A stretch of DNA of 64,000 bases from a virus. The position numbers and the translations under genes are program-made. This document shows, piece by piece, positions 1 through 64,000 of the stretch. Numbering within the stretch: position 1 is the first letter of the stretch; each line of letters starts with the position of its first letter. The stretch is taken from positions 1 to 64,000 of the IMG/VR virus record IMGVR_UViG_3300014208_000003; one strand, given 5' to 3'. The notes below the pieces were generated by a model. It saw only the letters and a list, made by a program, of their open reading frames with translations, searched no databases and was not told the DNA's origin.

Positions 1-36
1 ACCGCACGTGCTCCGTGAAGATAGGGTTTATCCGCC

Positions 37-735
37 ATGCTTAAACTACACCATTTACAGTTTAATACACTGACACGCTCTGGAGATTATCACTATACCG
101 GCTCGCAAGATGCATCTGCAAGCACGACAGATTTTGTTTTGGCAGACGGTGTGCTTTACGAAGTAGAGATAACGGTTTTAGGAACTATACAGCGTACCGG
201 TTGTCAGCATTATGCATCTACGGCCTACAGTGGTAATACGGACGGCTTTGATACAAACACATCTCAACAGTCTCTTGGTACCGTAAAGGCCTATGTCCGT
301 AGAAGCGGCGCCACTCTCTACGCTGGTTTACATCCTGATTTTGTTACTCTAAGTGCAGTATCATCTAATGTTTACACACAAGTAACACAACGCAATATAG
401 AGGTTTCCGCCGGTGTGTTTAAAAACCTAGACTGGACTGGAGTTGCGGCAATTGCAGCCGGAGCCTCTCCGTTGGGGAGTGCGATAACGTTTTCGCTTGA
501 TGGTAGCAATCAGCTTGTGATCGATATGAACGACACATTTGCAGACACTGGCAGTATCGCGATAGGCACGGCGGACGGCTATCAGTTTGTATTAGAGGGT
601 GGCGCTGGTGGCGGCTCACTACAATTTAATCATACAGATGGTTATTCAGCGGCGCCAGATGCGGCTTATGCCATAAGCACGTGTCAACTAAGTTGTAATT
701 GGAACTTTGGACTAAGAGTTGCAATTATAGAATAA
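37..735 (+). CDS. GC-richer beta-strand/Gly-rich protein, possible virion appendage or fibre domain
   Basis: 232 aa rich in T/S/G. DNA is clearly more GC-rich than the rest of the window. Confidence 0.4.
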   Translation: MLKLHHLQFNTLTRSGDYHYTGSQDASASTTDFVLADGVLYEVEITVLGTIQRTGCQHYASTAYSGNTDGFDTNTSQQSLGTVKAYVRRSGATLYAGLHPDFVTLSAVSSNVYTQVTQRNIEVSAGVFKNLDWTGVAAIAAGASPLGSAITFSLDGSNQLVIDMNDTFADTGSIAIGTADGYQFVLEGGAGGGSLQFNHTDGYSAAPDAAYAISTCQLSCNWNFGLRVAIIE

Positions 736-743
736 TAATTAAA

Positions 744-1127
744 ATGATAAATAAAATTGACTCCATTATAGCATATATAGTCTTAAAAAAGCTTATAACG
801 CCTATTACACAATCAAAAGCATATAAATTAAAGTTAATAAATGCTTCCGGAAGAGTTACAAAAGAACCGACGACAAGAGAAGAGAAAGAAGCGTTAACAT
901 TATTAGATAAAATTGTTTTTAAATTGAAGAGATTACTAGGATCAAAACTTCAGGAATTAAATCCGTTTTTGTATCTGTATAATTCTCCTGATATGTACAA
1001 TAAGTTAATTGTAAACGGTGATATTAAAAACCGTGCTGAAATAAAGAGAATAGAAAAGGATATAAAATCATTACAAGAGAATTATCATATTTCAAAAGAA
1101 GATATCCTTGCGATTCTAGTAGACTAA
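744..1127 (+). CDS. conserved T4-like phage hypothetical protein
   Basis: Motifs LKKLITPITQSKAYKLKLINASG and LTLLDKIVFKLKRLL, typical of T4-like head-region genes. ATG744 preferred over TTG699. Confidence 0.55.
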   Translation: MINKIDSIIAYIVLKKLITPITQSKAYKLKLINASGRVTKEPTTREEKEALTLLDKIVFKLKRLLGSKLQELNPFLYLYNSPDMYNKLIVNGDIKNRAEIKRIEKDIKSLQENYHISKEDILAILVD

Positions 1128-1145
1128 ATATAAAAGAGGAACATT

Positions 1146-1529
1146 ATGTCAAAAACAATTTTAAAATACAGGAAAATACCAACAGAACACGACGTAATGT
1201 TTTTCAACGGAACTAACGGAAAAGATATCGAAAAATGGTCTAAAGGAAAAGTAATAGATAAAGAAGATCATTTAGAAATAGAAACATTAGAAGGTACAAT
1301 GAATGGTTCTAAAGGTGATTGGATTATAAAAGGATTAAACAAAGAATTCTGGGCTATAAAACCAGATATTTTCGAAAAGAGTTATGAAGAAGTAAAGGAT
1401 GAAATAGAAGAAGATTTTACAACAACCGCACCAACATCCCAAGCTACCGGACAATTTGCTTTTCATATGGGAATACAGCGAAGAAACCAAATTGCGGATA
1501 AAGTTCAAAAAATTTTAAGGAATAAATAA
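1146..1529 (+). CDS. PGDYG-like phage protein
   Basis: TLEG-x-GDWIIKGxxxEFWAIKPDIFEKSY motif. RBS GAGGA upstream. Confidence 0.6.
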   Translation: MSKTILKYRKIPTEHDVMFFNGTNGKDIEKWSKGKVIDKEDHLEIETLEGTMNGSKGDWIIKGLNKEFWAIKPDIFEKSYEEVKDEIEEDFTTTAPTSQATGQFAFHMGIQRRNQIADKVQKILRNK

Positions 1530-3337
1530 TGGCAAATTTTCTCGCTAATCTTTATAATCAATATATTAGACAGAGAGTATCCGATGTTTTTGAAGATAAT
1601 AAACCTCCAATTGTTCCGGACACTTCTACAGGATTAACTCAGGAACAGATTGATCAATATTATTCCAATCCGTCTGAAATAAATAATACTTATGTAAATT
1701 TTAATACGATATTCGAAGGCAAGAGACAGAGAATTGCTTTTTATAGAGATATGTCCAACTTTCCGGAAATATCAGATTCACTAGATTATATATGTGATGA
1801 ATCTGTTGTTCAAAATATGGAAGGTGATTTTTTAGAAATAGAGTTTGATTCATCTGTTCCGAAAAATGTTCAGAAAAGAATTCGTAGACAGTTTGATTAT
1901 CTATGTTCCGAAATATTCCAGAATGAAGATAAGTTATGGGAGATGTATAGGAAATGGTTAGTTGACGGAGAAATGTACTTAGAAATTGTTTTAACACCTA
2001 CTGGAAAATCTATACAAGCAATTAAACTGTTACCTTCCTATACGATGGTTCCGAAATATGATGGTGATAAAATAGTTGGTTATGAACAGTATATTGCTAA
2101 TTCGGATGCTCTTAAAAGTGGTTCCGGATATGTACATTCATCAATTGCGGAACCAGATAGAAAATTCGATTCAAATCAAATTCTATATGTAAATTATGGA
2201 AAGTATGGTAAAAACAATCTTGATATACTTGGTTACTTAGATTCTTCAATTAGACCTTATAACCAATTGAAGAACATGGAAGATTCTTTGGTAGTGTATC
2301 GTTTAACAAGAGCTACCGAAAGAAGGGTTTTTAATATAGCTGTCGGAAAAATGCAAAAAGGAAAAGCCGAACAGTATATACAAAATCTAATTAACAAACA
2401 TAAAAATAAAACTGGTTATGATTCTGCTACAGGTGCATTACAAACATCAAGAAATATAATGGCACTCACTGAAGATTTCTGGTTCGCTAAAGATGAAACC
2501 GGAAAAGGAACAGAAGTAAGTAATTTAGCTGGTGGAATGAATATCGGGGAAATTTCTGATGTTGAATACTTTTTAAAGAAACTATACAAGACATTAAAAT
2601 TACCTCCTTCACGTTGGCAGAATACTCCTCAATATACTTCTACTACTGAAATTGGAAGAGACGAAATTAAATTCGCTAACTTCGTAAAAAGACTACAGAC
2701 AAAATTTAAGAAGATATTTACCGAATCTCTTTTATTCCAAATGCGGATCCAAGATTTTGAGAAGCGTTGGATAGATCCCGATTTGTTTAATATTAGAATG
2801 ATTCCAGCAACATATCTCCAAAAAGATAAAGAACTGGATATGAGAAAAAAACAATTAGAATCAATACAAACAGTTGCCGAATATATCATTTCAGAAGGTA
2901 ACGATAAAGGAATGTTCGCTTTTGAATTTGCTATGAAAAAATTTGTAGGACTTACCGATGATGATTTCGCTCTTAATGATAAAATGATAGAAATACAACA
3001 ATTAAAAGCAAAAATAGAAAAAGATAATGTAGAAAAAATTAAAGGAACAGAATCTCCGGAAGAAAATGTTGGCGATAATCCGGAAGAAGTTACTGATATA
3101 AATCCTGAAACCGGAAAACCTATTGCTAAAAAAGATTCCGAAAAAGCTCCTGAAGAAACTCCGGAAGAACCAGTTAAAGAAGAATCTGTTAAATATCCAA
3201 CTAAGAAAAAATCCATAAAAGATAAACTTTCTAATCTTGATAGGTATAAGAAAAATTTCAAAATACTTAATAGCGTGGATGCCTATATGACAGATTCCGA
3301 TAATTCTAATCTAAATACTATTGGAGAAATTTTATGA
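1529..3337 (+). CDS. gp20: portal protein (T4 gp20-like) with acidic C-terminal extension
   Basis: NQLKNMEDSLVVYRLTRATERRVFNI, KAEQY, EDFWF and RDEIKF motifs. Confidence 0.95.
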   Translation: MANFLANLYNQYIRQRVSDVFEDNKPPIVPDTSTGLTQEQIDQYYSNPSEINNTYVNFNTIFEGKRQRIAFYRDMSNFPEISDSLDYICDESVVQNMEGDFLEIEFDSSVPKNVQKRIRRQFDYLCSEIFQNEDKLWEMYRKWLVDGEMYLEIVLTPTGKSIQAIKLLPSYTMVPKYDGDKIVGYEQYIANSDALKSGSGYVHSSIAEPDRKFDSNQILYVNYGKYGKNNLDILGYLDSSIRPYNQLKNMEDSLVVYRLTRATERRVFNIAVGKMQKGKAEQYIQNLINKHKNKTGYDSATGALQTSRNIMALTEDFWFAKDETGKGTEVSNLAGGMNIGEISDVEYFLKKLYKTLKLPPSRWQNTPQYTSTTEIGRDEIKFANFVKRLQTKFKKIFTESLLFQMRIQDFEKRWIDPDLFNIRMIPATYLQKDKELDMRKKQLESIQTVAEYIISEGNDKGMFAFEFAMKKFVGLTDDDFALNDKMIEIQQLKAKIEKDNVEKIKGTESPEENVGDNPEEVTDINPETGKPIAKKDSEKAPEETPEEPVKEESVKYPTKKKSIKDKLSNLDRYKKNFKILNSVDAYMTDSDNSNLNTIGEIL

Positions 3338-3477
3338 ACCTGATCGAAACATTGAAAACAGAAAATTATAGCGAACTCAAAGAATATGTTAATGAAGAGG
3401 TTGCTAAAAAAATAGCTCATAGAATCAATTCCAAAAAAGAAGAGATACTGAATAAACTAAGAGGAAATATAAAATGA
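3334..3477 (+). CDS. small prohead core protein (gp67-like position), 47 aa
   Basis: ORF MNLIETLKTENYSELKEYVNEEVAKKIAHRINSKKEE..., read by hand. Follows CTAAATA and a GGAG RBS; overlaps both neighbours. Confidence 0.55.
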   Translation: MNLIETLKTENYSELKEYVNEEVAKKIAHRINSKKEEILNKLRGNIK

Positions 3478-3836
3478 ACTTAATAAACGATACACGAAGA
3501 ATTTTAGGTGAATCCGTTATTGAAGAAAAATCTGAAATATCCGGAACAACTATTTATAAAACTTCTGTTGATGATATGAGCAATGGTTTTGAACAGTTAT
3601 CAAAAGATGTTGGTGATAGAGATATAGAGTTAACAGTATCCGGAGAAAAAATAGATCAAACAGCGAATTTCATTAAAGGCACATTCTCTGTATCGTTTAA
3701 TGTTGACGAATTAATATTTGTATCAGGTAATGTAAAACTCTCAGTAGATACATCAATAGTAGAAGAATTATCAATAAGCAAAAGATCGTTCACAATCTTC
3801 TTGAATAATGATTTAGAAATTTCCGGAACATTTTAA
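3474..3836 (+). CDS. putative prohead core/internal head protein
   Basis: Lies between portal and protease. N-terminus shared with 4504..4845. Confidence 0.5.
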   Translation: MNLINDTRRILGESVIEEKSEISGTTIYKTSVDDMSNGFEQLSKDVGDRDIELTVSGEKIDQTANFIKGTFSVSFNVDELIFVSGNVKLSVDTSIVEELSISKRSFTIFLNNDLEISGTF

Positions 3837-3845
3837 GGATATACA

Positions 3846-4502
3846 ATGGCATTAAAACTAATAACAGAAACAGTATTCTCGGATGTATCGGTCATATCAG
3901 AAGCTACCGAAAAATCAGGACAAAAAACCCTGTATATTGAAGGCCCTTTTATGCAAGCCGAAATCAAAAATAAAAATGGTAGAATATATCCGTTCGAAGT
4001 CATTAAAGAAGAAGTTGAAAGATATAATAAAGAAAAAATCGATACCAAAATGTCACTAGGAGAATTGTGCCATACTAGTAGTACCTCCGTGAATCCAGAA
4101 CGAGTTTGCCATCTAATACAATCTCTTAAAATGAATGATGATGGTGTAGTTATGGGTCGTTCCAAAATACTTTCTACACCTATGGGAGCTATTGTCAGAT
4201 CACTTATTGAAGAAGGTGTTAAACTAGGTGTATCGTCAAGAGGTCTCGGAACTATGCAAGAAGGTACTAGTATTGTTAATGAAGATTTCCATTTAGTTTG
4301 TATTGACGTTGTTACTGAACCTTCCGCACCAGATTGTTTTGTAAATGGTATTCTGGAAAATAAAGAGTACATAATCGAAAACAATATAATCATGGAAGCT
4401 GCTGTCTATAACTTTAAAAAACAAATAGATAAATCAGCATCAAGAGAAAATGTTATAGACGCATTAGATAAATTTTTTAAAAAACTAAAAGGAGAATTAT
4501 AA
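3846..4502 (+). CDS. gp21: prohead protease (T4 gp21-like)
   Basis: LYIEGPFMQAEIKNKNGRIY, GELCH, GVSSRGLG and DVVTEPSAPD motifs. Confidence 0.95.
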   Translation: MALKLITETVFSDVSVISEATEKSGQKTLYIEGPFMQAEIKNKNGRIYPFEVIKEEVERYNKEKIDTKMSLGELCHTSSTSVNPERVCHLIQSLKMNDDGVVMGRSKILSTPMGAIVRSLIEEGVKLGVSSRGLGTMQEGTSIVNEDFHLVCIDVVTEPSAPDCFVNGILENKEYIIENNIIMEAAVYNFKKQIDKSASRENVIDALDKFFKKLKGEL

Positions 4503-4503
4503 T

Positions 4504-4845
4504 ATGAACTTATTCGAAAATGCAAGAAGAATACTAGGGGAAAGTGTTGAAGAAATTCCTGAAGCAGTTTCCAAAGAAGGTACGGAAGAAGTTGTTATAG
4601 AAAAAGTAGAAGATATAGATGTTAGTAAAGAAGAATTTTATAAAGAAGAAATGACCGAATCTGCACGTCCTTATGGTTATCATCCTAAAAATCCTAAGAT
4701 TGATATTTATTATAACGGTAAATACGCTGGCTCTACTAATTGGTCTTCTAATCTAAAAATGGCCAAAGAAAAATATATAGAACAAAATAAAGAAGTTGAT
4801 CCGGAAAAAGTCAAAGCCGTTTTTTACAATAGAAATGAAAACTAA
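4504..4845 (+). CDS. putative internal head protein
   Basis: Lies between gp21 and gp22. N-terminal MNLFENARRILGESV leader. Confidence 0.45.
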   Translation: MNLFENARRILGESVEEIPEAVSKEGTEEVVIEKVEDIDVSKEEFYKEEMTESARPYGYHPKNPKIDIYYNGKYAGSTNWSSNLKMAKEKYIEQNKEVDPEKVKAVFYNRNEN

Positions 4846-4856
4846 AAGGAATAATT

Positions 4857-5651
4857 ATGAACGAAATATTAGAAAAACTTAAAGGAGTATTAACAGAAGA
4901 AGATCTCACACGTCTTCAAAACACTCTTCAAAGAATGGTGTTGGAATCTGTTAATGAAAAAACCGAAAAAGCAAAAGCAGAATTGGCAGTATTACAAGAA
5001 GAATTCGTTAATAAAGAAGTTGCAAGATTACTAGAAGAAAAACTTGCTACCGAAAAAACTATCATCGAAGAATCATACAAACAAAAATATGATACTCTTG
5101 AATCCGATGTTCTTTCTAAACTTTCCCTTTTTCTTGAATCCGAAGTAGCCACAAAAATTTCTGATAGCACTATTTCAAAAATTGCTATGAATGAAATATA
5201 TGAACCACTCGTGAACAATCTATTAAAAGTATTCGAGGAAAATTATGTAGCTATTGACACAGAAGGTTACAAAATAATGTCGGAAGCAAAAGAAGAAATT
5301 GAAAGACTTGAAGATGAACATTCTAAAACAGTTACAGAAAAAATGTCCCTGCTTAAAGAAAATAAAATTCTTCAAACAAAACTTTTAATAGAATCTAAAA
5401 CTTATGGTCTTAATGCCGAACAAAAAGATAAAGTAAAAATAATGTTCGAATCAAAAGAACCAGTAGACGTAGAAAAAAGTATCGATAAATATGTTGAAGT
5501 TCTTATCGAGTCAGAAATCTCCGGAAAAGGTAACGATAAAAATTCTGAGAAAACAGTATTGGCAGAAGGTGTTAATGAAGAACTCGATCCGGAAAAAGAA
5601 TTAAGAGAAGAAGCCCCAACTGTAACAAGTAGAGCTTCTAAATTACTGTAA
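4857..5651 (+). CDS. gp22: prohead scaffold (gp22-like)
   Basis: E/K-rich coiled coil directly upstream of the major capsid gene. Confidence 0.8.
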   Translation: MNEILEKLKGVLTEEDLTRLQNTLQRMVLESVNEKTEKAKAELAVLQEEFVNKEVARLLEEKLATEKTIIEESYKQKYDTLESDVLSKLSLFLESEVATKISDSTISKIAMNEIYEPLVNNLLKVFEENYVAIDTEGYKIMSEAKEEIERLEDEHSKTVTEKMSLLKENKILQTKLLIESKTYGLNAEQKDKVKIMFESKEPVDVEKSIDKYVEVLIESEISGKGNDKNSEKTVLAEGVNEELDPEKELREEAPTVTSRASKLL

Positions 5652-5680
5652 TAAAAATGTAAATGGAAAATGTTAGAATA

Positions 5681-5687
5681 CTAAATA
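5681..5687 (+). promoter_or_regulatory. late promoter CTAAATA (gp23 copy; representative of about 18)
   Basis: Also at 1124, 3311, 8675, 9225, 15979, 18388, 19565, 21111, 28039, 32680, 36059, 37180, 47095, 55730, 57735, 62194 and 63544, nearly all just upstream of gene starts. Resembles T4 TATAAATA. Confidence 0.8.
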
Positions 5688-5731
5688 CAATTAGGATGTA
5701 AAAGTCCACAACTTAAAAGGAGAATATTAAA

Positions 5732-6943
5732 ATGGATCTTATTCAAAAATGGAGTAATCCGAAACTTGGCAAACTTTCCATTGCCAACATCGAAAATGAA
5801 ATCACCAGAAAAGTAATGGCTGATCTCTTGGAAAATCAGGAAACAAAAAATATTAATCAGGAACTTCTGTTGGAAGCTGATTTTAATACAACTACACCAA
5901 CAACACAAGCTAATGGACAGTTTCAACCTATTGCTCTTGCAATGGTACGTAGAACTTTTCCCGAATTGTTTGCTACAAAAGTAGTTCCTACACAGGCTAT
6001 GAAAGGCCCAGTTGGACTTGCTTATGCACTACGTTTCGTGTATGAAGGTTACGAAAATTCAGAAGCTGCTTTTAACCGAGTAAATGTGTTCTCTGGATTC
6101 ACAGGTTCTACTTCTGGTACTTCTGGTACAGCAGATGCAGGAACGGGTGTTGCTCTAAACACAGCAGAAGCTTGGTACATGGGAAATCCTACTGTAACAG
6201 GTAACATGCCTCAGCTAAAACTTATCCTCGCAAAAGCCGCAATTGAAGCTAAGACACGTAAACTAGCTGCTTCTTTCTCGCTTGAAGCTGCTCAGGATAT
6301 TAGAGCTATGCATGGTCTCGATATCGAAAAAGAAATGGTTGACGTACTTCATTATGAAGTTCTTGCCGAAATGGACAGAGAAATCGTAGCTGCTCTAAAG
6401 GCTGCTGCTGTTGATACTTCTGTCGGTGGAGAAGCTGCTACTGCTCTAGATGTTTCTGCTTCTGATGGTAGATGGTCTCAGGAAAAGTTTTCTAATGTTG
6501 CTAATGCAATAATCAAGAAAGCAAACGACATCGCGACATCAACATTCAAAGCTGCTGGTAACTTCGCAATAGTTTCTAACTCTGTAGCAACTGCACTTCA
6601 AGCTTTAAACAGCAAGATTTTCACAGCTATTGATTCTAACGTAAACGCAACCGGAACTATGGCAAAAGTTGGAAGACTTAATGGCGCTATTGATATCTAT
6701 CGTGACCCATACGCAACTTCCGATTATGCTCTTATCGGTTACAAAGGCCCTGGACAAAATGACGGTGGAATTGTTTACAGTCCTTACATAATGGGACTTA
6801 CCGCAAAAGCAACGTCAGACCAGTCATTTTCACCAAAAATTTGCGTAATGTCAAGATATGCGATTACTGCTTCCCTGTTAAATTCTGGGAGATATTATCG
6901 TCAAATCAATTTTTCTAATCTGTCATCTGTAATTGGTGCTTAA
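5732..6943 (+). CDS. gp23: major capsid protein (T4 gp23-like)
   Basis: LLENQE, MVRRTFP, QAMKGPVGLAYALR, AKTRKL, EAAQDIRAMHGLD and YSPY motifs. Confidence 0.97.
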   Translation: MDLIQKWSNPKLGKLSIANIENEITRKVMADLLENQETKNINQELLLEADFNTTTPTTQANGQFQPIALAMVRRTFPELFATKVVPTQAMKGPVGLAYALRFVYEGYENSEAAFNRVNVFSGFTGSTSGTSGTADAGTGVALNTAEAWYMGNPTVTGNMPQLKLILAKAAIEAKTRKLAASFSLEAAQDIRAMHGLDIEKEMVDVLHYEVLAEMDREIVAALKAAAVDTSVGGEAATALDVSASDGRWSQEKFSNVANAIIKKANDIATSTFKAAGNFAIVSNSVATALQALNSKIFTAIDSNVNATGTMAKVGRLNGAIDIYRDPYATSDYALIGYKGPGQNDGGIVYSPYIMGLTAKATSDQSFSPKICVMSRYAITASLLNSGRYYRQINFSNLSSVIGA

Positions 6944-6974
6944 TAGTTTTTAAATAAAAAAGCAATTTTTTAGT

Positions 6975-7010
6975 AAGGTGGTTCTGTAAAAAGAATCACC
7001 TTTTTTATTT
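6975..7010 (+). terminator. rho-independent terminator after gp23
   Basis: AAGGTGGTTCT-gtaaaa-AGAATCACCTT hairpin followed by a T-run. Confidence 0.85.
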
Positions 7011-7048
7011 TTATGATTATATTATAATATTAAAAATAAAGGAATATT

Positions 7049-7846
7049 ATGTTACTAAAACCTTCCGGAATGTTTGATTTAGAGTTAAGTGATAATTTTT
7101 GTGGATCTTATATTAAAAAGGAAGATTTGAAAAAAGTAATAGGAAATACTCTTTTTCCTTTAAAATATATAACTAGAGACGATGGTTTATTTATCGACGA
7201 GAGAGATATTCACAAAAATTGGAAATTTTTAACTAATTCTAAAATAAAAAATAGTTTTGATGAATTGGTTTTGGAATATATAATTAAGAAAACATACCCC
7301 GAAGCTAAGGTTACCACACAATATAAAGTTGGTAAATTTCATATGGATTTGAAAATAGAATATAAATCAAAAGAATTTTTTATTGAATTTGATAGTCCAA
7401 TGCATTTTTCTTTATCTAAGTTTGGTGTTCCGAAAGATCCCAGAATAAAAAGAGATAAAATTGAAAAAGAAACCGGAATAAAGGTGATTAATTGGCCGTT
7501 TTGGATTCAGAGATGTTCAAAAAACGTAGAAAGTATTATAACAGGATGTAAGGGCAAATCTGCTTTATGGAGTTCCGCTATATTATTTGAAGATTTTTGC
7601 TTCCCCGATTCTGCACAAATAATAGATGAGTTTAGCAATAATTTTAAATGTTCCGAAAGTTACGGGAATATGTACGAAAAATGGGAAGGTAAATATAATA
7701 AAGAAGAACATCCAATAATATTACAAATTAAAAATGATAATAATAAGTTGTATAAATTATTCCCGAAAGGTTCCCAAAAAACATTAAAATGGGTTCCGGA
7801 ATCATTAATCAACATATTTTCGAAAGTTCATCCCGGCGTTTTTTAA
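7049..7846 (+). CDS. PD-(D/E)XK/DUF559-like endonuclease
   Basis: QYKVGKFHMDLKI...FFIEFDSPMH motif. Confidence 0.55.
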   Translation: MLLKPSGMFDLELSDNFCGSYIKKEDLKKVIGNTLFPLKYITRDDGLFIDERDIHKNWKFLTNSKIKNSFDELVLEYIIKKTYPEAKVTTQYKVGKFHMDLKIEYKSKEFFIEFDSPMHFSLSKFGVPKDPRIKRDKIEKETGIKVINWPFWIQRCSKNVESIITGCKGKSALWSSAILFEDFCFPDSAQIIDEFSNNFKCSESYGNMYEKWEGKYNKEEHPIILQIKNDNNKLYKLFPKGSQKTLKWVPESLINIFSKVHPGVF

Positions 7847-8763
7847 TAATATCTGTTTTATGTAAGCGATTAGAGGCGTTAGGAATAAAATATATTTCTG
7901 ATAGTGGTTCTGATATTACTTTTTGTTGTAATGCCTGTAAAAAGGAATCTACGGCTACTATAACTGTTCTAAGGCATCGTTTCAAGCATCATCTCCAAAT
8001 TTGTTCCAAGTGCAATCCTTCAATATCATTTCCGGAAAAGACTATTCTAAAATTTGTTTCGGAAATAACAAATACAGAAATAATTCCGAATGATAGAAAA
8101 CAATTAGGTGATATGGAGTTAGATATTTATTTACCGAAGCATAATTTGGCATTTGAATTTAACGGATTATATTGGCATTCCGAGGCATTCAAGCCAAAAT
8201 GTTATCATAAATTAAAAACAGAATATGCGGATAAAAGAGGAATTCATTTGATACATATTTGGGAGGATGATTGGAGAGATAAGACAGAAACAGTAAAATC
8301 ATATATCAGAAATTTGTTACTTGAAAATAAGAATAGAGTATATGCCAAAGAATGTGTTTTAAGCAAGATTTCGAAAAGTGATGCTGAAGAGTTTTTCCGG
8401 AGAAATAGTTTAGGGAATGATTTGAAAGCTGATGTTTGTTATGGGTTATTTAAAGGAGAACTAATATCAATAATGTGTTTCCGGAAGATTTCAGAAGGTG
8501 TTTATAATTTGGTTTATTTTTGTAATGATTTGAATACTGGTGTTGTGGGTGGATATAAAAAAATGTTTGCGGAATTTGTTAAGGAATATTCTCCGGAAAA
8601 AATTTACAGTAATGCTTCTCGAGACTGGTTTAAAAAGAATGATTTGGACTATAAATTGTTAGGTTTTAAGTTCACTAAATACATTAAAGAGAAAAGTATT
8701 AAAAAAATTGGTTTGAATAAGGTTTGGAATAGTGGTTGTTTACATTTTGAATGGAGTAAGTAA
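7789..8763 (+). CDS. Hef-like homing endonuclease
   Basis: CxxC zinc motifs, ELDIYLPKHNLAFEFNGLYWHS, IHIWEDDW and VWNSG. Start codon uncertain. Confidence 0.75.
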   Translation: MGSGIINQHIFESSSRRFLIISVLCKRLEALGIKYISDSGSDITFCCNACKKESTATITVLRHRFKHHLQICSKCNPSISFPEKTILKFVSEITNTEIIPNDRKQLGDMELDIYLPKHNLAFEFNGLYWHSEAFKPKCYHKLKTEYADKRGIHLIHIWEDDWRDKTETVKSYIRNLLLENKNRVYAKECVLSKISKSDAEEFFRRNSLGNDLKADVCYGLFKGELISIMCFRKISEGVYNLVYFCNDLNTGVVGGYKKMFAEFVKEYSPEKIYSNASRDWFKKNDLDYKLLGFKFTKYIKEKSIKKIGLNKVWNSGCLHFEWSK

Positions 8764-9356
8764 TGGTTTTAATGAAGAATATTTTACCTCATGCAGTTCA
8801 AGCAATGTCTTTTGGAACTGGTCGGATATATGTTTTTAGATCAGGTGAAGAAAAATGGTGTGATGATGGTATGGAAGGAAGATATGGTGGAATTCTTAGA
8901 ACAATAAAAAGTGATAAGATGGATAACGTTAATGTCATTCCGGAAATTTTTTCAGAACCAATATTCGTAATAGCTCCTGAACAAATGAAAAAAGTAGAAG
9001 AGAGTGTTCCGGAAAATATTAAAGAAGATGTTCCTGAAGATGTAATAGTAGAATTTCAGGAAAAAGTTATCGAAAAAATTCCGGAAGATATAACAGAAGT
9101 ATCTCCGGAAGAATTAACTATAGATGATGTTACAATTTATCCTTTAGAAGATGTATTAAAAGCAGAACAAATTATCTCGGAAACTGTTAAAGAAAAAGTT
9201 ATAGAAAAGATTCCTGAACAAAATCTAAATACTACTGAAAAGAACTGGTATAAAAAACAACCGGATAAAAAGAGAAAATATAATAAGGTAAAGAAAATAA
9301 ACGTTCAAGAAGCACTGAAAAAATTAAAAGAAGAAAATAATGGCACGAATAACTAA
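8763..9356 (+). CDS. acidic low-complexity protein with PE repeats
   Basis: EKVIEKIPE occurs twice. CTAAATA at 8675 upstream. Confidence 0.5.
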   Translation: MVLMKNILPHAVQAMSFGTGRIYVFRSGEEKWCDDGMEGRYGGILRTIKSDKMDNVNVIPEIFSEPIFVIAPEQMKKVEESVPENIKEDVPEDVIVEFQEKVIEKIPEDITEVSPEELTIDDVTIYPLEDVLKAEQIISETVKEKVIEKIPEQNLNTTEKNWYKKQPDKKRKYNKVKKINVQEALKKLKEENNGTNN

Positions 9357-10062
9357 CATAACAGATTTTAAAAATTATCTGAAATCAATGCTTGGAAGTC
9401 CCGTCATTACCGTAGAACTTTCCGAAGCACAATACGAAAACATTATTTATGATACTATACAAGACTTTCAAAGATACAACTATAACGAAGGATCATATAA
9501 AGACTACATTGTTATCGATCTCAGTGCCGGACAAATGTATTACGATCTCTCCGGAACAAATGTAGAAGGTATTATTGATCTTTATCTTAGTGTTGGTAGT
9601 CAAGGTAATATTAACGTTTTGTTTAGTCCTGTTAATATGCTTCTTGGTGGAAATGCTGGTGTAATGAATTTAATGCAATACGGAATGGCTGATTATTATT
9701 CCGCAATGATGTACTTAAGAGAAATTACAAATACATTTTCCGTAAAATATAACTTGAACTATAATCCAACACAAGAACGATTAACGGTTACTCCGACACC
9801 AGAAGAAGCAATGCGCGGAATGTTGGAAGTATATAAAAGAGAAACTTCGGAAAATCTCTATAACCATACACTTGTTAAAAAATTGGCTTTGGCTAGATGT
9901 AAAGTATTGTGGGGAAGAAATATCGGAAAATTTGCTATAACCCTTCCCGGCGGTGGTACTATGAATGGATCCGAAATACGGTCGGAAGGTGAAGCGGAAG
10001 AAGAAAAACTCATGAACGATATTTCAAATGAATCAGAACCTATCGATTTTTTTTGCGGTTGA
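9340..10062 (+). CDS. gp13: neck protein (T4 gp13-like)
   Basis: LGSPVITVEL, WGRNIGKF, LPGGGTMNG and C-terminal PIDFFCG. Confidence 0.9.
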   Translation: MARITNITDFKNYLKSMLGSPVITVELSEAQYENIIYDTIQDFQRYNYNEGSYKDYIVIDLSAGQMYYDLSGTNVEGIIDLYLSVGSQGNINVLFSPVNMLLGGNAGVMNLMQYGMADYYSAMMYLREITNTFSVKYNLNYNPTQERLTVTPTPEEAMRGMLEVYKRETSENLYNHTLVKKLALARCKVLWGRNIGKFAITLPGGGTMNGSEIRSEGEAEEEKLMNDISNESEPIDFFCG

Positions 10063-10076
10063 CGAAAGGAATATAA

Positions 10077-10133
10077 ATGACCCACCACAACCTTACCGGC
10101 TGGGCAATGCCACAACTACAGGACGGCGAATAA
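10077..10133 (+). pseudogene. 18-codon truncated paralog of the next gene's N-terminus
   Basis: MTHHNLTGWAMPQLQDGE* after an AGGA RBS, resembling MATYRNLLYWLLPPDFEFQDGD. Its TAA overlaps the next ATG. Confidence 0.45.
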
Positions 10134-10621
10134 TGGCAACATATCGCAATCTGTTATACTGGCTCCTTCCACCTGATTTTGAATTTCAGGACGGCGACGT
10201 TGTTTATGGTGGTAATCTCTACAACCAAGGACTAGTTGACAAGGGTAAAAGAGTGCGCTTCATTGGAGTAAATCTTAAAGGTTGCACCACGACGTTACAG
10301 CAACTGCCTGAAGATAGGAACGCAATGGGAGAAACAACTCCAGAGCCAGAACAACAGCCCATATATCCAGAGTTAGCAGCAAACGCCGAAATTATTCTAA
10401 ACGCTCTTAAAGGCTCTGGCAGGCTGACCGAGGAACAGATTTTAGGTGTAGAATACTTTGCTAGTAATGTAAAGCAGATAGCTGGAACAGATTCGGAAAT
10501 TGGCGAGGTGGCGACTCAAAAAACTTTAGAAATAGTTACTACTCTTAGAAATTTGGGCTATAACGAATTCGCCACTCAGATAGAACAGGCTATGCTTCAA
10601 ATACAACAGGGGTGGAACTAA
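10133..10621 (+). CDS. hypothetical protein in GC-richer insert (possible fibre chaperone/accessory)
   Basis: TAATG-coupled ATG at 10133. Composition differs from flanks. Confidence 0.5.
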   Translation: MATYRNLLYWLLPPDFEFQDGDVVYGGNLYNQGLVDKGKRVRFIGVNLKGCTTTLQQLPEDRNAMGETTPEPEQQPIYPELAANAEIILNALKGSGRLTEEQILGVEYFASNVKQIAGTDSEIGEVATQKTLEIVTTLRNLGYNEFATQIEQAMLQIQQGWN

Positions 10622-11649
10622 TGGCGTTTATACACGTAAAAAACACTGGCAATGATACCACAGGAGACGGCTCGTTCGCCGCTCCTTATCTGACTTTAGA
10701 CAAATGCATGACTGTACATACTCAGCGAGATACGATTGCACTACTGTCAGATATAATGTTAGCTACAAAAGTCAACATGCCTGTTTATGCAGCGTACCTA
10801 ATAAACTCGATTATAGGAGTTAACGATGCTGGTGTAGAAGACGGGACTAGACGCAGAATATACGGTAATGGCTCTTGTGACTACGCCTTTCATTTCACAG
10901 CAAATAGTTATACATGGTCATGGCGAAACCTAGATTTTGATACGTTTACTGAATACGTTATAAGCAATAATTTTACATATTCGTACAGATCTGGAATGAC
11001 TAATTTCAGTATATCAAACTGTAAAGGACTGACTAACGGATTAACTTTTGGGTTTGGTAGTGGTGGTTTTTTTGAAGATTTTGAAGTCTACAATTGCAGC
11101 AGTGGCGTTCATTGTTTTTCTCTACAACTAGGCACGATTAAAAATGGCTCCTTTAGAAACTGCTCAGCTATACAATACATAATAACAGGAGCAAACGGAT
11201 CAGTAGCTCTTAATAACGTAATCATTACGGGATGCTCAGTTACACAAGCAAATTTTCGTATCATCGGTGCCGTGAACCAGTGTAGTAACGTAATAATTGA
11301 TAGATGTATTGTTCCGACATCTGCAACGAGTTATTTAATTCAGATAGGCGGAGAAGTTAGAGGCTTGTTGATAACTAACTGTACTGTCCCTACGGGCAAC
11401 TACTTAATTACGTATACGACAGTTGTGTCCACTATAGCAAACGTTGCTGTTTACAATACCACATCAGCATTAGCAATTCTTGGTAAAGTTTCTGGTGATG
11501 CTCTTACTAAAAACATTATTCAGCTAACGGAAACACCTTATCAGAATGATGACGGTATTGACTACACATTAAAACCAAGTTTTGCATGGCGTAGGAAGAG
11601 ATTTGAATTGGGCAAGTTTACAAATGTATTAACCCCGACAGGACTATAA
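10621..11649 (+). CDS. parallel beta-helix (pectin-lyase-like) protein
   Basis: N-terminal GNDTTGDGSFAAPYLTL motif and repeated N-C/I-x-N-C rungs. Confidence 0.6.
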   Translation: MAFIHVKNTGNDTTGDGSFAAPYLTLDKCMTVHTQRDTIALLSDIMLATKVNMPVYAAYLINSIIGVNDAGVEDGTRRRIYGNGSCDYAFHFTANSYTWSWRNLDFDTFTEYVISNNFTYSYRSGMTNFSISNCKGLTNGLTFGFGSGGFFEDFEVYNCSSGVHCFSLQLGTIKNGSFRNCSAIQYIITGANGSVALNNVIITGCSVTQANFRIIGAVNQCSNVIIDRCIVPTSATSYLIQIGGEVRGLLITNCTVPTGNYLITYTTVVSTIANVAVYNTTSALAILGKVSGDALTKNIIQLTETPYQNDDGIDYTLKPSFAWRRKRFELGKFTNVLTPTGL

Positions 11650-11650
11650 T

Positions 11651-13243
11651 ATGCCTAATCACTTTTACGAAACAATAGGTATAGCTGGAGCAGATGTTGT
11701 TTACCCATCCTTCTACTTATCCGCAAACGTAGGCTCTGTAGATGGAGGCTCTACCATAACCGCTACTTTCCCAAATGGTGGTGCAAGCCTATTGACAAAA
11801 ATACTATTTGGCACTGTAGAGGGCGTGATAACCCCCGTTGACGACAATAGTGCAACTATCACGACACCCGCGCTTGATGCTGGCATAGTGGATGTGACGG
11901 GCAGCTTTACGGGATATGATGATTATGTGGTTAAGAATGGGTGGACGGCAAAAAATCTAGTGAATATAAACGGAATTACTCCGGTTTGTATATATGAAGG
12001 TGTAGATCAACAAATAACTCTTTCCGGAGATTATTTCCAAAGTTCTTCCGGTAGCGTTTTACTTAATGCTACAAATATGGATATAGTTTCGTGGGCTAAT
12101 AATAAGATTGTTTTTAATGGTACGGAAGATTTAGATATAGGAATATATGATATAAAGGTTATTACAGTTTCGGGTGCTGATTATACTTTATATAGTGGAT
12201 TTGAAATAGAGGCATCAATAGGGGATGTACCTTTACCACCTTTAGAATTATCTGTTGAAGCCCTTGGATTGACATCTTTAAAGCAATCTTGGGAATATGT
12301 TCCGGATACTACATCTTTTGAAATATATCGTTCAGAGGAAATTTCTGGAACATATATACAACTCCCAACAGTAACAACAAATTCTAATGTCGATATAAAT
12401 CTTTCTTCTGGAACTGATTATTGGTATAAGGTCAAGTCTAAAAACTCAATAGGTACATCTGACTTTTCATTACCGGTAAAAGGAACAACATTAACAGAAG
12501 AACAGGCATCAAAGCCATTCTACTATCCAAAAATAATAAGAAGATCTGTAATTGCTTTATTGGATATGTTTAATGATTTGAAGATACAGAAATATGATTC
12601 TACAGGAACTTTAGTTAAGACAGTGAATGTCCCGATCCTTTTCGCTCCCCAAGAGAAGTATATGTTATTGAATAAAAGGGATGCTGTAGAAAACCCACAT
12701 TTATATAAGAACATGCCGATACCTAGAATTTCATTAGCGATGGACGGAATATCATATAATGCTAATAGATCATATTCACCAAACGAAAACATTTATTATT
12801 CCGATGGTACTGATTTGAATTTGTTATCGGAATATGTTAAGAATATAAATCCGGCCCCGTATGATTTTAATTTTACTTTATATATCAGAACGAATACTTT
12901 TAATGATTTTACGCAGATAGTAGAGCAGATTCTTCCATATTTTAATCCGGAATTATATTTGAGGATTAAGGAATTTTCTTTTCTGAATGTTGAAAGAAAT
13001 CTTAAAGTAAATTTGAACGGAACAACTACGGATTTTATTGAACCACAGACACAAGAAGATATAAGATATGTTAACGGAACTATTTCTTTGACTGTTGATG
13101 GATTTATGTATCGTCCAATCAGTTCCAGCAAATTGATTAAGAAGATAACAGCTAATTTTAATATCATAGAACCGGAAGAAGATAAATTGGTTTCTACATA
13201 TATGGTGGATTCATTGGGTATTTCCGGAACACCTTTGGAATAA
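11651..13243 (+). CDS. gp15: tail terminator/sheath stabilizer gp15 with N-terminal IPT/TIG and FN3 domains
   Basis: C-half FYYPKIIRRSVIALLDMFNDL, VPILFAPQEK, PAPYDFNFTL, QIVEQILPYFNP. N-half GSVDGGSTIT/VSWANNKI (IPT) and FEIYRS...GTDYWYKVKSKN (FN3). Confidence 0.85.
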   Translation: MPNHFYETIGIAGADVVYPSFYLSANVGSVDGGSTITATFPNGGASLLTKILFGTVEGVITPVDDNSATITTPALDAGIVDVTGSFTGYDDYVVKNGWTAKNLVNINGITPVCIYEGVDQQITLSGDYFQSSSGSVLLNATNMDIVSWANNKIVFNGTEDLDIGIYDIKVITVSGADYTLYSGFEIEASIGDVPLPPLELSVEALGLTSLKQSWEYVPDTTSFEIYRSEEISGTYIQLPTVTTNSNVDINLSSGTDYWYKVKSKNSIGTSDFSLPVKGTTLTEEQASKPFYYPKIIRRSVIALLDMFNDLKIQKYDSTGTLVKTVNVPILFAPQEKYMLLNKRDAVENPHLYKNMPIPRISLAMDGISYNANRSYSPNENIYYSDGTDLNLLSEYVKNINPAPYDFNFTLYIRTNTFNDFTQIVEQILPYFNPELYLRIKEFSFLNVERNLKVNLNGTTTDFIEPQTQEDIRYVNGTISLTVDGFMYRPISSSKLIKKITANFNIIEPEEDKLVSTYMVDSLGISGTPLE

Positions 13244-13245
13244 CT

Positions 13246-13710
13246 ATGGCCGATAAGGATACGTTTAATAATTTAGCAGAGGCGTTTGATATGAATAATG
13301 AATTTGATATGCCGGAAGAAGCTAAACAATTTGATAGCAATAAAAAAGATTTGATGATTAACGCGAGAGGTATTGAAGATAAAGAATATTTACAAGAAGA
13401 AATCAAATTACTTATTGAACAGGGAAAACGAGTACTAGATAAGATTGATAAGGATTTAAAACTAGGATCGCAACCCAGAATGTTCGAAGTCTATGGTTCG
13501 GTATTTAATTCTGTAATGACTGGTATAAAGGAATTACGAGAACTAAATAAGAATGTAGCTGATATAGAATTAAAAAGTAATCCAGTACCAACACAGGGAA
13601 AGATTGAGTTGACTGCTTCTGAATTTTCTAAGTTGATAAAAATGCAAACAAAAGAAATCGCTAATAATAACATGAAGGATAACGCAATAGAGGCAAAGGT
13701 GGAATCATGA
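13246..13710 (+). CDS. gp16: terminase small subunit (gp16-like)
   Basis: PRMFEV motif, size, and position before gp17. Confidence 0.8.
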   Translation: MADKDTFNNLAEAFDMNNEFDMPEEAKQFDSNKKDLMINARGIEDKEYLQEEIKLLIEQGKRVLDKIDKDLKLGSQPRMFEVYGSVFNSVMTGIKELRELNKNVADIELKSNPVPTQGKIELTASEFSKLIKMQTKEIANNNMKDNAIEAKVES

Positions 13711-13973
13711 GTTTTTTTAAAGAAATACAACTAAAAGAGATCCAGTATAATTTTGAAGATGCTTTTAAATTGAAGGATCTAAATGTTTCTGAGTTTGTTT
13801 TGAATGAAGAAGATAATAGTTGTAAATTTCTTGTTAATAAAAAAGACAGAATTAAAGTGGATCTATCTAATAAAAAATGGAAATTAAATGGTTTAGATAA
13901 GGGTGAAATTTTCGGAAAGAGTGTTACAGACGTTTCCGGAGATTATTTGTATGAATGTTCTAAGGATAGATAA
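13707..13973 (+). CDS. hypothetical protein
   Basis: 88 aa, coupled between gp16 and gp17. Confidence 0.5.
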   Translation: MSFFKEIQLKEIQYNFEDAFKLKDLNVSEFVLNEEDNSCKFLVNKKDRIKVDLSNKKWKLNGLDKGEIFGKSVTDVSGDYLYECSKDR

Positions 13974-15961
13974 TGGCATATGATGGAAATGAATTATTAC
14001 GAGGTGTAGGAGAACGAGTTGAATATACACCAGAAATAATTCAGGAATATATTAAATGTAGAGATGATGTAAACTATTTTGCTTCGAAGTATGTTTATAT
14101 AATTTCAATTGATTTAGGCGAAGTTCTAATACCATTAAGAGATTATCAAAGAAGGATTTTAACAGCTTTTTCTCAGGGTGATAGATTTATATTGATGGCA
14201 CCAAGACAAACGGGTAAAACTGTTATGTCGTTCATTTATATTTTACATTATGCAATATTTAATGATTCAAAAGAAGTTGCTGTTCTGGCCAATAAGGAAC
14301 CACAGGCAAAAGAAATATTAGATAGAATTAAATTTGCATATGAGAGATTACCGAAATTTTTACAGCACGGTATTAAAGAATGGAATAAGAAATCAATCCT
14401 TCTAGAAAACAATTCCAAAATATTTATCGGAACAACCGGATCATCTTCTGTTCGTGGTAAAACTATTGCACTGTTGTATCTCGATGAGTTTGCACATATA
14501 CCAAGACATTTAGCACAAGAGTTTATGGATTCTGTGTTCCCTACTATATCATCATCAAAGACAGCTAAGATAATAATTTCTTCAACACCTAATGGACAAA
14601 ATTACTTCTATGATTTATGGCAAGGAGCTATTAAAAAAATAAATGGATATGAAGCATTAAGAGTAAGATATCAAGAAGTGCCGGGGAGAGATGCTGGATG
14701 GAAACAAAGTATTATCAAGGCACATGGTTTAAAACATTTTCTTGGCGAATATAATTGTCTAAAAGGGGATTCTCTAGTAACTATAAAACATAACGATGAA
14801 ATTTTCGAAGAATGCTTGGATATATTGTCTCGTCGGGATTGTTCCGAATACGAGATTGAAACTGATCATGGTTTTGTTAAGTTCAGAAGTGTTATATGTA
14901 AAGGTCGGCAGGATGTTTTTAATATAGCACTAAGTAATGGGAGAGAAATAAAAGCAACATATCTTCATCCTTTTGTAGTAGATGGAAAAACGATAAAACT
15001 AAAAGAATTAAAAGTAGGGGATCATCTTCAAACCAAACTCGGAAAAGAATACATTACAAGTATAAATTTTTCCGGAGCTTCTGTAGTATATGATGTAGTA
15101 GATGTTCAAAACACTTCTTCAACATTTTTTGTAAACGGAATCCTTTCTCATAATTGTTCTTTTCTAGGATCTTCTTCAACACTTATTAATTCTGAATTTA
15201 TAGAAAAGATGGTGTATAGAGAGGCTTCATTGATAAAATATGGTGGTAGTTTTGAAATAATGGATAAACCCGATATTTCCGGAAAGTACCAATATATTTT
15301 AGGGATAGATTCTGCTGAAGGCGTTGGTAAAAATTATTCGGTAGCAAAGGTTTTTAAAATAGTAAATCACCAAGAAATATTAGATGTTGCAACTTATAGA
15401 AACAACATGATTTCTCCTTATAATTTTTCGCAAGTATGTATAGAGATTTCCAAATACTATAACAACGCATTAATGATGATCGAAAATAATAATGTAGGAA
15501 CTTCGGTTTGTAAGCATATTTGGTATGATTTTGAATGTGATGCTATAGTAAATATGGATAATGTAGGATTGGGTATTAGATCAACTAGGCAAACAAAATT
15601 ACAGGCATTATTATTACTGAAAAGATATATCGAAAGTGGTTATCTAAAAATAAGACATAAAAAAACAGTAGATGAATTCGTAACATTTGTAGAGAAACGA
15701 GATGGTGTTTTTGGTGCAGATAATACAGAAGATACAGATGATTGTGTTATGGCTTGTGCATGGGGATTGTTCTTTCTGACTACACCTTATTATGATGGTT
15801 CGGATGAGTTACACGAAATATCAGAACAGTTAAAATTCGTGGATAATGGTGAAAATGATTTAGGAATGGATTTTAAAGAAGATTCCGAAAAACCTCCGGA
15901 ACAAGACGAGGATTCTGATATTGGTAGTTTAATGTTTTCGGATAATGACGATGAAGAGTAA
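13973..15961 (+). CDS. gp17: terminase large subunit, intein-containing
   Basis: Walker A APRQTGKT, Walker B LYLDEFAH, ISSTPNG, nuclease GIDSAEG and DDCVMA. Confidence 0.96.
   Translation: MAYDGNELLRGVGERVEYTPEIIQEYIKCRDDVNYFASKYVYIISIDLGEVLIPLRDYQRRILTAFSQGDRFILMAPRQTGKTVMSFIYILHYAIFNDSKEVAVLANKEPQAKEILDRIKFAYERLPKFLQHGIKEWNKKSILLENNSKIFIGTTGSSSVRGKTIALLYLDEFAHIPRHLAQEFMDSVFPTISSSKTAKIIISSTPNGQNYFYDLWQGAIKKINGYEALRVRYQEVPGRDAGWKQSIIKAHGLKHFLGEYNCLKGDSLVTIKHNDEIFEECLDILSRRDCSEYEIETDHGFVKFRSVICKGRQDVFNIALSNGREIKATYLHPFVVDGKTIKLKELKVGDHLQTKLGKEYITSINFSGASVVYDVVDVQNTSSTFFVNGILSHNCSFLGSSSTLINSEFIEKMVYREASLIKYGGSFEIMDKPDISGKYQYILGIDSAEGVGKNYSVAKVFKIVNHQEILDVATYRNNMISPYNFSQVCIEISKYYNNALMMIENNNVGTSVCKHIWYDFECDAIVNMDNVGLGIRSTRQTKLQALLLLKRYIESGYLKIRHKKTVDEFVTFVEKRDGVFGADNTEDTDDCVMACAWGLFFLTTPYYDGSDELHEISEQLKFVDNGENDLGMDFKEDSEKPPEQDEDSDIGSLMFSDNDDEE
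14756..15154 (+). mobile_element. mini-intein (133 aa, no endonuclease) in gp17
   Basis: EYN|CLKGDSLV ... ATYLHPF ... VYDV ... NGILSHN|CSF splice motifs. Confidence 0.92.
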
Positions 15962-16020
15962 AATTAAAAATTGCCAATCTAAATACTATTGGAATGAATA
16001 TAAATAAGGAGAATTAAAAT

Positions 16021-17742
16021 ATGGGTCAAACTTTAAAAACCCCCGGTGTATATACGTTTGAAAAAGATGTTAGTGAAGTTGTTGCACCAGCAGGAACTTC
16101 TATCGGTGCTATGGTTATAGAATCCAGAAAAGGGCCAGCTAACAGAAGAGTTTTAATCAATAGAGATAAAGAATTAGTTACAACATTTGGTATTCCGAAA
16201 GCTGTTACTGATCCTTCTGATTTGAATTTTTATGCGGGATTGGAATTTTTAAAAGAATCTGATTCGTTATATGTTGTTAGAGCTACTTCCGGAACAGAGG
16301 CATATTCGAATATTTTTGTTTCGGGTGCAGGATTTGATACAGCTACTTCTAAAACTATTACAGAAAAATCTACAACTTTGTTATTGGCTACAGATGGATA
16401 TGATGATGGTAACGGATTAGATGATATACAGGCATTTGAAGGATTTACTGATTGGACTGGTAATGCTTTGGTTATTGGTTCAAATTTTCCGGGAACAGAT
16501 GGAGATTTAATAGGCGTTATAGTCAATACAATTTCTGGAAGTACGGTTTCAACACTTTCAGCAGATTATGATTGGGCTGGAAAATACGATACTTCTGTTG
16601 CTAATAAAATTGTAAAGATATCGGTTTTCGTAAAAGATTCCGCGGATGATACAGATTTTCCTTCAACAGCAGCGGAAACTTGGTATGTTGCAATGGATTA
16701 TTTAAAAGATCCAGCAGGTAATCAATTATATGCTCCTACTGTTATAAATGGTAAATCACAATATATTTATGTAAAAGTTAATAGTGGTTCTTTGGTTAAT
16801 ACACTTCCGGGACTTGTACATACTCTCGGTGAACCAGTTGCGCTTTCCGGTGGTGCTGATTCTGATACAAATTTTTCAGTATCAACAGCAAGTAAGAATT
16901 CTGCATGGAGCCTATATTCAGATAAAGATAAAGTAGAAGTAAGTATTCTAATAGGTGCTTACAAAGGTACTATTAGTCAAACTATCGCTCCAACTATGCA
17001 AACAATTGCAGGAACAAGACAAGATTGTATAGCTGTTGTACAAGTTGATATTCCTACAGATAAAACAGTAACAGCAGTAAAAGCAAGTGCAGCTTCGGTT
17101 ACTACAAACTCTTATCCTTCCTATGTTGCGAAATATTTTGGATGGGATAAGTATTATGATGGTTTCAACGATAGACAGGTTTATGTTCCTAGAGCTATGG
17201 CAGGAAGTATAGCTATGGCGCGGACAGATAGCGTCGCTAAAACCTGGAATGCTCCAGCAGGTTTTAATCGTGGTGGAATTTCTTATTCTCAGGGTGCTAA
17301 TAAAGTATGGTCTGATACAGAAATTGGTTTACTATACGATATCAATCTAAATGGTGCTAAGAAGGCTCCAGATGGTTTTTACATTTGGGGACAGAAAACC
17401 GCACAACTAAAGAAGAGTGCTTTGGATAGAATTAATGTTAGACGACTAATGATTTATATTGAAAAATCTATTTCAAAATCTATGTTGCCATTTGTCTTTG
17501 AACCTAATGATGATACAACCAGACTACGTGTAAAAAGTATCATAGATGGATTCCTTGATACTATCGGAACTAGCGGACTAACACGGTACTCCACGGTGGT
17601 AGACACAACAAACAACACTTCTCAGGTAATTGATAATAATGAACTTGTCGTTGATTGCTATTTACAACCCGCAAAAAGTATAGAATTTATACGTCTTCAG
17701 TATACAATTTCCAGAACGGGTGTAAGCTTAACACAATCTTAA
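16021..17742 (+). CDS. gp18: tail sheath protein
   Basis: PGVYTFEKD, WNAPAGFNRG, WGQKT, DRINVRRL and FEPND motifs. Confidence 0.95.
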   Translation: MGQTLKTPGVYTFEKDVSEVVAPAGTSIGAMVIESRKGPANRRVLINRDKELVTTFGIPKAVTDPSDLNFYAGLEFLKESDSLYVVRATSGTEAYSNIFVSGAGFDTATSKTITEKSTTLLLATDGYDDGNGLDDIQAFEGFTDWTGNALVIGSNFPGTDGDLIGVIVNTISGSTVSTLSADYDWAGKYDTSVANKIVKISVFVKDSADDTDFPSTAAETWYVAMDYLKDPAGNQLYAPTVINGKSQYIYVKVNSGSLVNTLPGLVHTLGEPVALSGGADSDTNFSVSTASKNSAWSLYSDKDKVEVSILIGAYKGTISQTIAPTMQTIAGTRQDCIAVVQVDIPTDKTVTAVKASAASVTTNSYPSYVAKYFGWDKYYDGFNDRQVYVPRAMAGSIAMARTDSVAKTWNAPAGFNRGGISYSQGANKVWSDTEIGLLYDINLNGAKKAPDGFYIWGQKTAQLKKSALDRINVRRLMIYIEKSISKSMLPFVFEPNDDTTRLRVKSIIDGFLDTIGTSGLTRYSTVVDTTNNTSQVIDNNELVVDCYLQPAKSIEFIRLQYTISRTGVSLTQS

Positions 17743-17771
17743 CACAATAAAGAAATAAAGGAAAATAATAT

Positions 17772-18314
17772 ATGGCAAATTTAGCATTAAGTAAAAACCC
17801 GATAGTAGCAGATCCACAAAGGAACTATCAATTCGAGGTGGTTTTCGTAGAATTACCAACCGATATAGGTGAAACTTCTGCAAATGATCTTACAGTTAGA
17901 GCTACCTCTTGTGTAATACCTTCTCGCGGAAACGGTGTTCTGGAAGTTCCTTTTTATCAGATGAAAGCAGCATTTCCCGGTAAACCTACTTTTGGCGATA
18001 ATAAGTTTTCGATTACATTTAATGAATTCGAAGATAAAAAAGTATCAAACCTGTTATATCAGTGGCAAGAAAAAATATTCGCTTCAAAGACAACAGGAGC
18101 ATCTTTAGCAGCAGATAAGGCTAATATTTGCGCTCCTACAGTTATAGTTACACTTCTTAATTTTAAAGGTGAACCAATAACAGGTCTAACAAGTAAAGTT
18201 AATTTCAAGAATGTTTGGATAGAAAATGTAGATGAAGTTCCGTTGAGTTGGACAGAAGAAGGTCTTGTAACATATAACGCCACTTTTCACTTCGACTGGT
18301 GGCAATACTCGTAA
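17772..18314 (+). CDS. gp19: tail tube protein
   Basis: Follows the sheath gene. PQRNYQFEV, IPSR, FPGK and TFHFDWW motifs. Confidence 0.85.
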   Translation: MANLALSKNPIVADPQRNYQFEVVFVELPTDIGETSANDLTVRATSCVIPSRGNGVLEVPFYQMKAAFPGKPTFGDNKFSITFNEFEDKKVSNLLYQWQEKIFASKTTGASLAADKANICAPTVIVTLLNFKGEPITGLTSKVNFKNVWIENVDEVPLSWTEEGLVTYNATFHFDWWQYS

Positions 18315-18340
18315 ATTTTTTAATATAGCTTTTTTATATA

Positions 18341-18378
18341 GAACCTTTTAAGAGAAATCCTGAAAGGTTTTTATTTTT
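18341..18378 (+). terminator. putative terminator after gp19
   Basis: Imperfect AACCTTT...AAAGGTT hairpin plus T-run. Confidence 0.55.
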
Positions 18379-18399
18379 AATACACAGCTAAATATATGT

Positions 18400-19464
18400 A
18401 TGAAACATCAAATTAAGAACGCGATCATAGTTACTAATAAAGTTTTAGTTCCTATTTATTTGTATTCTACTTTAGATAATTTATTTAATAAAAGTAAAAT
18501 TGCTATTAAAGCTATGTTACAAGATAGAACTAAAACAAGTTCAAAATATTATAAATATATTCCTTGTGCATTATCAAAAGGTCTTATAAATAAATACCAA
18601 AAAAATAAAAAATGTAAGGCTGTTAAAAATATTGTTTTATCTATGTGTGGTGATGGAGGTAGAATAGTAAAATTAGAAGGTGAATTTATTAGAATTAATT
18701 GTTTTTTCAAAAAAGAAAAAATAAAAATTTTTCCAACAAAACCAATAACTGGATTTATAAGACAAGTTGAATTTTTCAAAAGAAAACAGAAATGGTATAT
18801 ATCTTATTGTTATTATACTAAAACAGATACAATTGTCTGTAATGGATTTGTGGGTGTTGATAGAAACCAAAGAGGAAATGTAGCAACCATAGCTGATCCA
18901 TCAACAGGGAAAGTAGCTAGACTTGGCCCAGATATTAAACTTTGGAAAGATAACCTAAAGTTAAGAAAAGCCAAGCTACAAAGGAAAGGAAAATTTGGGC
19001 TATTAAAGAAACTGAAAAGAAAACAATCAAACAGAACCAAAGAAATTAACCATAAAGTGTCAAAACAGATAGTTGACTACGCCAAAAAACATTGTAGAGC
19101 TATTGTGTTGGAAAAGCTGAATATTAAAGGTAGCAAAATAGAACACAGCACCCAAAAGGCAAGCTGGTCTTATTTCCAACTCGAACAGTACATAACGTAC
19201 AAAGCTTCCTTGCAAGGCGTACCAGTAATTTATATCAGACCGGAATATACCTCTCAGGAATGTAGTAAATGTGGAAGCATCAACAAGACCAATACAAAAC
19301 ACTATAAATGTAGTAACTGTGGACACGAAGATCATAGAGATGCTAACGCTGCTTTTAATATCGCTATTAGAGCAAAGAAAGCCTATGGACTTACCGGAAC
19401 AGAAAGATTCTCTCCGGCGGGGTGCATTGATGCTCCCCTAACTAGTAAAGGGAGGGTTTGCTAA
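18400..19464 (+). CDS. tnpB: IS200/IS605-family TnpB RNA-guided nuclease, no adjacent TnpA
   Basis: RuvC-I VGVDRN, RuvC-II IVLEKL, zinc ribbon TSQECSKCG...CSNCG, RuvC-III HRDANAAFNI. Confidence 0.92.
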   Translation: MKHQIKNAIIVTNKVLVPIYLYSTLDNLFNKSKIAIKAMLQDRTKTSSKYYKYIPCALSKGLINKYQKNKKCKAVKNIVLSMCGDGGRIVKLEGEFIRINCFFKKEKIKIFPTKPITGFIRQVEFFKRKQKWYISYCYYTKTDTIVCNGFVGVDRNQRGNVATIADPSTGKVARLGPDIKLWKDNLKLRKAKLQRKGKFGLLKKLKRKQSNRTKEINHKVSKQIVDYAKKHCRAIVLEKLNIKGSKIEHSTQKASWSYFQLEQYITYKASLQGVPVIYIRPEYTSQECSKCGSINKTNTKHYKCSNCGHEDHRDANAAFNIAIRAKKAYGLTGTERFSPAGCIDAPLTSKGRVC

Positions 19465-19532
19465 TGGAACCTATCACAACTAGAATTCTATTAAATAATA
19501 TAGAAATGTCAATGGTGGGAATATCGTTATTA
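19370..19532 (+). ncRNA. putative TnpB omega/reRNA: scaffold ends at TCAA 19512, guide about 19513-19532
   Basis: GC-richer 3' end of tnpB, then a TTCTAT...ATAGAA hairpin and ATGTCAA, like IS605 right ends. 5' boundary is a guess. Confidence 0.5.
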
Positions 19533-19576
19533 AAATTTTTTGAAAAGAATGTTTTGGAGTTATACTAAATATTGAT

Positions 19577-20134
19577 ATGGAAAAACTTTTAGCTAACATT
19601 ATAAAGAAAACTATTCAGACTACCTATAATTACGGAGTTTTGTTAAAGACCGATTCTGGAGAAGAGATTACACCAGATTCTATAATATCTCTAAAAATAC
19701 CTACTTATGAATTAACCAAGAATACTTTTTTTGAAGGTTCTATTCCGAGATTCTTTATTACGTTTTCTCCGGAAGAGGCATACGAAATAACAATGACGGT
19801 TCAAGAAAATGCTGGATATTATGCTGATGGTGGATTAACAAAACAATTAACCATAAGAGAATTTATATCAAAGCAGTTAAGGAAAGTTATAAATTACGGT
19901 GGTTCTCATAATACACCTTCGGATTATATTAACAAAAAACAACCGATAATAGTTTCAATAAATGATATGAACGACGATCCTCTTTGTATTATTAATTTTA
20001 GGAATTGGGCTTTCGTAAAGGGTCAACAAACACAAGATTTTGGATATGTTGAAGAAAGTGCTGTAACATTTGATCTAGTATTTGCCTTTGAATATTACAC
20101 GATAGAATTTTTAGATAAAGCTGTTGAATTTTAA
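19577..20134 (+). CDS. tail-tube-like/baseplate tube initiator (gp54-like)
   Basis: Tube-fold pattern ending VTFDLVFAFEYY, and position. Confidence 0.5.
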   Translation: MEKLLANIIKKTIQTTYNYGVLLKTDSGEEITPDSIISLKIPTYELTKNTFFEGSIPRFFITFSPEEAYEITMTVQENAGYYADGGLTKQLTIREFISKQLRKVINYGGSHNTPSDYINKKQPIIVSINDMNDDPLCIINFRNWAFVKGQQTQDFGYVEESAVTFDLVFAFEYYTIEFLDKAVEF

Positions 20135-20148
20135 AAGGAGTTGAGTTT

Positions 20149-20922
20149 ATGCCTAAGATGATTGATCCGGAACAAGAGAAAATAGTTCCGAAAGTTTCTA
20201 ATGAAGTTCCTATTGATGAAAATTGTTGGGAGATTAAAGACCTACCATCACAAGGAAAGTTTTATAATGGTCAGAAAATATTCGGAAGACCTTTGAAAGT
20301 ATTGGATTTGAAGAAGCTTTCGAAGATGGACGAAGATAATACTACAGATACCATAGAAACGATTTTAAAGAGGTGTGTTAAGGGAATAAATGTAGATGAG
20401 ATACTTACACCGGATAAACTTTATATAATATTCTGGTTACGTTATAATACATTCAAAGACAAAGGATATCAAGTAAAGTATGATTGTATGCATTGTAAAA
20501 AGGAATCTGAATACCATTTTGATTTGAATATGTTAGATGTTACGAATTTGACAGATGAAATGTATAATAAAATGGTTGTGAAATTGCCTTCAGGAGATAT
20601 TCGATTAAAGTTTCAGACAATTGGTTCGGAAAAATTAGTTGAAGCATTTACAAAGAAATATAAAGAAGATCCTCTATTTGAACTTAACGAAGATGTTTTG
20701 AACCTTGCCGCGTGTATTGATTCTAAAAAAGGTTTGAAAGAGACTTATGATTGGTTAGTAGATATGGATCCTAGTGAATATGGTGAATTGGAAAATGTAA
20801 TGGATGAACTCTCGATTGGTGTAGTACCTTTCGTAACGGCAGCATGTAAGCTGTGTAAGGGGGAAAACCTGATTGGTATATCCTTTCGCACCCGTTTCCT
20901 TTTTCCCAAGAATACCAATTGA
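20149..20922 (+). CDS. gp26: baseplate hub assembly chaperone (gp26-like)
   Basis: LPSQGKFY, DKLYIIFWLR and two CxxC motifs. Confidence 0.75.
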   Translation: MPKMIDPEQEKIVPKVSNEVPIDENCWEIKDLPSQGKFYNGQKIFGRPLKVLDLKKLSKMDEDNTTDTIETILKRCVKGINVDEILTPDKLYIIFWLRYNTFKDKGYQVKYDCMHCKKESEYHFDLNMLDVTNLTDEMYNKMVVKLPSGDIRLKFQTIGSEKLVEAFTKKYKEDPLFELNEDVLNLAACIDSKKGLKETYDWLVDMDPSEYGELENVMDELSIGVVPFVTAACKLCKGENLIGISFRTRFLFPKNTN

Positions 20923-21088
20923 TGATATTAGAACTATAGAATTCTCACTTGCTAAAAACTTACACTGCAAACCAGATTTCAATAACTTAGGATGGGACGA
21001 ATTCACAGACTTTTATCAGAAATTAACTGATTCTAAAAAAGATACAACTACTCAGGATGTCTTAGATATTTTCAAAGGAGCCGGATAA
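20873..21088 (+). CDS. gp51-like hub assembly catalyst, possibly a frameshift extension of gp26
   Basis: EFSLAKNLH...NLGWDEF pattern. Overlaps the gp26 end in the +1 frame. Confidence 0.55.
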   Translation: MVYPFAPVSFFPRIPIDDIRTIEFSLAKNLHCKPDFNNLGWDEFTDFYQKLTDSKKDTTTQDVLDIFKGAG

Positions 21089-21110
21089 AAATCTGGTTCC
21101 TTTCTTTTTT
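21077..21110 (+). terminator. rho-independent terminator
   Basis: GGAGCCGGAT-aaaa-ATCTGGTTCC plus T-run. Confidence 0.75.
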
Positions 21111-21143
21111 CTAAATATTAGTAGAACTTAAATCGGGAAAACT

Positions 21144-22964
21144 ATGGCTGATTTTACTGGTGATGAAATAAAAAGACAATTAGACAGATCTCTAAAGACA
21201 TTCGAGAAAAATGTTCAAGAGACTGTTACAAATTATAATAAAGCAATCAAACCGCTATCAGAATCTATCAATAAAACAAATAAGGATTTTGATGAGAGTA
21301 AAGTAAAGATAGAAAAGAACCTTAAGGATTTTGGTGTTAACACTGAAAAATTCTTTAGGATGATTGCAAAAGAAGCAAAGAAAACAGGTAAATCAACAGC
21401 AGATATTTTAAACCAGCATTTCAAAGATAGAGAAGAATATTTAACAGACGAATTATCATTATTAAAAGCCAGAGAGAAAAAAATGTCTCTTTCGTGGCGT
21501 GGTGAAAAAGGAATTACGAAAAGACTTAAAGGAATAATTCGGGAACAGTTAACAGCATATAAAGAAAAAAGTCCATTATTATCAACATTATCTAGTATAA
21601 AAGATTTTGTAGTTGGTAATAAAAATGCTATGCTTGAAAATGAAAAAGAAGTATTGGCAAACAATCAGGATATTTTAGCAATTACTCGGAAACGTCAAAA
21701 AGAAGATGAAGATAATCAGAAGAATATCAAAGCAGCTTATCTCGCTAAAAAAGAAGGCGAAGAAAGAATCCGCGCTCTTGATACAAAATATAGACAATGG
21801 TTAATAGAAAACGAAAACACATATATAGACGAACGAGAAAAAGCCAAAAGAAAATCGGAACTCTGGCACGATATAGAAATGGACAACCGATATAAGAAAA
21901 TGGCAGAAGTTAGATGGGAAACAGAATCACCAAAAACAAAATCCGATATCAAAAAAACTACTGGAAAAATGCCTGAAGATTTAAAAGTTCAAGTTTCAAA
22001 TAACAAGCTAATGAAGAAGATGGTCGGATCGTTATCGAAAATGGAAGATCGTGGTGGAAGTGGTCTCGGTGGATTATTAAAATTACTTGCTCCTTTACTT
22101 ATGGGTGGATTGGCTTTTGCTGGAATGTGGAAATTACTTGGTTCTAAAAATGCTATTGCTAATGCCCTTTCTTCTTTAAGAATGCTTCTGAAACTTGATA
22201 AAATAAAAACTATGGTAAAAGGTTTGGATGTTGTAGGAACTCTTTTTAAAGGTATGGGAAAATTAGGTGGAGTTATTGGAAAAATAGGTGGTGGATTGGG
22301 ATTATTAGGAAAAGGTGCAGGAAAAATTGTTGGAAAAGTTGCCGGAAAATTAGGATTGAATGTTTTGAAGAAGATTCCGGGAATAGGTTTGTTAATAAGT
22401 ATAGGATTAGCTTCCAAATCCTTTAAAGATGGTGATTATATACAAGGTTTGATGGAATTGGCATCTGGTGGATTGGCTACATTTGCTCCCGGAATAGGTA
22501 CAGCATTAAGTATAGCGATTGATATGGCTACAATGTACGCAGATTATAAAGATATCAATATGACTGATTCTGCTGCTAATATGATTGAAGATATTAAAAA
22601 TCCTTCTAAAGCAACAGGTAGGAAGACAGCGCCCAGAAAATGGTCAGCGACAACGCCCGATAGAAGAGAAACACCCCAAGAGCAAGAACAAAGAATGCTC
22701 AGAAAACAAGAAGCATCAAAGAACTGGCCAAAAGTTTCACAAAAAGTAGTCCCTATGGCAGTTGGTCAACAATCGTTCGTAAAACTAAAAGAGAATGAGA
22801 AAAAGCAAGAAGAAATATTAGCAGATTTGTTCCGTTTCTTAAAAGGCGATTTTACAACAGGTCTAGCAAAAAAGACAGCAGAAATGAATAAGAAAGGTGC
22901 CGAGAAATTTAACGGGCCGATGTCAACGGGTTACTCTGCTTTTAACTGGGGAATGGGAAACTAA
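21144..22964 (+). CDS. tape measure/baseplate hub protein (gp29-like)
   Basis: Coiled-coil N-half, Gly-rich hydrophobic region and LKKIPGIGLLI motif. Confidence 0.7.
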   Translation: MADFTGDEIKRQLDRSLKTFEKNVQETVTNYNKAIKPLSESINKTNKDFDESKVKIEKNLKDFGVNTEKFFRMIAKEAKKTGKSTADILNQHFKDREEYLTDELSLLKAREKKMSLSWRGEKGITKRLKGIIREQLTAYKEKSPLLSTLSSIKDFVVGNKNAMLENEKEVLANNQDILAITRKRQKEDEDNQKNIKAAYLAKKEGEERIRALDTKYRQWLIENENTYIDEREKAKRKSELWHDIEMDNRYKKMAEVRWETESPKTKSDIKKTTGKMPEDLKVQVSNNKLMKKMVGSLSKMEDRGGSGLGGLLKLLAPLLMGGLAFAGMWKLLGSKNAIANALSSLRMLLKLDKIKTMVKGLDVVGTLFKGMGKLGGVIGKIGGGLGLLGKGAGKIVGKVAGKLGLNVLKKIPGIGLLISIGLASKSFKDGDYIQGLMELASGGLATFAPGIGTALSIAIDMATMYADYKDINMTDSAANMIEDIKNPSKATGRKTAPRKWSATTPDRRETPQEQEQRMLRKQEASKNWPKVSQKVVPMAVGQQSFVKLKENEKKQEEILADLFRFLKGDFTTGLAKKTAEMNKKGAEKFNGPMSTGYSAFNWGMGN

Positions 22965-23720
22965 ATGGCATATACACTTTTTAAAACTAGAAATGAAAAA
23001 AATAGTAACAACTATATAAATATTGATTTTGATAAAGGTGGGAGAGTATCGGGTTATTTGTTAGAACCTTTAGAAATTGGTTCTGATGCTAAATATGAAA
23101 CCTTTTTTAATCTTGATGGTAAGTTAGGATTAGCAGGAGAAATTCTTGGTTTTTTTGGCAATGTACAAATCGGCAAGGCTGGTTTCTGGACAAGACAATA
23201 TTATAGAGGTGGTTCATATATTAAAATAGACGGTAAACTTCGGATAGTTAATTGGGACGATTCATCGGATGTGGTATCTAAAGCAGTAAGGACAATGATC
23301 GGAAGATGTATGCCTACACAGTCCATTGATAAAGATACAGCAAACAAACAAATTCTTTCTCTCGCGAATACCATATCAAAAAAAGAAAAGGATAATGCAG
23401 GAAAAACCGATGAAGTTATAGAACAAGAAGAAAAAGACAAATACACAAATACGGTGGTAAAATTAAAGAATCAAGGTGTTGCCATATTAGACGATTTAAT
23501 AAAAGGTTCACCGTCTAAATTATCAATAACAACTAATTATATGAAATTAACAGAAATGGTTTTGTCTAGTGTATCAGCAACTTACTCCAAAGAAGTTTTG
23601 CAAAATGGATGGCCTTTATATGCGGATATTTCTTTCTCTTGTATGCAGCTTGAAATAAAAACAAATTCGGAAGTTAGAGGTATGTTAGTAAATAATAAAC
23701 CAAAAGTGAGATTAAGATAA
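22965..23720 (+). CDS. baseplate tail-tube cap (gp48-like)
   Basis: MVLSSVSATY...GWPLYADISFS pattern, and position. Confidence 0.55.
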   Translation: MAYTLFKTRNEKNSNNYINIDFDKGGRVSGYLLEPLEIGSDAKYETFFNLDGKLGLAGEILGFFGNVQIGKAGFWTRQYYRGGSYIKIDGKLRIVNWDDSSDVVSKAVRTMIGRCMPTQSIDKDTANKQILSLANTISKKEKDNAGKTDEVIEQEEKDKYTNTVVKLKNQGVAILDDLIKGSPSKLSITTNYMKLTEMVLSSVSATYSKEVLQNGWPLYADISFSCMQLEIKTNSEVRGMLVNNKPKVRLR

Positions 23721-24037
23721 TGGATAGATTTTCAAGAGTGAATTTTTATAAGTCAGATAAAATAAATGGTGTTAAAGAAGCTGATTTACTAACTAACACT
23801 GTAACTGATTTTGAATTTGATACTTTATATAATTCGTATACAGTCACAGAAACAGATATTCAAAGGCCCGATTTAATATCACAGAAGATATATGGTAACA
23901 TCACTTATTGGTGGATATTGATGAAGATAAATAATGTTCATGATGTTTGGAATGATTTATATATAGGTCAAGTTTTAAAATATCCTACTGTAGATGAAAT
24001 GGATAGGTTTTATAATTTTAACAGCCAGAGAAAATAA
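23720..24037 (+). CDS. gp53: baseplate wedge protein gp53 (LysM-like)
   Basis: RPDLISQKIYGNITYWWILMKINN motif. Confidence 0.85.
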   Translation: MDRFSRVNFYKSDKINGVKEADLLTNTVTDFEFDTLYNSYTVTETDIQRPDLISQKIYGNITYWWILMKINNVHDVWNDLYIGQVLKYPTVDEMDRFYNFNSQRK

Positions 24038-25318
24038 ATGGCATTAAATGAACTCAGAAAACTTAAAGTAAAAACATCGGAATTAAATTATCACTGCAAA
24101 CTACTTATAAAAGGTGTTGAAGTTGATAATAAAACTATAATTTCGTTGGCTATTAAAGAATCTGTTTTCTATGTTCCGAGGCTTGATCTAATAATAAACG
24201 ACAATGGATTATTTACAGATTTGGTTCCTTTAGAAGATGATGATGAAATAACTGTAGAAATATCGAAGAGTAATAAACAAGATGCTGTAATAACTTCTTT
24301 AAAATTCAGACTATTAGATTTTGAATTTCAGAATACAGGTGGAAGTAATTTATCATCATACGGTTTACACATTTCAGCATTATACGATCTTCCAATATAT
24401 TTCCCATTAAAGAACAAATCATTTCCTAAAAAAACTTCTGTTGATGTCTTGAAAGAACTTGGTAATGAATATGGTCTCACGGTAAACAGCTATATAACTT
24501 CGAATGATATAATGACATGGTTACAGATAAATCAAAAGGACAACGATTTTATAAATAATGTTTTGAAAAATTCTTATATATCCGAAGATGATTTTTTGAT
24601 AGCTTATTTTGACAGAAACAATTCAATGAATATAACTTCAATATTAACAGAACTAAAACAAAAAGATGCATTTGTTTGTAGCTATGATGAGAAGAAGTTT
24701 TTAGATAAGGAACCGGATTTAAAAGAAGATACAACTACACCTAAAGATAATGACTTGATAAAATTGTATTACGGAGATATTCAAATCACTTCTGTAGCAG
24801 GGATTATCAATAAAATGTCCGGAGGCTATTCATATCTTCTAAACTGGTATGAAAATAATGGTGTTGAAACAAAAGCTACAATAACGAATAAACAACATGA
24901 ATTAACACAACTAACTTGGAAGAATAAAAAGAATATAAAGGAAATAACAGCACAATCTAATTTCGGTTATCTTTCCGGAAATGTTCATAGTAATTGGTTT
25001 AAAGCAATGATTATAAATAAGACTCTAAAAGATATGTATTTTTCATTTGCTCTTACTATGCCTATAAATCCTAATGATAAAATCCAATTGCTAGATAAGG
25101 GTTTTGTGAAGGTTCCGAACAATGTTAAATATAGTGTGGATGAACAAAATATCAATGTCTATAACGAAAATTATTCCGGAACATATTTTATAGGAGAACT
25201 TACTCATACTTTGGTTTTTAACGGTGGTGGTAATTATGGTATGAAAGCCACTATGTTCAGGAATGGTTTGAATAAGAACGGTTTCATGGAAGATTCTGAA
25301 TGGAGTGTCTCGGAATGA
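24038..25318 (+). CDS. baseplate hub/tail protein (gp27-like)
   Basis: Lies between gp53 and gp5. YSGTYFIGELTH C-terminal pattern. Confidence 0.6.
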   Translation: MALNELRKLKVKTSELNYHCKLLIKGVEVDNKTIISLAIKESVFYVPRLDLIINDNGLFTDLVPLEDDDEITVEISKSNKQDAVITSLKFRLLDFEFQNTGGSNLSSYGLHISALYDLPIYFPLKNKSFPKKTSVDVLKELGNEYGLTVNSYITSNDIMTWLQINQKDNDFINNVLKNSYISEDDFLIAYFDRNNSMNITSILTELKQKDAFVCSYDEKKFLDKEPDLKEDTTTPKDNDLIKLYYGDIQITSVAGIINKMSGGYSYLLNWYENNGVETKATITNKQHELTQLTWKNKKNIKEITAQSNFGYLSGNVHSNWFKAMIINKTLKDMYFSFALTMPINPNDKIQLLDKGFVKVPNNVKYSVDEQNINVYNENYSGTYFIGELTHTLVFNGGGNYGMKATMFRNGLNKNGFMEDSEWSVSE

Positions 25319-26094
25319 AAAAGAAAACCATCCAGAAAATATTAGCGAGTGATCCTAGAAACAGAGCAAAGGAAATATTAGATACACCTGTTCCGGAAGC
25401 ATTCGTAAAAAATTATATCGGAAAAATTGAAGATAATAATGATCCAGATAAATTAGGCAGATGTAAGGTCAGAGTATTTGGTGTCTTTGGTGATGAAATT
25501 AATACAGATGATTTACCTTGGGCTATTCCGGAAAATGGTTTTGTTGGTAGTAAAATTGGATCGTTTATAGTTCCAAATATAGATACAGTGGTTAGAGTTT
25601 ATTTTGATCAGAACAATATTTACAGTCCAATTTATACAACGAAAGTATTGGATATAACAAATCAATCCACAAGAAAAGATGAAGATTATCCTGATACTAT
25701 GGTGATGTTCGAAACAGATGAAGGAGAATATCATATAGTTAACAGAAAACAATCTACTACCGAATATCATTGTGCAAACGGATTATATGTACAAGTTGAT
25801 TCTGAAGGTAATTTATTGTTAGACTCTTCGGAATGTGAAACTGGTGAAATTAGATTACAAGATAAAAACGGAAATATATTGGCAATGACTTCTGAAGGAC
25901 TTAAATATAATGATGTCGGACTTGTTACCGAAAACTTTTTAAAAGATTTGCTTTCAACATATGCAGCAAAATTGACTTTAACAACAGCACCCGGATCACC
26001 TTCACCTATAGAACCAAGTACATTATCGGATATGATTTTGAAAAAGGATATGGCTTCTAATATTGGCGGGTTCTTAACAAAAGGTAAATCGTGA
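25315..26094 (+). CDS. gp5: baseplate spike gp5/VgrG-like OB-fold protein, no lysozyme domain
   Basis: GKIEDNNDPDKLGRCKVRVFG...LPWAIP motif. Confidence 0.85.
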   Translation: MKKKTIQKILASDPRNRAKEILDTPVPEAFVKNYIGKIEDNNDPDKLGRCKVRVFGVFGDEINTDDLPWAIPENGFVGSKIGSFIVPNIDTVVRVYFDQNNIYSPIYTTKVLDITNQSTRKDEDYPDTMVMFETDEGEYHIVNRKQSTTEYHCANGLYVQVDSEGNLLLDSSECETGEIRLQDKNGNILAMTSEGLKYNDVGLVTENFLKDLLSTYAAKLTLTTAPGSPSPIEPSTLSDMILKKDMASNIGGFLTKGKS

Positions 26095-26474
26095 ACATTA
26101 ATATTTTAACTTCCGGAACAGATGGCAACTATCCTTCTATAAAATGGTCTTATGATACTATGATTCAGGATTTTGCGTCTATTTCTGGATATATTACTGG
26201 TGGGCCTTCCGGAAGAACTTATGCATCTTATGTTGACGAAGTTATGGTAAAGTTTTATAAGAATTTTGCTGGAACGATTATTACACATTTACAAAACTAT
26301 GGGGCAATTAAAGTTCCGATAGCCTATATGACAGCGAGTGGAAATGATTATGATATTATGACAGTTAAAAATAAAACAAGTGGATTAGATGGTTTCATAA
26401 TAAATTCACATGCAGATTCATTAGCTGGTTACGCGGTTTCCGGAACAAACGAAATTTCGGGGAGCATTGAATGA
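26091..26474 (+). CDS. hypothetical baseplate-region protein
   Basis: Coupled to gp5. Confidence 0.5.
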   Translation: MNINILTSGTDGNYPSIKWSYDTMIQDFASISGYITGGPSGRTYASYVDEVMVKFYKNFAGTIITHLQNYGAIKVPIAYMTASGNDYDIMTVKNKTSGLDGFIINSHADSLAGYAVSGTNEISGSIE

Positions 26475-27325
26475 ACGGAATTGAAGCCACCTATTGTAAA
26501 ATGTTAGACACCTATTATCAGGGTATTGTTTCGACTATTGATTTGGCTCTGGCTTTTCCTACAATGATAGCTAAAAGAATAATGGTGTTTATAAAAAGAT
26601 TGGATTCTGTCATTCTAAACACTATTGAAAAATCTTTGTTAGCAATTATAGAACTTATAGGAAATTTAAGACCTTTCAAAGAATTTAATAAGAATAAGAA
26701 GATAAAGGCTTTCTGTAATGCTTTATGGCAATGTCAAGCAGCTATTCAAATGTTAGTAAGCGTTGGAACTATTACACAAGCACAAGCAAATGATTTTAGT
26801 AATTTTGAAAGATTAGTGTGTAGAGTTGGACTGTCGGATTTCATTAAGGGCTATCTAGGAAGCCTTATAACACAACTTAAAGTACAAGCCTTAGACTTAC
26901 TCGCTAAAAAAGATGAATGGCTAGAAACACTTACAAATAAGTTTTTAACACCATATAATCAATTTTTAAATGGCACCAGTCCTTTTCCCGGAACTAATCG
27001 AAAATTGATTGTAACAGTAGGAAACATGGAATTGGTCGGAATCTATGATATAATGGGTGCTTTGAATGCCTTTGCTAATTGTGGTTTTGCTGTTTGTGAT
27101 TTTGTTACTACAGCAGCTAATAAACAAGATACATGGAAAACACAATTAAAGATAGATGACACCGGAAACTTTGCTAGTAAATGGATGGAAGGTGTCTTGG
27201 AAAAATCTAATAATATCGAAAATTATGTGCAATATATCAATTCTTTAGCAACAGGATTCTTTACATCAGAAATAGATACAATAGCTTCTTCGGTTGTTGC
27301 TAAAGACTGGTCGAATAATAGTTAA
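26471..27325 (+). CDS. hypothetical helical virion-module protein
   Basis: 284 aa ORF with GGAG RBS. Confidence 0.55.
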   Translation: MNGIEATYCKMLDTYYQGIVSTIDLALAFPTMIAKRIMVFIKRLDSVILNTIEKSLLAIIELIGNLRPFKEFNKNKKIKAFCNALWQCQAAIQMLVSVGTITQAQANDFSNFERLVCRVGLSDFIKGYLGSLITQLKVQALDLLAKKDEWLETLTNKFLTPYNQFLNGTSPFPGTNRKLIVTVGNMELVGIYDIMGALNAFANCGFAVCDFVTTAANKQDTWKTQLKIDDTGNFASKWMEGVLEKSNNIENYVQYINSLATGFFTSEIDTIASSVVAKDWSNNS

Positions 27326-27332
27326 AATGTAT

Positions 27333-27911
27333 CTAATCTTTCCAAATATATCCACAATCTTCGCACCAATCTTTTCCTATTTGTTTGTCTTCAATCCACC
27401 CAAACGATGAAATAGTTTTTGTTATTTCATTAATATTTTTTCCATCTTTTTCACCACAAAACATATTTTCCATTTCTTCATAATTAATACCCAAATGTTT
27501 TAATACAAAATTAATTTCGGGAACATGTGAACAGAGATTATCCTCATGAATAGCCCCTATCTCTTCCCCGTCTTCATCTTCAACACCATCTCTTTCTTTT
27601 ACAATACCTATATCAACAAAAACGATAAACTGTGAGTCGTTATATACACCCAAGGTTTGATTACCATCTATCACACAAAACGAAAATGGAAGAGTATTTG
27701 GATGCACATCAAATTTTGTAACTATATTTTTATTAACGTTCTGTTCAAAACCTATAAAAACATCATTTTTGGTTATTACATTGATTTTTTCTTTGGTAAT
27801 TTTATTTTCAAAAATTCTTATTATAGTATTATCAACTTTGTTTTTTGATAGTCTTTTCCAGTTCTTAATATTTTCGTTTTCCGGATCAAGAACAAACAAT
27901 TTAACAATCAT
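27333..27911 (-). CDS. moron-like hypothetical protein with its own early promoter
   Basis: Only minus-strand gene in the structural module. An in-frame ACG at 27941 sits behind the AGGAG RBS. Confidence 0.65.
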   Translation of the reverse strand: MIVKLFVLDPENENIKNWKRLSKNKVDNTIIRIFENKITKEKINVITKNDVFIGFEQNVNKNIVTKFDVHPNTLPFSFCVIDGNQTLGVYNDSQFIVFVDIGIVKERDGVEDEDGEEIGAIHEDNLCSHVPEINFVLKHLGINYEEMENMFCGEKDGKNINEITKTISSFGWIEDKQIGKDWCEDCGYIWKD

Positions 27912-27982
27912 TTCTACACATATTTTTGATGTAATTTTCGTAATAGCTCCTTTTCTTGTTTTTGTTTCTAACCTTCCTTTAA

Positions 27983-28011
27983 AATATAATAGACGAAAAT
28001 CTCAAATCCAA
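27983..28011 (-). promoter_or_regulatory. sigma70-type early promoter (repeat family)
   Basis: TTGGAT-N17-TATATT followed by AACAAGAAAAGGAG. Confidence 0.75.
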
Positions 28012-28064
28012 GAAAATAATTTAACTATTTAAAACATTCTAAATACAACTAAAGGAACAATTCT

Positions 28065-28460
28065 ATGGCAATAACTTTCGGTGATACATTAAACAGGGAT
28101 AAATTTGCGTATGATCTATCCAAAACACCATTGACGAAAAATGATGTATTTGATATCCAAGCAATAAACCAGTCCATAGAAAACATTCTTTCAACAATTC
28201 CCGGTGAACGTCCCATGAATCCTTTTTTTGGTTCTCCTCTTTTCACAACCCTTTTCGAAAATATTACCCAATCAGAAGCGGAAAAACTCATGAACGATCT
28301 GATTGATACGATAAAATTTTGGGAGAATAGAATAACAGTAATTCCGGAACAGTGTGAATTCAATATAAATAGTAATGACCACACTTTAGAGATATCAATA
28401 GTGTACCAGATAAATCAGAACAATATAGTAAGTGAATTTAATAGGAAAGTGATTTTTTAA
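28065..28460 (+). CDS. gp25: baseplate wedge gp25
   Basis: AINQSIENILSTIPGERPMNPFFGS...LFE...WENRI. Confidence 0.92.
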   Translation: MAITFGDTLNRDKFAYDLSKTPLTKNDVFDIQAINQSIENILSTIPGERPMNPFFGSPLFTTLFENITQSEAEKLMNDLIDTIKFWENRITVIPEQCEFNINSNDHTLEISIVYQINQNNIVSEFNRKVIF

Positions 28461-28461
28461 T

Positions 28462-30837
28462 ATGGCAAATTTTCTCGACTTTACAAAATTAAATTACACG
28501 GAGATAATGAAACAAGTATCCGCTAAAATGGCATTAGACTCTCGTTTCGGATCTTATCGTGAATCTTCTATAGCACAAACAATAATGGAAATCTTTGTTG
28601 CAACTACAGATTTTAACAATTACTATATCGAAAGACGTGCGGAAGAATCATTTTTAGAAACAGCCAAATTAAGAAGTTCTATTATACAGGGTGCAAAACA
28701 ATTAGGATACGTTGTTACAAGACCTATTCCAGCATCTACTACAATATCTATGACGTTAACTGGTGGTGGAAATTTAGCTACTTATTGTTCCGAAGCATTA
28801 TCCACATCACCTTCGGATCAACATTTTATACAACTTGGAATATTCACACCTTTTACATTTAACGGTAATAAATTTCTTTTAAAGAGGGCATACAAATATA
28901 ATTTCACAGTAGCGGATCTAACTAATTTTCAGAGTAAAGATTATACCAAAACTATTCAATACGCACTCCTGAACACAACTGAATTATACAACCTATACAA
29001 AGATGAAGATTTGGTTAATATTTCGGATACAGTTCAAATAGAGTTGTTCCAAGGCGATGTTATATATAAGGATATTTTAAATAATACTAATGATCAAATA
29101 AATAAAAAATTTCAGGTATATAAAATAGATGATGCCACGTTTTCTAATTGGTATGGTTCGGAAGATCAGGAAGTACCATTAACCAGAATATGTATAAATA
29201 ACGATACAGTCAATCCTTTCGAAAATAATACAGCAATAACTACCGAATATGAAATTGATAGACGCTCATTATTAAAACAAGGCGAGGCATTAACATCTTT
29301 CGGAACTGCTGATGATACTTGTTTGCTAAGAACTTCTTTGGATGATAAGGTTGAAATAGTTTTTGGTGATGGTAATTATGCTTCAATAGGTGCACAAACG
29401 GGATCTAAGAGTAATATCTTTATCCAATACCTATCTACAAAAGGAGCCTTAGCAAATCAGAACGGAACAGTAGGACAAAAGATAACTTGCTCTTCTTCTA
29501 TACTTTTTGATAATGTTGCTCTTCAGGACATTTCCGCTAATATTCAATTCAAGTTTACAGGAAATATTATTGGTGGTGCTGATATTGAAGATGTTGATTC
29601 TATAAAAATACTTGCTCCTAAAATATATGCTTCTTTGGATAGATGTGTTACAAAAGAAGATTACGAGGCATATTTAAAAACTTTGACTTCTCCTATCAAT
29701 GTAAAAAATTCAAGAGCATGGGGAGAACAAGAAGAAATACAGGCATCAACAAATATTGCATCTATTGAAAAATTATTTAATATAGCCTTGTTTACTTGTC
29801 TTGGCGAATTGTATAGATATGATTCTGTTAAAAAGGTTTGGGAAGTAAAGGTTAGTGATACTTCGGAATCTGGTGAACTTGGTAATGCCGTATTAGATGA
29901 TATTGATTTATATACGGAATATTCTGAAAACGGTTATTTTGATTTGTTGGTTAAAGAAGATTCTCCGGGCGTTTCAAGAGATTTACAGATAGCTCATATT
30001 GCGGATAGTTCAAGCAAGATCGGACAAGTGTATTCTAAGTTATCTACAAAATCACAAATGACAGTAAGAAACGTTTATGTATCACCCATTATTCACGATA
30101 TAGAAATAACCGGAACTGTATATGTAAATCGTTTATCAGATGCTTCTACAATAGGTAACAATATTAAGAACACATTATATCCTTATTTGAATACCAATGC
30201 TGATTTTGATTTACCTATTTATATGTCAAACATTATTCAAAATATAGAATCTGTTGATAATGTACTTTACTCTAATCTGGGAATTAACTGGGATACAAAT
30301 ACTAACACAATATTTGGCGCAGAAAGACCAGCATCAGGAGCAATAACACTAGGAGAATCAATTCAAACCGCAGCTATAAACGATCCAGATATTATCGCAT
30401 GGTGTTCCGTACCTTCTATCTCAGCAACATTATTAGATCAAGTTTCGGAATGTTTTGCTGATATTTATACGGAAACAATTTTTGGAACATCTATATCAAC
30501 AGCAAATTCTACAGGCAAATATTTTACGTATTATAAAACTAATGATAACCTAACAACAAAAACAAATATGACAGAATCTTGGTTTAATAAAGTTTTCTTA
30601 TCTGCTCTGTATAATGCAACAAAATCAAGACTAGCAAATTATATAGGTACAGACGGATTGCATTTCTTCGATTCGGAATATTTTAAGAATGTTATTGTAA
30701 AACTTCATAATACTTTCGCTTATATCATTAACTACAATCTATTAACAGGAGAAAATAAACAAGACATTATTGAATACACTCTCCGGAATGAAATAGCCAA
30801 AATCAAATTCAACGCAACAATCTTATATGCGAGTTAA
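28462..30837 (+). CDS. gp6: baseplate wedge gp6
   Basis: ESFLETAKLRSSI...LGY, FGDG, GGADIEDVDSIK and RCVTKEDY. Confidence 0.9.
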   Translation: MANFLDFTKLNYTEIMKQVSAKMALDSRFGSYRESSIAQTIMEIFVATTDFNNYYIERRAEESFLETAKLRSSIIQGAKQLGYVVTRPIPASTTISMTLTGGGNLATYCSEALSTSPSDQHFIQLGIFTPFTFNGNKFLLKRAYKYNFTVADLTNFQSKDYTKTIQYALLNTTELYNLYKDEDLVNISDTVQIELFQGDVIYKDILNNTNDQINKKFQVYKIDDATFSNWYGSEDQEVPLTRICINNDTVNPFENNTAITTEYEIDRRSLLKQGEALTSFGTADDTCLLRTSLDDKVEIVFGDGNYASIGAQTGSKSNIFIQYLSTKGALANQNGTVGQKITCSSSILFDNVALQDISANIQFKFTGNIIGGADIEDVDSIKILAPKIYASLDRCVTKEDYEAYLKTLTSPINVKNSRAWGEQEEIQASTNIASIEKLFNIALFTCLGELYRYDSVKKVWEVKVSDTSESGELGNAVLDDIDLYTEYSENGYFDLLVKEDSPGVSRDLQIAHIADSSSKIGQVYSKLSTKSQMTVRNVYVSPIIHDIEITGTVYVNRLSDASTIGNNIKNTLYPYLNTNADFDLPIYMSNIIQNIESVDNVLYSNLGINWDTNTNTIFGAERPASGAITLGESIQTAAINDPDIIAWCSVPSISATLLDQVSECFADIYTETIFGTSISTANSTGKYFTYYKTNDNLTTKTNMTESWFNKVFLSALYNATKSRLANYIGTDGLHFFDSEYFKNVIVKLHNTFAYIINYNLLTGENKQDIIEYTLRNEIAKIKFNATILYAS

Positions 30838-30840
30838 CCT

Positions 30841-32676
30841 ATGAGCGACATTTCAAAAGTAGTTCCTAATCAGAACAGAACAGATGAATTAAAGTACATA
30901 AATTTAATTGATTATCTACCAAATCATTTAAAGGATACAGAATCAGAAATATTCCTATCCTTCTTTCAAGACTATCTTAATGAAATGTACGAAGGAACTT
31001 ATCGATATGTAGCTCCCGAAACATTATCTGAAATAGTTTATGAATATCCTCTTGTCTGGTTGAATGGTGGACAGAGAGTAACATCACCAAATGGAAAATT
31101 ATCTCAATATTTTGTTGCTGGTGATTATATAAAAAGAAGCAATGATACAAAATACTACAAAATAAAGAATGTAATAGATGATACGACCTTAGACATTACC
31201 GAAGCATATAGTAACGGTGGTGTTGTAACTTATCCAAAATATTACTACGATAATTTTTCAACAGGAGAATTTTCTGATTTTTGGAAGGCAGGAACAATAG
31301 CATCTTCTCTGGGTTGTGATGGTCTAGTTCCGATCTGTTACCAAGTAGATGTTAATAATGATCGTATGACATGTGTTTCCGGAGATGCTTTAGAAACTGT
31401 TATTAGTAATGCTGTTTATGGTAATTTCGAATTATCTTTTGGATTTCATTTAAACGAATTCTCTTCCCGAAAAAATAAAGAATATGGTTTTATATTAGAT
31501 TCTGGTGCAACAAAATATTCAGTAATTTATGCGAATGGGTCTTTAACACTATACTCAGGAACTACAAATATCGCAAGCATTGTTTTAGATAGTTCTGTGT
31601 ATGATTTCTCTGTTACTGTTATGAGAGATACTAATGAACATATTTGGGATTTTACTATAGAAGGTATCAAATCAGATTCTTCAACATGGTCAGACAGTAT
31701 ATCCGGAATACCTGTTATCGGATATCATAGCAAGTGGAATAAACGAATAAATGGTACAGATACTTCCGAAACATTTTCTTTAAAAATTAAAAACGGGCTA
31801 GGACAATCTTTTAATTATGTAGAATTTCGTGCAGATCAAGGTTTTGTTTCAGAAATAGATCCTTCTGAAGAATATGGTTTTTCCGACGAAGATAAAGTAA
31901 GACACGGATTTTACGGAAGAAATTATTTTGTAACTCCGGAAGGAACATTTGTAGCTTATATCGATCCTGAAACAAATACATTAAAAGTAAAGAATGTTTC
32001 TCTTTTCGAAAGTGTGAGCGATAGAGATGCAAGAAAAGGTTATACTCATATTTCTATTCTGGAAAAAATAAAACGATTAGGAGATTTACACGATCCAGAT
32101 TTAATAGATGCAGAATATATAAATTATTTCGCTTCTTACTTGGGATTCTCTTTAGATTTTACCAGCGATACTTTAGTAGGTATTTTGAATGCCGATCCTA
32201 ATTATGCATCACTAACAGAAGAAGGTAAAGAATCAGCAAGACAAGATTATCTGAGATTCATACTTAATAATATTCCGGCATGGTATCGAATAAAATCTAC
32301 AGACAATGCTTTGAATATTTTAATGTACTCTTTCGGAATAGCTGCACAAGTAAAACAATATTACACAAGCAATTACAAGGATTTTACAGATTTTAGATAC
32401 CAATCAACGGGTGTAGTTGTTCCTAGCAATTATTACGAAACACCTCATTTTACAGTATTAACAAATTTAGACGAGAACACAGAAAACATTACAGTTGATA
32501 TTACGAAATTGGATGCTATAGTAAATGCTGTTAATTCAATGAAACCTATTAACACTGTATTTGATGGAATAACTGGCTTTGTAACTAGAATATGTCAACC
32601 GTATTATATTAGTATGAAATCCACTATGACCGCACATTATCTGATTTCTGGAATGTTAAAAGCTGATGTCCTGTAA
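30841..32676 (+). CDS. baseplate wedge gp7-like protein with inserted beta-rich domain
   Basis: LIDYLPNHL...FLSFFQDYL N-terminus, and DPDLIDAEYINYFASYLG/WYRIKST C-terminus. Confidence 0.6.
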   Translation: MSDISKVVPNQNRTDELKYINLIDYLPNHLKDTESEIFLSFFQDYLNEMYEGTYRYVAPETLSEIVYEYPLVWLNGGQRVTSPNGKLSQYFVAGDYIKRSNDTKYYKIKNVIDDTTLDITEAYSNGGVVTYPKYYYDNFSTGEFSDFWKAGTIASSLGCDGLVPICYQVDVNNDRMTCVSGDALETVISNAVYGNFELSFGFHLNEFSSRKNKEYGFILDSGATKYSVIYANGSLTLYSGTTNIASIVLDSSVYDFSVTVMRDTNEHIWDFTIEGIKSDSSTWSDSISGIPVIGYHSKWNKRINGTDTSETFSLKIKNGLGQSFNYVEFRADQGFVSEIDPSEEYGFSDEDKVRHGFYGRNYFVTPEGTFVAYIDPETNTLKVKNVSLFESVSDRDARKGYTHISILEKIKRLGDLHDPDLIDAEYINYFASYLGFSLDFTSDTLVGILNADPNYASLTEEGKESARQDYLRFILNNIPAWYRIKSTDNALNILMYSFGIAAQVKQYYTSNYKDFTDFRYQSTGVVVPSNYYETPHFTVLTNLDENTENITVDITKLDAIVNAVNSMKPINTVFDGITGFVTRICQPYYISMKSTMTAHYLISGMLKADVL

Positions 32677-32710
32677 AATCTAAATACTAATGAACTAAAC
32701 TGGAGAAAAT

Positions 32711-35047
32711 ATGACAAACGTAGTGATAGTTAGTGCAGGAACAAACGAAATTATATCAGGCGCACCACATCTAAACGGGCCTTACTTTCCTGTTAAATAT
32801 TTTCTTCTAGCATATGATCCATCTTTCGATAATACTATACATTCAAACGCTAATTTAACAACAGATTCACTACCATTTTCAGCAACATCTTTAACTGGTG
32901 ATACTAACGGTGTTCAACATTCCGGACATCTTATTTTTAATATTCCGGGAGCATACACAATCTCTTCGGAACAGTTTCTATTATCCGGTGGTGGAATAGG
33001 TGTTGGACAGGGTTATAATGGTACAGATACAATTTCGGGTAATGCTTATACTTCTTTAACAGATATAAATTTACTATTCGGAAATTCTCTTGTTAATTGT
33101 TTTAGTGCCGATGCTTTACCCGTAGCTACCGGAACTGTTGGGGAATGGTTTTTGGAAGATGCTAGTACATTCGCTGTTACCGAAAATATATCAGGTTCAA
33201 AAACTTCTCCGTTCCTTGCCACAAAATCAAATTATTTTCAAATTTCTAGTTACAGTCCTATTGGTGTTGCTGGAACGGATCAATTAAGAGGTCTATTTAA
33301 ATGCCGTGTTGATAATAGTATTGGTAATTTTAAATTCAATAAGGTAGCACTATATACAACAACTTATGATGAATCGGGTGTTGAAACTACTAATCCTCCT
33401 ATACTGGTTGCTATGGCTGCATTAAACGAACCAGTAAGAAAAACAACAGGAAGCGGAAATATAGCAAACGTAGAAATAGATGTAGAGTGTGAATTTAATA
33501 TAGCAAACACCACAAATACAATTTCATATCTATCACAGGATTATTGGATAAGAGCTAATAATGCTACTTATGCTGGTGGTACTGATACTGTTGGACTTTA
33601 TTATAATGGTGATGTTGTTGTAGGTACTTCTGGAGATTCTGACTGGCTACCTTCTGCAAAATTTAATGTAACAGATGGTCTTAAACAACAGATGAGATTG
33701 AATAATATTTTTGGTCATCAGTATGTAGATTTCAATGTTCAAAACGATGCTTCAATGAAAATATCTACAAGTGGTTCTGATGAAATGCTTTTGACATTAT
33801 TCAAAAAGTCCGGAACATCTGTATTTGGAAATGATATACAAATATTAGATTATGAAAATGGTGATTTGTATAATGAAGGAAAAACATCATTAATAGGTCA
33901 ACAAATAATAATAAGCGGAGGATTTTACACCGATGCCTCTGAAGCACCTACATCATCTAAAAATCAATATATTAAATTATTCGATAAAGTAAATGGTGAT
34001 TCTATAGGTCAAGAAATTTTCGGAATGAGAACTTCTAATTTTGGTGATGTGTATGGTTGTAAGATTTCTATTTCAGCCGATACAACAATAAATAATACTA
34101 CAAAAAATACTTATGGTTTATATGTTTCGTTAGCATCCGGATTAACAACAACTACAGCGGGATATAACGAAAAATTATTTGCGGCATATTTCGGAACAGG
34201 AGCAGTACAGTTTAACGATACAGTATACTTAAAAGGAACCACAACAGTTTCTGGCCCTACTGTGTTTGAAACGGGTGGATATATATTGTTTAACACGGGT
34301 TCTTTTGTCGATACGGTATTGCCGATAATAGGAACAGATGGTGCTAGTCCCGAAATTAGATTTAATGATTCAAATTGTTATATAAAAAGAGATAGTAATA
34401 ATATAATTATTAAAAACGGTATCAGTAATATATATTTAAATTCTAATAATGTTCGTTTTCAATCAGGAACGATTATATCTGCGGGTTGTTATTTAGATAC
34501 AGATAATTTAAGCGGTGCGGATAATGAAGTTGATGTTTATAGTTTGATTAATGAGCCATCGATAATATTTCAAAAATCACAATATTTAACAACAGGCACG
34601 TATATATATTTATCCACAACATATACAGCGTTAGAATCTATAATGTTTAACATTTCCGGTTCCCCATTATATTCGGATGATATTGTATGTCAGTATGATC
34701 AAGAATTACCTTTTTCACCCAAAGTCTTTAAAACGGGTTATTACGAAATTGAATTGTCTTTACAAAATTTTGATGTTGGTTTTAGTGAAGTTGCAGTAGA
34801 TGTTTCTGGCACAGCGGAAAATTTTTCTGATAGTTCGGAAATATCGAATATGGTTGGATTTGTTAATTTCAATCAAGAAAAGGATATGAATTTTAAATTT
34901 ATAATTAAAATTGTTACATTGGGTTTGGTTAGTGATGGGAGAAACTGTACTTATATTCAAACAAAGTTGAAAATTGGTAGTGATATTGATAACGAAAAAA
35001 TAGATGGTTTTTATATGAAATGTAAATATTTAGGAACTTTACGATGA
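32711..35047 (+). CDS. baseplate wedge/tail fibre-like protein
   Basis: Follows gp7-like gene. GNFKFNKVALY motif, S/G/T-rich. Confidence 0.55.
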   Translation: MTNVVIVSAGTNEIISGAPHLNGPYFPVKYFLLAYDPSFDNTIHSNANLTTDSLPFSATSLTGDTNGVQHSGHLIFNIPGAYTISSEQFLLSGGGIGVGQGYNGTDTISGNAYTSLTDINLLFGNSLVNCFSADALPVATGTVGEWFLEDASTFAVTENISGSKTSPFLATKSNYFQISSYSPIGVAGTDQLRGLFKCRVDNSIGNFKFNKVALYTTTYDESGVETTNPPILVAMAALNEPVRKTTGSGNIANVEIDVECEFNIANTTNTISYLSQDYWIRANNATYAGGTDTVGLYYNGDVVVGTSGDSDWLPSAKFNVTDGLKQQMRLNNIFGHQYVDFNVQNDASMKISTSGSDEMLLTLFKKSGTSVFGNDIQILDYENGDLYNEGKTSLIGQQIIISGGFYTDASEAPTSSKNQYIKLFDKVNGDSIGQEIFGMRTSNFGDVYGCKISISADTTINNTTKNTYGLYVSLASGLTTTTAGYNEKLFAAYFGTGAVQFNDTVYLKGTTTVSGPTVFETGGYILFNTGSFVDTVLPIIGTDGASPEIRFNDSNCYIKRDSNNIIIKNGISNIYLNSNNVRFQSGTIISAGCYLDTDNLSGADNEVDVYSLINEPSIIFQKSQYLTTGTYIYLSTTYTALESIMFNISGSPLYSDDIVCQYDQELPFSPKVFKTGYYEIELSLQNFDVGFSEVAVDVSGTAENFSDSSEISNMVGFVNFNQEKDMNFKFIIKIVTLGLVSDGRNCTYIQTKLKIGSDIDNEKIDGFYMKCKYLGTLR

Positions 35048-35415
35048 TTAAAATAAAATTATTAACAGATAAAAAGATAGTTATTGAGTCATTGAAGCGT
35101 ATGGGTATTGCTAATGTGTCTTGTAAAATGTTGTATCCTTCTTGTTACTTATACGAAAAAGATAATGAGTTTTACGTAGTTCATTTCAAAGAAGCATTCA
35201 AATTATTTTCCGAAGATGCTTTTGATGATATGACGGATATTGATTTCGAAAGAAGGAATGCTATTATATTCTTATTGAAAAAATGGGGTATGGTAGATGT
35301 TCCGGAAGCTGATTTGGAACCTCATAAGATATCGGTTTTTGTATTACCTCATAGTCAAAAACAAGGTTGGTATATTAAACATAAAATAAATTATAACTCA
35401 CTATGTCCCAGATAA
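35044..35415 (+). CDS. regA: translational repressor RegA
   Basis: ESLKRMGIAN...LYPSCYL...YVVHFKE...RRNAIIFLLKKWG matches the T4 RegA pattern. Confidence 0.9.
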   Translation: MIKIKLLTDKKIVIESLKRMGIANVSCKMLYPSCYLYEKDNEFYVVHFKEAFKLFSEDAFDDMTDIDFERRNAIIFLLKKWGMVDVPEADLEPHKISVFVLPHSQKQGWYIKHKINYNSLCPR

Positions 35416-36062
35416 ACTTTTTAGAATTTTATAATGTTCATAAGTTATTAGAAGGTGGTCTTTTAACAGAAGATAACCGTAAAGAATTATTGTCAAAAGT
35501 GGATCCGAACTTTATTCACCATGCAGAAAATACAAAGAAACTTCCTGAATTAAGTCCAACGGGTGCAGTATATAAAAGGTTAAATCTATTCAAAGACAAA
35601 GGGAAAGATGAGTTAGAGATATGGTTTGAGACTAGAGGTGCAACAACCGATAATCATCCTTGGTGGTTACAGAGAATTATTGTTAAAAACCTTCTTGAAC
35701 AATTAAAGACAGCAGAAAATTTAGATAGAACAATAAGAGATGCCTTGGAAAGAAACGATTTACTTTTAGGTTGTACTTGTGGATCGGCGCAATTTTATTA
35801 CAACTATACAATGACTAAGAAAAATGTTATTCATCCAAGATTCCGAGAAACAAGATCCGCTCCTGTTAATAATCCAAATAATAAAGGAATTTGCTGTAAA
35901 CACCTCGCACTTGTCCTTTCCGTCATTTCTGCGAATACATACAAGATGGTTTCAGATGCCAAGAAAATTATTCCGGAATTATCTCGACCAAAAACACAAC
36001 CAATTCAGAAACCATTCGAGAAGAAGATTCAGAATGTTGATGTTAAAGATAAAAAAATCTAA
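35403..36062 (+). CDS. SWIM-type zinc finger protein
   Basis: GCTCGS ... GICCKHL motif. Confidence 0.7.
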   Translation: MSQINFLEFYNVHKLLEGGLLTEDNRKELLSKVDPNFIHHAENTKKLPELSPTGAVYKRLNLFKDKGKDELEIWFETRGATTDNHPWWLQRIIVKNLLEQLKTAENLDRTIRDALERNDLLLGCTCGSAQFYYNYTMTKKNVIHPRFRETRSAPVNNPNNKGICCKHLALVLSVISANTYKMVSDAKKIIPELSRPKTQPIQKPFEKKIQNVDVKDKKI

Positions 36063-36093
36063 ATACTATTGAACTATACCACAAGGAAATAAA

Positions 36094-37164
36094 ATGAATC
36101 CAATCGCCCAAAAATTACAGTCCAGATTAAACGAAGTCAAGGATCTAAATAAAAGTCCACTCAAGGACGGTTTTTTAGAGATTGGTCCTTCAAAGCAATT
36201 CACGTCAGTTACTTTGGATAATTTTAAGAAAGAGGGTTTGGTTCCTAGATATTTCAAAAAGCTAGAACAGAATCGTTTCGTAATCCTTTTTGACGATAGC
36301 TTCATAACATTAGAAGGTCGTACAAAGAAAATAGTAGATACATTACAGAAAGTTAATCGTGGTGTTGAATCTGCAAAAATAGCACAATATGACGAATCAC
36401 CTTTTCTGGAAATTGTTTTTAATAGACCAGCAACAACAGTAAAAGAAGATTCTGATATTAATACTGTTGCCGATATTCCGGATAATTGGGCGTTCGTTTC
36501 TGATAGTGCTGAAGTAGATGATGTTAAAGAAAAATATTCAAATGTTAAAAAGACTATTGAATGCGATTCCTTTTTTGTTGAAACTGGCAAAGGAGAATAT
36601 CTAAACATTTATGGTATGATTGGTGTTGTACCTGACTTGAATAAACTTGTCTATCCTATTGTAATAAATGGCGTGGAATATATGAGCGAAGCAGTAGTTA
36701 AAAAATCATTTCAAGAATCCTATATGGTAGAAGATTCTGATTTTGTAAAAGAATTAAATGAAGAGTCTGAAGAAATTGTAGAAGAAAAACCAGAAGAAAA
36801 TATTGAAGAAGCTAAAACAGAATGGGATTCCGATTATTGGATGAAAGTTCTTATTGATGAAGTTGGTAAAGAAAAAGCTATCGAAGCAATTAATAAAAGA
36901 AATGCCTCCGATGAAGTTAAACAAAAACAATTAGAAAAGATTAAAAAACTTACCGAAGAAGTGGTTTCGGAAGCAGTTCTTGAAAAATCTAAGTACGATG
37001 CCTTAGTAGGAATAATCAAATCACTATCCAAAGATGAAGTTGAATCTGCTATGGATATTATCGGAAAACATTTAGCAACCGTTACTGGTGTAGATGGTTT
37101 GAAAGCTTCCGGAGCATTTGAGAAATCCTTTAATGATATACGAAATGCTTTGAATAATCGATAA
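36094..37164 (+). CDS. acidic late protein, possible internal head protein
   Basis: CTAAATA at 36059. Many L/I-x-E sites. Confidence 0.5.
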   Translation: MNPIAQKLQSRLNEVKDLNKSPLKDGFLEIGPSKQFTSVTLDNFKKEGLVPRYFKKLEQNRFVILFDDSFITLEGRTKKIVDTLQKVNRGVESAKIAQYDESPFLEIVFNRPATTVKEDSDINTVADIPDNWAFVSDSAEVDDVKEKYSNVKKTIECDSFFVETGKGEYLNIYGMIGVVPDLNKLVYPIVINGVEYMSEAVVKKSFQESYMVEDSDFVKELNEESEEIVEEKPEENIEEAKTEWDSDYWMKVLIDEVGKEKAIEAINKRNASDEVKQKQLEKIKKLTEEVVSEAVLEKSKYDALVGIIKSLSKDEVESAMDIIGKHLATVTGVDGLKASGAFEKSFNDIRNALNNR

Positions 37165-37189
37165 AATAGCTTCTGTGATCTAAATAGTC

Positions 37190-37217
37190 TTGACACCACA
37201 TTCAAAGTGGCTATATT
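37190..37217 (+). promoter_or_regulatory. sigma70-type promoter for tRNA-Asn/glycan island
   Basis: TTGACA-N16-TATATT, with CTAAATA at 37180 just upstream. Confidence 0.6.
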
Positions 37218-37228
37218 AAATATATCAA

Positions 37229-37301
37229 TGCCAAGTAGTTCAGGGGTATGAATAATTGCCTGTTAAGCATTTGGTCGGTGGTTCGAATCCATCCTTGGCA
37301 G
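37229..37301 (+). tRNA. tRNA-Asn (GTT)
   Basis: Acceptor TGCCAAG/CTTGGCA, G73, anticodon loop CTGTTAA, T-arm GGTGG-TTCGAAT-CCATC. Confidence 0.88.
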
Positions 37302-37324
37302 TTTTTTAAGTTTATAGGAGGTTT

Positions 37325-38899
37325 TTGATGATAGGTATTGTTGTAATTTCGCATAATCGTGAATCTCAAATTAAAGAAGTATTAGAATCGTTGAAAGATA
37401 GTGCGGATGTTCTGGCAGTTGTAAATGATGGCACTCCCTATTCACCAGAAGTCTATCCCGAATATTTTCATTTAATACAACACGAAAAACCTCTCTCTGT
37501 AGGTATTGCAAAAAATTCCGGAATGAAATATTTAATGGAAAAAGGTTGTGAGCATATTTTTACTTGGGAAGACGACCATATACTAACCGATAAATCCCTC
37601 ATACAAAAATACATTGATTTATCAAAAGTTTCAGGAATAAGATTTTTTAATTATGGTTTTCATGGTGGTGCAAATCTTCTTAATAATAAACCGAATTCAA
37701 AATTAGTAGTAGAATATGATAACGATTTGAGATTAGCAATTTGCGAACACTGCGTGGGAGCCATAACATATTATCATAAATCCGTTATAGATAAATGTGG
37801 CTATCACGACGAACGTTTAAATCATAATTGCTGGGAACATGTTCTATATGCGTACAATGTTATCAAGCAAGGATTTCATCCACCTTTTTGGAACTTTGTA
37901 GATCTAGCAGATTCTTGGAAACATGTCAAAGAAATAGGTACGGTCGATACTACTTCGGTTATTAGAAAATCGCAAGAGTGGACAGATAATATGAAAAGAG
38001 ATAGAGAATACATCATTTCTAAAATAGGGATGGATATATTACAGGTTCCGAAAGTTTCCAATCAATTCGTATATAAGTGGCTTGAAAATAAACAAAAAGA
38101 AGTTAATGGTTCTAAGTGTGAAAATGTACTATATCTCAAAACAAAAGAAAAGCTAGACGATGTAACAATAATGATTCCTTACAACATCGATACCAAAGAT
38201 AGAACAACTAATTTAAAACTGTTATTGGAATACTTAAATAAAAATTACGAAACAAACATATTAGTAGCGGAACAAAATACAGAATGTGAGATGTTAAAAA
38301 CCTTTGTTGAAAATGGGTTTTGTAAAAGGTTATCGGTTAATACTGGTGATGAAAAATTAAACTATAAAACTAAGTTAATGAATGAATTGGTTAAGGCTTC
38401 CGGAACATCAATAGTAATACAGTGGGATGTTGATTGTTATATATCTCCAGAGAAGGTTTTAAAGGGTGTAGAATTGATTAGAAAAAATAAGGAACAGTTC
38501 ATCCTTCCTTTTGATGGTAAGTGCTATAACGTGCGTAAAAACAACTTCGAAGCATTCTTTAATAGTGAATTAGATCATAACAAGATGGATTTATATTCTA
38601 CTACTTCTTGTGGAGGTGTTTTCATATTCAATAAGAAATCCTTAATTGAAATAGGTATGTATAATGAAAAACTTAAAGGTTGGAGTTATGATGACGATTT
38701 TTTACGGATTTTAATATTGAAATTGGGTTATAAAATTGAAAGGCTAACAGGAAGCATCTATCACCTCGAACATGACAGAAACGAAAATAGTAGTTCCAGA
38801 AATCCTTACTATAATGTTAATCAAGAACTTGTCGTAAAACTTTCTAAACAGACTAAAGAAGAACTACTATCCGAAATCAAAACTTGGGATTGGTTATGA
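37325..38899 (+). CDS. two-domain GT-A glycosyltransferase (GT2 plus GT2/GT7-like)
   Basis: VVNDG, WEDD, QWDVD, GWSYDDD and YHLEH motifs. Confidence 0.85.
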   Translation: MMIGIVVISHNRESQIKEVLESLKDSADVLAVVNDGTPYSPEVYPEYFHLIQHEKPLSVGIAKNSGMKYLMEKGCEHIFTWEDDHILTDKSLIQKYIDLSKVSGIRFFNYGFHGGANLLNNKPNSKLVVEYDNDLRLAICEHCVGAITYYHKSVIDKCGYHDERLNHNCWEHVLYAYNVIKQGFHPPFWNFVDLADSWKHVKEIGTVDTTSVIRKSQEWTDNMKRDREYIISKIGMDILQVPKVSNQFVYKWLENKQKEVNGSKCENVLYLKTKEKLDDVTIMIPYNIDTKDRTTNLKLLLEYLNKNYETNILVAEQNTECEMLKTFVENGFCKRLSVNTGDEKLNYKTKLMNELVKASGTSIVIQWDVDCYISPEKVLKGVELIRKNKEQFILPFDGKCYNVRKNNFEAFFNSELDHNKMDLYSTTSCGGVFIFNKKSLIEIGMYNEKLKGWSYDDDFLRILILKLGYKIERLTGSIYHLEHDRNENSSSRNPYYNVNQELVVKLSKQTKEELLSEIKTWDWL

Positions 38900-39726
38900 G
38901 GGTTCGTTTAGTAGATAATCAGTTTCAGCCTAATAATCGTGCAGGAAATGGTTTGATAGAAGGCATTCAGACAAAAATAGAATGGACAAGAGATTTAAGC
39001 CAACCAACAGATATAATATTTTTCACCGATACTTCTTTTAATAGGGTTACGGAATTTAATGCAAAGTATAAGATAGCATGGGTTTTAGAATCACCAGACA
39101 TAACGCCATATCAAAGAAATTGGTTAAGACAGAATATTGATTTGTATGATAGAGTAATAACGTTTGATGAGGCACTATTAAGAGAATTCCCGAAGAAGTG
39201 TTTGTTCTATTTATTAGGAGGCACTTGGATAAAAAAAGAAGATCAGAAAATATGGGATAAAACAAAAAACACTTCTATAATTGCTTCTGTGAAAAATTGG
39301 ACTTCCGGACATAAATTCCGTCATGAGATTGTAAATAAGTTCCGGAATAATATTGATATGGTTTGTGGGAATGGTTATCAAAAAATGGATTATAAGTTAG
39401 ATGGTTTAAAAGATTTCCGATATTCCTTTATTATAGAAAACACAAATAAACCATTCTATTTTTCGGAAAAGCTTATTGATTCTTTTTTAACAGGAACTAT
39501 ACCAATATTTTTCGGAACAAGTGGTATTGAACAGTTCTTTGATGTGAGAGGAATTGAAGTTATAAATACTATTGCCGATATAGATTTTTCAAAGTATACA
39601 GAAAAGAACTATATATCAAAAATGGAATATGTTAAAACTAATTTTGAACTTGCTAAAAAATATGCTATTACCGAAGACTATATTTATGATAATGTGATTG
39701 TTAAACATTTTTGGGATTGTCTATGA
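38896..39726 (+). CDS. GT10 (fucosyltransferase)-like glycosyltransferase
   Basis: FRYSFIIEN...YFSEKLIDSFLTGTIPIFFG. Confidence 0.8.
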   Translation: MRVRLVDNQFQPNNRAGNGLIEGIQTKIEWTRDLSQPTDIIFFTDTSFNRVTEFNAKYKIAWVLESPDITPYQRNWLRQNIDLYDRVITFDEALLREFPKKCLFYLLGGTWIKKEDQKIWDKTKNTSIIASVKNWTSGHKFRHEIVNKFRNNIDMVCGNGYQKMDYKLDGLKDFRYSFIIENTNKPFYFSEKLIDSFLTGTIPIFFGTSGIEQFFDVRGIEVINTIADIDFSKYTEKNYISKMEYVKTNFELAKKYAITEDYIYDNVIVKHFWDCL

Positions 39727-40997
39727 AAAAAATAATTATCCTGTTTCCGACTATTAGAATTCAAAAGGCTATTGAAGTACATAAAGACTGGCTGAAGAAT
39801 GCTAAGAATCCAGATTGTGTAAGAACTGTTTGGGCTTGTAATACTGAAGAACAAAAGAAAGAAATATTAGAATACGGTGATTTTGAAGTTACTGTTACCG
39901 GAAATAATATCAAAGGTGTTCCGTACAGTCTTTGGAGGTTAACAAATTCATTAGAAGCATTTCCGGATGATATTGTGATTTGTTCTGCGGATGACTTCTA
40001 TTTTCCGAAAGATTGGGATGAAATAATTCTGAAACAATATGAAAATGGTTTTGATGGATGTGTTGTTTTTAAGGATGGTATTTCTGATCTTACTAATGCC
40101 GGAATTGTTACATTACCTATTCTTTCATTCAACTGCTTACAAAAATTAAAAAGAATAATCTATCCATGTAATTATAAACATCTCTGGGCTGATAATGAAT
40201 TGTTCCTGAATCTTTCTGAAATGAACTTATTGAAAGATGTTCGGAAAGATTTGGATATAACTTTTGCACATAAACATTGGGTTGGTGGTAGTAGAAAGAA
40301 AGATGATGCGGATCTTTATGCCGAATATTGGTCTGGCCCTGATTGTGATACTTGGCAACGAAGAAGAAGATTAACACTAGAACAAAGATTCACAAGTAAT
40401 AATCTCCCCAGTGAAAAGAAATTCTCAATATTAATTCCATCGGTAACAAGAAGAAAACATCTACTGGGAAGATTGATGGATAATATTCAACAGCAGAAAT
40501 TTGATAGGAATGCCGTAGAAATAATAGTTAATACGGATGATGGTACAAAAACAATAGGACAAAAAAGAAACGAACTATTACTACAGGCTAAAGGTGAATA
40601 TGTTTGTTTTGTGGATGATGACGATGTATTACCTATTGATTCTATATCCCTTCAACTACAAGCAATGTCTATGAATAATCCGGACGTTATAGGAATGCAT
40701 CTTCTAATGATAACAGATGGAAATAAAAATTCGGAATGCAGAACTTTTCATTCACTAAAATATAGAAGCTGGTATGATGAAGCAGACCCAACTAGACCCG
40801 GTAAAAGAATGTATTTCCGCAATCCTAATCATCTTAATCCTGTAAAAAGATTATATGCTATGAGTACAATGTTTCCGGAAATTAACTCAGGAGAAGATCG
40901 AGTATATTCCGAAAACATTCTGAAATATCTTGATTCAGAAATTATGATAAACAAACCAACTTATTATTATCTTGTACGGAGCCATAAAGAATGCTAA
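39723..40997 (+). CDS. two-domain GT2 glycosyltransferase
   Basis: SADD, SILIPS, IGQKRNELL, FVDDDD and GED motifs. Confidence 0.85.
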   Translation: MKKIIILFPTIRIQKAIEVHKDWLKNAKNPDCVRTVWACNTEEQKKEILEYGDFEVTVTGNNIKGVPYSLWRLTNSLEAFPDDIVICSADDFYFPKDWDEIILKQYENGFDGCVVFKDGISDLTNAGIVTLPILSFNCLQKLKRIIYPCNYKHLWADNELFLNLSEMNLLKDVRKDLDITFAHKHWVGGSRKKDDADLYAEYWSGPDCDTWQRRRRLTLEQRFTSNNLPSEKKFSILIPSVTRRKHLLGRLMDNIQQQKFDRNAVEIIVNTDDGTKTIGQKRNELLLQAKGEYVCFVDDDDVLPIDSISLQLQAMSMNNPDVIGMHLLMITDGNKNSECRTFHSLKYRSWYDEADPTRPGKRMYFRNPNHLNPVKRLYAMSTMFPEINSGEDRVYSENILKYLDSEIMINKPTYYYLVRSHKEC

Positions 40998-41695
40998 AGA
41001 TAGTTTTAATCAATCAACCTTGTGGACTTGGTGATATATTATTTTGCCAGAAGATCGGAAAACATTATCTGGAAAAAGGTCATCGAGTAGTTTGGCCAGT
41101 CATTCCGGAATACTCTTATGTAGGTGAATATTTAAAAGATATCTATTATCCGAATGTAAGAGATAATTTTGTAGGACAGACTTTCTATTATCAGTGTAGA
41201 GCATCACAAACGAAAACAATACAAGAGAACAATAACTTTATATACGTTCCTCTTGATGGTCAGTATCGCGGTGGTTCTGTTATGACTTCCAAATACAAAG
41301 CGCATAATATGGAATGGAATGATTGGAAAGATTATCTGAATATCTTCCGGAACGAACAAAGGGAAAATAAACTATACAACGAATTAGGTTTGGAAGGAAA
41401 AGAATATATATTGGTTAATGATAAATATGGTTCTCCTCCAAACGAAAAGACAAAAATATTCGATATAAATACTGATAAACATATTGTAAGAATGTTTAAA
41501 ACGGAACATATATTTGATTGGTTTAAAGTTATTGAAAATGCTTCTGAAATATGGTCGGTGGAAACGGTTTTTAATTATTTGATAGAGATGATAAAATTCA
41601 AAGCAATACGATTAGAATTGTTTTCGAAATGGACACCATCGGATTATTCACATGTTAGAGAATTGTTTAATGTAAATTGGAATTATAACACATAA
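40991..41695 (+). CDS. putative GT-B glycosyltransferase
   Basis: GLGDILF N-terminal motif and IFDWFKVIENA. Confidence 0.6.
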   Translation: MLKIVLINQPCGLGDILFCQKIGKHYLEKGHRVVWPVIPEYSYVGEYLKDIYYPNVRDNFVGQTFYYQCRASQTKTIQENNNFIYVPLDGQYRGGSVMTSKYKAHNMEWNDWKDYLNIFRNEQRENKLYNELGLEGKEYILVNDKYGSPPNEKTKIFDINTDKHIVRMFKTEHIFDWFKVIENASEIWSVETVFNYLIEMIKFKAIRLELFSKWTPSDYSHVRELFNVNWNYNT

Positions 41696-41705
41696 GGAGT
41701 TTTTA

Positions 41706-42362
41706 ATGAAACATAATTTTACACACATCCATCAGAGTTCTTGGATCGGTAATCTTTTGAATGAATATATGCCCGATAAGGGTTTTTTTGTTGAAATAGG
41801 AATGGGTCATGTTACTACTCCCGAATCAAGACGCAACGAATTAAAAACTGTTGAAATGTATGGAACTAATACGGGAGAATTAGTAGAGTTGGGGTGGTCG
41901 GGAATTTATATAGAACCTATTCAAGAATTATGTTATGAAGCAAGCCTGTTATATAAAAATTACCTTGATAAAATAAAAATAATAAATTGTGGAGCTGGTG
42001 ATATCCACGAAGAAGCTACTATATATGGATTGGAAACACTGATACCCAATGGATGTCTAAATTATAACGATTTTGCAACAAATAAACCATATAAATATCC
42101 CGGTACAAAAGTAAAAGTAGCACCAACAAATTTTATATTAGAAGAAAATAATTGTCCTTCTCATATAGATTTTATGTCTATCGATGTCGAGGGGTATGAG
42201 GAAAAAGTTCTTAAAGGATTAGATTTTCAAAAATTTTCACCTACATTGTTAGTTGTCGAAACAAATGGAATAACACAACAAAAAGTAAGTTCTTTAATTC
42301 CTAATAATTATATGATAAAACAATCTGATAATTTAAATACAGTATGGGTTAAACAAAAATAA
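41706..42362 (+). CDS. FkbM-family methyltransferase
   Basis: FFVEIG, GWSGIYIEP and IDFMSIDVEGYE. Confidence 0.85.
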   Translation: MKHNFTHIHQSSWIGNLLNEYMPDKGFFVEIGMGHVTTPESRRNELKTVEMYGTNTGELVELGWSGIYIEPIQELCYEASLLYKNYLDKIKIINCGAGDIHEEATIYGLETLIPNGCLNYNDFATNKPYKYPGTKVKVAPTNFILEENNCPSHIDFMSIDVEGYEEKVLKGLDFQKFSPTLLVVETNGITQQKVSSLIPNNYMIKQSDNLNTVWVKQK

Positions 42363-42371
42363 GGAAACACA

Positions 42372-42983
42372 ATGAATAGAAAAGAATATTTTGCAAATGA
42401 GGAAATTAATATTCCCGATGTTAAAGATTTATCTCCTGTTAGTGCATATACATCACGCCCTATAGAGTGGTTTAAGGATACTATATTAGGTGATTTTGTT
42501 TCTCATTTATCCGAAACAAAAGATGTATTGGATGTTGGTTGTGCGTATGGTTACTATACCGTTCTTTTTACTCCATTTTGCAAAACCGTGACGGGAATTG
42601 ATTTCACTAAAAAAAGAATCGAAGCAGCACAAAATCATTGGAAAGAAGATAATATAAAATTTGTAGAGCAGGATCTTACTATACCATTTACATTAGATAA
42701 ACAATATGATGTTCTTTTTACAAGTATGGTTATACAACATATTCCGATTGTTGGTAAAATAGCAGCTTTTAAGAACCTTGCCACCGTTACTAAAAAAGAT
42801 GGTTTATTCATTATGTACGATTTTAAATTTAATAATGTTACAGATGATTTTGTCGGGCCTATAAATCCAGATTGGATTCATAATAATGTTGGTAATCTTT
42901 GGGAGTGTGAGTCTTGTGTTTCTTTTTGTAGAGAAGCTAATAATCAAGGCGAAATTTTTAAGTATGTTTTGAGAAGATTGTAA
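42372..42983 (+). CDS. class I SAM methyltransferase
   Basis: VLDVGCAYG, GIDF and VIQHI. Confidence 0.85.
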   Translation: MNRKEYFANEEINIPDVKDLSPVSAYTSRPIEWFKDTILGDFVSHLSETKDVLDVGCAYGYYTVLFTPFCKTVTGIDFTKKRIEAAQNHWKEDNIKFVEQDLTIPFTLDKQYDVLFTSMVIQHIPIVGKIAAFKNLATVTKKDGLFIMYDFKFNNVTDDFVGPINPDWIHNNVGNLWECESCVSFCREANNQGEIFKYVLRRL

Positions 42984-42985
42984 TT

Positions 42986-43582
42986 ATGGTAGAGGAAAAA
43001 ATCAACATTGTGCAGATTGGAGCTAATACGGGCGATGATGATGTTTTTTCTTTTATCATCGAACATAAAAATAACATATCAAAAATTGTATTAGTAGAAC
43101 CTATACCTTTTATTATTGAAAATTTGAAAAATAAATATAGTGATATTTCAAATGTCATTATAGAAAAATGTGCTATAACTAATACAACGGAAGAAACATT
43201 ACCATTTTTTTATGAAGATAATAGTGATAATTATCAAGTTAGTTCTTTTAATCACCAGCATGTAATTAAAAGTGTAAGATCTAATAATAAAATAGTTTCT
43301 ATGAATGTACCTGTGATGACAATAAATAAATTATTTGAAAAACATAAGATGCAACATATACATCATTTATTTATTGATACAGAAGGAAAGGATGCTGATA
43401 TAATAGAAAGTATTGATTTTGATAAATACGATATTGATAATATAACATTTGAATCCGCACATACAGATGGTAATTGGAATAAATCTGAAAGGTATAATAA
43501 TCTCGTTACGTTTTTAAAAGATAAACATTATGATGTTCAAGATATTGATCAATTAAACTCAAAGGCAATTAAAAGACTATGA
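42986..43582 (+). CDS. FkbM-family methyltransferase
   Basis: VQIGANTG, LVEP and IDTEG. Confidence 0.85.
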   Translation: MVEEKINIVQIGANTGDDDVFSFIIEHKNNISKIVLVEPIPFIIENLKNKYSDISNVIIEKCAITNTTEETLPFFYEDNSDNYQVSSFNHQHVIKSVRSNNKIVSMNVPVMTINKLFEKHKMQHIHHLFIDTEGKDADIIESIDFDKYDIDNITFESAHTDGNWNKSERYNNLVTFLKDKHYDVQDIDQLNSKAIKRL

Positions 43583-44565
43583 AAATTTTAATAACGGGTG
43601 TAGCTGGTTTACTGGGTTCAAACTATGCAAAATATTTATGTGATAAGGGTTATGATGTTATTGGTATAGATAATTTATTTGGTGGTTATATAGATTTTGT
43701 TGATGATAGAGTTAATTTATATCAACAGGATATAACCAATTTTAATATGATAGATGAAATTTTTAGAGTTCAAAAGCCCGATTGTGTTTATCATTTTGCT
43801 GCTTATGCTGCTGAAGGTTTATCGCATTATATTAGAAATTTTAATTATACAAACAATGTAGTAGGATCAATGAATATTATTAATGCTTGTATAAATCACA
43901 ATGTTAAGAAACTTATATTTACATCTTCAATGGCAGTATATGGAGAAAACGAAACACCGTTTAATGAAATGATGCAACCAAAACCAGAAGATCCTTATGG
44001 TATAGCAAAATATACTGTAGAGCAAGATTTACAGGTAGCATCAAAACATTTTGGTTTAAACTATTCTATTGTCAGACCGCATAATGTAGTTGGTATAAAT
44101 CAAAATATTTGGGACAGGTATAGAAATGTGATTGGTATATGGATCTATAGAGTGATAACAAATCAACCAATATTAGTTTATGGTGACGGATTACAGACAA
44201 GAGCATTCTCCGATATTGAATTTTACATGAAACCTCTTGAACAATTATTAACAGAAGGCGATAAAGAAATATTTAATCTTGGTTCGGATCAGTTTTATAA
44301 GTTAATAGATGTTGCTGAAATGATTAAGAAGATTGGTTCAAGAAAAGGTTATAATCCAGAAATATTATTTAAAGAACAGAGAAATGAAGTAAAGAATGCG
44401 TATTGTAATCATGATAAGGCTAAGAACATATTGAACTTTGTTGATAATACAAATCTTGAACACACCATAGAAAAGTTATTCGGTTGGGCTAAAGAACAAC
44501 CAATACGAGAAAATAAAACAATGAAATACGAAGTTACCAAAAACATTTATACGTATTGGAAATAA
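43579..44565 (+). CDS. NAD-dependent epimerase/dehydratase
   Basis: TGVAGLLG, SSMAVYG, YGIAK and GDGLQTR. Confidence 0.92.
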   Translation: MKILITGVAGLLGSNYAKYLCDKGYDVIGIDNLFGGYIDFVDDRVNLYQQDITNFNMIDEIFRVQKPDCVYHFAAYAAEGLSHYIRNFNYTNNVVGSMNIINACINHNVKKLIFTSSMAVYGENETPFNEMMQPKPEDPYGIAKYTVEQDLQVASKHFGLNYSIVRPHNVVGINQNIWDRYRNVIGIWIYRVITNQPILVYGDGLQTRAFSDIEFYMKPLEQLLTEGDKEIFNLGSDQFYKLIDVAEMIKKIGSRKGYNPEILFKEQRNEVKNAYCNHDKAKNILNFVDNTNLEHTIEKLFGWAKEQPIRENKTMKYEVTKNIYTYWK

Positions 44566-44566
44566 C

Positions 44567-45217
44567 GTGGATTTATCGAACATTGATTTGATAATTATAG
44601 AAGGTTCAGATAATCAGAGTAATGTAGAATTAGCACAAAAAACATTATTAGTATCTAGTAAACATATAAATTTTGCATCTATAAAACTGATAGCACCTAT
44701 ATCACCGATTATTCTTCATCCTTCTGTGCAGTATCAAAATATAAAAAGATTATCGTGGCAAGAATACAATTGGTTTGTTACGTTCGGTCTAAAGAATTTT
44801 GTTAGTTCTGATTTTTGTATACTAACACAAACAGATGGTTTTATTACTAATCCTAGCGCGTGGAATATTGATTTTTTGAATTATGATTATATAGGCGCTT
44901 GCTGGAGGTGGAACGATTCAAATCATTTTCCACAATCAGAAAAAAATCAAACACCATATGAAGAAAGTAATTTTGTTGGCAATGGAGGTTTTACATTACG
45001 TTCCAAAAAATTCTTAGAAGAGACAGCTAAATTACCGATGTATGAATCAGGCCCTGAAGATGGATGGCACTGTAAAATAAATTATAAACGAATGAAAGCA
45101 TCCGGAATAAAATTCGCACCACCTAATATTGCAGAACAATTTTCAACAGATCCACCAAATAATAAAAGTTTTGGTTTTCATGGCGACAAAGGAAAGATTC
45201 ATGCATATAATTTATAG
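44567..45217 (+). CDS. DUF5672-like (glycosyltransferase-like) protein
   Basis: QTDG, YDYIGA, VGNGGFTLRS, ED and FGFH. Confidence 0.75.
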   Translation: MDLSNIDLIIIEGSDNQSNVELAQKTLLVSSKHINFASIKLIAPISPIILHPSVQYQNIKRLSWQEYNWFVTFGLKNFVSSDFCILTQTDGFITNPSAWNIDFLNYDYIGACWRWNDSNHFPQSEKNQTPYEESNFVGNGGFTLRSKKFLEETAKLPMYESGPEDGWHCKINYKRMKASGIKFAPPNIAEQFSTDPPNNKSFGFHGDKGKIHAYNL

Positions 45218-45884
45218 AGCTACCAACATAGAAACCACACCAGAAACATATAGAAGTTTTCGTCCAAAATGGTTTGATAAAAGAAAATGTTTCAAATCAC
45301 TTGTGGATAATGTTTCCGAGAATGATAATGTAATAGTTTTATTTGACGGAGAACAAGGAATATTATCGGATTATATAAAAACATTTAAAAACATATCGTT
45401 TATAAATATAGATGTTCGTTCTAATGTTAAAAGTCTTTTGGCTTGTTACGATTTAATAAATACTCTTCCGGAAGATTCTGTATACTTTTTAGAGGATGAT
45501 TATTTACATACATCTAATAGTTTAAATGTTTTAAAAGAAGGTATCGAAAAATTTAAGTTGGTTACTCTTTATGATCACAATGATAGATATACTGGAAATG
45601 ATGATATTACTTCTGGAAAAGATTTTATTCAAATAACAAAATCGTGTCATTGGAGAACAGCAGAATCGACTACTTGTACATGGGCTTGTTCCAAAGACAT
45701 ATTAAAAAAAATTGTGGAAATAGCTAAACAATATAAGTTAGAAGATCGCGCATTATTCAGATATTTATATACAATGAACATTAGACTCTGGACACCTATT
45801 ATCGGAAAATCTACTCATGTTTGTGATGGATATATGTCACCTTTTACTGATTGGAAAACTATTAATGAAAGCGTTGTACTATGA
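45201..45884 (+). CDS. GT-A glycosyltransferase-like protein
   Basis: VYFLEDDYLH, TLYDH and STTCT. Start uncertain. Confidence 0.7.
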   Translation: MHIIYRATNIETTPETYRSFRPKWFDKRKCFKSLVDNVSENDNVIVLFDGEQGILSDYIKTFKNISFINIDVRSNVKSLLACYDLINTLPEDSVYFLEDDYLHTSNSLNVLKEGIEKFKLVTLYDHNDRYTGNDDITSGKDFIQITKSCHWRTAESTTCTWACSKDILKKIVEIAKQYKLEDRALFRYLYTMNIRLWTPIIGKSTHVCDGYMSPFTDWKTINESVVL

Positions 45885-46492
45885 CTTTATTAGAACTTGC
45901 TGATAAATATTTAACGGATAAAGGTTCTTATTTTTTCGATCATAAAAATCAAGTTGGTCATAATTACGCAACTTTATATGATACGTTTTTTAGTTCATTA
46001 AGAAGCGAACCTATATCTTTATTTGAAATAGGTATAGCAAAGGGTTCATCTCTTTTAATGTGGTCTGAATATTTTCCTTATGCTAAAATAATTGGATTAG
46101 ATATTGATACAACACTAATCGATAAATCCCGTCCACTTGGTGTTGAAGGTGGTGGATGGGAAGGAAGAAACAATATAACAATTAAACAAGGTAGCCAAGC
46201 AGATCCGGAATGCCTTAATAAAATAGTTTCTGAAAATGGTTTGTTTGATATTATTATTGACGACGGAAGCCACAAAACAGAACACCAATTATTTTCTTTC
46301 AAACATCTTTATAATGCAGTTAAAGAAAATGGTTACTATATAATTGAAGATATACATTGTGATAAATCCGAAGGTTCTTTTTATAATACAATTTCTAAAA
46401 ATATGCTTCAAGATACTTTCAATATAAAATTTTCGTGGTGTGGTTTGTTCTATACGAATCCTAATAGTTTAACTTGTATAATAAAGAGGTAA
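45881..46492 (+). CDS. SAM-dependent sugar O-methyltransferase-like protein
   Basis: TDKG, FEIGI, FDIIIDDGSH and YIIED. Confidence 0.8.
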   Translation: MTLLELADKYLTDKGSYFFDHKNQVGHNYATLYDTFFSSLRSEPISLFEIGIAKGSSLLMWSEYFPYAKIIGLDIDTTLIDKSRPLGVEGGGWEGRNNITIKQGSQADPECLNKIVSENGLFDIIIDDGSHKTEHQLFSFKHLYNAVKENGYYIIEDIHCDKSEGSFYNTISKNMLQDTFNIKFSWCGLFYTNPNSLTCIIKR

Positions 46493-46494
46493 TA

Positions 46495-47082
46495 ATGTAC
46501 AGCCAAAATAACGAAGAAGAAATATTATTAGCAAATCTTCCGGAGAATGGTTTCCTATTAGACTTTGGAGCATATGACGGTAAAACATTCTCAAACTCTT
46601 TACGATTAATAGAACTAGGATGGTCAGGAGTGTTAATAGAAGCTTCTCCAATCAACTTTAAATCAGTAATGGAGCTACACAAAGGAAAAACCAATCTAAC
46701 CCTTATAAATGCTCCTGTAACTGTTTCCGGAGGTCTTGTTAAATTTTATGATTCTATTGGTGATGGAATTTCTACTACGAATAAAGATCATAAAGAAAAA
46801 TGGGAAACTAATAATTCCGTACACTATCAGGAAATATATTTATCGTCAATCACTCTGGAACAAGTTTTCGGAATCCATAATAAGAATTTTGACTTTGTGA
46901 ATATTGATGTGGAAGGGGAAAATTTAGAATTATTAAAAACCTTTCCTTTCGATAAGTGTATGCCAAAAGTGATTTGTATTGAACATGATAATAATGAAAA
47001 TAAAATAATGGAAATAGTTTCTGAATATGGCTTCGGAATAATCCATAAAAATAATGAGAATATAATTTTGAAAAGGAGTTGA
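46495..47082 (+). CDS. FkbM-family methyltransferase
   Basis: MYSQNNEE, DFGAYDG...SNS, GWSGVLIE and IDVEG. Confidence 0.85.
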   Translation: MYSQNNEEEILLANLPENGFLLDFGAYDGKTFSNSLRLIELGWSGVLIEASPINFKSVMELHKGKTNLTLINAPVTVSGGLVKFYDSIGDGISTTNKDHKEKWETNNSVHYQEIYLSSITLEQVFGIHNKNFDFVNIDVEGENLELLKTFPFDKCMPKVICIEHDNNENKIMEIVSEYGFGIIHKNNENIILKRS

Positions 47083-47086
47083 TTTC

Positions 47087-47192
47087 TATAGATCCTAAAT
47101 AATTGTGTAGATAGGGACAGGAATTGCAATTCTTTCTTAGTAGCCTTGAATACTGAGATTACCTTCTACACAACTTTATTCAAGGATCTATA
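47087..47192 (+). ncRNA. structured leader RNA occluding the endonuclease RBS
   Basis: Nested stems 47087-96/47183-92 and 47103-11/47165-73 enclosing two hairpins. Loop GCCTTGAA is complementary to TTCAAGG at the RBS. Confidence 0.7.
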
Positions 47193-48014
47193 ATGGAAAA
47201 TCGAGAAAATTTAGAACAGAACGAATTTTATGTTTATGTATACCTTGACCCTAGAAAACCCGGATTATATAAATATATGAATACAGAAATATCCGGAACA
47301 TATAATTCAGAAACAATTCCGGAATTTTGCTTTGAATATTTGCCGTTTTATATCGGTAAGGGCCACGGAGATAGATTAAGATCACACTTACATCAAAATA
47401 AAACCAGTGTAAGAAAAGAAAATATTTTCAAATCTAATAAAATAAAATCAATAATGGAAGAAACTAATTCTGAACCTATTATAATAAAATATAAAGAAGG
47501 ATTGTCGGAAGTTGAAGCATATGATTTGGAAACTACTATGATTTTATCTATAGGAAGGAAATATACAAATCCAAGCGGCCCGTTAACAAATATAGCGGAT
47601 GGTGGTGCTAATCCTCCTAAGTGGAATAAAGGTAAAACGGGTGTGTATTCTCCGGAACTTATCAAACAAATTTCGGATAAACTTAAAGGTCGTAAATTTT
47701 CGGAGGAAACATTACAGAGGATGAACGAAGCAGCAAAAAGAAGACAAGAAAAATATACACACGAAGATTATAAAAGATGGAATTTAAAAAAATTAAAAAA
47801 ATATAAATTTGAAAAAGATGGAAAAATAATAATAATTGAAAATTTAAAACAATATTGTAAAGATAATAATTTATCACATACTGTTATGGTGAAAATATTT
47901 AATCGTGGTGTTTATAGAATTTCTAAAACTATAAACGGAATTATTGAAATACACGAATGCGAATCGTATAAAGGTTACATACAAATTAAAAATGAGGAAC
48001 AATATGACAGTTAA
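47193..48014 (+). CDS. GIY-YIG-like (Seg-like) homing endonuclease with NUMOD3-like repeats
   Basis: FYVYVY...FYIGKG...R, LE, GPLTN and PKWNKGKTG. Confidence 0.8.
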   Translation: MENRENLEQNEFYVYVYLDPRKPGLYKYMNTEISGTYNSETIPEFCFEYLPFYIGKGHGDRLRSHLHQNKTSVRKENIFKSNKIKSIMEETNSEPIIIKYKEGLSEVEAYDLETTMILSIGRKYTNPSGPLTNIADGGANPPKWNKGKTGVYSPELIKQISDKLKGRKFSEETLQRMNEAAKRRQEKYTHEDYKRWNLKKLKKYKFEKDGKIIIIENLKQYCKDNNLSHTVMVKIFNRGVYRISKTINGIIEIHECESYKGYIQIKNEEQYDS

Positions 48015-49008
48015 AACAAAAACAGCACTCGTAACCGGAGCGGGTGGATTTATCGGGAGTAACACGGTTAAAAGACTTAAGAAAATGGGATATTGGGTAC
48101 GAGGAGTTGATTTAAAATATCCAGAATTCGAACAAACAGAGGCAGATGATTTTATTATAATGGATTTACGAGATGATAAAAATGTTATAAGAGCATTGAC
48201 GCTTGATAATCTTAACGAGAAGTTTGAATTGACTTTCTGCTATGCCGCAGATATGGGCGGGGCGAAATATATTTTTTCTGGGGAACACGATGCTGATGTT
48301 ATGGAAAATTCTGCTCAGATAAATCTTAACTTTGCGAGACACCATGATAAAATAAATAAAATGTTGTGGAGTAGTTCGGCTTGTATATATCCTCTCGTTA
48401 ACCAAATGGATCCCAATAATCCAAGCTGTGCTGAAGATACTTGGGATAAGGGCGCTTGCGATTCCCCGTATGGTCACGAGAAGGTTTTTAGCGAACAGTT
48501 GTATCAATCATACAGAAGAAATTACGGTCTTAATGTAAAGATAGTTAGATTCCATAATGTATTCGGAACAAACGGTACTTATGAACCACTGAAATCCAAA
48601 GCACCAGCAGCGACTTGCGTAAAGGTAATAGAAGCTCCGGAAAATGGTGAGATAGAAGTGTGGGGAACTGGGGAACAAACTCGTTCATTCATAAATATTT
48701 CCGATGCGCTCGATGGTGTTTTTAAATTGTTAGACTCAGAAGATTTTCACGGCCCTGTCAATATAGGTTCCGAAGAGATGATTTCGATAAATGATTTAAC
48801 AAAGATGGTGATAGATATTTCCGGAAGAACCGATTTGACTATTAAGAATGTAGAATCAAATTGTATTGGTGTTAACGGAAGAAATTCAGAAAATACCCTT
48901 TGTAGAGAAAAACTAAAATGGGAACCTAAAATGTCTTTAAGAGAAGGTATGGAAAAATTATATGCTTGGATCTACAAAGAAATTAAAGGTGTAGAGTTTA
49001 AAAAGTAA
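48004..49008 (+). CDS. GDP-mannose 3,5-epimerase-like NAD-dependent epimerase
   Basis: TGAGGFIG, AADMGG, SSACIYP, YGHEK, KAPAA and WGTGEQTRSF. Confidence 0.88.
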   Translation: MTVKTKTALVTGAGGFIGSNTVKRLKKMGYWVRGVDLKYPEFEQTEADDFIIMDLRDDKNVIRALTLDNLNEKFELTFCYAADMGGAKYIFSGEHDADVMENSAQINLNFARHHDKINKMLWSSSACIYPLVNQMDPNNPSCAEDTWDKGACDSPYGHEKVFSEQLYQSYRRNYGLNVKIVRFHNVFGTNGTYEPLKSKAPAATCVKVIEAPENGEIEVWGTGEQTRSFINISDALDGVFKLLDSEDFHGPVNIGSEEMISINDLTKMVIDISGRTDLTIKNVESNCIGVNGRNSENTLCREKLKWEPKMSLREGMEKLYAWIYKEIKGVEFKK

Positions 49009-49532
49009 TGCAAGATCACAAATGGTTTGATTATCGTCGGCAGAAGTTCCAGATATATTGTTCCGGAATTTCTGTCGATGATTTTATTAGAGTATATTCT
49101 GTATGGCGTGAGAGATATTATAATCCAGAAAAAATAACCCGATATGCCGACATGGTTTGGAATATATCTGTCAAAACTAATGAAGAAGCAAATAAGATAA
49201 GTTCTATAGATAAAGATATTAAAGTTCTTGTTACCGATAATGAATTTCCTATGGTAGAGTTATTCAAGACCTTTCCGATATTATTTCACCAGTATATTCA
49301 TGTGTTAATGTTCAAGCCAATAGAGCCTCCTAAATACTGGAATAAAATTTTGATGGAGTTGTACCTTACTAAACAAATAAACAAATTCCTACGCTATATT
49401 AGACCTCTTCCTGTTGATTTTGTAGTGTGTACCGGAAAGCAGATTAAACAGCATCCTAGAATATTGAAAAGAGTATGGGACGGAAAGATCAAGGATATGT
49501 TTTCCGCAAATGCTTTTAAGAAGATGATTTAA
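49008..49532 (+). CDS. hypothetical protein
   Basis: 174 aa, TAATG-coupled. Confidence 0.55.
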   Translation: MQDHKWFDYRRQKFQIYCSGISVDDFIRVYSVWRERYYNPEKITRYADMVWNISVKTNEEANKISSIDKDIKVLVTDNEFPMVELFKTFPILFHQYIHVLMFKPIEPPKYWNKILMELYLTKQINKFLRYIRPLPVDFVVCTGKQIKQHPRILKRVWDGKIKDMFSANAFKKMI

Positions 49533-49650
49533 TTCTCTTGTTCCGGAAAATGTTTTGATTATATTCTATTAAAGAGGTAAGGAAAGTAAAAGGAGCATGG
49601 GAAAGAATGGTTCGAAACATTCATAAGATACCGCACCTGCCTCTCTTTCC

Positions 49651-49724
49651 GCTCCTGTAGCACAATTGGCAGATGCAGAAAACTTAAAATTTTCAAAGTA
49701 GTGGTTCGAATCCACTCAGGAGCA
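49651..49724 (+). tRNA. tRNA-Leu (TAA) with short variable loop
   Basis: Acceptor GCTCCTG/CAGGAGC, A73, GAAAA-CTTAAAA-TTTTC anticodon arm, AGTGG-TTCGAAT-CCACT. Confidence 0.88.
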
Positions 49725-49746
49725 TATTTCAAATAAAGGAACGATA

Positions 49747-50172
49747 ATGGAACTGACACTAATTCGTGGTTGTCCAGGCGCGGGAAAATCAACGTTAGCC
49801 AAAAAATTAATGAATAATAACTCTGCACATTATGAAGCTGATATGTTCTGGAAATTATTTGATGGTACTTATAGATTTGATTTTAAAAAGTTAACCTATG
49901 CCCATCAATGGTGTTTATCTAATGTAGCAGCAGAGTTTGAAAGTCAGGATGTTGCTAAAGTAATTGTTTCGAACACTTTCACGACCACTTCTGAAATAAT
50001 GCCATATATAACATTAGCGGAAGTATATAAGGTTCCTGTTAAAATCATTAATGTTAGAACTCAATTCAAATCTGTTCATGATGTTCCGGAAGCTACAATA
50101 GAAAAGATGAAGAATAGGTGGCAAGAGATTCCGGATAATTGGAACTGTGTTGTAGAAAATATTTTAAACTAA
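49747..50172 (+). CDS. P-loop kinase (AAA_33/PNK-like)
   Basis: IRGCPGAGKST, EADMF, VSNTFT and HDVP. Confidence 0.85.
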   Translation: MELTLIRGCPGAGKSTLAKKLMNNNSAHYEADMFWKLFDGTYRFDFKKLTYAHQWCLSNVAAEFESQDVAKVIVSNTFTTTSEIMPYITLAEVYKVPVKIINVRTQFKSVHDVPEATIEKMKNRWQEIPDNWNCVVENILN

Positions 50173-50185
50173 ATTCATTTTTCTT

Positions 50186-50214
50186 TTGGATCCTGAACTT
50201 TCGTGTGTTATATT
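50186..50214 (+). promoter_or_regulatory. sigma70-type early promoter (repeat family)
   Basis: TTGGAT-N17-TATATT. Confidence 0.75.
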
Positions 50215-50256
50215 TTAAAAGAAGGTTCGAAACATAACAAGAAAAGGAACACTGCT

Positions 50257-50469
50257 ATGAAAGACTTACAACTTACTCCAATCATTGCAAAAATATTTAT
50301 AGCCTTTCCTCTATACCTTTATTTTCTATCGTCTTGGTTAGGAATTAATTGGTTAAATCTTAAATTTGTATTGTTAACAGTTTTCATTTCGTTTGGTGTT
50401 AAATTCAAATACTCAGGAATTCTTTTCGGAACTGTTTTCGTATATCTCTTTTTAACAGGGAAGCTATGA
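50257..50469 (+). CDS. small membrane protein
   Basis: Hydrophobic, with ATG behind an AAGGA RBS. Confidence 0.6.
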   Translation: MKDLQLTPIIAKIFIAFPLYLYFLSSWLGINWLNLKFVLLTVFISFGVKFKYSGILFGTVFVYLFLTGKL

Positions 50470-50750
50470 AATTATTTTTGGATGATGTGAGAGAATGTCC
50501 CGACGATTATATTCATGTTAAAACCGTTTTCGAGTTAATTGGCTATCTTAAATACTACCAAGAGATCATAACGGATATATCTCTTGACCATGATTTAGGA
50601 ATAGGGCAATTAACAGGATATGATTTTTGTAAATGGTTTGAAAGAGAATTCTGGAAACAAAAACTACCAATCAATTTCACGATACATTCTCAAAATCCGG
50701 TTGGTGCAGGAAATATGAAGAGAGTACTAAAAATAATGGGATATGTGTGA
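50466..50750 (+). CDS. cyclic-phosphate-processing receiver-like domain protein
   Basis: KLFLDDVR, ISLDHDLG, TGYD and HSQNPVG. Confidence 0.75.
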   Translation: MKLFLDDVRECPDDYIHVKTVFELIGYLKYYQEIITDISLDHDLGIGQLTGYDFCKWFEREFWKQKLPINFTIHSQNPVGAGNMKRVLKIMGYV

Positions 50751-51274
50751 AAAAGAAAATTGATATCAAAAAAATAATCGAAAACAACATCTTCAAAGAC
50801 ATGATTGAAAAAAGTTATGCGGAATCTGTTATGTGGCGAGTGAAATATAAAATGAATCCACAAACAGGCTTTCCAGTAAAAAACAGACAACACATGGAAG
50901 AGCTATTGAAAGAACAGAACCTTAATTATTCCAAAGAATTTCTGGATAAGGTATTTGAAGAACCCGTAGATAATATTCAAGAAGTTCCTGAAGAGAAATC
51001 ACCAAGAGGCAGAAAGAGTAAAGGACAGGCAACTAGATTTGAATTAACAGGAAATTACAAACAAGATATAAAAGCAATTAAAGAAATAATTATAAAAGAA
51101 ACTAATCGTGAATGGAACTCCGGAAGATTGAAAATAGAATTTGTTCCGACCAAAATTAGAACAGGTGGACAGGGAGTTAAGGCAATATGTTCTAATGGTC
51201 AGACACTAGTAAATATAGGAAACATTTTCAATACCGGTTCTCTTATAAAATGGATTAAGGAAAATGGACGATGA
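50747..51274 (+). CDS. hypothetical protein
   Basis: 175 aa ORF in an operon. Confidence 0.55.
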   Translation: MKKKIDIKKIIENNIFKDMIEKSYAESVMWRVKYKMNPQTGFPVKNRQHMEELLKEQNLNYSKEFLDKVFEEPVDNIQEVPEEKSPRGRKSKGQATRFELTGNYKQDIKAIKEIIIKETNREWNSGRLKIEFVPTKIRTGGQGVKAICSNGQTLVNIGNIFNTGSLIKWIKENGR

Positions 51275-51429
51275 AAAGATTTGAAGATGAAAGGGATTAT
51301 GCTGTTCCGAAAATGACTATGAGATCAGGTAAAGGCGCACATGTTCCAAAACTTCACAGAGAAAAGTTTAAGAAGTTTATAAAAGAAGCGGATTTAGAAG
51401 AGGATGATTTTGAAGATTGGGAGGAGTAA
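51271..51429 (+). CDS. small protein with acidic tail (52 aa)
   Basis: MKRFEDERDY...GKGAH...EEDDFEDWEE, read by hand. AAGGA RBS. Confidence 0.55.
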   Translation: MKRFEDERDYAVPKMTMRSGKGAHVPKLHREKFKKFIKEADLEEDDFEDWEE

Positions 51430-51806
51430 TTGGTTTCTACTTTCATTCCTTCAAACATCATTACAATAAAATTTTCTAAACAAGCCAGATATAATTTTTG
51501 GTTCATGAATTTTAGCAATAATAGATTTTCCGGAAGAGAGATCCCACAAGAGCAATAGATTTCAGACATAACCTATTAAAAAAGACTGCGAAGAAAACAG
51601 ACTGGAATAATTATAATAAGGCATGGAAACAATTAAAAGATGATTGGTTTTATGCTTATCCTTTTCATAGGTATCATATTAACAAAGAAAAATTAAGAAT
51701 CAACTTTACACTAGAAATTGATAAAAGCTTCTATACTATCGAACAACCATTAGAAAAATTCATAACCATAAACCACTTAGATATAGCAAGGAATATTCTA
51801 CAATGA
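51430..51806 (+). pseudogene. frameshifted hypothetical gene
   Basis: TTG start after GAGGAG stops at 51558. Removing GA from GAAGAGAGAT (51538-39) gives one ORF to TGA 51806. Confidence 0.55.
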
Positions 51807-52036
51807 ACTGGCACACACCTAAAGAAAAAATGCCTCAAACCAGAATAGAAGTTTTAGTTGTTTCAGAACTTGACGTTTATTATATTGCAAAACGTTATAA
51901 TAATAGTTATTTTAAAACTCGTGAAGACAGTATAGTTCCGATCAAATATTGGTGCTATCTTCCGAAAATATCTTCAAAGAAAAATAATTGTAGAAAGAGG
52001 AAAAAATGTTTAGACCCGAAGAAGAAAGAATCATAA
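51803..52036 (+). CDS. DUF551-like phage protein
   Basis: MNW..PKEKMP...EVLV...IKYWCYLP. Confidence 0.6.
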   Translation: MNWHTPKEKMPQTRIEVLVVSELDVYYIAKRYNNSYFKTREDSIVPIKYWCYLPKISSKKNNCRKRKKCLDPKKKES

Positions 52037-52368
52037 ACAAATACAAATTCTTCCATCCAGAAAAACCATTATCAGAATCTTTAATGGCATTTGGTTTTGC
52101 TTGTGATGAAGGATGGTTCGGAATTATTGAAAACATGTGCGAGAAATTATCCAAGATAGTTCCGGAAGATTTTGAGATATTACAGGTGAAACAAAAATTT
52201 GCTACTTTGCGCGTATATCCAAATATTTTCAGAGATGACATTGAAGCTATTATAAACGAAGCAGAAACAGAATCCGAGACTACTTGTGAAATATGCGGTT
52301 CCAAAGAAGGCAAGCTAGATAATACTGGTGGTTGGTGGAAAACTGTTTGTACTAACTGTGAGAAATAA
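52006..52368 (+). CDS. conserved phage protein with C-terminal zinc motif
   Basis: GWFGII, QVKQKFATLRVY and TCEICG. Confidence 0.65.
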   Translation: MFRPEEERIINKYKFFHPEKPLSESLMAFGFACDEGWFGIIENMCEKLSKIVPEDFEILQVKQKFATLRVYPNIFRDDIEAIINEAETESETTCEICGSKEGKLDNTGGWWKTVCTNCEK

Positions 52369-52370
52369 TT

Positions 52371-52655
52371 ATGAAATACCGTTTACGAGAAACAGTTGTT
52401 ATAAAAAAATATAAAAAGGGTAAGGAAGATGGTTTCTCTTGCATGCCCTTTAGAAATTTATGTGAATACAAAAATAAATATGGATATTTTAAAGACTGTA
52501 TGAATTGTCCGATACATACAGACAAAAAACCGTTCATATATCTTCTTAATAAGCAATATATTAATAATGGCGATTACATAATTTATTACGAAAATGGCGA
52601 TAGAGAAATTATTGATAAACACACCTTCCGAAAAAAATATATAAAGGTTAAATAA
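52371..52655 (+). CDS. hypothetical PGDYG-like protein
   Basis: GDYII...FRKKY. Confidence 0.45.
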   Translation: MKYRLRETVVIKKYKKGKEDGFSCMPFRNLCEYKNKYGYFKDCMNCPIHTDKKPFIYLLNKQYINNGDYIIYYENGDREIIDKHTFRKKYIKVK

Positions 52656-52657
52656 TT

Positions 52658-53017
52658 ATGCGGATGTGGATGGTAGAACCTAATTTACTTTGTAGGAAAC
52701 ATTTACTTGGCGAACATTCCGAAATACATAAACACAAACACAATTTTGAAAAGGGTCATTCATTCAAAGGCAGAGTTCAACCAGTAGTGCAAATCGAACC
52801 TCTATCAATGCAACAAAGACACGACGAACTAGTAAAAGAAATGATTAAACGAGGATATAACCACAAATCACCTTATACACAACCAAGTTTACACAAATAT
52901 ACTCCGGAACAAATCTCGGTAAAAGTAGATAAACAAAATTCTATCAAAGACTTATTAACAAGATGTCAGGAATGTAAAATTTTAATTGAAGGAAAAACCA
53001 ATGGAACAATTCAATAA
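52658..53017 (+). CDS. pyrimidine-dimer DNA glycosylase/DenV-like protein
   Basis: MRMW...LCRKHLLGEHSEIH...RHDELVKEMIKRGYNH. Confidence 0.8.
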   Translation: MRMWMVEPNLLCRKHLLGEHSEIHKHKHNFEKGHSFKGRVQPVVQIEPLSMQQRHDELVKEMIKRGYNHKSPYTQPSLHKYTPEQISVKVDKQNSIKDLLTRCQECKILIEGKTNGTIQ

Positions 53018-53163
53018 ACGTGATCTTATAAATTTCATAAAGGACAATTTAACTATATACATCAATCAAAAACCATCGGGCTATATAAAAATCTCTTTAT
53101 GTATAGATGGTACTAGTTTCTCATCTGATATAATTTCTCTACCCGAAAATAAGGAAATTTAAT

Positions 53164-54291
53164 ATGACCCTCTATTCTCAATCAACTACCGGAAAAATTC
53201 TTGTCTGGGAAATCGAAGTTCTTAAAAACCAATATAGAACAATTACAGGTCAAGAAGATGGTCAAAAAGTTATTTCGGAATGGACTACTTGTAACGGAAA
53301 GAATATTGGAAGAGCTAACGAAACAACTCCCGAAGAACAAGCTATACAAGAAGCAGAAGCACATATCAAAAAGAAATTAAAATCAGGTTATCATAAAGAT
53401 CGTGATAATGCATCTTCCGGAACATCTTATATGAAACCCATGCTTGCTAATAAATTTCCTGACCATAAACACAAAATTCAATATCCCGTAATGGTTGATA
53501 GAAAATATAATGGTGTAAGATGCATAACCACTATCAAAGGAATGTTTACAAGAAAAGGTGAAGAGATAATTACCGCACCACATATCCGAGAATGCCTTGA
53601 ACCAATTTTTGAAAAGTTTCCGGATATGGTTATCGATGGAGAATTATATAACCAGGAATATGCAGATCAACTAAACGAACTTGTGAAACTCGTCCGGAAA
53701 ACAAAACATTATACAGAACAAGATTTAATTAGAAGTAAAGAAATTGTTAAGTACTATGTTTACGATGGATATAACTTTCTTTCCGGAATAGTACCAGTAG
53801 CAGAACAAACAAATAATTTTAATAGAAGATGGTATTTGCAAGATCTTTTCAAAAACTATTCCGAAATGATTGTTCCTGTAGATAATCAAACCGCACAATC
53901 CGAAGAACATCTAATGGAAATATATGAGAGCTATTTGAAAGAAGGTATGGAAGGTGCTATCATAAGAAATCCTAATGCACCATATCATCACAAACGTTCT
54001 AATGATCTTCTTAAACTAAAACCTTTAAACGATAATGAATTTGAAATATTAGATATCAAAGAAGGTATAGGTAATTGGTCAGGAGCTGCTAAAATAGTTA
54101 CTCTGAAAATGGATTCCGGAAAAATATTTGATGGTTCTATTAAAGGATGTTTTGAGGATAATGTTCAAATCCTTATTAACAAAAATGATTGGATAGGTTC
54201 TAAAGTCACTGTTCGATATAATGGTTTAACAGGACTCGGAACACCTAATTTCGCACAATGGTCACCGAATAATTCTTTAAGAGCTGATTGA
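53164..54291 (+). CDS. ATP-dependent DNA ligase
   Basis: PMLA, KYNGVR (motif I), IDGELY, EGAIIR and KRSNDLLKLK. Confidence 0.93.
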   Translation: MTLYSQSTTGKILVWEIEVLKNQYRTITGQEDGQKVISEWTTCNGKNIGRANETTPEEQAIQEAEAHIKKKLKSGYHKDRDNASSGTSYMKPMLANKFPDHKHKIQYPVMVDRKYNGVRCITTIKGMFTRKGEEIITAPHIRECLEPIFEKFPDMVIDGELYNQEYADQLNELVKLVRKTKHYTEQDLIRSKEIVKYYVYDGYNFLSGIVPVAEQTNNFNRRWYLQDLFKNYSEMIVPVDNQTAQSEEHLMEIYESYLKEGMEGAIIRNPNAPYHHKRSNDLLKLKPLNDNEFEILDIKEGIGNWSGAAKIVTLKMDSGKIFDGSIKGCFEDNVQILINKNDWIGSKVTVRYNGLTGLGTPNFAQWSPNNSLRAD

Positions 54292-54608
54292 TGTTGAAAC
54301 CTTCGAGGATTTATACTTCCAAAAATAGAATTTGTTATGATTTTATTTTCAAACAGGCTCCGAAAGTTTGTTTGAGATGTATTGTTATTGAAGGAAAACT
54401 GGTTAGTATCTTATGGGAGCGTCAAAATAGAATATCACGAAAAGGATGGTCAAAAAAGAATATTGAATAACTTCCGGAATGTGTCTTGGAAGTTCTAAAC
54501 CATCCTTTTCTTGATATAGATATTGCTAAAAGTGATTTCTCTAAAATTGAATATCGGAAAATGGTTTGGAATACGAAAGATACACAAATGTCGTTCTTAG
54601 TAAAATAA
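54288..54608 (+). pseudogene. VPE/PFFEID-family paralog interrupted by an in-frame TAA at 54468
   Basis: After ...KKNIE* the same frame continues LPECVLEVLNHPFLDIDIAK... Confidence 0.7.
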
Positions 54609-54621
54609 ATTCATTTTTCTT

Positions 54622-54650
54622 TTGGATCCGGAACTTTCGTGTATTATATT
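54622..54650 (+). promoter_or_regulatory. sigma70-type early promoter (repeat family)
   Basis: TTGGAT-N17-TATATT. Confidence 0.75.
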
Positions 54651-54684
54651 TTAAAAGAATCCACAAACAAGAAAAGGAGTCTAT

Positions 54685-55726
54685 ATGTTAAAAGTAGGTG
54701 ATGTCGTAAAATTAACAACTTTATTATTAGGAAACTCACCAGAAACAATTGGATTTGTTTTTAATGATGAATTGAATATCCAGCAGATTATTTTTGAGAA
54801 TGGTAAGTATGATGGATTCGATCTTCGGGATCAAACGAACTTTCTTGAAAAAATTGGTCACGAGGATTCTTTAACAAACTACCAATTCATAAATGTTTTC
54901 AGAACAGGCATTGATTACGATTACAACCTCTTCCCGTTCAAAAGGTGGAAATAATGTTCAAAGACACTCTTCAGGAAGATATTGTTTATTGTGTTTCAGA
55001 ACAAATTCCGTGTAAGCTTTTCAGAATAACCGATAAATTTATATATGTTCAAAGGCATTCTTTATCACTCAATTCCGGAACATACGAATGCAAAGTAAAT
55101 AAGGAAACTGGTTATGATAGATTAAGGAACCAGTATTACGAACCATATAACGAGAAGAACAAAATACTATATGCCACAAAATTAAAAAGAATAGAGATCA
55201 ATACAAGACTTAATAATATCTCTTCTGGATTGGATAAACTAAATCTTAATGAGCTAATTAAACTAGAGGAGGTTTTGAACACATGCGGTATTTGATTCTC
55301 CTGTTATTTCTCTATGTTTCAGAAATCAATCTAGCAACTCTTCGGAATCATATTTTCGATATTGTTTTGCTGATATCTTGTTGTGGATTATATAGTTACG
55401 TAAAATCAGAAAAGAAATGGTACACGGATTTTCTCTATCAATGTAAACAAAGAAGATTAAAAAGATTTGAGATAGAAAAAATACTTTGGAGATAAATTTA
55501 AAAAGGAAAATTTAAAATGAATATTTGGCAAGTGCATTCTCAGTCAAAACCTTCCGGAGAACATCTATTAGTGATTTGGATGAACGAGGTGGGAATTAAA
55601 AAAGAACAGGTTTGCAAAGTTCTGTTTGAAAATTCTTCGACATACAGACTAATAGCACCAGATTTAAAAATGGATATTCAGAAAGGTAATTGTTCAGACC
55701 TAATTGTTAGAAAGATTCCAGAATGA
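54685..55726 (+). CDS. four small early hypothetical genes (54685-54954, 54945-55295, 55283-55495, 55517-55726)
   Basis: Coupled ORFs with RBSs behind the early promoter. Confidence 0.55.
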
Positions 55727-55741
55727 TTTCTAAATATTTGC

Positions 55742-56263
55742 ATGAATGGCGTAATTCCGAAACTAACAATTAAAACATATCCAAAAGAAATACACCCGTT
55801 CATAATCTTCATCCGGAAACTCTACAGAATAAATAAATGGGTAGATCTTAAAAAACTAGAAATCTCATTCGATTATCAGGCCAAAGATGTAGCTGGTTTC
55901 TATGATCCAAAATGCAAACACAAAATCTATATCAATCCTTCTAACTGCATAAACCGAGTAGCTAATACAGAATTCTCACAACCAATAATCCTAATACATG
56001 AATTCTGCCATTTAATAGACTCACATTTAAATATATTCGAAACATGGGCTAACACCTTCCAACCCATTTATCTTAATCCAAACAGCAAAAGAGACCGTAT
56101 AGAAGAGCTTGCGGAACTATTAACAGTATATCTTCTTGATGCCAGAATATTCCGGAACAATATTTCAAAACCTATGCACAAATTCTTCAAACAATATCTC
56201 AAAGCACCAAATAAATCAAATATAGTTTTACCAGAAGCATTTAAAAAACATATAAGCGATTGA
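55742..56263 (+). CDS. zincin-like metallopeptidase
   Basis: AGFY, LIHEFCH (HExxH) and EELAE. Confidence 0.65.
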   Translation: MNGVIPKLTIKTYPKEIHPFIIFIRKLYRINKWVDLKKLEISFDYQAKDVAGFYDPKCKHKIYINPSNCINRVANTEFSQPIILIHEFCHLIDSHLNIFETWANTFQPIYLNPNSKRDRIEELAELLTVYLLDARIFRNNISKPMHKFFKQYLKAPNKSNIVLPEAFKKHISD

Positions 56264-56327
56264 TTCTAACAACATTCCTGAACATTAACGGTTATTGTGT
56301 TAGTGTTAAAATAGATTCATTATTTTC

Positions 56328-56356
56328 TTGGATCCGGAACTTTCATCTATTATATT
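56328..56356 (+). promoter_or_regulatory. sigma70-type early promoter (repeat family)
   Basis: TTGGAT-N17-TATATT. Confidence 0.75.
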
Positions 56357-56380
56357 TTAAGAAAGAAAAGGAGATATTAT

Positions 56381-57588
56381 ATGTTCGGAATTTCAATAGG
56401 CTATAACAACGATAAAAAACTTGCGATTTATGATGATATTAAATTCAAACATTATAATGACATATTAAATAAATTACCAACAGCAGATAAAAACAAAAAA
56501 GTTTCATCGGGTTCTTATGATATGCATCTGGCGGAAACATCAATATACGAATTAAATTTTAAAACAGTAATTTAAAAAGGGAAATTATGCTATACACTAA
56601 CAAACAACTTATCAACGAACTTCTGAAATATCCTCCTGAACAAATCGTTTTGGTAGATGGTTATGAAATGGGTTTTGACAATATTAAAACCACAGAAGCG
56701 GACGTTCTATTAAATTCGTGTGATAGTAATTTTTGCGGCGTTCATGAAGTAGATGAATATGTAGACAAACCTATTCCCGATTTTGAACCTATTAAAATGA
56801 AAAAAGCAAAAAGAGTAAAAGCCATAATTTTAAAAAGGACTCATGAATGAATTTCTCAGACTATAAACCAGAAGAACTAATCGGTAAGAAAGTGATACTG
56901 GAATGTTTTGGCAAATTTCTAGAAACAATTGAACGAGTAACTAAAACACAAATTATTCTCAAAGATTCCGCAAAAAAATACAAAATATCAAATGGTCACG
57001 AAATAACTTCTGAACAATGGTTTAAAGGAACAATTCATCTAGCTACTCCGAAACAAGAACAAGAAATAATAAATACAAGAGATTTCAAACATCTCCGGAA
57101 TAATTTAATAAACATACTCCCAAACCTTTCCTATAAAAAACACAAACATCTTCTAAATGATATTAAAGAACTCACCGAAAAAATTAAAAAGGAATTATTA
57201 TGATTAAAATGCTAACCAAACTTCTGAAAAAGTATAATGAACGTTTAAAAATTCTTCAGATAAATAAGCGAAATAATCCGAATGACTATTATCCCTATGA
57301 CCTCGATATTAAAAATACAAAAGAAGTTATCCGCGATCTGGAGAAACTAATATGAACCGAAAACAATACCAACTCTATTTTTCAGAAAAGCCTTACAAAC
57401 TAGAAATCAAACCTTTAGCAAATATGTTCCAAAAGTACGTGAAGGAAAATAACCAACTAATAAAATATAACCAATGCTACTATTTCGGAACTCTTAATAA
57501 TCTCAGAGAAAAAGCAAACCAATTAAAAAAACAATGGCTAGACGAACTTCAGAAACATATTACAGAAATTGACCTTATAAAAATCTAA
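56381..57588 (+). CDS. small early hypothetical genes (56381-56575, 56587-56850, 56847-57203, 57352-57588)
   Basis: ORFs with RBSs behind the early promoter. Confidence 0.55.
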
Positions 57589-57746
57589 AACCCTCTTCCG
57601 GAATCATTATCAAAATATGTTCCGGAAGAGTTTCCCTATATTCATCCCTAACCCTTCTAACAGCATCTACAATCAACCACAATATAAAAACAATATCATG
57701 ACACTCTTTAAAACTATCTGCCTTTAAATCGTGTCTAAATACTTGC

Positions 57747-58529
57747 ATGATAAAAGAATCAATTTTCGATCCTATTCAAAAAGAACTTTCAAAAGATGTC
57801 TGGAATAATAACCAACTAATTCCTGCTATCAAAACCCAAATCATAAACACTTTCTCAAACTTCCTGAATAAACACAATCTAAAACAAGTTATCAAATCAA
57901 TGAATGTTCTAGGATCAATAACAGGATATCAATACACACCAACTTCCGATATTGATGTGAATGTTGTCCTAGACCTTCCGGAAGAATCCCTGAAAGAACT
58001 ATATAAAGACTTGCCAAATAACATCTTAGCAACAAATACCAAACATCCTATCAACTATTATATTTCAACTATCTGGAAACCCGAATGGTCAAAAGAATCT
58101 AATGGCGTTTATAATATTCTAAAAAATGATTGGCAAAAACTTCCTGAACAACCAAAAACAAACCCAGACAATAATCTTAAACTAGTTTCAGAAATATCCA
58201 GATTCTTCACAACAGGTCTAGATTCAACAATATCCGAATTTTTCCGAGATCTAGACTTCTATCAAACAACTAATAACACAGAATATAAAAAACAAAAATT
58301 CCAAGAACTAAAAGAAGACTATATCTCAATCCAACTAGCACAACACATCCTCCACCAATTCAGAGGAGAAGCATTTCAAAATAATCCATTCCCAATAACT
58401 ATCAATATAACTTCTGCAAATGAATCTATTAACAACATGATTTATAAGTACATAGAGAAATTAGGATACCAAGACACTATCAACAGAATCTCCGGAATAG
58501 CAAAAGAACTCAATCTATCTGCCTCTTAA
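57747..58529 (+). CDS. Pol-beta-superfamily nucleotidyltransferase
   Basis: LGSITGYQYTPTSDIDVNV and HPINYY. Confidence 0.75.
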   Translation: MIKESIFDPIQKELSKDVWNNNQLIPAIKTQIINTFSNFLNKHNLKQVIKSMNVLGSITGYQYTPTSDIDVNVVLDLPEESLKELYKDLPNNILATNTKHPINYYISTIWKPEWSKESNGVYNILKNDWQKLPEQPKTNPDNNLKLVSEISRFFTTGLDSTISEFFRDLDFYQTTNNTEYKKQKFQELKEDYISIQLAQHILHQFRGEAFQNNPFPITINITSANESINNMIYKYIEKLGYQDTINRISGIAKELNLSAS

Positions 58530-58794
58530 ACCTTGCTAAATCAATTTCAAAAAATGGATTAGAAATATATTCCTGAACACTTTTTAAAATATCTTCCGGA
58601 ACATTCTCTATATATGTCCTATTTCGTTCATAACTATCCGCCAATAATGAATCACACTCTATAGTACAACTTTTAGCACTCATTAAATAACCCACATAAA
58701 TATACTCGATCACCACGGACTTTTCTGAATGTATTCTTTTCTCTATCACAAACTCAAAAATAAAATCCCAATTTAAAATATCAATTATTTTCAT
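58510..58794 (-). CDS. VPE/PFFEID paralog
   Basis: NVPEDILKSVQEYISNPFFEIDLAR. Confidence 0.8.
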   Translation of the reverse strand: MKIIDILNWDFIFEFVIEKRIHSEKSVVIEYIYVGYLMSAKSCTIECDSLLADSYERNRTYIENVPEDILKSVQEYISNPFFEIDLARFKRQID

Positions 58795-59069
58795 TTTGAC
58801 TGACTATATCTTTCCAAATCAATATCGAAAAATGGTGACTTAATATATTCTAAAAGCTTCTCCGGAACAGAAGACAGATTAATCTCATAAAAAGTCTGAT
58901 CCGCATAAAAATACCTTTCGCCATTATCATAACTAAATTTTATCTCATCTTCATAATTCCAATACTCTACATCAATCTTTTCCGAATAAGTGTACCAAAT
59001 ACAATAAGCACTTCTGCCATTTTCATAATTAGAATAAAATTTTCCCAATTCGCGTGTATTACTTTCCAT
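58791..59069 (-). CDS. VPE/PFFEID paralog
   Basis: VPEKLLEYIKSPFFDIDLER. Confidence 0.8.
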   Translation of the reverse strand: MESNTRELGKFYSNYENGRSAYCIWYTYSEKIDVEYWNYEDEIKFSYDNGERYFYADQTFYEINLSSVPEKLLEYIKSPFFDIDLERYSQSK

Positions 59070-59310
59070 ACTTCCTCGCAATATCTATCTCTAAGAAAGG
59101 TGACTCAACATATTTTCTAAGAACCTCCGGAACATCATCAACAGGAACTTCTTGAACAATATTGCCATTATAACAATGAGCTATATAAAAACCGTTAATA
59201 CTTATTAAATCCATTCCTCGCAACTCTATATCCAAACTATGATCATACGTATACCAGTAAACATTTATATCGTTCTTGTAATATCTCCCAATCTTTCGGT
59301 TCAAATCCAT
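59059..59310 (-). CDS. VPE/PFFEID paralog
   Basis: VPEVLRKYVESPFLEIDIAR. Confidence 0.8.
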   Translation of the reverse strand: MDLNRKIGRYYKNDINVYWYTYDHSLDIELRGMDLISINGFYIAHCYNGNIVQEVPVDDVPEVLRKYVESPFLEIDIARKYGK

Positions 59311-59597
59311 TATATTTCATTCTTTCTTAGCCACCGATCTTTCCAACCTATCTTCTGCTTATATCTTTCAAAATCTATCTCAAAGAAAGGATCATCAAGC
59401 TTCTTTTGAAACATTTTTCGAATCTCTTCCGGAACATCATCAATATCTACAGTCTTCTCAACAATAATAGTTTCTAACGATTCTGACAATACTCTAAATT
59501 CTAAACTATGACTAAGGAATATATAATTATAATTCTCTATCATATCTTCCTCTAAAACACATTCCCAACAATTGCCCCACTTTAAAAATCTCACCAT
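59310..59597 (-). CDS. VPE/PFFEID paralog
   Basis: VPEEIRKMFQKKLDDPFFEIDFER. Confidence 0.8.
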   Translation of the reverse strand: MVRFLKWGNCWECVLEEDMIENYNYIFLSHSLEFRVLSESLETIIVEKTVDIDDVPEEIRKMFQKKLDDPFFEIDFERYKQKIGWKDRWLRKNEI

Positions 59598-59615
59598 AAT
59601 TATTCTCCCAACACG

Positions 59616-59903
59616 TCAATACATTCCGATCTTTAATCTCTCCAATTCAATATCTAAAAATGGATCTAACAACTTATCAGAAAACACTTTAACAACATCT
59701 TCCTGAACAACATCAACCAAACATCTTTCTAACACCAATGACCTACAATTACACCTATCAAGAGTAACATCATTCAGATTATCTTTAAAACATCCCATAC
59801 TAATATAATCAACACGATCTTCAATACAAGACATCCATAATACTTTCTCATATATATTTTCCCACCTCAACACATCTCCAACTTTAATCATATGTTCTAT
59901 CAA
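59616..59903 (-). CDS. VPE/PFFEID paralog
   Basis: VQEDVVKVFSDKLLDPFLDIELER. Confidence 0.8.
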   Translation of the reverse strand: MIEHMIKVGDVLRWENIYEKVLWMSCIEDRVDYISMGCFKDNLNDVTLDRCNCRSLVLERCLVDVVQEDVVKVFSDKLLDPFLDIELERLKIGMY

Positions 59904-60141
59904 TCTCCCTTTTCAAATCAATCTCCAAAAAAGGATCAGAAAAGATATTCCTGAAATCTTCCGGAACTTCTGACTCATCAACCCGTACACAACATTTTTC
60001 AAATCCCTCATCTATTAAAAAGAATCCATACCTTCCAACATAATGAAAACATATATAGAATCCCGAAATCCCAACCCATAAATGTATATGAATATCCTTT
60101 AACCACCTGTAATATAAATCATCCTTCTTATACCAATTCAT
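59884..60141 (-). CDS. VPE/PFFEID paralog
   Basis: VPEDFRNIFSDPFLEIDLKR. ATG60141 overlaps the upstream gene end. Confidence 0.8.
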   Translation of the reverse strand: MNWYKKDDLYYRWLKDIHIHLWVGISGFYICFHYVGRYGFFLIDEGFEKCCVRVDESEVPEDFRNIFSDPFLEIDLKREIDRTYD

Positions 60142-60508
60142 TTCCCACCCACAAACTAGCACCCTCACATTCCAACCTATTCCCAACAGTATCAAATAAA
60201 ATCACACGACTATCGCAAACACCTATAGCACAATGCCAAACACTTCCAAAAGCATCATTACTAAAACACTCATCAACTATAACCTTCTTATCTCTAAAAC
60301 CATCCTCAAATCCAATATATTCAAAACTGCTTATAACATCCCTAACTCCATACTTATCCCTAATATAATCCCTCTCAACATCATTCCTAACAACCATTAA
60401 ATATCCCAACCCACTCTTCAATAACTCAATAATAGAACTTGTCTTACCAATATTACAAGGAGCTATCACCAAACCACCTTTTATAATCTCTTCCGTTATC
60501 CCATTCAT
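60128..60508 (-). CDS. minimal P-loop protein inside the paralog array
   Basis: Walker A-like APCNIGKT and Walker B-like VIVDE. Lacks the family tag. Confidence 0.55.
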   Translation of the reverse strand: MNGITEEIIKGGLVIAPCNIGKTSSIIELLKSGLGYLMVVRNDVERDYIRDKYGVRDVISSFEYIGFEDGFRDKKVIVDECFSNDAFGSVWHCAIGVCDSRVILFDTVGNRLECEGASLWVGNELV

Positions 60509-60759
60509 CCTAACCTCCTTTTAATATCTATCTCTAAGAAAGGTGATCTAAGATATTCCAAAAGCTCTTCCGGAACATCTTCAATATCCACACCCTCAAA
60601 ATAATCTGAAGGCTCCGGACAATTCCCCCTTCGATGATATATGTTAATTCTACCACCCTTCCAAAACTCTATATCAATATCTTCCGAATAGACTAACCAA
60701 ATACATTCCCAAACTGATAATAAATTGCTCCGGTAATATTTCCCAACTTCCCTCTTCAT
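60505..60759 (-). CDS. VPE/PFFEID paralog
   Basis: VPEELLEYLRSPFLEIDIKR. Confidence 0.8.
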   Translation of the reverse strand: MKREVGKYYRSNLLSVWECIWLVYSEDIDIEFWKGGRINIYHRRGNCPEPSDYFEGVDIEDVPEELLEYLRSPFLEIDIKRRLG

Positions 60760-61001
60760 TTATTCAAACACCTTCCTAAATCTATCTCAAAAAACGGTGA
60801 TTGCATATATTCCCAAACACGCTTCCAAATATCTTCCGGAATCTCTTTTGATTGAATCGACCAACCAAACGATGATAATTTATATATCCTCATCAAATCT
60901 TCTCTTTTTTCAACAATCAACACGTATTCCTCAAAATAAATATCATACCTATCATCATAAATTATTACACCTATAGCATTAACCAGCTTCTTATAATTCA
61001 T
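60756..61001 (-). CDS. VPE/PFFEID paralog
   Basis: IPEDIWKRVWEYMQSPFFEIDLGR. Confidence 0.8.
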   Translation of the reverse strand: MNYKKLVNAIGVIIYDDRYDIYFEEYVLIVEKREDLMRIYKLSSFGWSIQSKEIPEDIWKRVWEYMQSPFFEIDLGRCLNK

Positions 61002-61300
61002 GACAACTTCCTTTTCATTCTCTCCAACTCTATCTCAAAAAATGGATTAGACATATATTTCTGGAATGCTTTAACAACTTCTTCCGGAATAACAATAATT
61101 CTACGACTTTCTAATGTATTCAAAAACCGCATACCCATATCATCTAAACCATATAATTCAACAGACTTATCTTCGTAATGTCTTAAAACAATATAAGAAA
61201 CACATCTCCTACCATTATATTCCGCAACATCAGAAAGCCAAATCAACTTCTCTATACAAAATCCCCACTGTATCATATCTCCAACTTTAACTTTATGCAT
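60998..61300 (-). CDS. VPE/PFFEID paralog
   Basis: IPEEVVKAFQKYMSNPFFEIELER. Confidence 0.8.
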   Translation of the reverse strand: MHKVKVGDMIQWGFCIEKLIWLSDVAEYNGRRCVSYIVLRHYEDKSVELYGLDDMGMRFLNTLESRRIIVIPEEVVKAFQKYMSNPFFEIELERMKRKLS

Positions 61301-61578
61301 TACTTATCATCCCATCCTATCTTCCGCTTAAACCTCTCCAATTCAATATCAAAGAAAGGATCCAATAACCTATTCCGAACATTATTCAAAATAGATTCCG
61401 GAACAAAACTTATATTAATTAACTTCGTATCATAATGTTCACAAGCTATAATACTACTGTTTAAATCCATATCCCGATCCAAATAAATATATTCACTTTC
61501 TTCTACCCTAATTTCTCTTATTAACACAAACTCATAAAATACTCTACCCCATGACAATATCCCAATTATCCTTTCCAT
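61300..61578 (-). CDS. VPE/PFFEID paralog
   Basis: VPESILNNVRNRLLDPFFDIELER. Confidence 0.8.
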   Translation of the reverse strand: MERIIGILSWGRVFYEFVLIREIRVEESEYIYLDRDMDLNSSIIACEHYDTKLINISFVPESILNNVRNRLLDPFFDIELERFKRKIGWDDK

Positions 61579-61823
61579 CCCTGCCTATACCTTTCTACAT
61601 CAATATCCAAAAATGGCGACTCAACATATTCCCGAAGAACTACAGGAACATCATCACCAAATATCTCCTGAACAACAACATCATAATACGACGTAACATT
61701 ACCAAACACACAATTTATAATTATCTTATCAACACATTCCCACTTCTCTATATCTACATTCTTATCATACACATACCAATCACACACATTACCCCTATAA
61801 TACTTCCCGATCTCCCTTTTCAT
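61566..61823 (-). CDS. VPE/PFFEID paralog, first gene of the operon
   Basis: VPVVLREYVESPFLDIDVER. Confidence 0.8.
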   Translation of the reverse strand: MKREIGKYYRGNVCDWYVYDKNVDIEKWECVDKIIINCVFGNVTSYYDVVVQEIFGDDVPVVLREYVESPFLDIDVERYRQGWKG

Positions 61824-61830
61824 AAATCAT

Positions 61831-61859
61831 AATATAAAACAACAATATAATATCTACAA
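61831..61859 (-). promoter_or_regulatory. sigma70-type promoter of the paralog operon
   Basis: TTGTAG-N17-TATATT, then 7 nt to the ATG at 61823, with no SD. Confidence 0.6.
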
Positions 61860-62022
61860 GCAAAATCGGCAAATATATAAAGAAATATTATCCGGAAGAA
61901 CTCATCGCTAATCATTATGTCCAAATCTTAACACATCGTTCACTTATTAACACTTTGTTCATTTCCCTTCTATAACTGTATTGTACACTTATTTACAGTT
62001 ATTTACACTTTCTTACAAAATA

Positions 62023-62099
62023 ATTCCGGAATACTTCAAGAATATCTCCGGAACATTATCTTGAACATTCCGGAATACTTCTAGAATATCTCCTGAACA
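62023..62099. repeat. two 33-bp direct repeats (44-bp period) in a non-coding divergent region
   Basis: ATTCCGGAATACTTC(A/T)AGAATATCTCC(G/T)GAACA at 62023 and 62067. Confidence 0.8.
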
Positions 62100-62205
62100 A
62101 CAAAATTATATAAAGCAGATCCACATATTTCTTTCCGATCAAATCAAGTATAATCATTCAGGAAATATTTTTAATAATGTTCCGGAATAATTTCTAAATA
62201 CTTTC

Positions 62206-62694
62206 ATGAACAATATAAAATTAAATTCTACAACCTATATGCATCCGGAATTATTCAAGAAGTATTCCAAATTACTTATCCAATCAAATCGTTTAGGAAT
62301 TTACTTTATAGTCACACAGGTAGCAAGAACTCCTGAATATCAAAAGGCATTATATTATCAGGGTAGACTTCCGGCTGATACTGTTAATGAGATGAGGTTA
62401 AAAGTAAATCTTGCACCTATTACTTTGAAACAGAATCGAATAGTAACATCAACATTAAAGTCAAAACATTTATTCAAAACATTTCCGGAATATGGTTCAA
62501 AACAATTTTCGGAAGCATTTGATGTTGCGATTATAAAACCAAATTCTAAAATAATTCTTTGGGATAAACCTGATATCAACAATAATAACAAGAATGATTA
62601 TGAGGAGCTTGGAGTTATAGGAGAGTCATTAGGATTATATTGGGGTGGCCGTTTTAAAAATATTGATATGCCACATTATGAAATTAGATTGTAG
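62206..62694 (+). CDS. M15-family (L-Ala-D-Glu-like) peptidase endolysin
   Basis: RT..YQ..LY.QGR, SKH, AFDVA and WGGRFKNIDMPHYE. Confidence 0.88.
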   Translation: MNNIKLNSTTYMHPELFKKYSKLLIQSNRLGIYFIVTQVARTPEYQKALYYQGRLPADTVNEMRLKVNLAPITLKQNRIVTSTLKSKHLFKTFPEYGSKQFSEAFDVAIIKPNSKIILWDKPDINNNNKNDYEELGVIGESLGLYWGGRFKNIDMPHYEIRL

Positions 62695-62980
62695 TCTTCT
62701 TAGGAATAAATAATTTTTCAATGTTAGCGATATATCTTTCAACATCAATATCAAAAAACGGATCATCAAGTTTCTTCCGGAAGATGTTTTGAATATCTTC
62801 TGGTGGACGGTTCGTTGTGCTTCTACCTTCTATATATGTTAACGAATGCCAGACTAGTTCCGGTTCAATCTTTTCCCAAGCCAATGTCAATAATATTACT
62901 AGTGATGAATGATTTATATTACTTGGTACGGTTTTAATAACAATATAAGATTCACGGGCAGATCTATATATTTTAAGCAT
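62684..62980 (-). CDS. VPE/PFFEID paralog
   Basis: PPEDIQNIFRKKLDDPFFDIDVER. Confidence 0.8.
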   Translation of the reverse strand: MLKIYRSARESYIVIKTVPSNINHSSLVILLTLAWEKIEPELVWHSLTYIEGRSTTNRPPEDIQNIFRKKLDDPFFDIDVERYIANIEKLFIPKKTTI

Positions 62981-62984
62981 TCTT

Positions 62985-63236
62985 TTAAAACCTTTGTCTA
63001 ATATATCTTTCTAATTCTATTTCCGAAAAAGGATCTTGAATCTTTTTCCGAACCATCTCTTGAACATTCTCCGGAACATCTTTAACATCAACATCAATAT
63101 CTAAACATCTTAACGAATCCTTATACCACCAATCTAATCGAAATTGTTTATATTGAATCAGGTATCCGAAACAAACATCTTTATAATAATCGCCAACCTT
63201 ATAAAAATAATCATTCCAATAAACATTAAACCACAT
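62985..63236 (-). CDS. VPE/PFFEID paralog
   Basis: VPENVQEMVRKKIQDPFSEIELER. Confidence 0.8.
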   Translation of the reverse strand: MWFNVYWNDYFYKVGDYYKDVCFGYLIQYKQFRLDWWYKDSLRCLDIDVDVKDVPENVQEMVRKKIQDPFSEIELERYIRQRF

Positions 63237-63513
63237 TCTTTAACCACCTTATATATTCAATCTCTGTAAAAGGATCATCAAACTTATTCCGGAATGCTTT
63301 TACAATATCTTCCGGAACATCTGCTTCTGAAATTGGTTTGTAATGTTTATCTATATCACGAATAAAACAAATACCTTCATCAAATATCGAATTATATAAA
63401 CAAATTCTTCCGGAAGATGCCACGTAAAAATCTACTGGTAATAAAATATCATCCGACCAATTTTCATGGTAAATCTGCATACTGGAATATAATAGATAGA
63501 AGGTCTGGAACAA
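63226..63513 (-). CDS. VPE/PFFEID paralog (start uncertain)
   Basis: VPEDIVKAFRNKFDDPFTEIEYIR. Confidence 0.7.
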   Translation of the reverse strand: MFQTFYLLYSSMQIYHENWSDDILLPVDFYVASSGRICLYNSIFDEGICFIRDIDKHYKPISEADVPEDIVKAFRNKFDDPFTEIEYIRWLKNVV

Positions 63514-63578
63514 AAGGAATTATTGCGCGTACTTTCATGTTATCTAAATACTATTGAACATTAATAACAGGAGGTAGT

Positions 63579-64000
63579 ATGAGAGAAATTGAATTGAGTA
63601 ATGGTATGGTAACTAAAGTAGACGATGAAGATTTTATTTATCTATCACAGTTTAACTTCCATTTTAAGAAACAAACCGATCCAAGATACAAATATGGTTA
63701 TGCTTATAGAGTGATTTGGAATAAGGAAACTAAAACTAAAAAAGCATTGGATATACACAGAGAAATTATGAATGCTAAAAAAGGAGAATGTGTTGATCAT
63801 ATTAATCATGACACATTAGATAACAGAAAAGAAAATTTAAGAATATGTACTCATCAACAAAATATGTGCAATAAAGCTAAACTATCAAACACAAGTAATT
63901 TATATAAAGGTGTTTCAATAATGAGTAGAAATAAATTAAGACCCTATGTTGCAATGTGTGGCGGAGATTTTGTTGGTTGCTTTAAAACAGAATTAGAAGC
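63579..64000 (+). CDS. HNH (probably HNH-AP2) homing endonuclease, runs off the window
   Basis: Hand translation: VDDEDF...IHREIM...VDHINHDTLDNRKENLR...YKGVS. GGAGG RBS. Confidence 0.85.
   Translation, partial: MREIELSNGMVTKVDDEDFIYLSQFNFHFKKQTDPRYKYGYAYRVIWNKETKTKKALDIHREIMNAKKGECVDHINHDTLDNRKENLRICTHQQNMCNKAKLSNTSNLYKGVSIMSRNKLRPYVAMCGGDFVGCFKTELE

Follow-up and report, generated by a model that had tools for sequence, protein, structure and literature searches.

Cyanobacterial iterated palindromes have been known for about 30 years and have no agreed function. Phages generally purge short palindromes from their genomes. The best described iterated palindromes, HIP1 (GCGATCGC) and the alternate cyanobacterial HIPs, are palindromic octamers that are 15- to 300-fold over-represented (Elhai 2015, PMC4390886; Xu et al. 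2018, PMC5861425). They occur at a frequency of about one copy per 0.5-1 kb and their function is unknown (PMC4390886, PMC5861425). HIPs have also been linked to cognate methylases (Elhai 2015, PMC4390886). A literature search found no description of TTCCGGAA or TCCGGA hyper-abundance, or of any HIP, in a phage.

The phage analyzed here is an uncultured lytic T4-like phage with a GC content of 32%. The window is the whole 64,000-nucleotide stretch of DNA that was analyzed, taken from a genome of 158,262 bp, and it carries the palindrome along its entire length:

1 to 64000, no strand: TCCGGA field of 122 dispersed sites, 61 of which are the full octamer TTCCGGAA

Base composition predicts 4.8 TCCGGA sites in the window and a first-order Markov model predicts 7.5; the hand count in the first-pass annotation was about 120 against about 4 expected. 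The whole genome contains 301 TCCGGA sites compared to 19.7 expected (15-fold) and 160 copies of the octamer compared to 2.9 expected (55-fold), with a mean spacing of about one TCCGGA per 500 bases, or about 2 copies/kb. TCCGGA ranks first by z-score among all 4096 6-mers in the window and is the only palindromic 6-mer that is enriched there, with an observed/expected ratio of 16 against 1.95 for the runner-up. The remaining GC-rich palindromes are approximately 3-fold depleted in the phage (79 observed vs 256 expected). The hyper-abundance of TCCGGA and TTCCGGAA in the phage is therefore confirmed as real. One-off variants of the motif are enriched 2- to 27-fold as well; TTCCGAA and TTCGGAA, which had been described as common, occur 31 and 34 times in the window. 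The flanks of the sites are unrelated between copies, apart from T/A at positions ±1. Of the tandem repeats, a single 22-bp array and a few short ones include the word, and they account for just 3-7 or so of the sites. As a whole the sites do not qualify as a dispersed (REP/MITE-like) or tandem repeat, in which copies would have common sequence outside the core or follow one another head to tail.

The motif was claimed to be independent of protein sequence, and its distribution over reading frames bears this out. In the window, 42 sites are in the phase TCC-GGA (Ser-Gly), 56 are in NNT-CCG-GAN (x-Pro-Glu/Asp), 11 are in NTC-CGG-ANN and 13 are non-coding. Synonymous shuffles of each gene yield 27.5±4.5 TCCGGA sites (maximum 43) and codon permutation yields 12.6±3.5, compared to 110 observed in the window genes. 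Over the genome as a whole, the codon choice is skewed in every phase: TCC-GGA spells 89 of 237 Ser-Gly dipeptides (12.6 expected), and the motif is used at 153 of 293 x-Pro-Glu/Asp places (37.8 expected) and at 34 of 253 [FLIV]-Arg-x places (2.1 expected). The non-coding DNA, which totals 10.8 kb, contains 26 sites. Pro-Glu and Ser-Gly dipeptides are 2.2-fold and 1.5-fold more frequent than expected from amino acid frequencies, and the motif has raised the frequency of both. Both refutation checks named in the first-pass annotation (loss of the enrichment under codon-preserving shuffles, restriction to one frame) were passed. TCCGGA is a DNA-level signal that is independent of reading frame and is probably kept by selection.

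The site density is not uniform along the window. The density peak reported at the right end was recovered, with 22 sites between 58.5 and 64 kb (4.0/kb) compared to 1.7/kb elsewhere. Three features are relevant to this distribution:

5732 to 6943, plus strand: major capsid gene, no sites, GC content of 40%
18400 to 19464, plus strand: TnpB (IS200/IS605-type) insertion, no sites, inside a site-free gap of 3.5 kb
58510 to 63513, minus strand: array of small paralogous genes with a C-terminal Val/Ile-Pro-Glu encoded mostly by GTTCCGGAA, local density of 4 sites/kb

The conserved Val/Ile-Pro-Glu codon triplet holds a TCCGGA in 12 of the 15 paralogue members detected, so the excess at the right end is due in part to the GTTCCGGAA codons of this family, along with the non-coding arrays described below. 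This family, together with the few sites that lie within tandem repeats, is what could be cited for an artefactual origin in codon usage, in protein sequence or in a family of repeats or paralogues. However, the paralogue block leaves 100 sites outside it where about 7 are expected, and the enrichment without the right-end block is still about 14-fold. Given also the result of the synonymous shuffles, an enrichment that extends to every frame and to DNA outside genes, and the unrelated flanks, an artefact of this kind has a negligible probability. The absence of sites from the GC-richer inserts, the capsid gene (gp23) and tnpB was reported correctly, as each has none. The capsid gene has five Ser-Gly or x-Pro-Glu places that could hold the motif and none of them does. 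TCCGGA is likewise missing from the two GC-richer ORFs (37-735 and 10028-11649). These GC-rich ORFs and tnpB are recent arrivals.

The sites are conserved in one syntenic relative, which is 27 kb long and has approximately 61% amino acid and 72% DNA identity. This relative is denser in TCCGGA (87 sites in 27 kb, 3.2/kb). In orthologous genes 22 of 34 sites (65%) are kept, and in nucleotide alignments 14 of 19 (74%) are kept compared to 20% of background 6-mers. Where the amino acid is unchanged, 81% of the codons within the motif are identical, compared to 60% of those outside. The CCG codon is retained in 16 of 17 cases (94%) inside the motif and in 10 of 24 (42%) outside; for TCC the values are 7 of 8 (88%) and 2 of 19 (11%). 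A persistent conversion process could also yield conservation above background, which is a counterpoint to protein binding.

More distant relatives do not share the trait. The phage has no nucleotide match in the GenBank phage collection, and known phages reach no more than 35% identity to its capsid protein. The capsid relatives in IMG/VR (24 loci, 38-63% identity) have little or no TCCGGA excess, which restricts the trait to a narrow lineage. CTGCAG in one relative (G010) was considered as a parallel palindrome (51 vs 8.6 expected) and rejected; 15-bp pentapeptide-type repeats account for 16 of the copies, and what is left amounts to a roughly 4-fold excess. Four phage records (G006-G009) from a scan for clustered octamers show local or moderate enrichment and are unrelated to the phage.

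The spacing of the sites follows a rule. No two sites are closer than 22 bp, compared to about 11 such pairs expected, and 16 pairs are 22-26 bp apart compared to 3.3 expected, an excess of about 5-fold. None of 2000 permutations with the local density preserved gave either value. The TCCGGA-rich relative points in the same direction, with no pair below 22 bp where 3.5-4 are expected. Arrays of sites occupy two non-coding regions. One is inside the window, which also provides an example of the preferred spacing:

47292 to 47323, no strand: non-coding site pair, 26 bp apart
61833 to 62205, no strand: non-coding region with oppositely oriented blocks of small genes on either side, 5 TCCGGA sites
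62025 to 62097, no strand: 22-bp tandem (iteron-like) repeat of 3.3 copies whose units start with TCCGGAA

The 62025-62097 repeat is the top-scoring tandem repeat of the genome, and it shares the 61833-62205 region with an adjoining 10/20-bp repeat. The other array region lies just past the window (genome 64,296-64,912), where 620 bp of non-coding DNA hold 10 exact copies and about 7 near-cognate ones. When the array regions were scanned for promoters, sigma-70-like matches were no more frequent than in shuffled sequence.

Among the mechanisms offered in the first-pass annotation, a binding site fits best with the 22-bp minimum, the 22-26 bp excess, the arrays and the conservation between relatives. 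The octamer TTCCGGAA, with TCCGGA as its core, is tentatively read as a selected recognition site of a putative symmetric DNA-binding or DNA-processing protein, possibly shared with the host; this reading is held with somewhat less than even confidence. A two-fold-symmetric, sequence-specific protein would act on the DNA of the phage during infection. The word would be written into genes by synonymous and even amino acid changes, and into spacers, and selection would retain it. If each bound site occupies about 22 bp, sites would never lie closer than that, neighbors at 22-26 bp would be favored and iteron-like arrays could form in two control regions. The enrichment of one-off variants is expected for a degenerate binding site. 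The putative protein may belong to the host, in which case the host genome would carry the same palindrome. Ordinary transcription factor sites are not normally so enriched inside genes. No candidate for the binding protein was found. The genes neighboring the methylases had been considered as a nuclease or reader and were rejected, as they encode a RuvC-like resolvase and a head-completion protein resembling gp4. In a more specific version, a dimeric protein that covers about 22 bp would use TTCCGGAA as its landing site throughout the genome, with nucleation arrays of 22-bp iterons in two non-coding hubs; this is possible but on the unlikely side. Such a protein might, for example, organize the chromosome, mark it as self, or serve in replication or early transcription.

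A signal at the RNA level was also considered. The palindrome places UUCCGGAA in transcripts of either strand, where the identical word could act as a nuclease or binding site or as a hairpin partner. Copies that are 22-26 nt apart can pair as a stem of 6-8 bp, and one pair was flagged as terminator-like. However, hairpins would permit spacings of 10-21 nt, most pairs are not followed by a T-run, and the densest arrays are in long non-coding regions that separate gene blocks. An RNA-level role is therefore very unlikely.

Three orphan DNA methyltransferases are encoded within the replication module of the phage and may be relevant to a methylation-linked origin of the motif:

P0001: PF01555 with an SPPY motif, N4-cytosine-type
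P0002: PF01555 with a DLPY motif
P0003: PF05869 with an NPPY motif

Under a methylation-linked origin, P0001 or a host enzyme would mark TCCGGA, and a methyl-dependent process (the strand choice of mismatch repair, or a repair resembling very-short-patch repair) would favor the accumulation of sites. The methyltransferases themselves agree with this, as does the TCCGGA-rich relative, which keeps the P0001 orthologue (69% identity) and the Dam-like gene. The phage strongly avoids the other GC-rich palindromes and does not avoid TCCGGA, so this site probably either has protection or never comes under attack. The link between HIPs and cognate methylases is a further precedent (Elhai 2015, PMC4390886).

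The comparative evidence, however, argues against a simple link between motif and methylase. Methylation-linked repair had been proposed for the phage, but neither a Vsr-like gene (PF03852) nor a C5 methylase (PF00145) was found in it. The C-to-T variants are enriched instead of depleted, with 36 copies of TTTCGGAA compared to 6 expected (6-fold) and 25 of TTCTGGAA compared to 5.4 (4.6-fold). Deamination of N4-methylcytosine produces uracil and not thymine, so no T:G repair drive is expected from an enzyme of this type. The P0001 family is strongly conserved over its full length, including the presumed target-recognition region. Viral contigs hold just distant homologues of P0001, and those contigs are not enriched in the motif (no sites vs 3.3 expected in L291, 7 vs 7.6 in L293); a link of the motif to P0001 was rejected on this basis. 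P0002 is missing from the enriched relative, yet it is present in the non-enriched relative G010. The TTCCGGAA-rich bacteria that were tested have no close P0001 homologue, no PF05869 and none of the methylases of the phage. In addition, the 22-bp spacing rule is left unexplained by this model. A methylation-linked origin is thus regarded as doubtful, and repair of the kind proposed is not supported.

The octamer TTCCGGAA is also hyper-abundant in unrelated bacteria, including Ruminococcus MAGs, a Lachnospiraceae MAG and a Bacteroidota MAG. Several bacterial lineages have 570-3700 copies per genome, compared to 0-108 for a reversed-word control. In the two bacterial genomes sampled (G001 and G004), TCCGGA is dispersed at approximately 2/kb, which is near the phage density. 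These genomes resemble the phage in carrying the same octamer in the same dispersed manner, and the TTCCGGAA-rich bacteria differ from it in being cellular genomes with a GC content of 40-55% compared to 32%. G001 and G004 lack the 22-bp exclusion and often have sites as close as 9-21 bp, which is another counterpoint to protein binding. They may use the word differently or may not be the host. No gene or spacer link to the phage was found in the TTCCGGAA-rich bacterial genomes, and the TnpB homologues of the phage are at most 60% identical. In a sample of 60 genomes from the family around the Bacteroidota MAG, that MAG alone was enriched. The hints to the host disagree. Shine-Dalgarno sites are located upstream of at least 57% of the phage genes, which argues against a Bacteroidota host; the closest tetranucleotide signature among the sampled bacteria, however, is that of the Bacteroidota MAG.

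These bacteria suggest a passive host signature, in which a repair or gene-conversion bias of the host would write its own palindrome into whatever DNA replicates in the host for a sufficient time, and the word would be functionless for the phage. The high copy numbers in several lineages, the density match in G001 and G004, and the lack of sites in recently acquired phage genes are consistent with this. However, the GC content of the phage is far under that of the enriched bacteria found, and neither the spacing rule nor the non-coding arrays of the phage are seen in G001 and G004. Efficient conversion drive also predicts that near-cognate variants should be depleted, and they are not. Since a lytic phage has few generations per cell, mutational drive alone could suffice only if it were strong. 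A passive signature is therefore considered unlikely. If the host does carry the same word, as the binding-site reading allows, the motif could be used as a marker to match uncultured phages to the cells they infect.

The phage word shares features with several known systems. The over-represented recombination and uptake words (Chi, DUS/USS) and the Vsr-driven CCWGG excess of E. coli likewise consist of short words that occur about once per kb within genes and are kept up by a sequence-specific cellular machine. Chi and DUS/USS are asymmetric and orientation-biased, whereas the phage word is palindromic. The CCWGG excess differs in that the phage has neither Vsr nor a C5 methylase and its T-variants are enriched. 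Iterons and operator arrays resemble the 22-bp direct repeat (3.3 copies) and the irregular 22-26 bp arrays in non-coding DNA, and every unit of the phage is built on one palindromic core. Iterons, however, are repeats confined to origins, while the phage spreads about 275 further copies through coding DNA.

The closest likeness is to HIP1, and the HIP-like character first suggested for the motif is upheld at the DNA level: the octamer exceeds 15-fold over-representation genome-wide, occupies all frames and non-coding DNA beyond what codon usage gives, and has enriched one-off variants. As with HIP1, sites are conserved between related genomes above control words and codons are better kept inside the motif, here on the basis of one 27-kb relative. 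The phage word differs in being TTCCGGAA in a lytic T4-like phage of 32% GC and not GCGATCGC (0 copies) or a GC-rich alternate in a cyanobacterial chromosome, and no cognate methylase can be assigned to it. A 22-bp minimum, a 22-26 bp preference and arrays such as those of the phage were not found described for HIP1 (PMC4390886, PMC5861425). The strict minimum and the iteron-like arrays point to a bound protein and not to a mutational quirk. The abundance of TCCGGA runs counter to the rule that phages purge palindromes, in a phage that does purge other palindromes. A diverged relative retains the trait and more distant ones lack it, and the phage is a much smaller system (158 kb) with a strong signal of the HIP kind. 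If the landing-site version were true, TTCCGGAA would be the first case of an iterated palindrome that obeys a readable physical rule, and it could open a way to learn what HIPs do in general.

The HIP-like (highly iterated palindrome) signal proposed in the first-pass annotation is certainly real: TCCGGA, with its octamer form TTCCGGAA, is a DNA-level palindrome of this kind that is conserved in a narrow phage lineage. The window has 122 copies of TCCGGA, where base composition predicts 4.8 and a first-order Markov model 7.5, in agreement with the earlier hand count of roughly 120 against about 4. The whole genome has 301 copies (19.7 expected). The octamer occurs 61 times in the window (~1 expected) and 160 times in the genome (~2.9 expected). 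TCCGGA ranks first in deviation among all 6-mers and is the sole enriched palindrome. The remaining palindromic 6-mers with at least four G/C positions total 79 copies vs 256 expected, a ~3-fold depletion, and more than 20 of them are missing altogether from the window. This depletion is classic restriction-site avoidance, and the annotation too had stated that phages usually avoid palindromic 6-mers. The motif is flanked by T at -1 and A at +1 (~75% each) and the flanks are unrelated further out; therefore, it is not a longer repeat element. Tandem repeats account for only a handful of copies. One-off variants are common too, as had been noticed: none of the 24 words that differ from the octamer at one base falls below expectation, and most are 2-27-fold above it. 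Change is best tolerated at the outer positions, with CTCCGGAA and TTCCGGAG each enriched ~26-fold.

The signal is not protein-driven, as claimed at first pass, since every codon phase contains sites and so does non-coding DNA. The 110 in-gene sites of the window far exceed both within-gene synonymous-codon shuffling (27.5±4.5) and codon permutation (12.6±3.5), so the enrichment persists when codons are preserved.

Use of TCCGGA by sequence context, genome-wide
Ser-Gly places: motif used in 89/237, 12.6 expected
x-Pro-Glu/Asp places: motif used in 153/293, 37.8 expected
[FLIV]-Arg-x places: motif used in 34/253, 2.1 expected
Non-coding DNA: 26 sites in 10.8 kb

Protein composition is itself shifted by the signal, with Pro-Glu 2.2-fold and Ser-Gly 1.5-fold over expectation. 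A coding artefact as the cause of the abundance has thus already been tested against and is practically negligible.

The virus record, 158,262 bp long at 31.7% GC, has direct terminal repeats; the window is its first 64 kb. T4-like genes for the portal, major capsid, large terminase and tail sheath lie within the window, and those for gp32, primase and RNase H outside it. No deposited phage has a capsid protein more than 35% identical to this one, and a nucleotide search against the GenBank phage collection gave zero matches. Genes are simple longest-ORF calls.

18400-19464: TnpB gene (Cas12f1-like TNB domain), an insertion that separates the tail tube gene from downstream virion genes
37229-37301 and 49651-49724: tRNA-Asn and tRNA-Leu, on either side of the glycan-type island
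37325-49008: glycan-type island encoding a two-domain glycosyltransferase plus two NAD-dependent sugar epimerase/dehydratases
58510-63513, on to ~70 kb of the genome: large paralogous family of small proteins (80-110 aa) that vary at the N-terminus and share a C-terminal module
Within 61.8-62.2 kb: 22-bp x 3.3 tandem repeat, unit starting TCCGGAA, the top-scoring tandem repeat of the genome
64,296-64,912 (L028:296-912), directly past the window: 620-bp non-coding stretch with 10 exact and ~7 near-cognate TCCGGA copies

The nearest homologues of TnpB are at most 60% identical and lie on other contigs of 150-300 kb. The capsid gene (gp23) and tnpB contain no TCCGGA, nor do several of the GC-richer ORFs and a number of other long genes, a pattern that matches the gaps first described. 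Density peaks at the right end of the window, within the 47-64 kb originally named as densest. This excess is partly due to the small paralogous family (C-terminal module [VI]PE...DPF[FL][ED]I), in which the conserved Val-Pro-Glu is encoded as GTTCCGGAA in 12 of the 15 members detected with a strict pattern. Outside this block the window still has 100 sites vs ~7 expected.

The spacing of the sites and their non-coding arrays are new in this analysis. Across the genome no pair is less than 22 bp apart (~11 expected), and 16 pairs are 22-26 bp apart (3.3 expected); neither value was attained in 2000 permutations preserving local density. The members of these close pairs occupy different reading frames or non-coding DNA. 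A TCCGGA-rich relative, a syntenic Logan contig located via the nearest homologue (69% identity) of the phage methylase, points in the same direction, with no pairs below 22 bp (3.5-4 expected, P ~0.02) and three at 22-26 bp (1.1 expected). Non-coding sites cluster in few regions, among them the one at 61.8-62.2 kb with the 22-bp tandem repeat and the 620-bp stretch, which is possibly an origin or control hub.

Tentatively, the most likely mechanism is selection for the recognition site of a putative symmetric DNA-binding or DNA-processing protein. Such a protein, from phage or host, would cover ~22 bp at each TCCGGA, and selection would keep the sites. This reading would explain why the motif is palindromic and conserved, why it tolerates one-off variants, why the closest spacings are excluded and adjacent sites favoured, and why iteron-like arrays occur. 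Of the mechanisms initially listed, the binding site is thus preferred for the spacing rule, arrays and conservation. Among the rivals, a passive host imprint carries the most weight, followed by a methylation-linked process, an RNA-level role, which is very improbable, and the coding artefact.

The proposed search for a methylase or Vsr gene yielded three orphan methylases adjoining the primase, and neither a C5 methylase nor Vsr in the phage genome. The three methylase genes lie at 110.8-114.8 kb (L030:6808-10757), interleaved with genes for the primase and a RuvC-like resolvase.

P0001: PF01555, SPPY motif
P0002: PF01555, DLPY motif
P0003: PF05869, NPPY motif

The SPPY motif is typical of N4-cytosine methylases. 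A nearby ribonucleotide reductase gene carries a LAGLIDADG domain. Many phage and plasmid contigs carry members of the P0001 family, which is strongly conserved from end to end. Two of these contigs show no TCCGGA excess (0 vs 3.3 and 7 vs 7.6 expected); carrying the methylase is not sufficient for enrichment. The enriched relative lacks P0002, and a non-enriched one has it. Among TTCCGGAA-rich bacteria, five genomes lack both a close P0001 homologue and PF05869. The comparative sequence evidence therefore does not tie any of the three to the motif, although one of them, or a host enzyme, may methylate the site. C-to-T variants are enriched, not depleted (TTTCGGAA, 36 vs 6 expected; TTCTGGAA, 25 vs 5.4), and, with the missing C5 methylase and Vsr and the methylase-bearing contigs without excess, this speaks against the methylation-linked repair first suggested. 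A methylation-linked process is accordingly rather unlikely.

The same word is dispersed at very high abundance in bacterial genomes (G001-G005; loci L069, L049, L100, L113, L058), found by scanning for three clustered octamers. Three Ruminococcus MAGs have 1027-1481 copies of TTCCGGAA, a Lachnospiraceae MAG 572 and a Bacteroidota MAG 3692, vs 0-108 for the reversed word. Of 61 genomes in the Bacteroidota MAG's family, it alone is enriched. TCCGGA density in G001 and G004 (~2.0 per kb in 145-200 kb samples, GC ~46-52%) equals that of the phage; however, these bacteria often have sites 9-21 bp apart, whereas the phage has none below 22 bp. Passive imprinting of the phage by a host process is unlikely, though the best placed of the rivals. 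The phage tetranucleotide signature is closest to the Bacteroidota MAG among the bacteria sampled. At least 57% of phage genes have an upstream Shine-Dalgarno motif (control 11%), which argues against a Bacteroidota host. In G010, a T4-like relative (170 kb, GC 27.7%), the CTGCAG count is inflated because 15-bp pentapeptide-type repeats (...ANLQG...) each contain CTGCAG:

L262 (G010:C1) 214-559
L264 (G010:C1) 55,557-55,632

IMG/VR capsid relatives (38-63% identity) have little or no TCCGGA excess. Conservation was measured against one informative relative, 27 kb in length, which has 87 copies in 27.2 kb (3.2 per kb). In nucleotide alignments (67-76% identity) 14/19 phage sites are conserved vs 20% for background 6-mers, as are 22/34 sites in orthologues (24 codon-aligned pairs, 61% amino-acid identity). 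Where the amino acid is the same, the codon is identical for 81% of motif codons vs 60% of others. CCG is retained in 16/17 cases inside the motif and 10/24 outside, and TCC in 7/8 and 2/19. This inside-versus-outside codon test is the one used to argue for selection on the cyanobacterial palindrome HIP1 (Xu et al., PMC5861425).

Follow-up and report, generated by a model that had tools for sequence, protein, structure and literature searches.

The genome of a distant T4-like groundwater myovirus (158,262 bp) carries a lineage-specific and massively duplicated family of small proteins with a conserved C-terminal segment and a fast-diverging N-terminal half. With 36 intact and two decayed members, the family accounts for ~14% of the genes, or about one gene in seven, and for 6.7% of the DNA; a comparable share of genes taken up by a single family of small proteins is not known to us from any other phage. 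The phage itself is placed by matches to portal, major head, and sheath PHROGs and by a capsid 33-35% identical to those of T4-type phages. The protein family appears to be new, no described sequence or fold relatives having been found among the databases searched, and it is probably a repertoire of host-interaction proteins.

Extent of the family

The window analysed is the stretch of 64,000 nucleotides at positions 1 to 64,000 of the IMG/VR record IMGVR_UViG_3300014208_000003. A preliminary description of this DNA had reported an array of 14 tagged paralogs, and all 14 minus-strand ORFs are present, 11 at 58510-61823 and three at 62684-63513 (Table 1), each ending in the alignment with [VIP]P[EV]-x(7-11)-[DNS]PF[FLST][ED]I[ED]xxR; the array is nonetheless only part of a much larger family. 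When all 902 ORFs of the genome were searched with a hidden Markov model (HMM) of this C-terminal tag, the array members were recovered at E values of 1e-12 to 1e-20 and the family members genome-wide at 1e-5 to 1e-20, the top ORF outside the intact family (0.0055) being itself a decayed copy. Such E values indicate that the members are real, homologous genes. The decayed pair consists of one frameshifted copy and one stop-interrupted relic at about 54.33-54.61 kb.

Gene packing is as tight as first described, with 10 of the 11 junctions in the main block overlapping by 1-68 nt and the remaining junction being an 18-nt gap, while the member at 58510-58794 runs at its 3' end into the convergent + strand gene 57747-58529, overlapping it. 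For the members at 58791, 59616, 59884, and 63226 the database gene calls give shorter proteins (92, 91, 85, and 84 aa), so that the longest-ORF starts probably lie a few codons too far upstream. No gene of the genome is more depleted in C than the untagged ORF inside the main array, which gave no relatives in family searches; as a candidate conserved partner of the family it was rejected, being without a homolog in the related contigs examined.

Table 1. Family members and neighbouring features in the window.
Feature	Position	Strand	Remarks
Decayed family copy	54330..54608	+	HMM E 0.0055; one in-frame stop just ahead of LPE...HPFLDIDIAK interrupts an N-half-like frame
Last member of main array, 94 aa	58510..58794	-	IL.W subfamily; HMM E 5e-19
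Member, 96-aa longest ORF, 92 aa as called	58791..59081	-	KREIGKYY subfamily; HMM E 2e-14
Member, 83 aa	59059..59310	-	KREIGKYY subfamily; HMM E 2e-13
Member, 95 aa	59310..59597	-	IL.W subfamily; HMM E 1e-20; modelled tag helices 57-67 and 72-83, pLDDT about 90
Member, 95-aa longest ORF	59616..59903	-	KVGD subfamily; VQE replaces VPE; HMM E 6e-17
Member, 103-aa longest ORF, 85-aa database call	59884..60195	-	Start probably near 60141; HMM E 2e-13
Untagged 126-aa ORF	60128..60508	-	Walker-A-like (GKTS) and VIVDE motifs
Member, 84 aa	60505..60759	-	KREIGKYY subfamily; HMM E 1e-12
Member, 81 aa	60756..61001	-	HMM E 4e-19
Member, 100 aa	60998..61300	-	KVGD subfamily; HMM E 1e-18
Member, 92 aa	61300..61578	-	IL.W subfamily; HMM E 2e-18
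Member 1 of main array, 85 aa	61566..61823	-	KREIGKYY subfamily; short helix-1 tag; HMM E 8e-15; AF2 model
Intergenic region upstream of main array	61824..62205	.	Three exact and three near TTCCGGAA copies; 33-nt direct repeat pair
Member, 98 aa	62684..62980	-	PPE replaces VPE; base composition normal; HMM E 2e-18
Member, 83 aa	62985..63236	-	HMM E 1e-18
Member, 95-aa longest ORF, 84 aa as called	63226..63513	-	HMM E 6e-18

A conserved C-terminal segment, predicted to be a hairpin

The C-terminal segment is much more conserved than the rest of the protein, as had been noticed from the array. Within the core DPFFEIDLxR, synonymous codons vary freely (CCT/CCA/CCG, TTT/TTC, GAA/GAG, ATA/ATT) and the tag DNA is merely 60-81% identical between copies, which argues that the core is kept by old selection at the protein level and not by gene conversion or as a DNA element. 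In AlphaFold (AF2) models of members from two subfamilies, a beta-sheet precedes a helix-turn-helix hairpin that corresponds to the tag; pLDDT is about 85-91 for the tag and 35-72 for the N-half. The topology at the C-terminal end is strand-helix-helix in both models, at moderate confidence, with further strands preceding it. The turn together with the first turn of helix 2 ([DNS]PF[FL][ED]I[DE]) is nearly invariant, in paralogs that are less than 25% identical elsewhere. A homodimer prediction for the member at 59310-59597 scored 0.04, giving no verdict either way.

Exactly at the junction between variable and constant parts sits [VIL]PE, where 'VPE' is mostly written TTCCGGAA, a palindromic octamer that occurs 160 times genome-wide against about 1.4 expected. 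Outside the family, 79% of NTT-Pro-Glu sites are spelled in the same way, indicating that the choice of codons for VPE obeys a DNA rule; because this rule is genome-wide, it would explain both the xPE motif and its codons. In a few members a second octamer 23 nt downstream encodes FR(N/K), an example being the member at 63226-63513, whose tag DNA holds two copies of TTCCGGAA at this distance encoding VPE and FRN. Octamer-like sites favour a spacing of 23-24 nt and cluster upstream of both arrays, and a similar 33-nt unit lies in non-coding DNA at 62023-62099. No paper tying TTCCGGAA to phages in a relevant way was found in the literature.

Variable N-terminal halves

The N-halves are near-fixed in length (59 +/- 8 aa), and the three subfamilies named in the preliminary description, KREIGKYY, KVGD, and IL.W, are recovered by all-against-all phmmer or visible in the alignment. 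The strong divergence claimed for these domains is borne out, as the subfamilies were not linked by iterated HMM comparison with decoys and reached a top hhalign probability of 30%. Tag sequence and helix-1 length nevertheless co-vary with the N-half subfamily (permutation p about 0.001). Given the constant size of the N-half, this co-variation, and the topology shared by the models, whole-gene duplication of one small fold fits better than grafting of the tag onto unrelated domains, so that a putative common fold is suggested by size, predicted topology, and co-divergence rather than by detectable homology between N-halves.

Divergence of the N-halves is fast. The HD gene flanking one member shares 67% identity with the orthologous gene of a related contig, whereas the adjacent member aligns over the tag only. 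Two contigs identical over 6.3 kb differ within a member by four non-synonymous and no synonymous changes in nine N-half codons, a weak observation made at a contig end. Diversification of the DGR type, which needs a reverse transcriptase and a template/variable repeat pair, was rejected, neither an RVT_1 match in the genome nor a near-identical DNA repeat within the arrays having been found.

Search for relatives

Scans of 36 to 85 members against Pfam, PHROG, NCBIfam, and PADLOC profiles gave no family match common to the members. Isolated matches of single members appeared at E values of 2e-4 to 8e-3, no two of them to the same family, and in Pfam one of the 85 members matched, marginally, a model that is neither ribbon-helix-helix (RHH) nor helix-turn-helix (HTH). 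Fold searches with models of modest pLDDT (63-70) produced a best E value of 0.75 against the PDB with Foldseek, a best Z of 2.6 in a wide VIA-align search, a best E value of 0.049 in BFVD, and a TM of at most 0.50 in the ESM Atlas, where searches for look-alikes, with either a complete member or just the tag as query, yielded nothing usable. The original impression of no known family holds across the profile searches, the fold searches gave no clear match, and a match to a characterised family, which would have spoken against it, was looked for and did not appear.

GenBank phages gave no match by megablast or tblastn, and of 303 IMG/VR stretches matching a pattern none was confirmed by tblastn. 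A degenerate DNA pattern for DPFFEIDL located six loci in IMG/VR and 70 in metagenomes, all of them chance matches, as none encodes a family member by HMM; a word-indexed protein search returned this genome's own proteins only. An exhaustive profile search of 1.8 billion representative proteins, by contrast, retrieved 35 own members and about 56 non-self clusters, all from a few metagenome contigs that are likewise octamer-rich, so that family and octamer occur together in this genome and every related contig. These relatives resemble the family in size and layout and keep the protein motif, and the matches usually cover profile positions of about 8-79, beyond the tag alone. Across the representatives the tag is found essentially only on proteins of 42-122 aa. 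The single fusion of the family module, to an HD domain (HD phosphohydrolase), comprises the whole module rather than the tag alone, and a relative keeps the order of HD gene then member. A syntenic association with an RlaP-type nucleotidyltransferase was rejected, the window's 260-aa neighbour not being homologous to that of L017. In relatives with 45-63% capsid identity, including contigs of 170 kb and 92 kb, the family is absent and octamer enrichment is mild at most, and no comparable phage family was found in the literature.

Genomic setting and timing

Replication and nucleotide-metabolism genes surround members of the family, which also form two divergent arrays where late and early regions meet. 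The late-type box CTAAATA precedes 21 other genes, including capsid, sheath, and baseplate genes, whereas a promoter motif scan found none ahead of any array, the sole late box in the region at 61824-62205 belonging to the divergent + strand gene 62206. Matches to sigma-70-like promoters numbered 37, not above the 46.4 +/- 6.3 expected from shuffles, so that the single early promoter proposed for the main block in the preliminary description is putative at most. Two groundwater DNA metagenomes, which may be its source, were listed as containing the stretch, and no RNA data set was. The distribution of late boxes supports the view that the arrays are not late genes, and we infer that they are expressed before them.

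Possible functions

The reading that we favour, at somewhat under an even chance, is that the family consists of lineage-specific, duplicated, compact alpha/beta proteins forming a pre-late host-interaction repertoire in which the hairpin is the constant part. Each protein would most likely be one compact alpha/beta unit, combining a three- or four-stranded N-terminal beta-sheet that evolves very fast with a C-terminal helix-turn-helix hairpin under strong purifying selection. The family would have grown as whole genes were duplicated, in tandem and in segments, with later divergence of the beta half past recognition and retention of the hairpin. The products would be small cytoplasmic binding proteins used in host takeover or counter-defence, with the hairpin as folding core, and possibly also as an interaction surface common to all copies, and with the specificity of each copy residing in the beta half. 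That one half is frozen while the other changes faster than any gene nearby is what one would expect of proteins locked in a host arms race. If the copies do serve counter-defence or host takeover, they would supply dozens of natural variants of a single scaffold with which to map specificity, and a compact framework of about 90 aa on which to engineer binders; the newness concerns the protein family, which could still be an ordinary, if unusually expanded, accessory gene set.

The seven residues of the inter-helix turn are conserved more strictly than a folding core would normally require, so that a docking role is conceivable; any shared docking partner is conjectural. The preliminary description had proposed a modular adaptor or effector system, and in the strict form of this reading the tag would be a self-standing docking peptide recruiting unrelated recognition domains to one hub (protease, polymerase, or phage complex). 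We consider this unlikely: the near-invariant turn, the failure of HMM and hhalign comparisons to link the N-half subfamilies, and the natural HD fusion with its conserved synteny speak for it, but the N-halves share a constant size and a predicted beta topology, the tags show no sign of shuffling because they co-diverge with the N-halves, the tag occurs on no recognisable larger domain among the representatives searched, and the fusion carries the whole module. A similarly small chance is given to a combinatorial library in which the invariant hairpin would plug all copies into one host or phage hub while ~36 hypervariable beta-sheets capture different host targets, such as defence proteins, with new specificities arising by continual duplication in two strongly transcribed, mutation-biased arrays, in analogy to the poxvirus ANK/F-box adaptor families.

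Packaging into the capsid, as for the internal proteins IPI-III of T4, is very improbable. The hairpin would here direct the proteins into the prohead core and then be cut off at [VIL]PE, leaving the variable halves to be injected as anti-restriction proteins. The T4-like nature of the phage, the precise position of [VIL]PE at the junction, its resemblance to the T4 prohead-protease site (L/I)xE, and the similar size of T4 IP precursors (80-100 aa) fit this scheme, against which stand the absence of late boxes from the arrays when head and tail genes have them, the C-terminal location of a tag whose T4 counterpart is N-terminal, the octamer rule that accounts for xPE and its codons, and the unprecedented number of 36 different internal proteins that it would imply.

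We attach even less credence to DNA-binding regulators of RHH-like or HTH-like strand-helix-helix type that would recognise the iterated palindrome TTCCGGAA. The modelled beta-alpha-alpha topology, the constant association of octamer and family, and the spacing and clustering of octamer-like sites upstream of the arrays are in line with such a role, but with a median pI of 5.1 and a net charge of about -1.5 for tag and N-half each the proteins are acidic, their strand and helix-1 start are rich in D/E, the one marginal Pfam match is to neither model type, fold searches gave no Arc, MetJ, or CopG structure, and one site would hardly call for 36 paralogs. Almost no weight can be given to the reading that the tag acts at the DNA level, as paired octamers, a recombination site, or a cis-regulatory site, or that the ORFs are not genes. 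Although most members write VPE as the octamer or one base off it, a few have a second octamer, and non-coding DNA holds a like unit, this reading is already contradicted for the core motif, which is the best-conserved part yet varies freely at synonymous sites and lacks the octamer, in tightly packed ORFs with overlapping stops and starts whose protein motif is kept in relatives.

Comparison with known systems

Ribbon-helix-helix proteins (Arc/MetJ/CopG), of which MetJ recognises tandem 8-bp palindromic boxes, share with the family the strand-helix-helix order predicted at the C-terminal end; the family differs in being acidic, in matching no RHH profile or, in fold searches, RHH structure, and in having an extra beta-sheet in front. 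IPI, IPII, and IPIII of T4 are likewise small proteins of a T4-type phage with a short constant segment, differing bodies, and a (hydrophobic)-x-Glu motif at the junction. Their shared segment is an N-terminal capsid-targeting sequence, whereas that of the family is C-terminal, helical, and about 30 aa long, and the family numbers 36 copies against three and has neither a late-promoter box nor sequence similarity to them.

The conceptual model behind the earlier modular-adaptor idea is the poxvirus ankyrin-repeat/PRANC (F-box-like) family, also a viral multigene family joining a variable N-terminal recognition part to a constant C-terminal module. In the poxvirus proteins the N-terminal part is a recognisable repeat domain and the C-terminal module binds the host hub Skp1; both halves of the phage proteins are orphans, the protein of about 90 aa is probably a single domain, and a hub is known on the poxvirus side only. 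The small early ORFs in the 'hyperplastic regions' of T4 and the counter-defence gene clusters of phages resemble the family in being small, packed, non-late, fast-evolving, lineage-restricted, and located between conserved replication and nucleotide-metabolism genes, but they consist of many ORFans unrelated to one another, whereas in this genome a single family makes up about 14% of all genes.

The family across the genome

The source record, of 158,262 bp with direct terminal repeats and 31.7% GC, belongs to a myovirus as identified by PHROGs for portal, major head, terminase, sheath and baseplate, and its capsid protein is 33-35% identical to those of T4-type phages such as Pelagibacter phage HTVC008M and cyanomyoviruses. 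The sequencing runs that contain the stretch are groundwater metagenomes only. The preliminary description had placed 14 small tagged genes in two minus-strand blocks, and the ORF listing recovered all of them there. Their shared C-terminal tag aligns to the consensus VPE-x-[DNS]PFFEIDLER, in which P, F, I and R are invariant, and a tag HMM run over all 902 genome ORFs of at least 35 aa scores the 14 at E values of 1e-12 to 1e-20. The claimed packing was also borne out, with 10 of 11 main-block junctions overlapping by 1 to 68 nt, several of them as ATGA; database gene calls suggest that the longest-ORF starts of four members are a few codons too long.

Genome-wide, the tag HMM matched 37 ORFs. 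The 36 intact members account for about 14% of the genes (261 by crude calling) and for 6.7% of the DNA, a copy number that is exceptional for a phage. One member is fused behind an HD domain and brings the complete module, N-half and tag; on a related-phage contig (L015:7098-7872) the orthologous HD gene, 67% identical, stops and a separate overlapping family member comes next. Beside the two N6/N4-type methyltransferase genes, no C5 methyltransferase is present in the genome.

Features of the family and its surroundings (genome positions; L001, L004, L114 and L115 are other stretches of the same genome, L001:3242 being genome position 67242)
Feature	Position	Strand	Remarks
Main block, 11 tagged genes	58510-61823	-	
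Second block, 3 tagged genes	62684-63513	-	
Array, divergently transcribed	64.9-67.5 kb	+	HMM
Single members	67.5, 69.0, 86.6, 110.4 kb		HMM
Seven members	130.3-132.6 kb		HMM
Two members	138.7-139.2 kb		HMM
One member	143.5 kb		HMM
Decayed copy, frameshifted	67242-67525 (L001:3242-3525)	+	N-half 67242-67490, tag 67382-67525; frameshift needed to join
Decayed relic	~54.33-54.61 kb (54330-54608)	+	In-frame stop just before LPE...HPFLDIDIAK
HD-domain phosphohydrolase (PF01966) + family module	131542-132336 (L004:3543-4337)	-	In-frame fusion
Two N6/N4-type DNA methyltransferase genes (PF01555)	110808-111611, 112261-113238 (L114/L115)	-	Adjoin a family member
Untagged ORF, 126 aa	60128-60508	-	Embedded in main block; Walker-A-like (GKTS) and VIVDE motifs
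Peptidase_M15_4 (endolysin-like) gene	62206-62694	+	Behind late box, opposite strand, between tagged blocks
HNH_3 endonuclease gene	63579-64000	+	Behind late box, opposite strand, interleaved with tagged blocks
197-aa ORF	8763-9356	+	24-nt (8-aa) tandem repeat (V/I)PE-x-I-x-E-x around 9007-9110
Compositionally biased regions	58500-61830; L001:900-3530	-; +	Both divergent arrays

Relatives

The earlier impression of an unfamiliar family has held: Pfam, PHROGs, NCBIfam and PADLOC give no consistent match for any member, and the family profile matches nothing among PDB sequences. Foldseek comparison of member models, as the preliminary description had proposed, matched nothing in the PDB (best E 0.75), nor did VIA-align (best Z 2.6), and nothing in BFVD or the ESM Atlas was matched by the models. 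No other family members were found in GenBank phages or IMG/VR, and a metagenome-wide pattern scan returned chance matches only. The exhaustive search did turn up roughly 56 clusters beyond this genome's own proteins; none is named, and all come from a few ENA, Logan and JGI metagenome assemblies. As far as these searches reach, nothing related to the family in sequence or fold is detectable among described proteins, and no paper describing it was found.

Each readable related contig holds between two and six members, frequently arranged in tandem, next to DnaB, Metallophos, HAD, HD, DHH, AAA_5/RlaP or SLT genes. Their GC content is about 30%, and they abound in the palindromic octamer TTCCGGAA (20 copies within 8.6 kb in one case), whereas in phages with 45-63% capsid identity the family is absent and octamer enrichment is mild at most, so that family and octamer appear as joint hallmarks of a narrow phage clade.

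Predicted structure and modularity

An AlphaFold2 model of the member at 59310-59597, built with the paralog alignment, consists of a beta-hairpin followed by helices at residues 57-67 and 72-83 (mean pLDDT 69.7, about 90 over the tag). A member of another subfamily, at 61566-61823, modelled from an 85-sequence alignment, shows four strands ahead of the same pair of helices (mean 62.7). The tag is accordingly predicted to be a helix-turn-helix hairpin in which the best-conserved residues, [DNS]PF[FL], make up the turn and the beginning of helix 2.

The N-half subfamilies named earlier (KREIGKYY, KVGD and IL.W) either emerged from an all-against-all phmmer comparison of N-halves or could be seen in the alignment. 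Neither iterated HMM searches with decoys nor hhalign found N-half links between subfamilies, which indicates that the N-halves are truly very divergent. To that extent the earlier account of strongly diverging N-domains stands. Four observations, however, oppose the idea of one tag set on unrelated cargo. N-half length is nearly constant (59 +/- 8 aa), and the order of strands followed by hairpin is common to both modelled subfamilies. The tag also diverges along with the N-half, being 44.6% identical within N-half subfamilies against 40.1% between them (permutation p ~0.001), and a helix 1 shorter by four residues is confined to a subset of members that includes all four KREIGKYY members in the window. 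Finally, when 1.84 billion representative proteins were searched exhaustively with the profile, the proteins matched were 42-122 aa long, bar one repetitive protein of 712 aa that looks like a false positive. A strict modular adaptor is therefore improbable, and the most economical account is that a single small fold was duplicated as whole genes, its two halves changing at very unequal rates.

Timing, regional composition and possible function

The heptamer CTAAATA is 11-fold enriched upstream of genes and precedes 21 of them, mostly structural, including capsid, sheath and baseplate genes as well as the plus-strand genes 57747, 62206 and 63579, all three of which lie interleaved with the arrays; others of these CTAAATA(C) boxes lie upstream of, for example, 5732, 16021, 21144 and 32711. 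It is probably a late promoter of the T4/cyanophage type. No such box was found upstream of the tagged arrays, so 'not late' is the supported statement on timing. Sigma-70-like matches are not above chance, and the single early promoter ascribed earlier to the main block is no more than a possibility.

The arrays at 58.5-61.8 kb and 64.9-67.5 kb diverge from an octamer-crowded region. On its own sense strand each of them is extremely poor in C (4-9%) and rich in G+T, with a skew of 0.42-0.79 where the genome averages 0.16 +/- 0.18. At synonymous sites, G-ending purine codons reach 41-50% against 22%, and C-ending pyrimidine codons fall to 7-9% against 22%. No gene of the genome is more depleted in C (3.7%, skew 0.79) than the embedded 126-aa ORF, which has no Pfam or PHROG match and no homolog among the related contigs examined. 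Dispersed family members lack the bias, which is thus regional and not a family trait; the 'aromatic-rich' composition noted earlier agrees with it, W, Y, C and M being raised and Q, T, A and P lowered. The cause may be strand-specific mutation confined to the region, or a codon bias, with a possible link to transcription, and its direction suggests that heavy transcription puts the non-template strand under C-to-T and A-to-G pressure.

The family may quite possibly be a diversified, non-late repertoire of small single-domain host-interaction proteins with the hairpin as their constant half, a reading that we hold tentatively; the hairpin may also dock on a shared partner. A hint of microdiversity comes from the related-phage contigs L014 and L015, drawn from Logan and ENA and identical over about 6.3 kb: nine N-half codons of one member contain four non-synonymous differences and not one that is synonymous. 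This may mark a microdiversity hotspot or an assembly-end effect, as it lies at the end of L014. DGR targets were ruled out, there being no reverse transcriptase in the genome. That the members are packaged internal proteins is less likely, and indeed decidedly so.

The palindrome and conservation at protein level

The 158 kb hold 160 copies of the octamer TTCCGGAA, which contains TCCGGA, where about 1.4 would be expected; TCCGGA itself is found 301 times against about 12. Octamer copies fall in every reading frame (75 as xPE, 50 as SG, 19 as FR(K/N) and 16 between genes), and sites with at most one mismatch favour a spacing of 23-24 nt (13 and 15 pairs, with 1.7 expected). Both divergent arrays have dense clusters upstream, for example at 61830-62200 and L001:280-930. 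Members acting as regulators that bind the octamer are a very poor prospect; the acidity of the proteins (median pI 5.1) speaks against binding to DNA.

Where the V-P-E of the tag is coded GTT-CCG-GAA, it is itself the octamer. CCG encodes the junction proline in some three quarters of members, whereas its share genome-wide is 25%. Outside the family, 57 of 72 NTT-Pro-Glu sites are also written as the octamer, so at VPE the family merely obeys a genome-wide DNA rule. In the core DPFFEIDLxR, proline is coded by CCT, CCA and CCG at ordinary frequencies, the F, E, I and R codons vary freely and tag DNA is just 60-81% identical between copies. It is thus the protein sequence of the core that is conserved, and a signal at the level of DNA alone behind the tag is scarcely credible; the same low identity indicates that the duplications are old and without recent gene conversion. 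Each 24-nt repeat unit of the 197-aa ORF begins with an octamer or near-octamer. In kind, the iteration of TTCCGGAA is like that of the cyanobacterial iterated palindrome HIP1.
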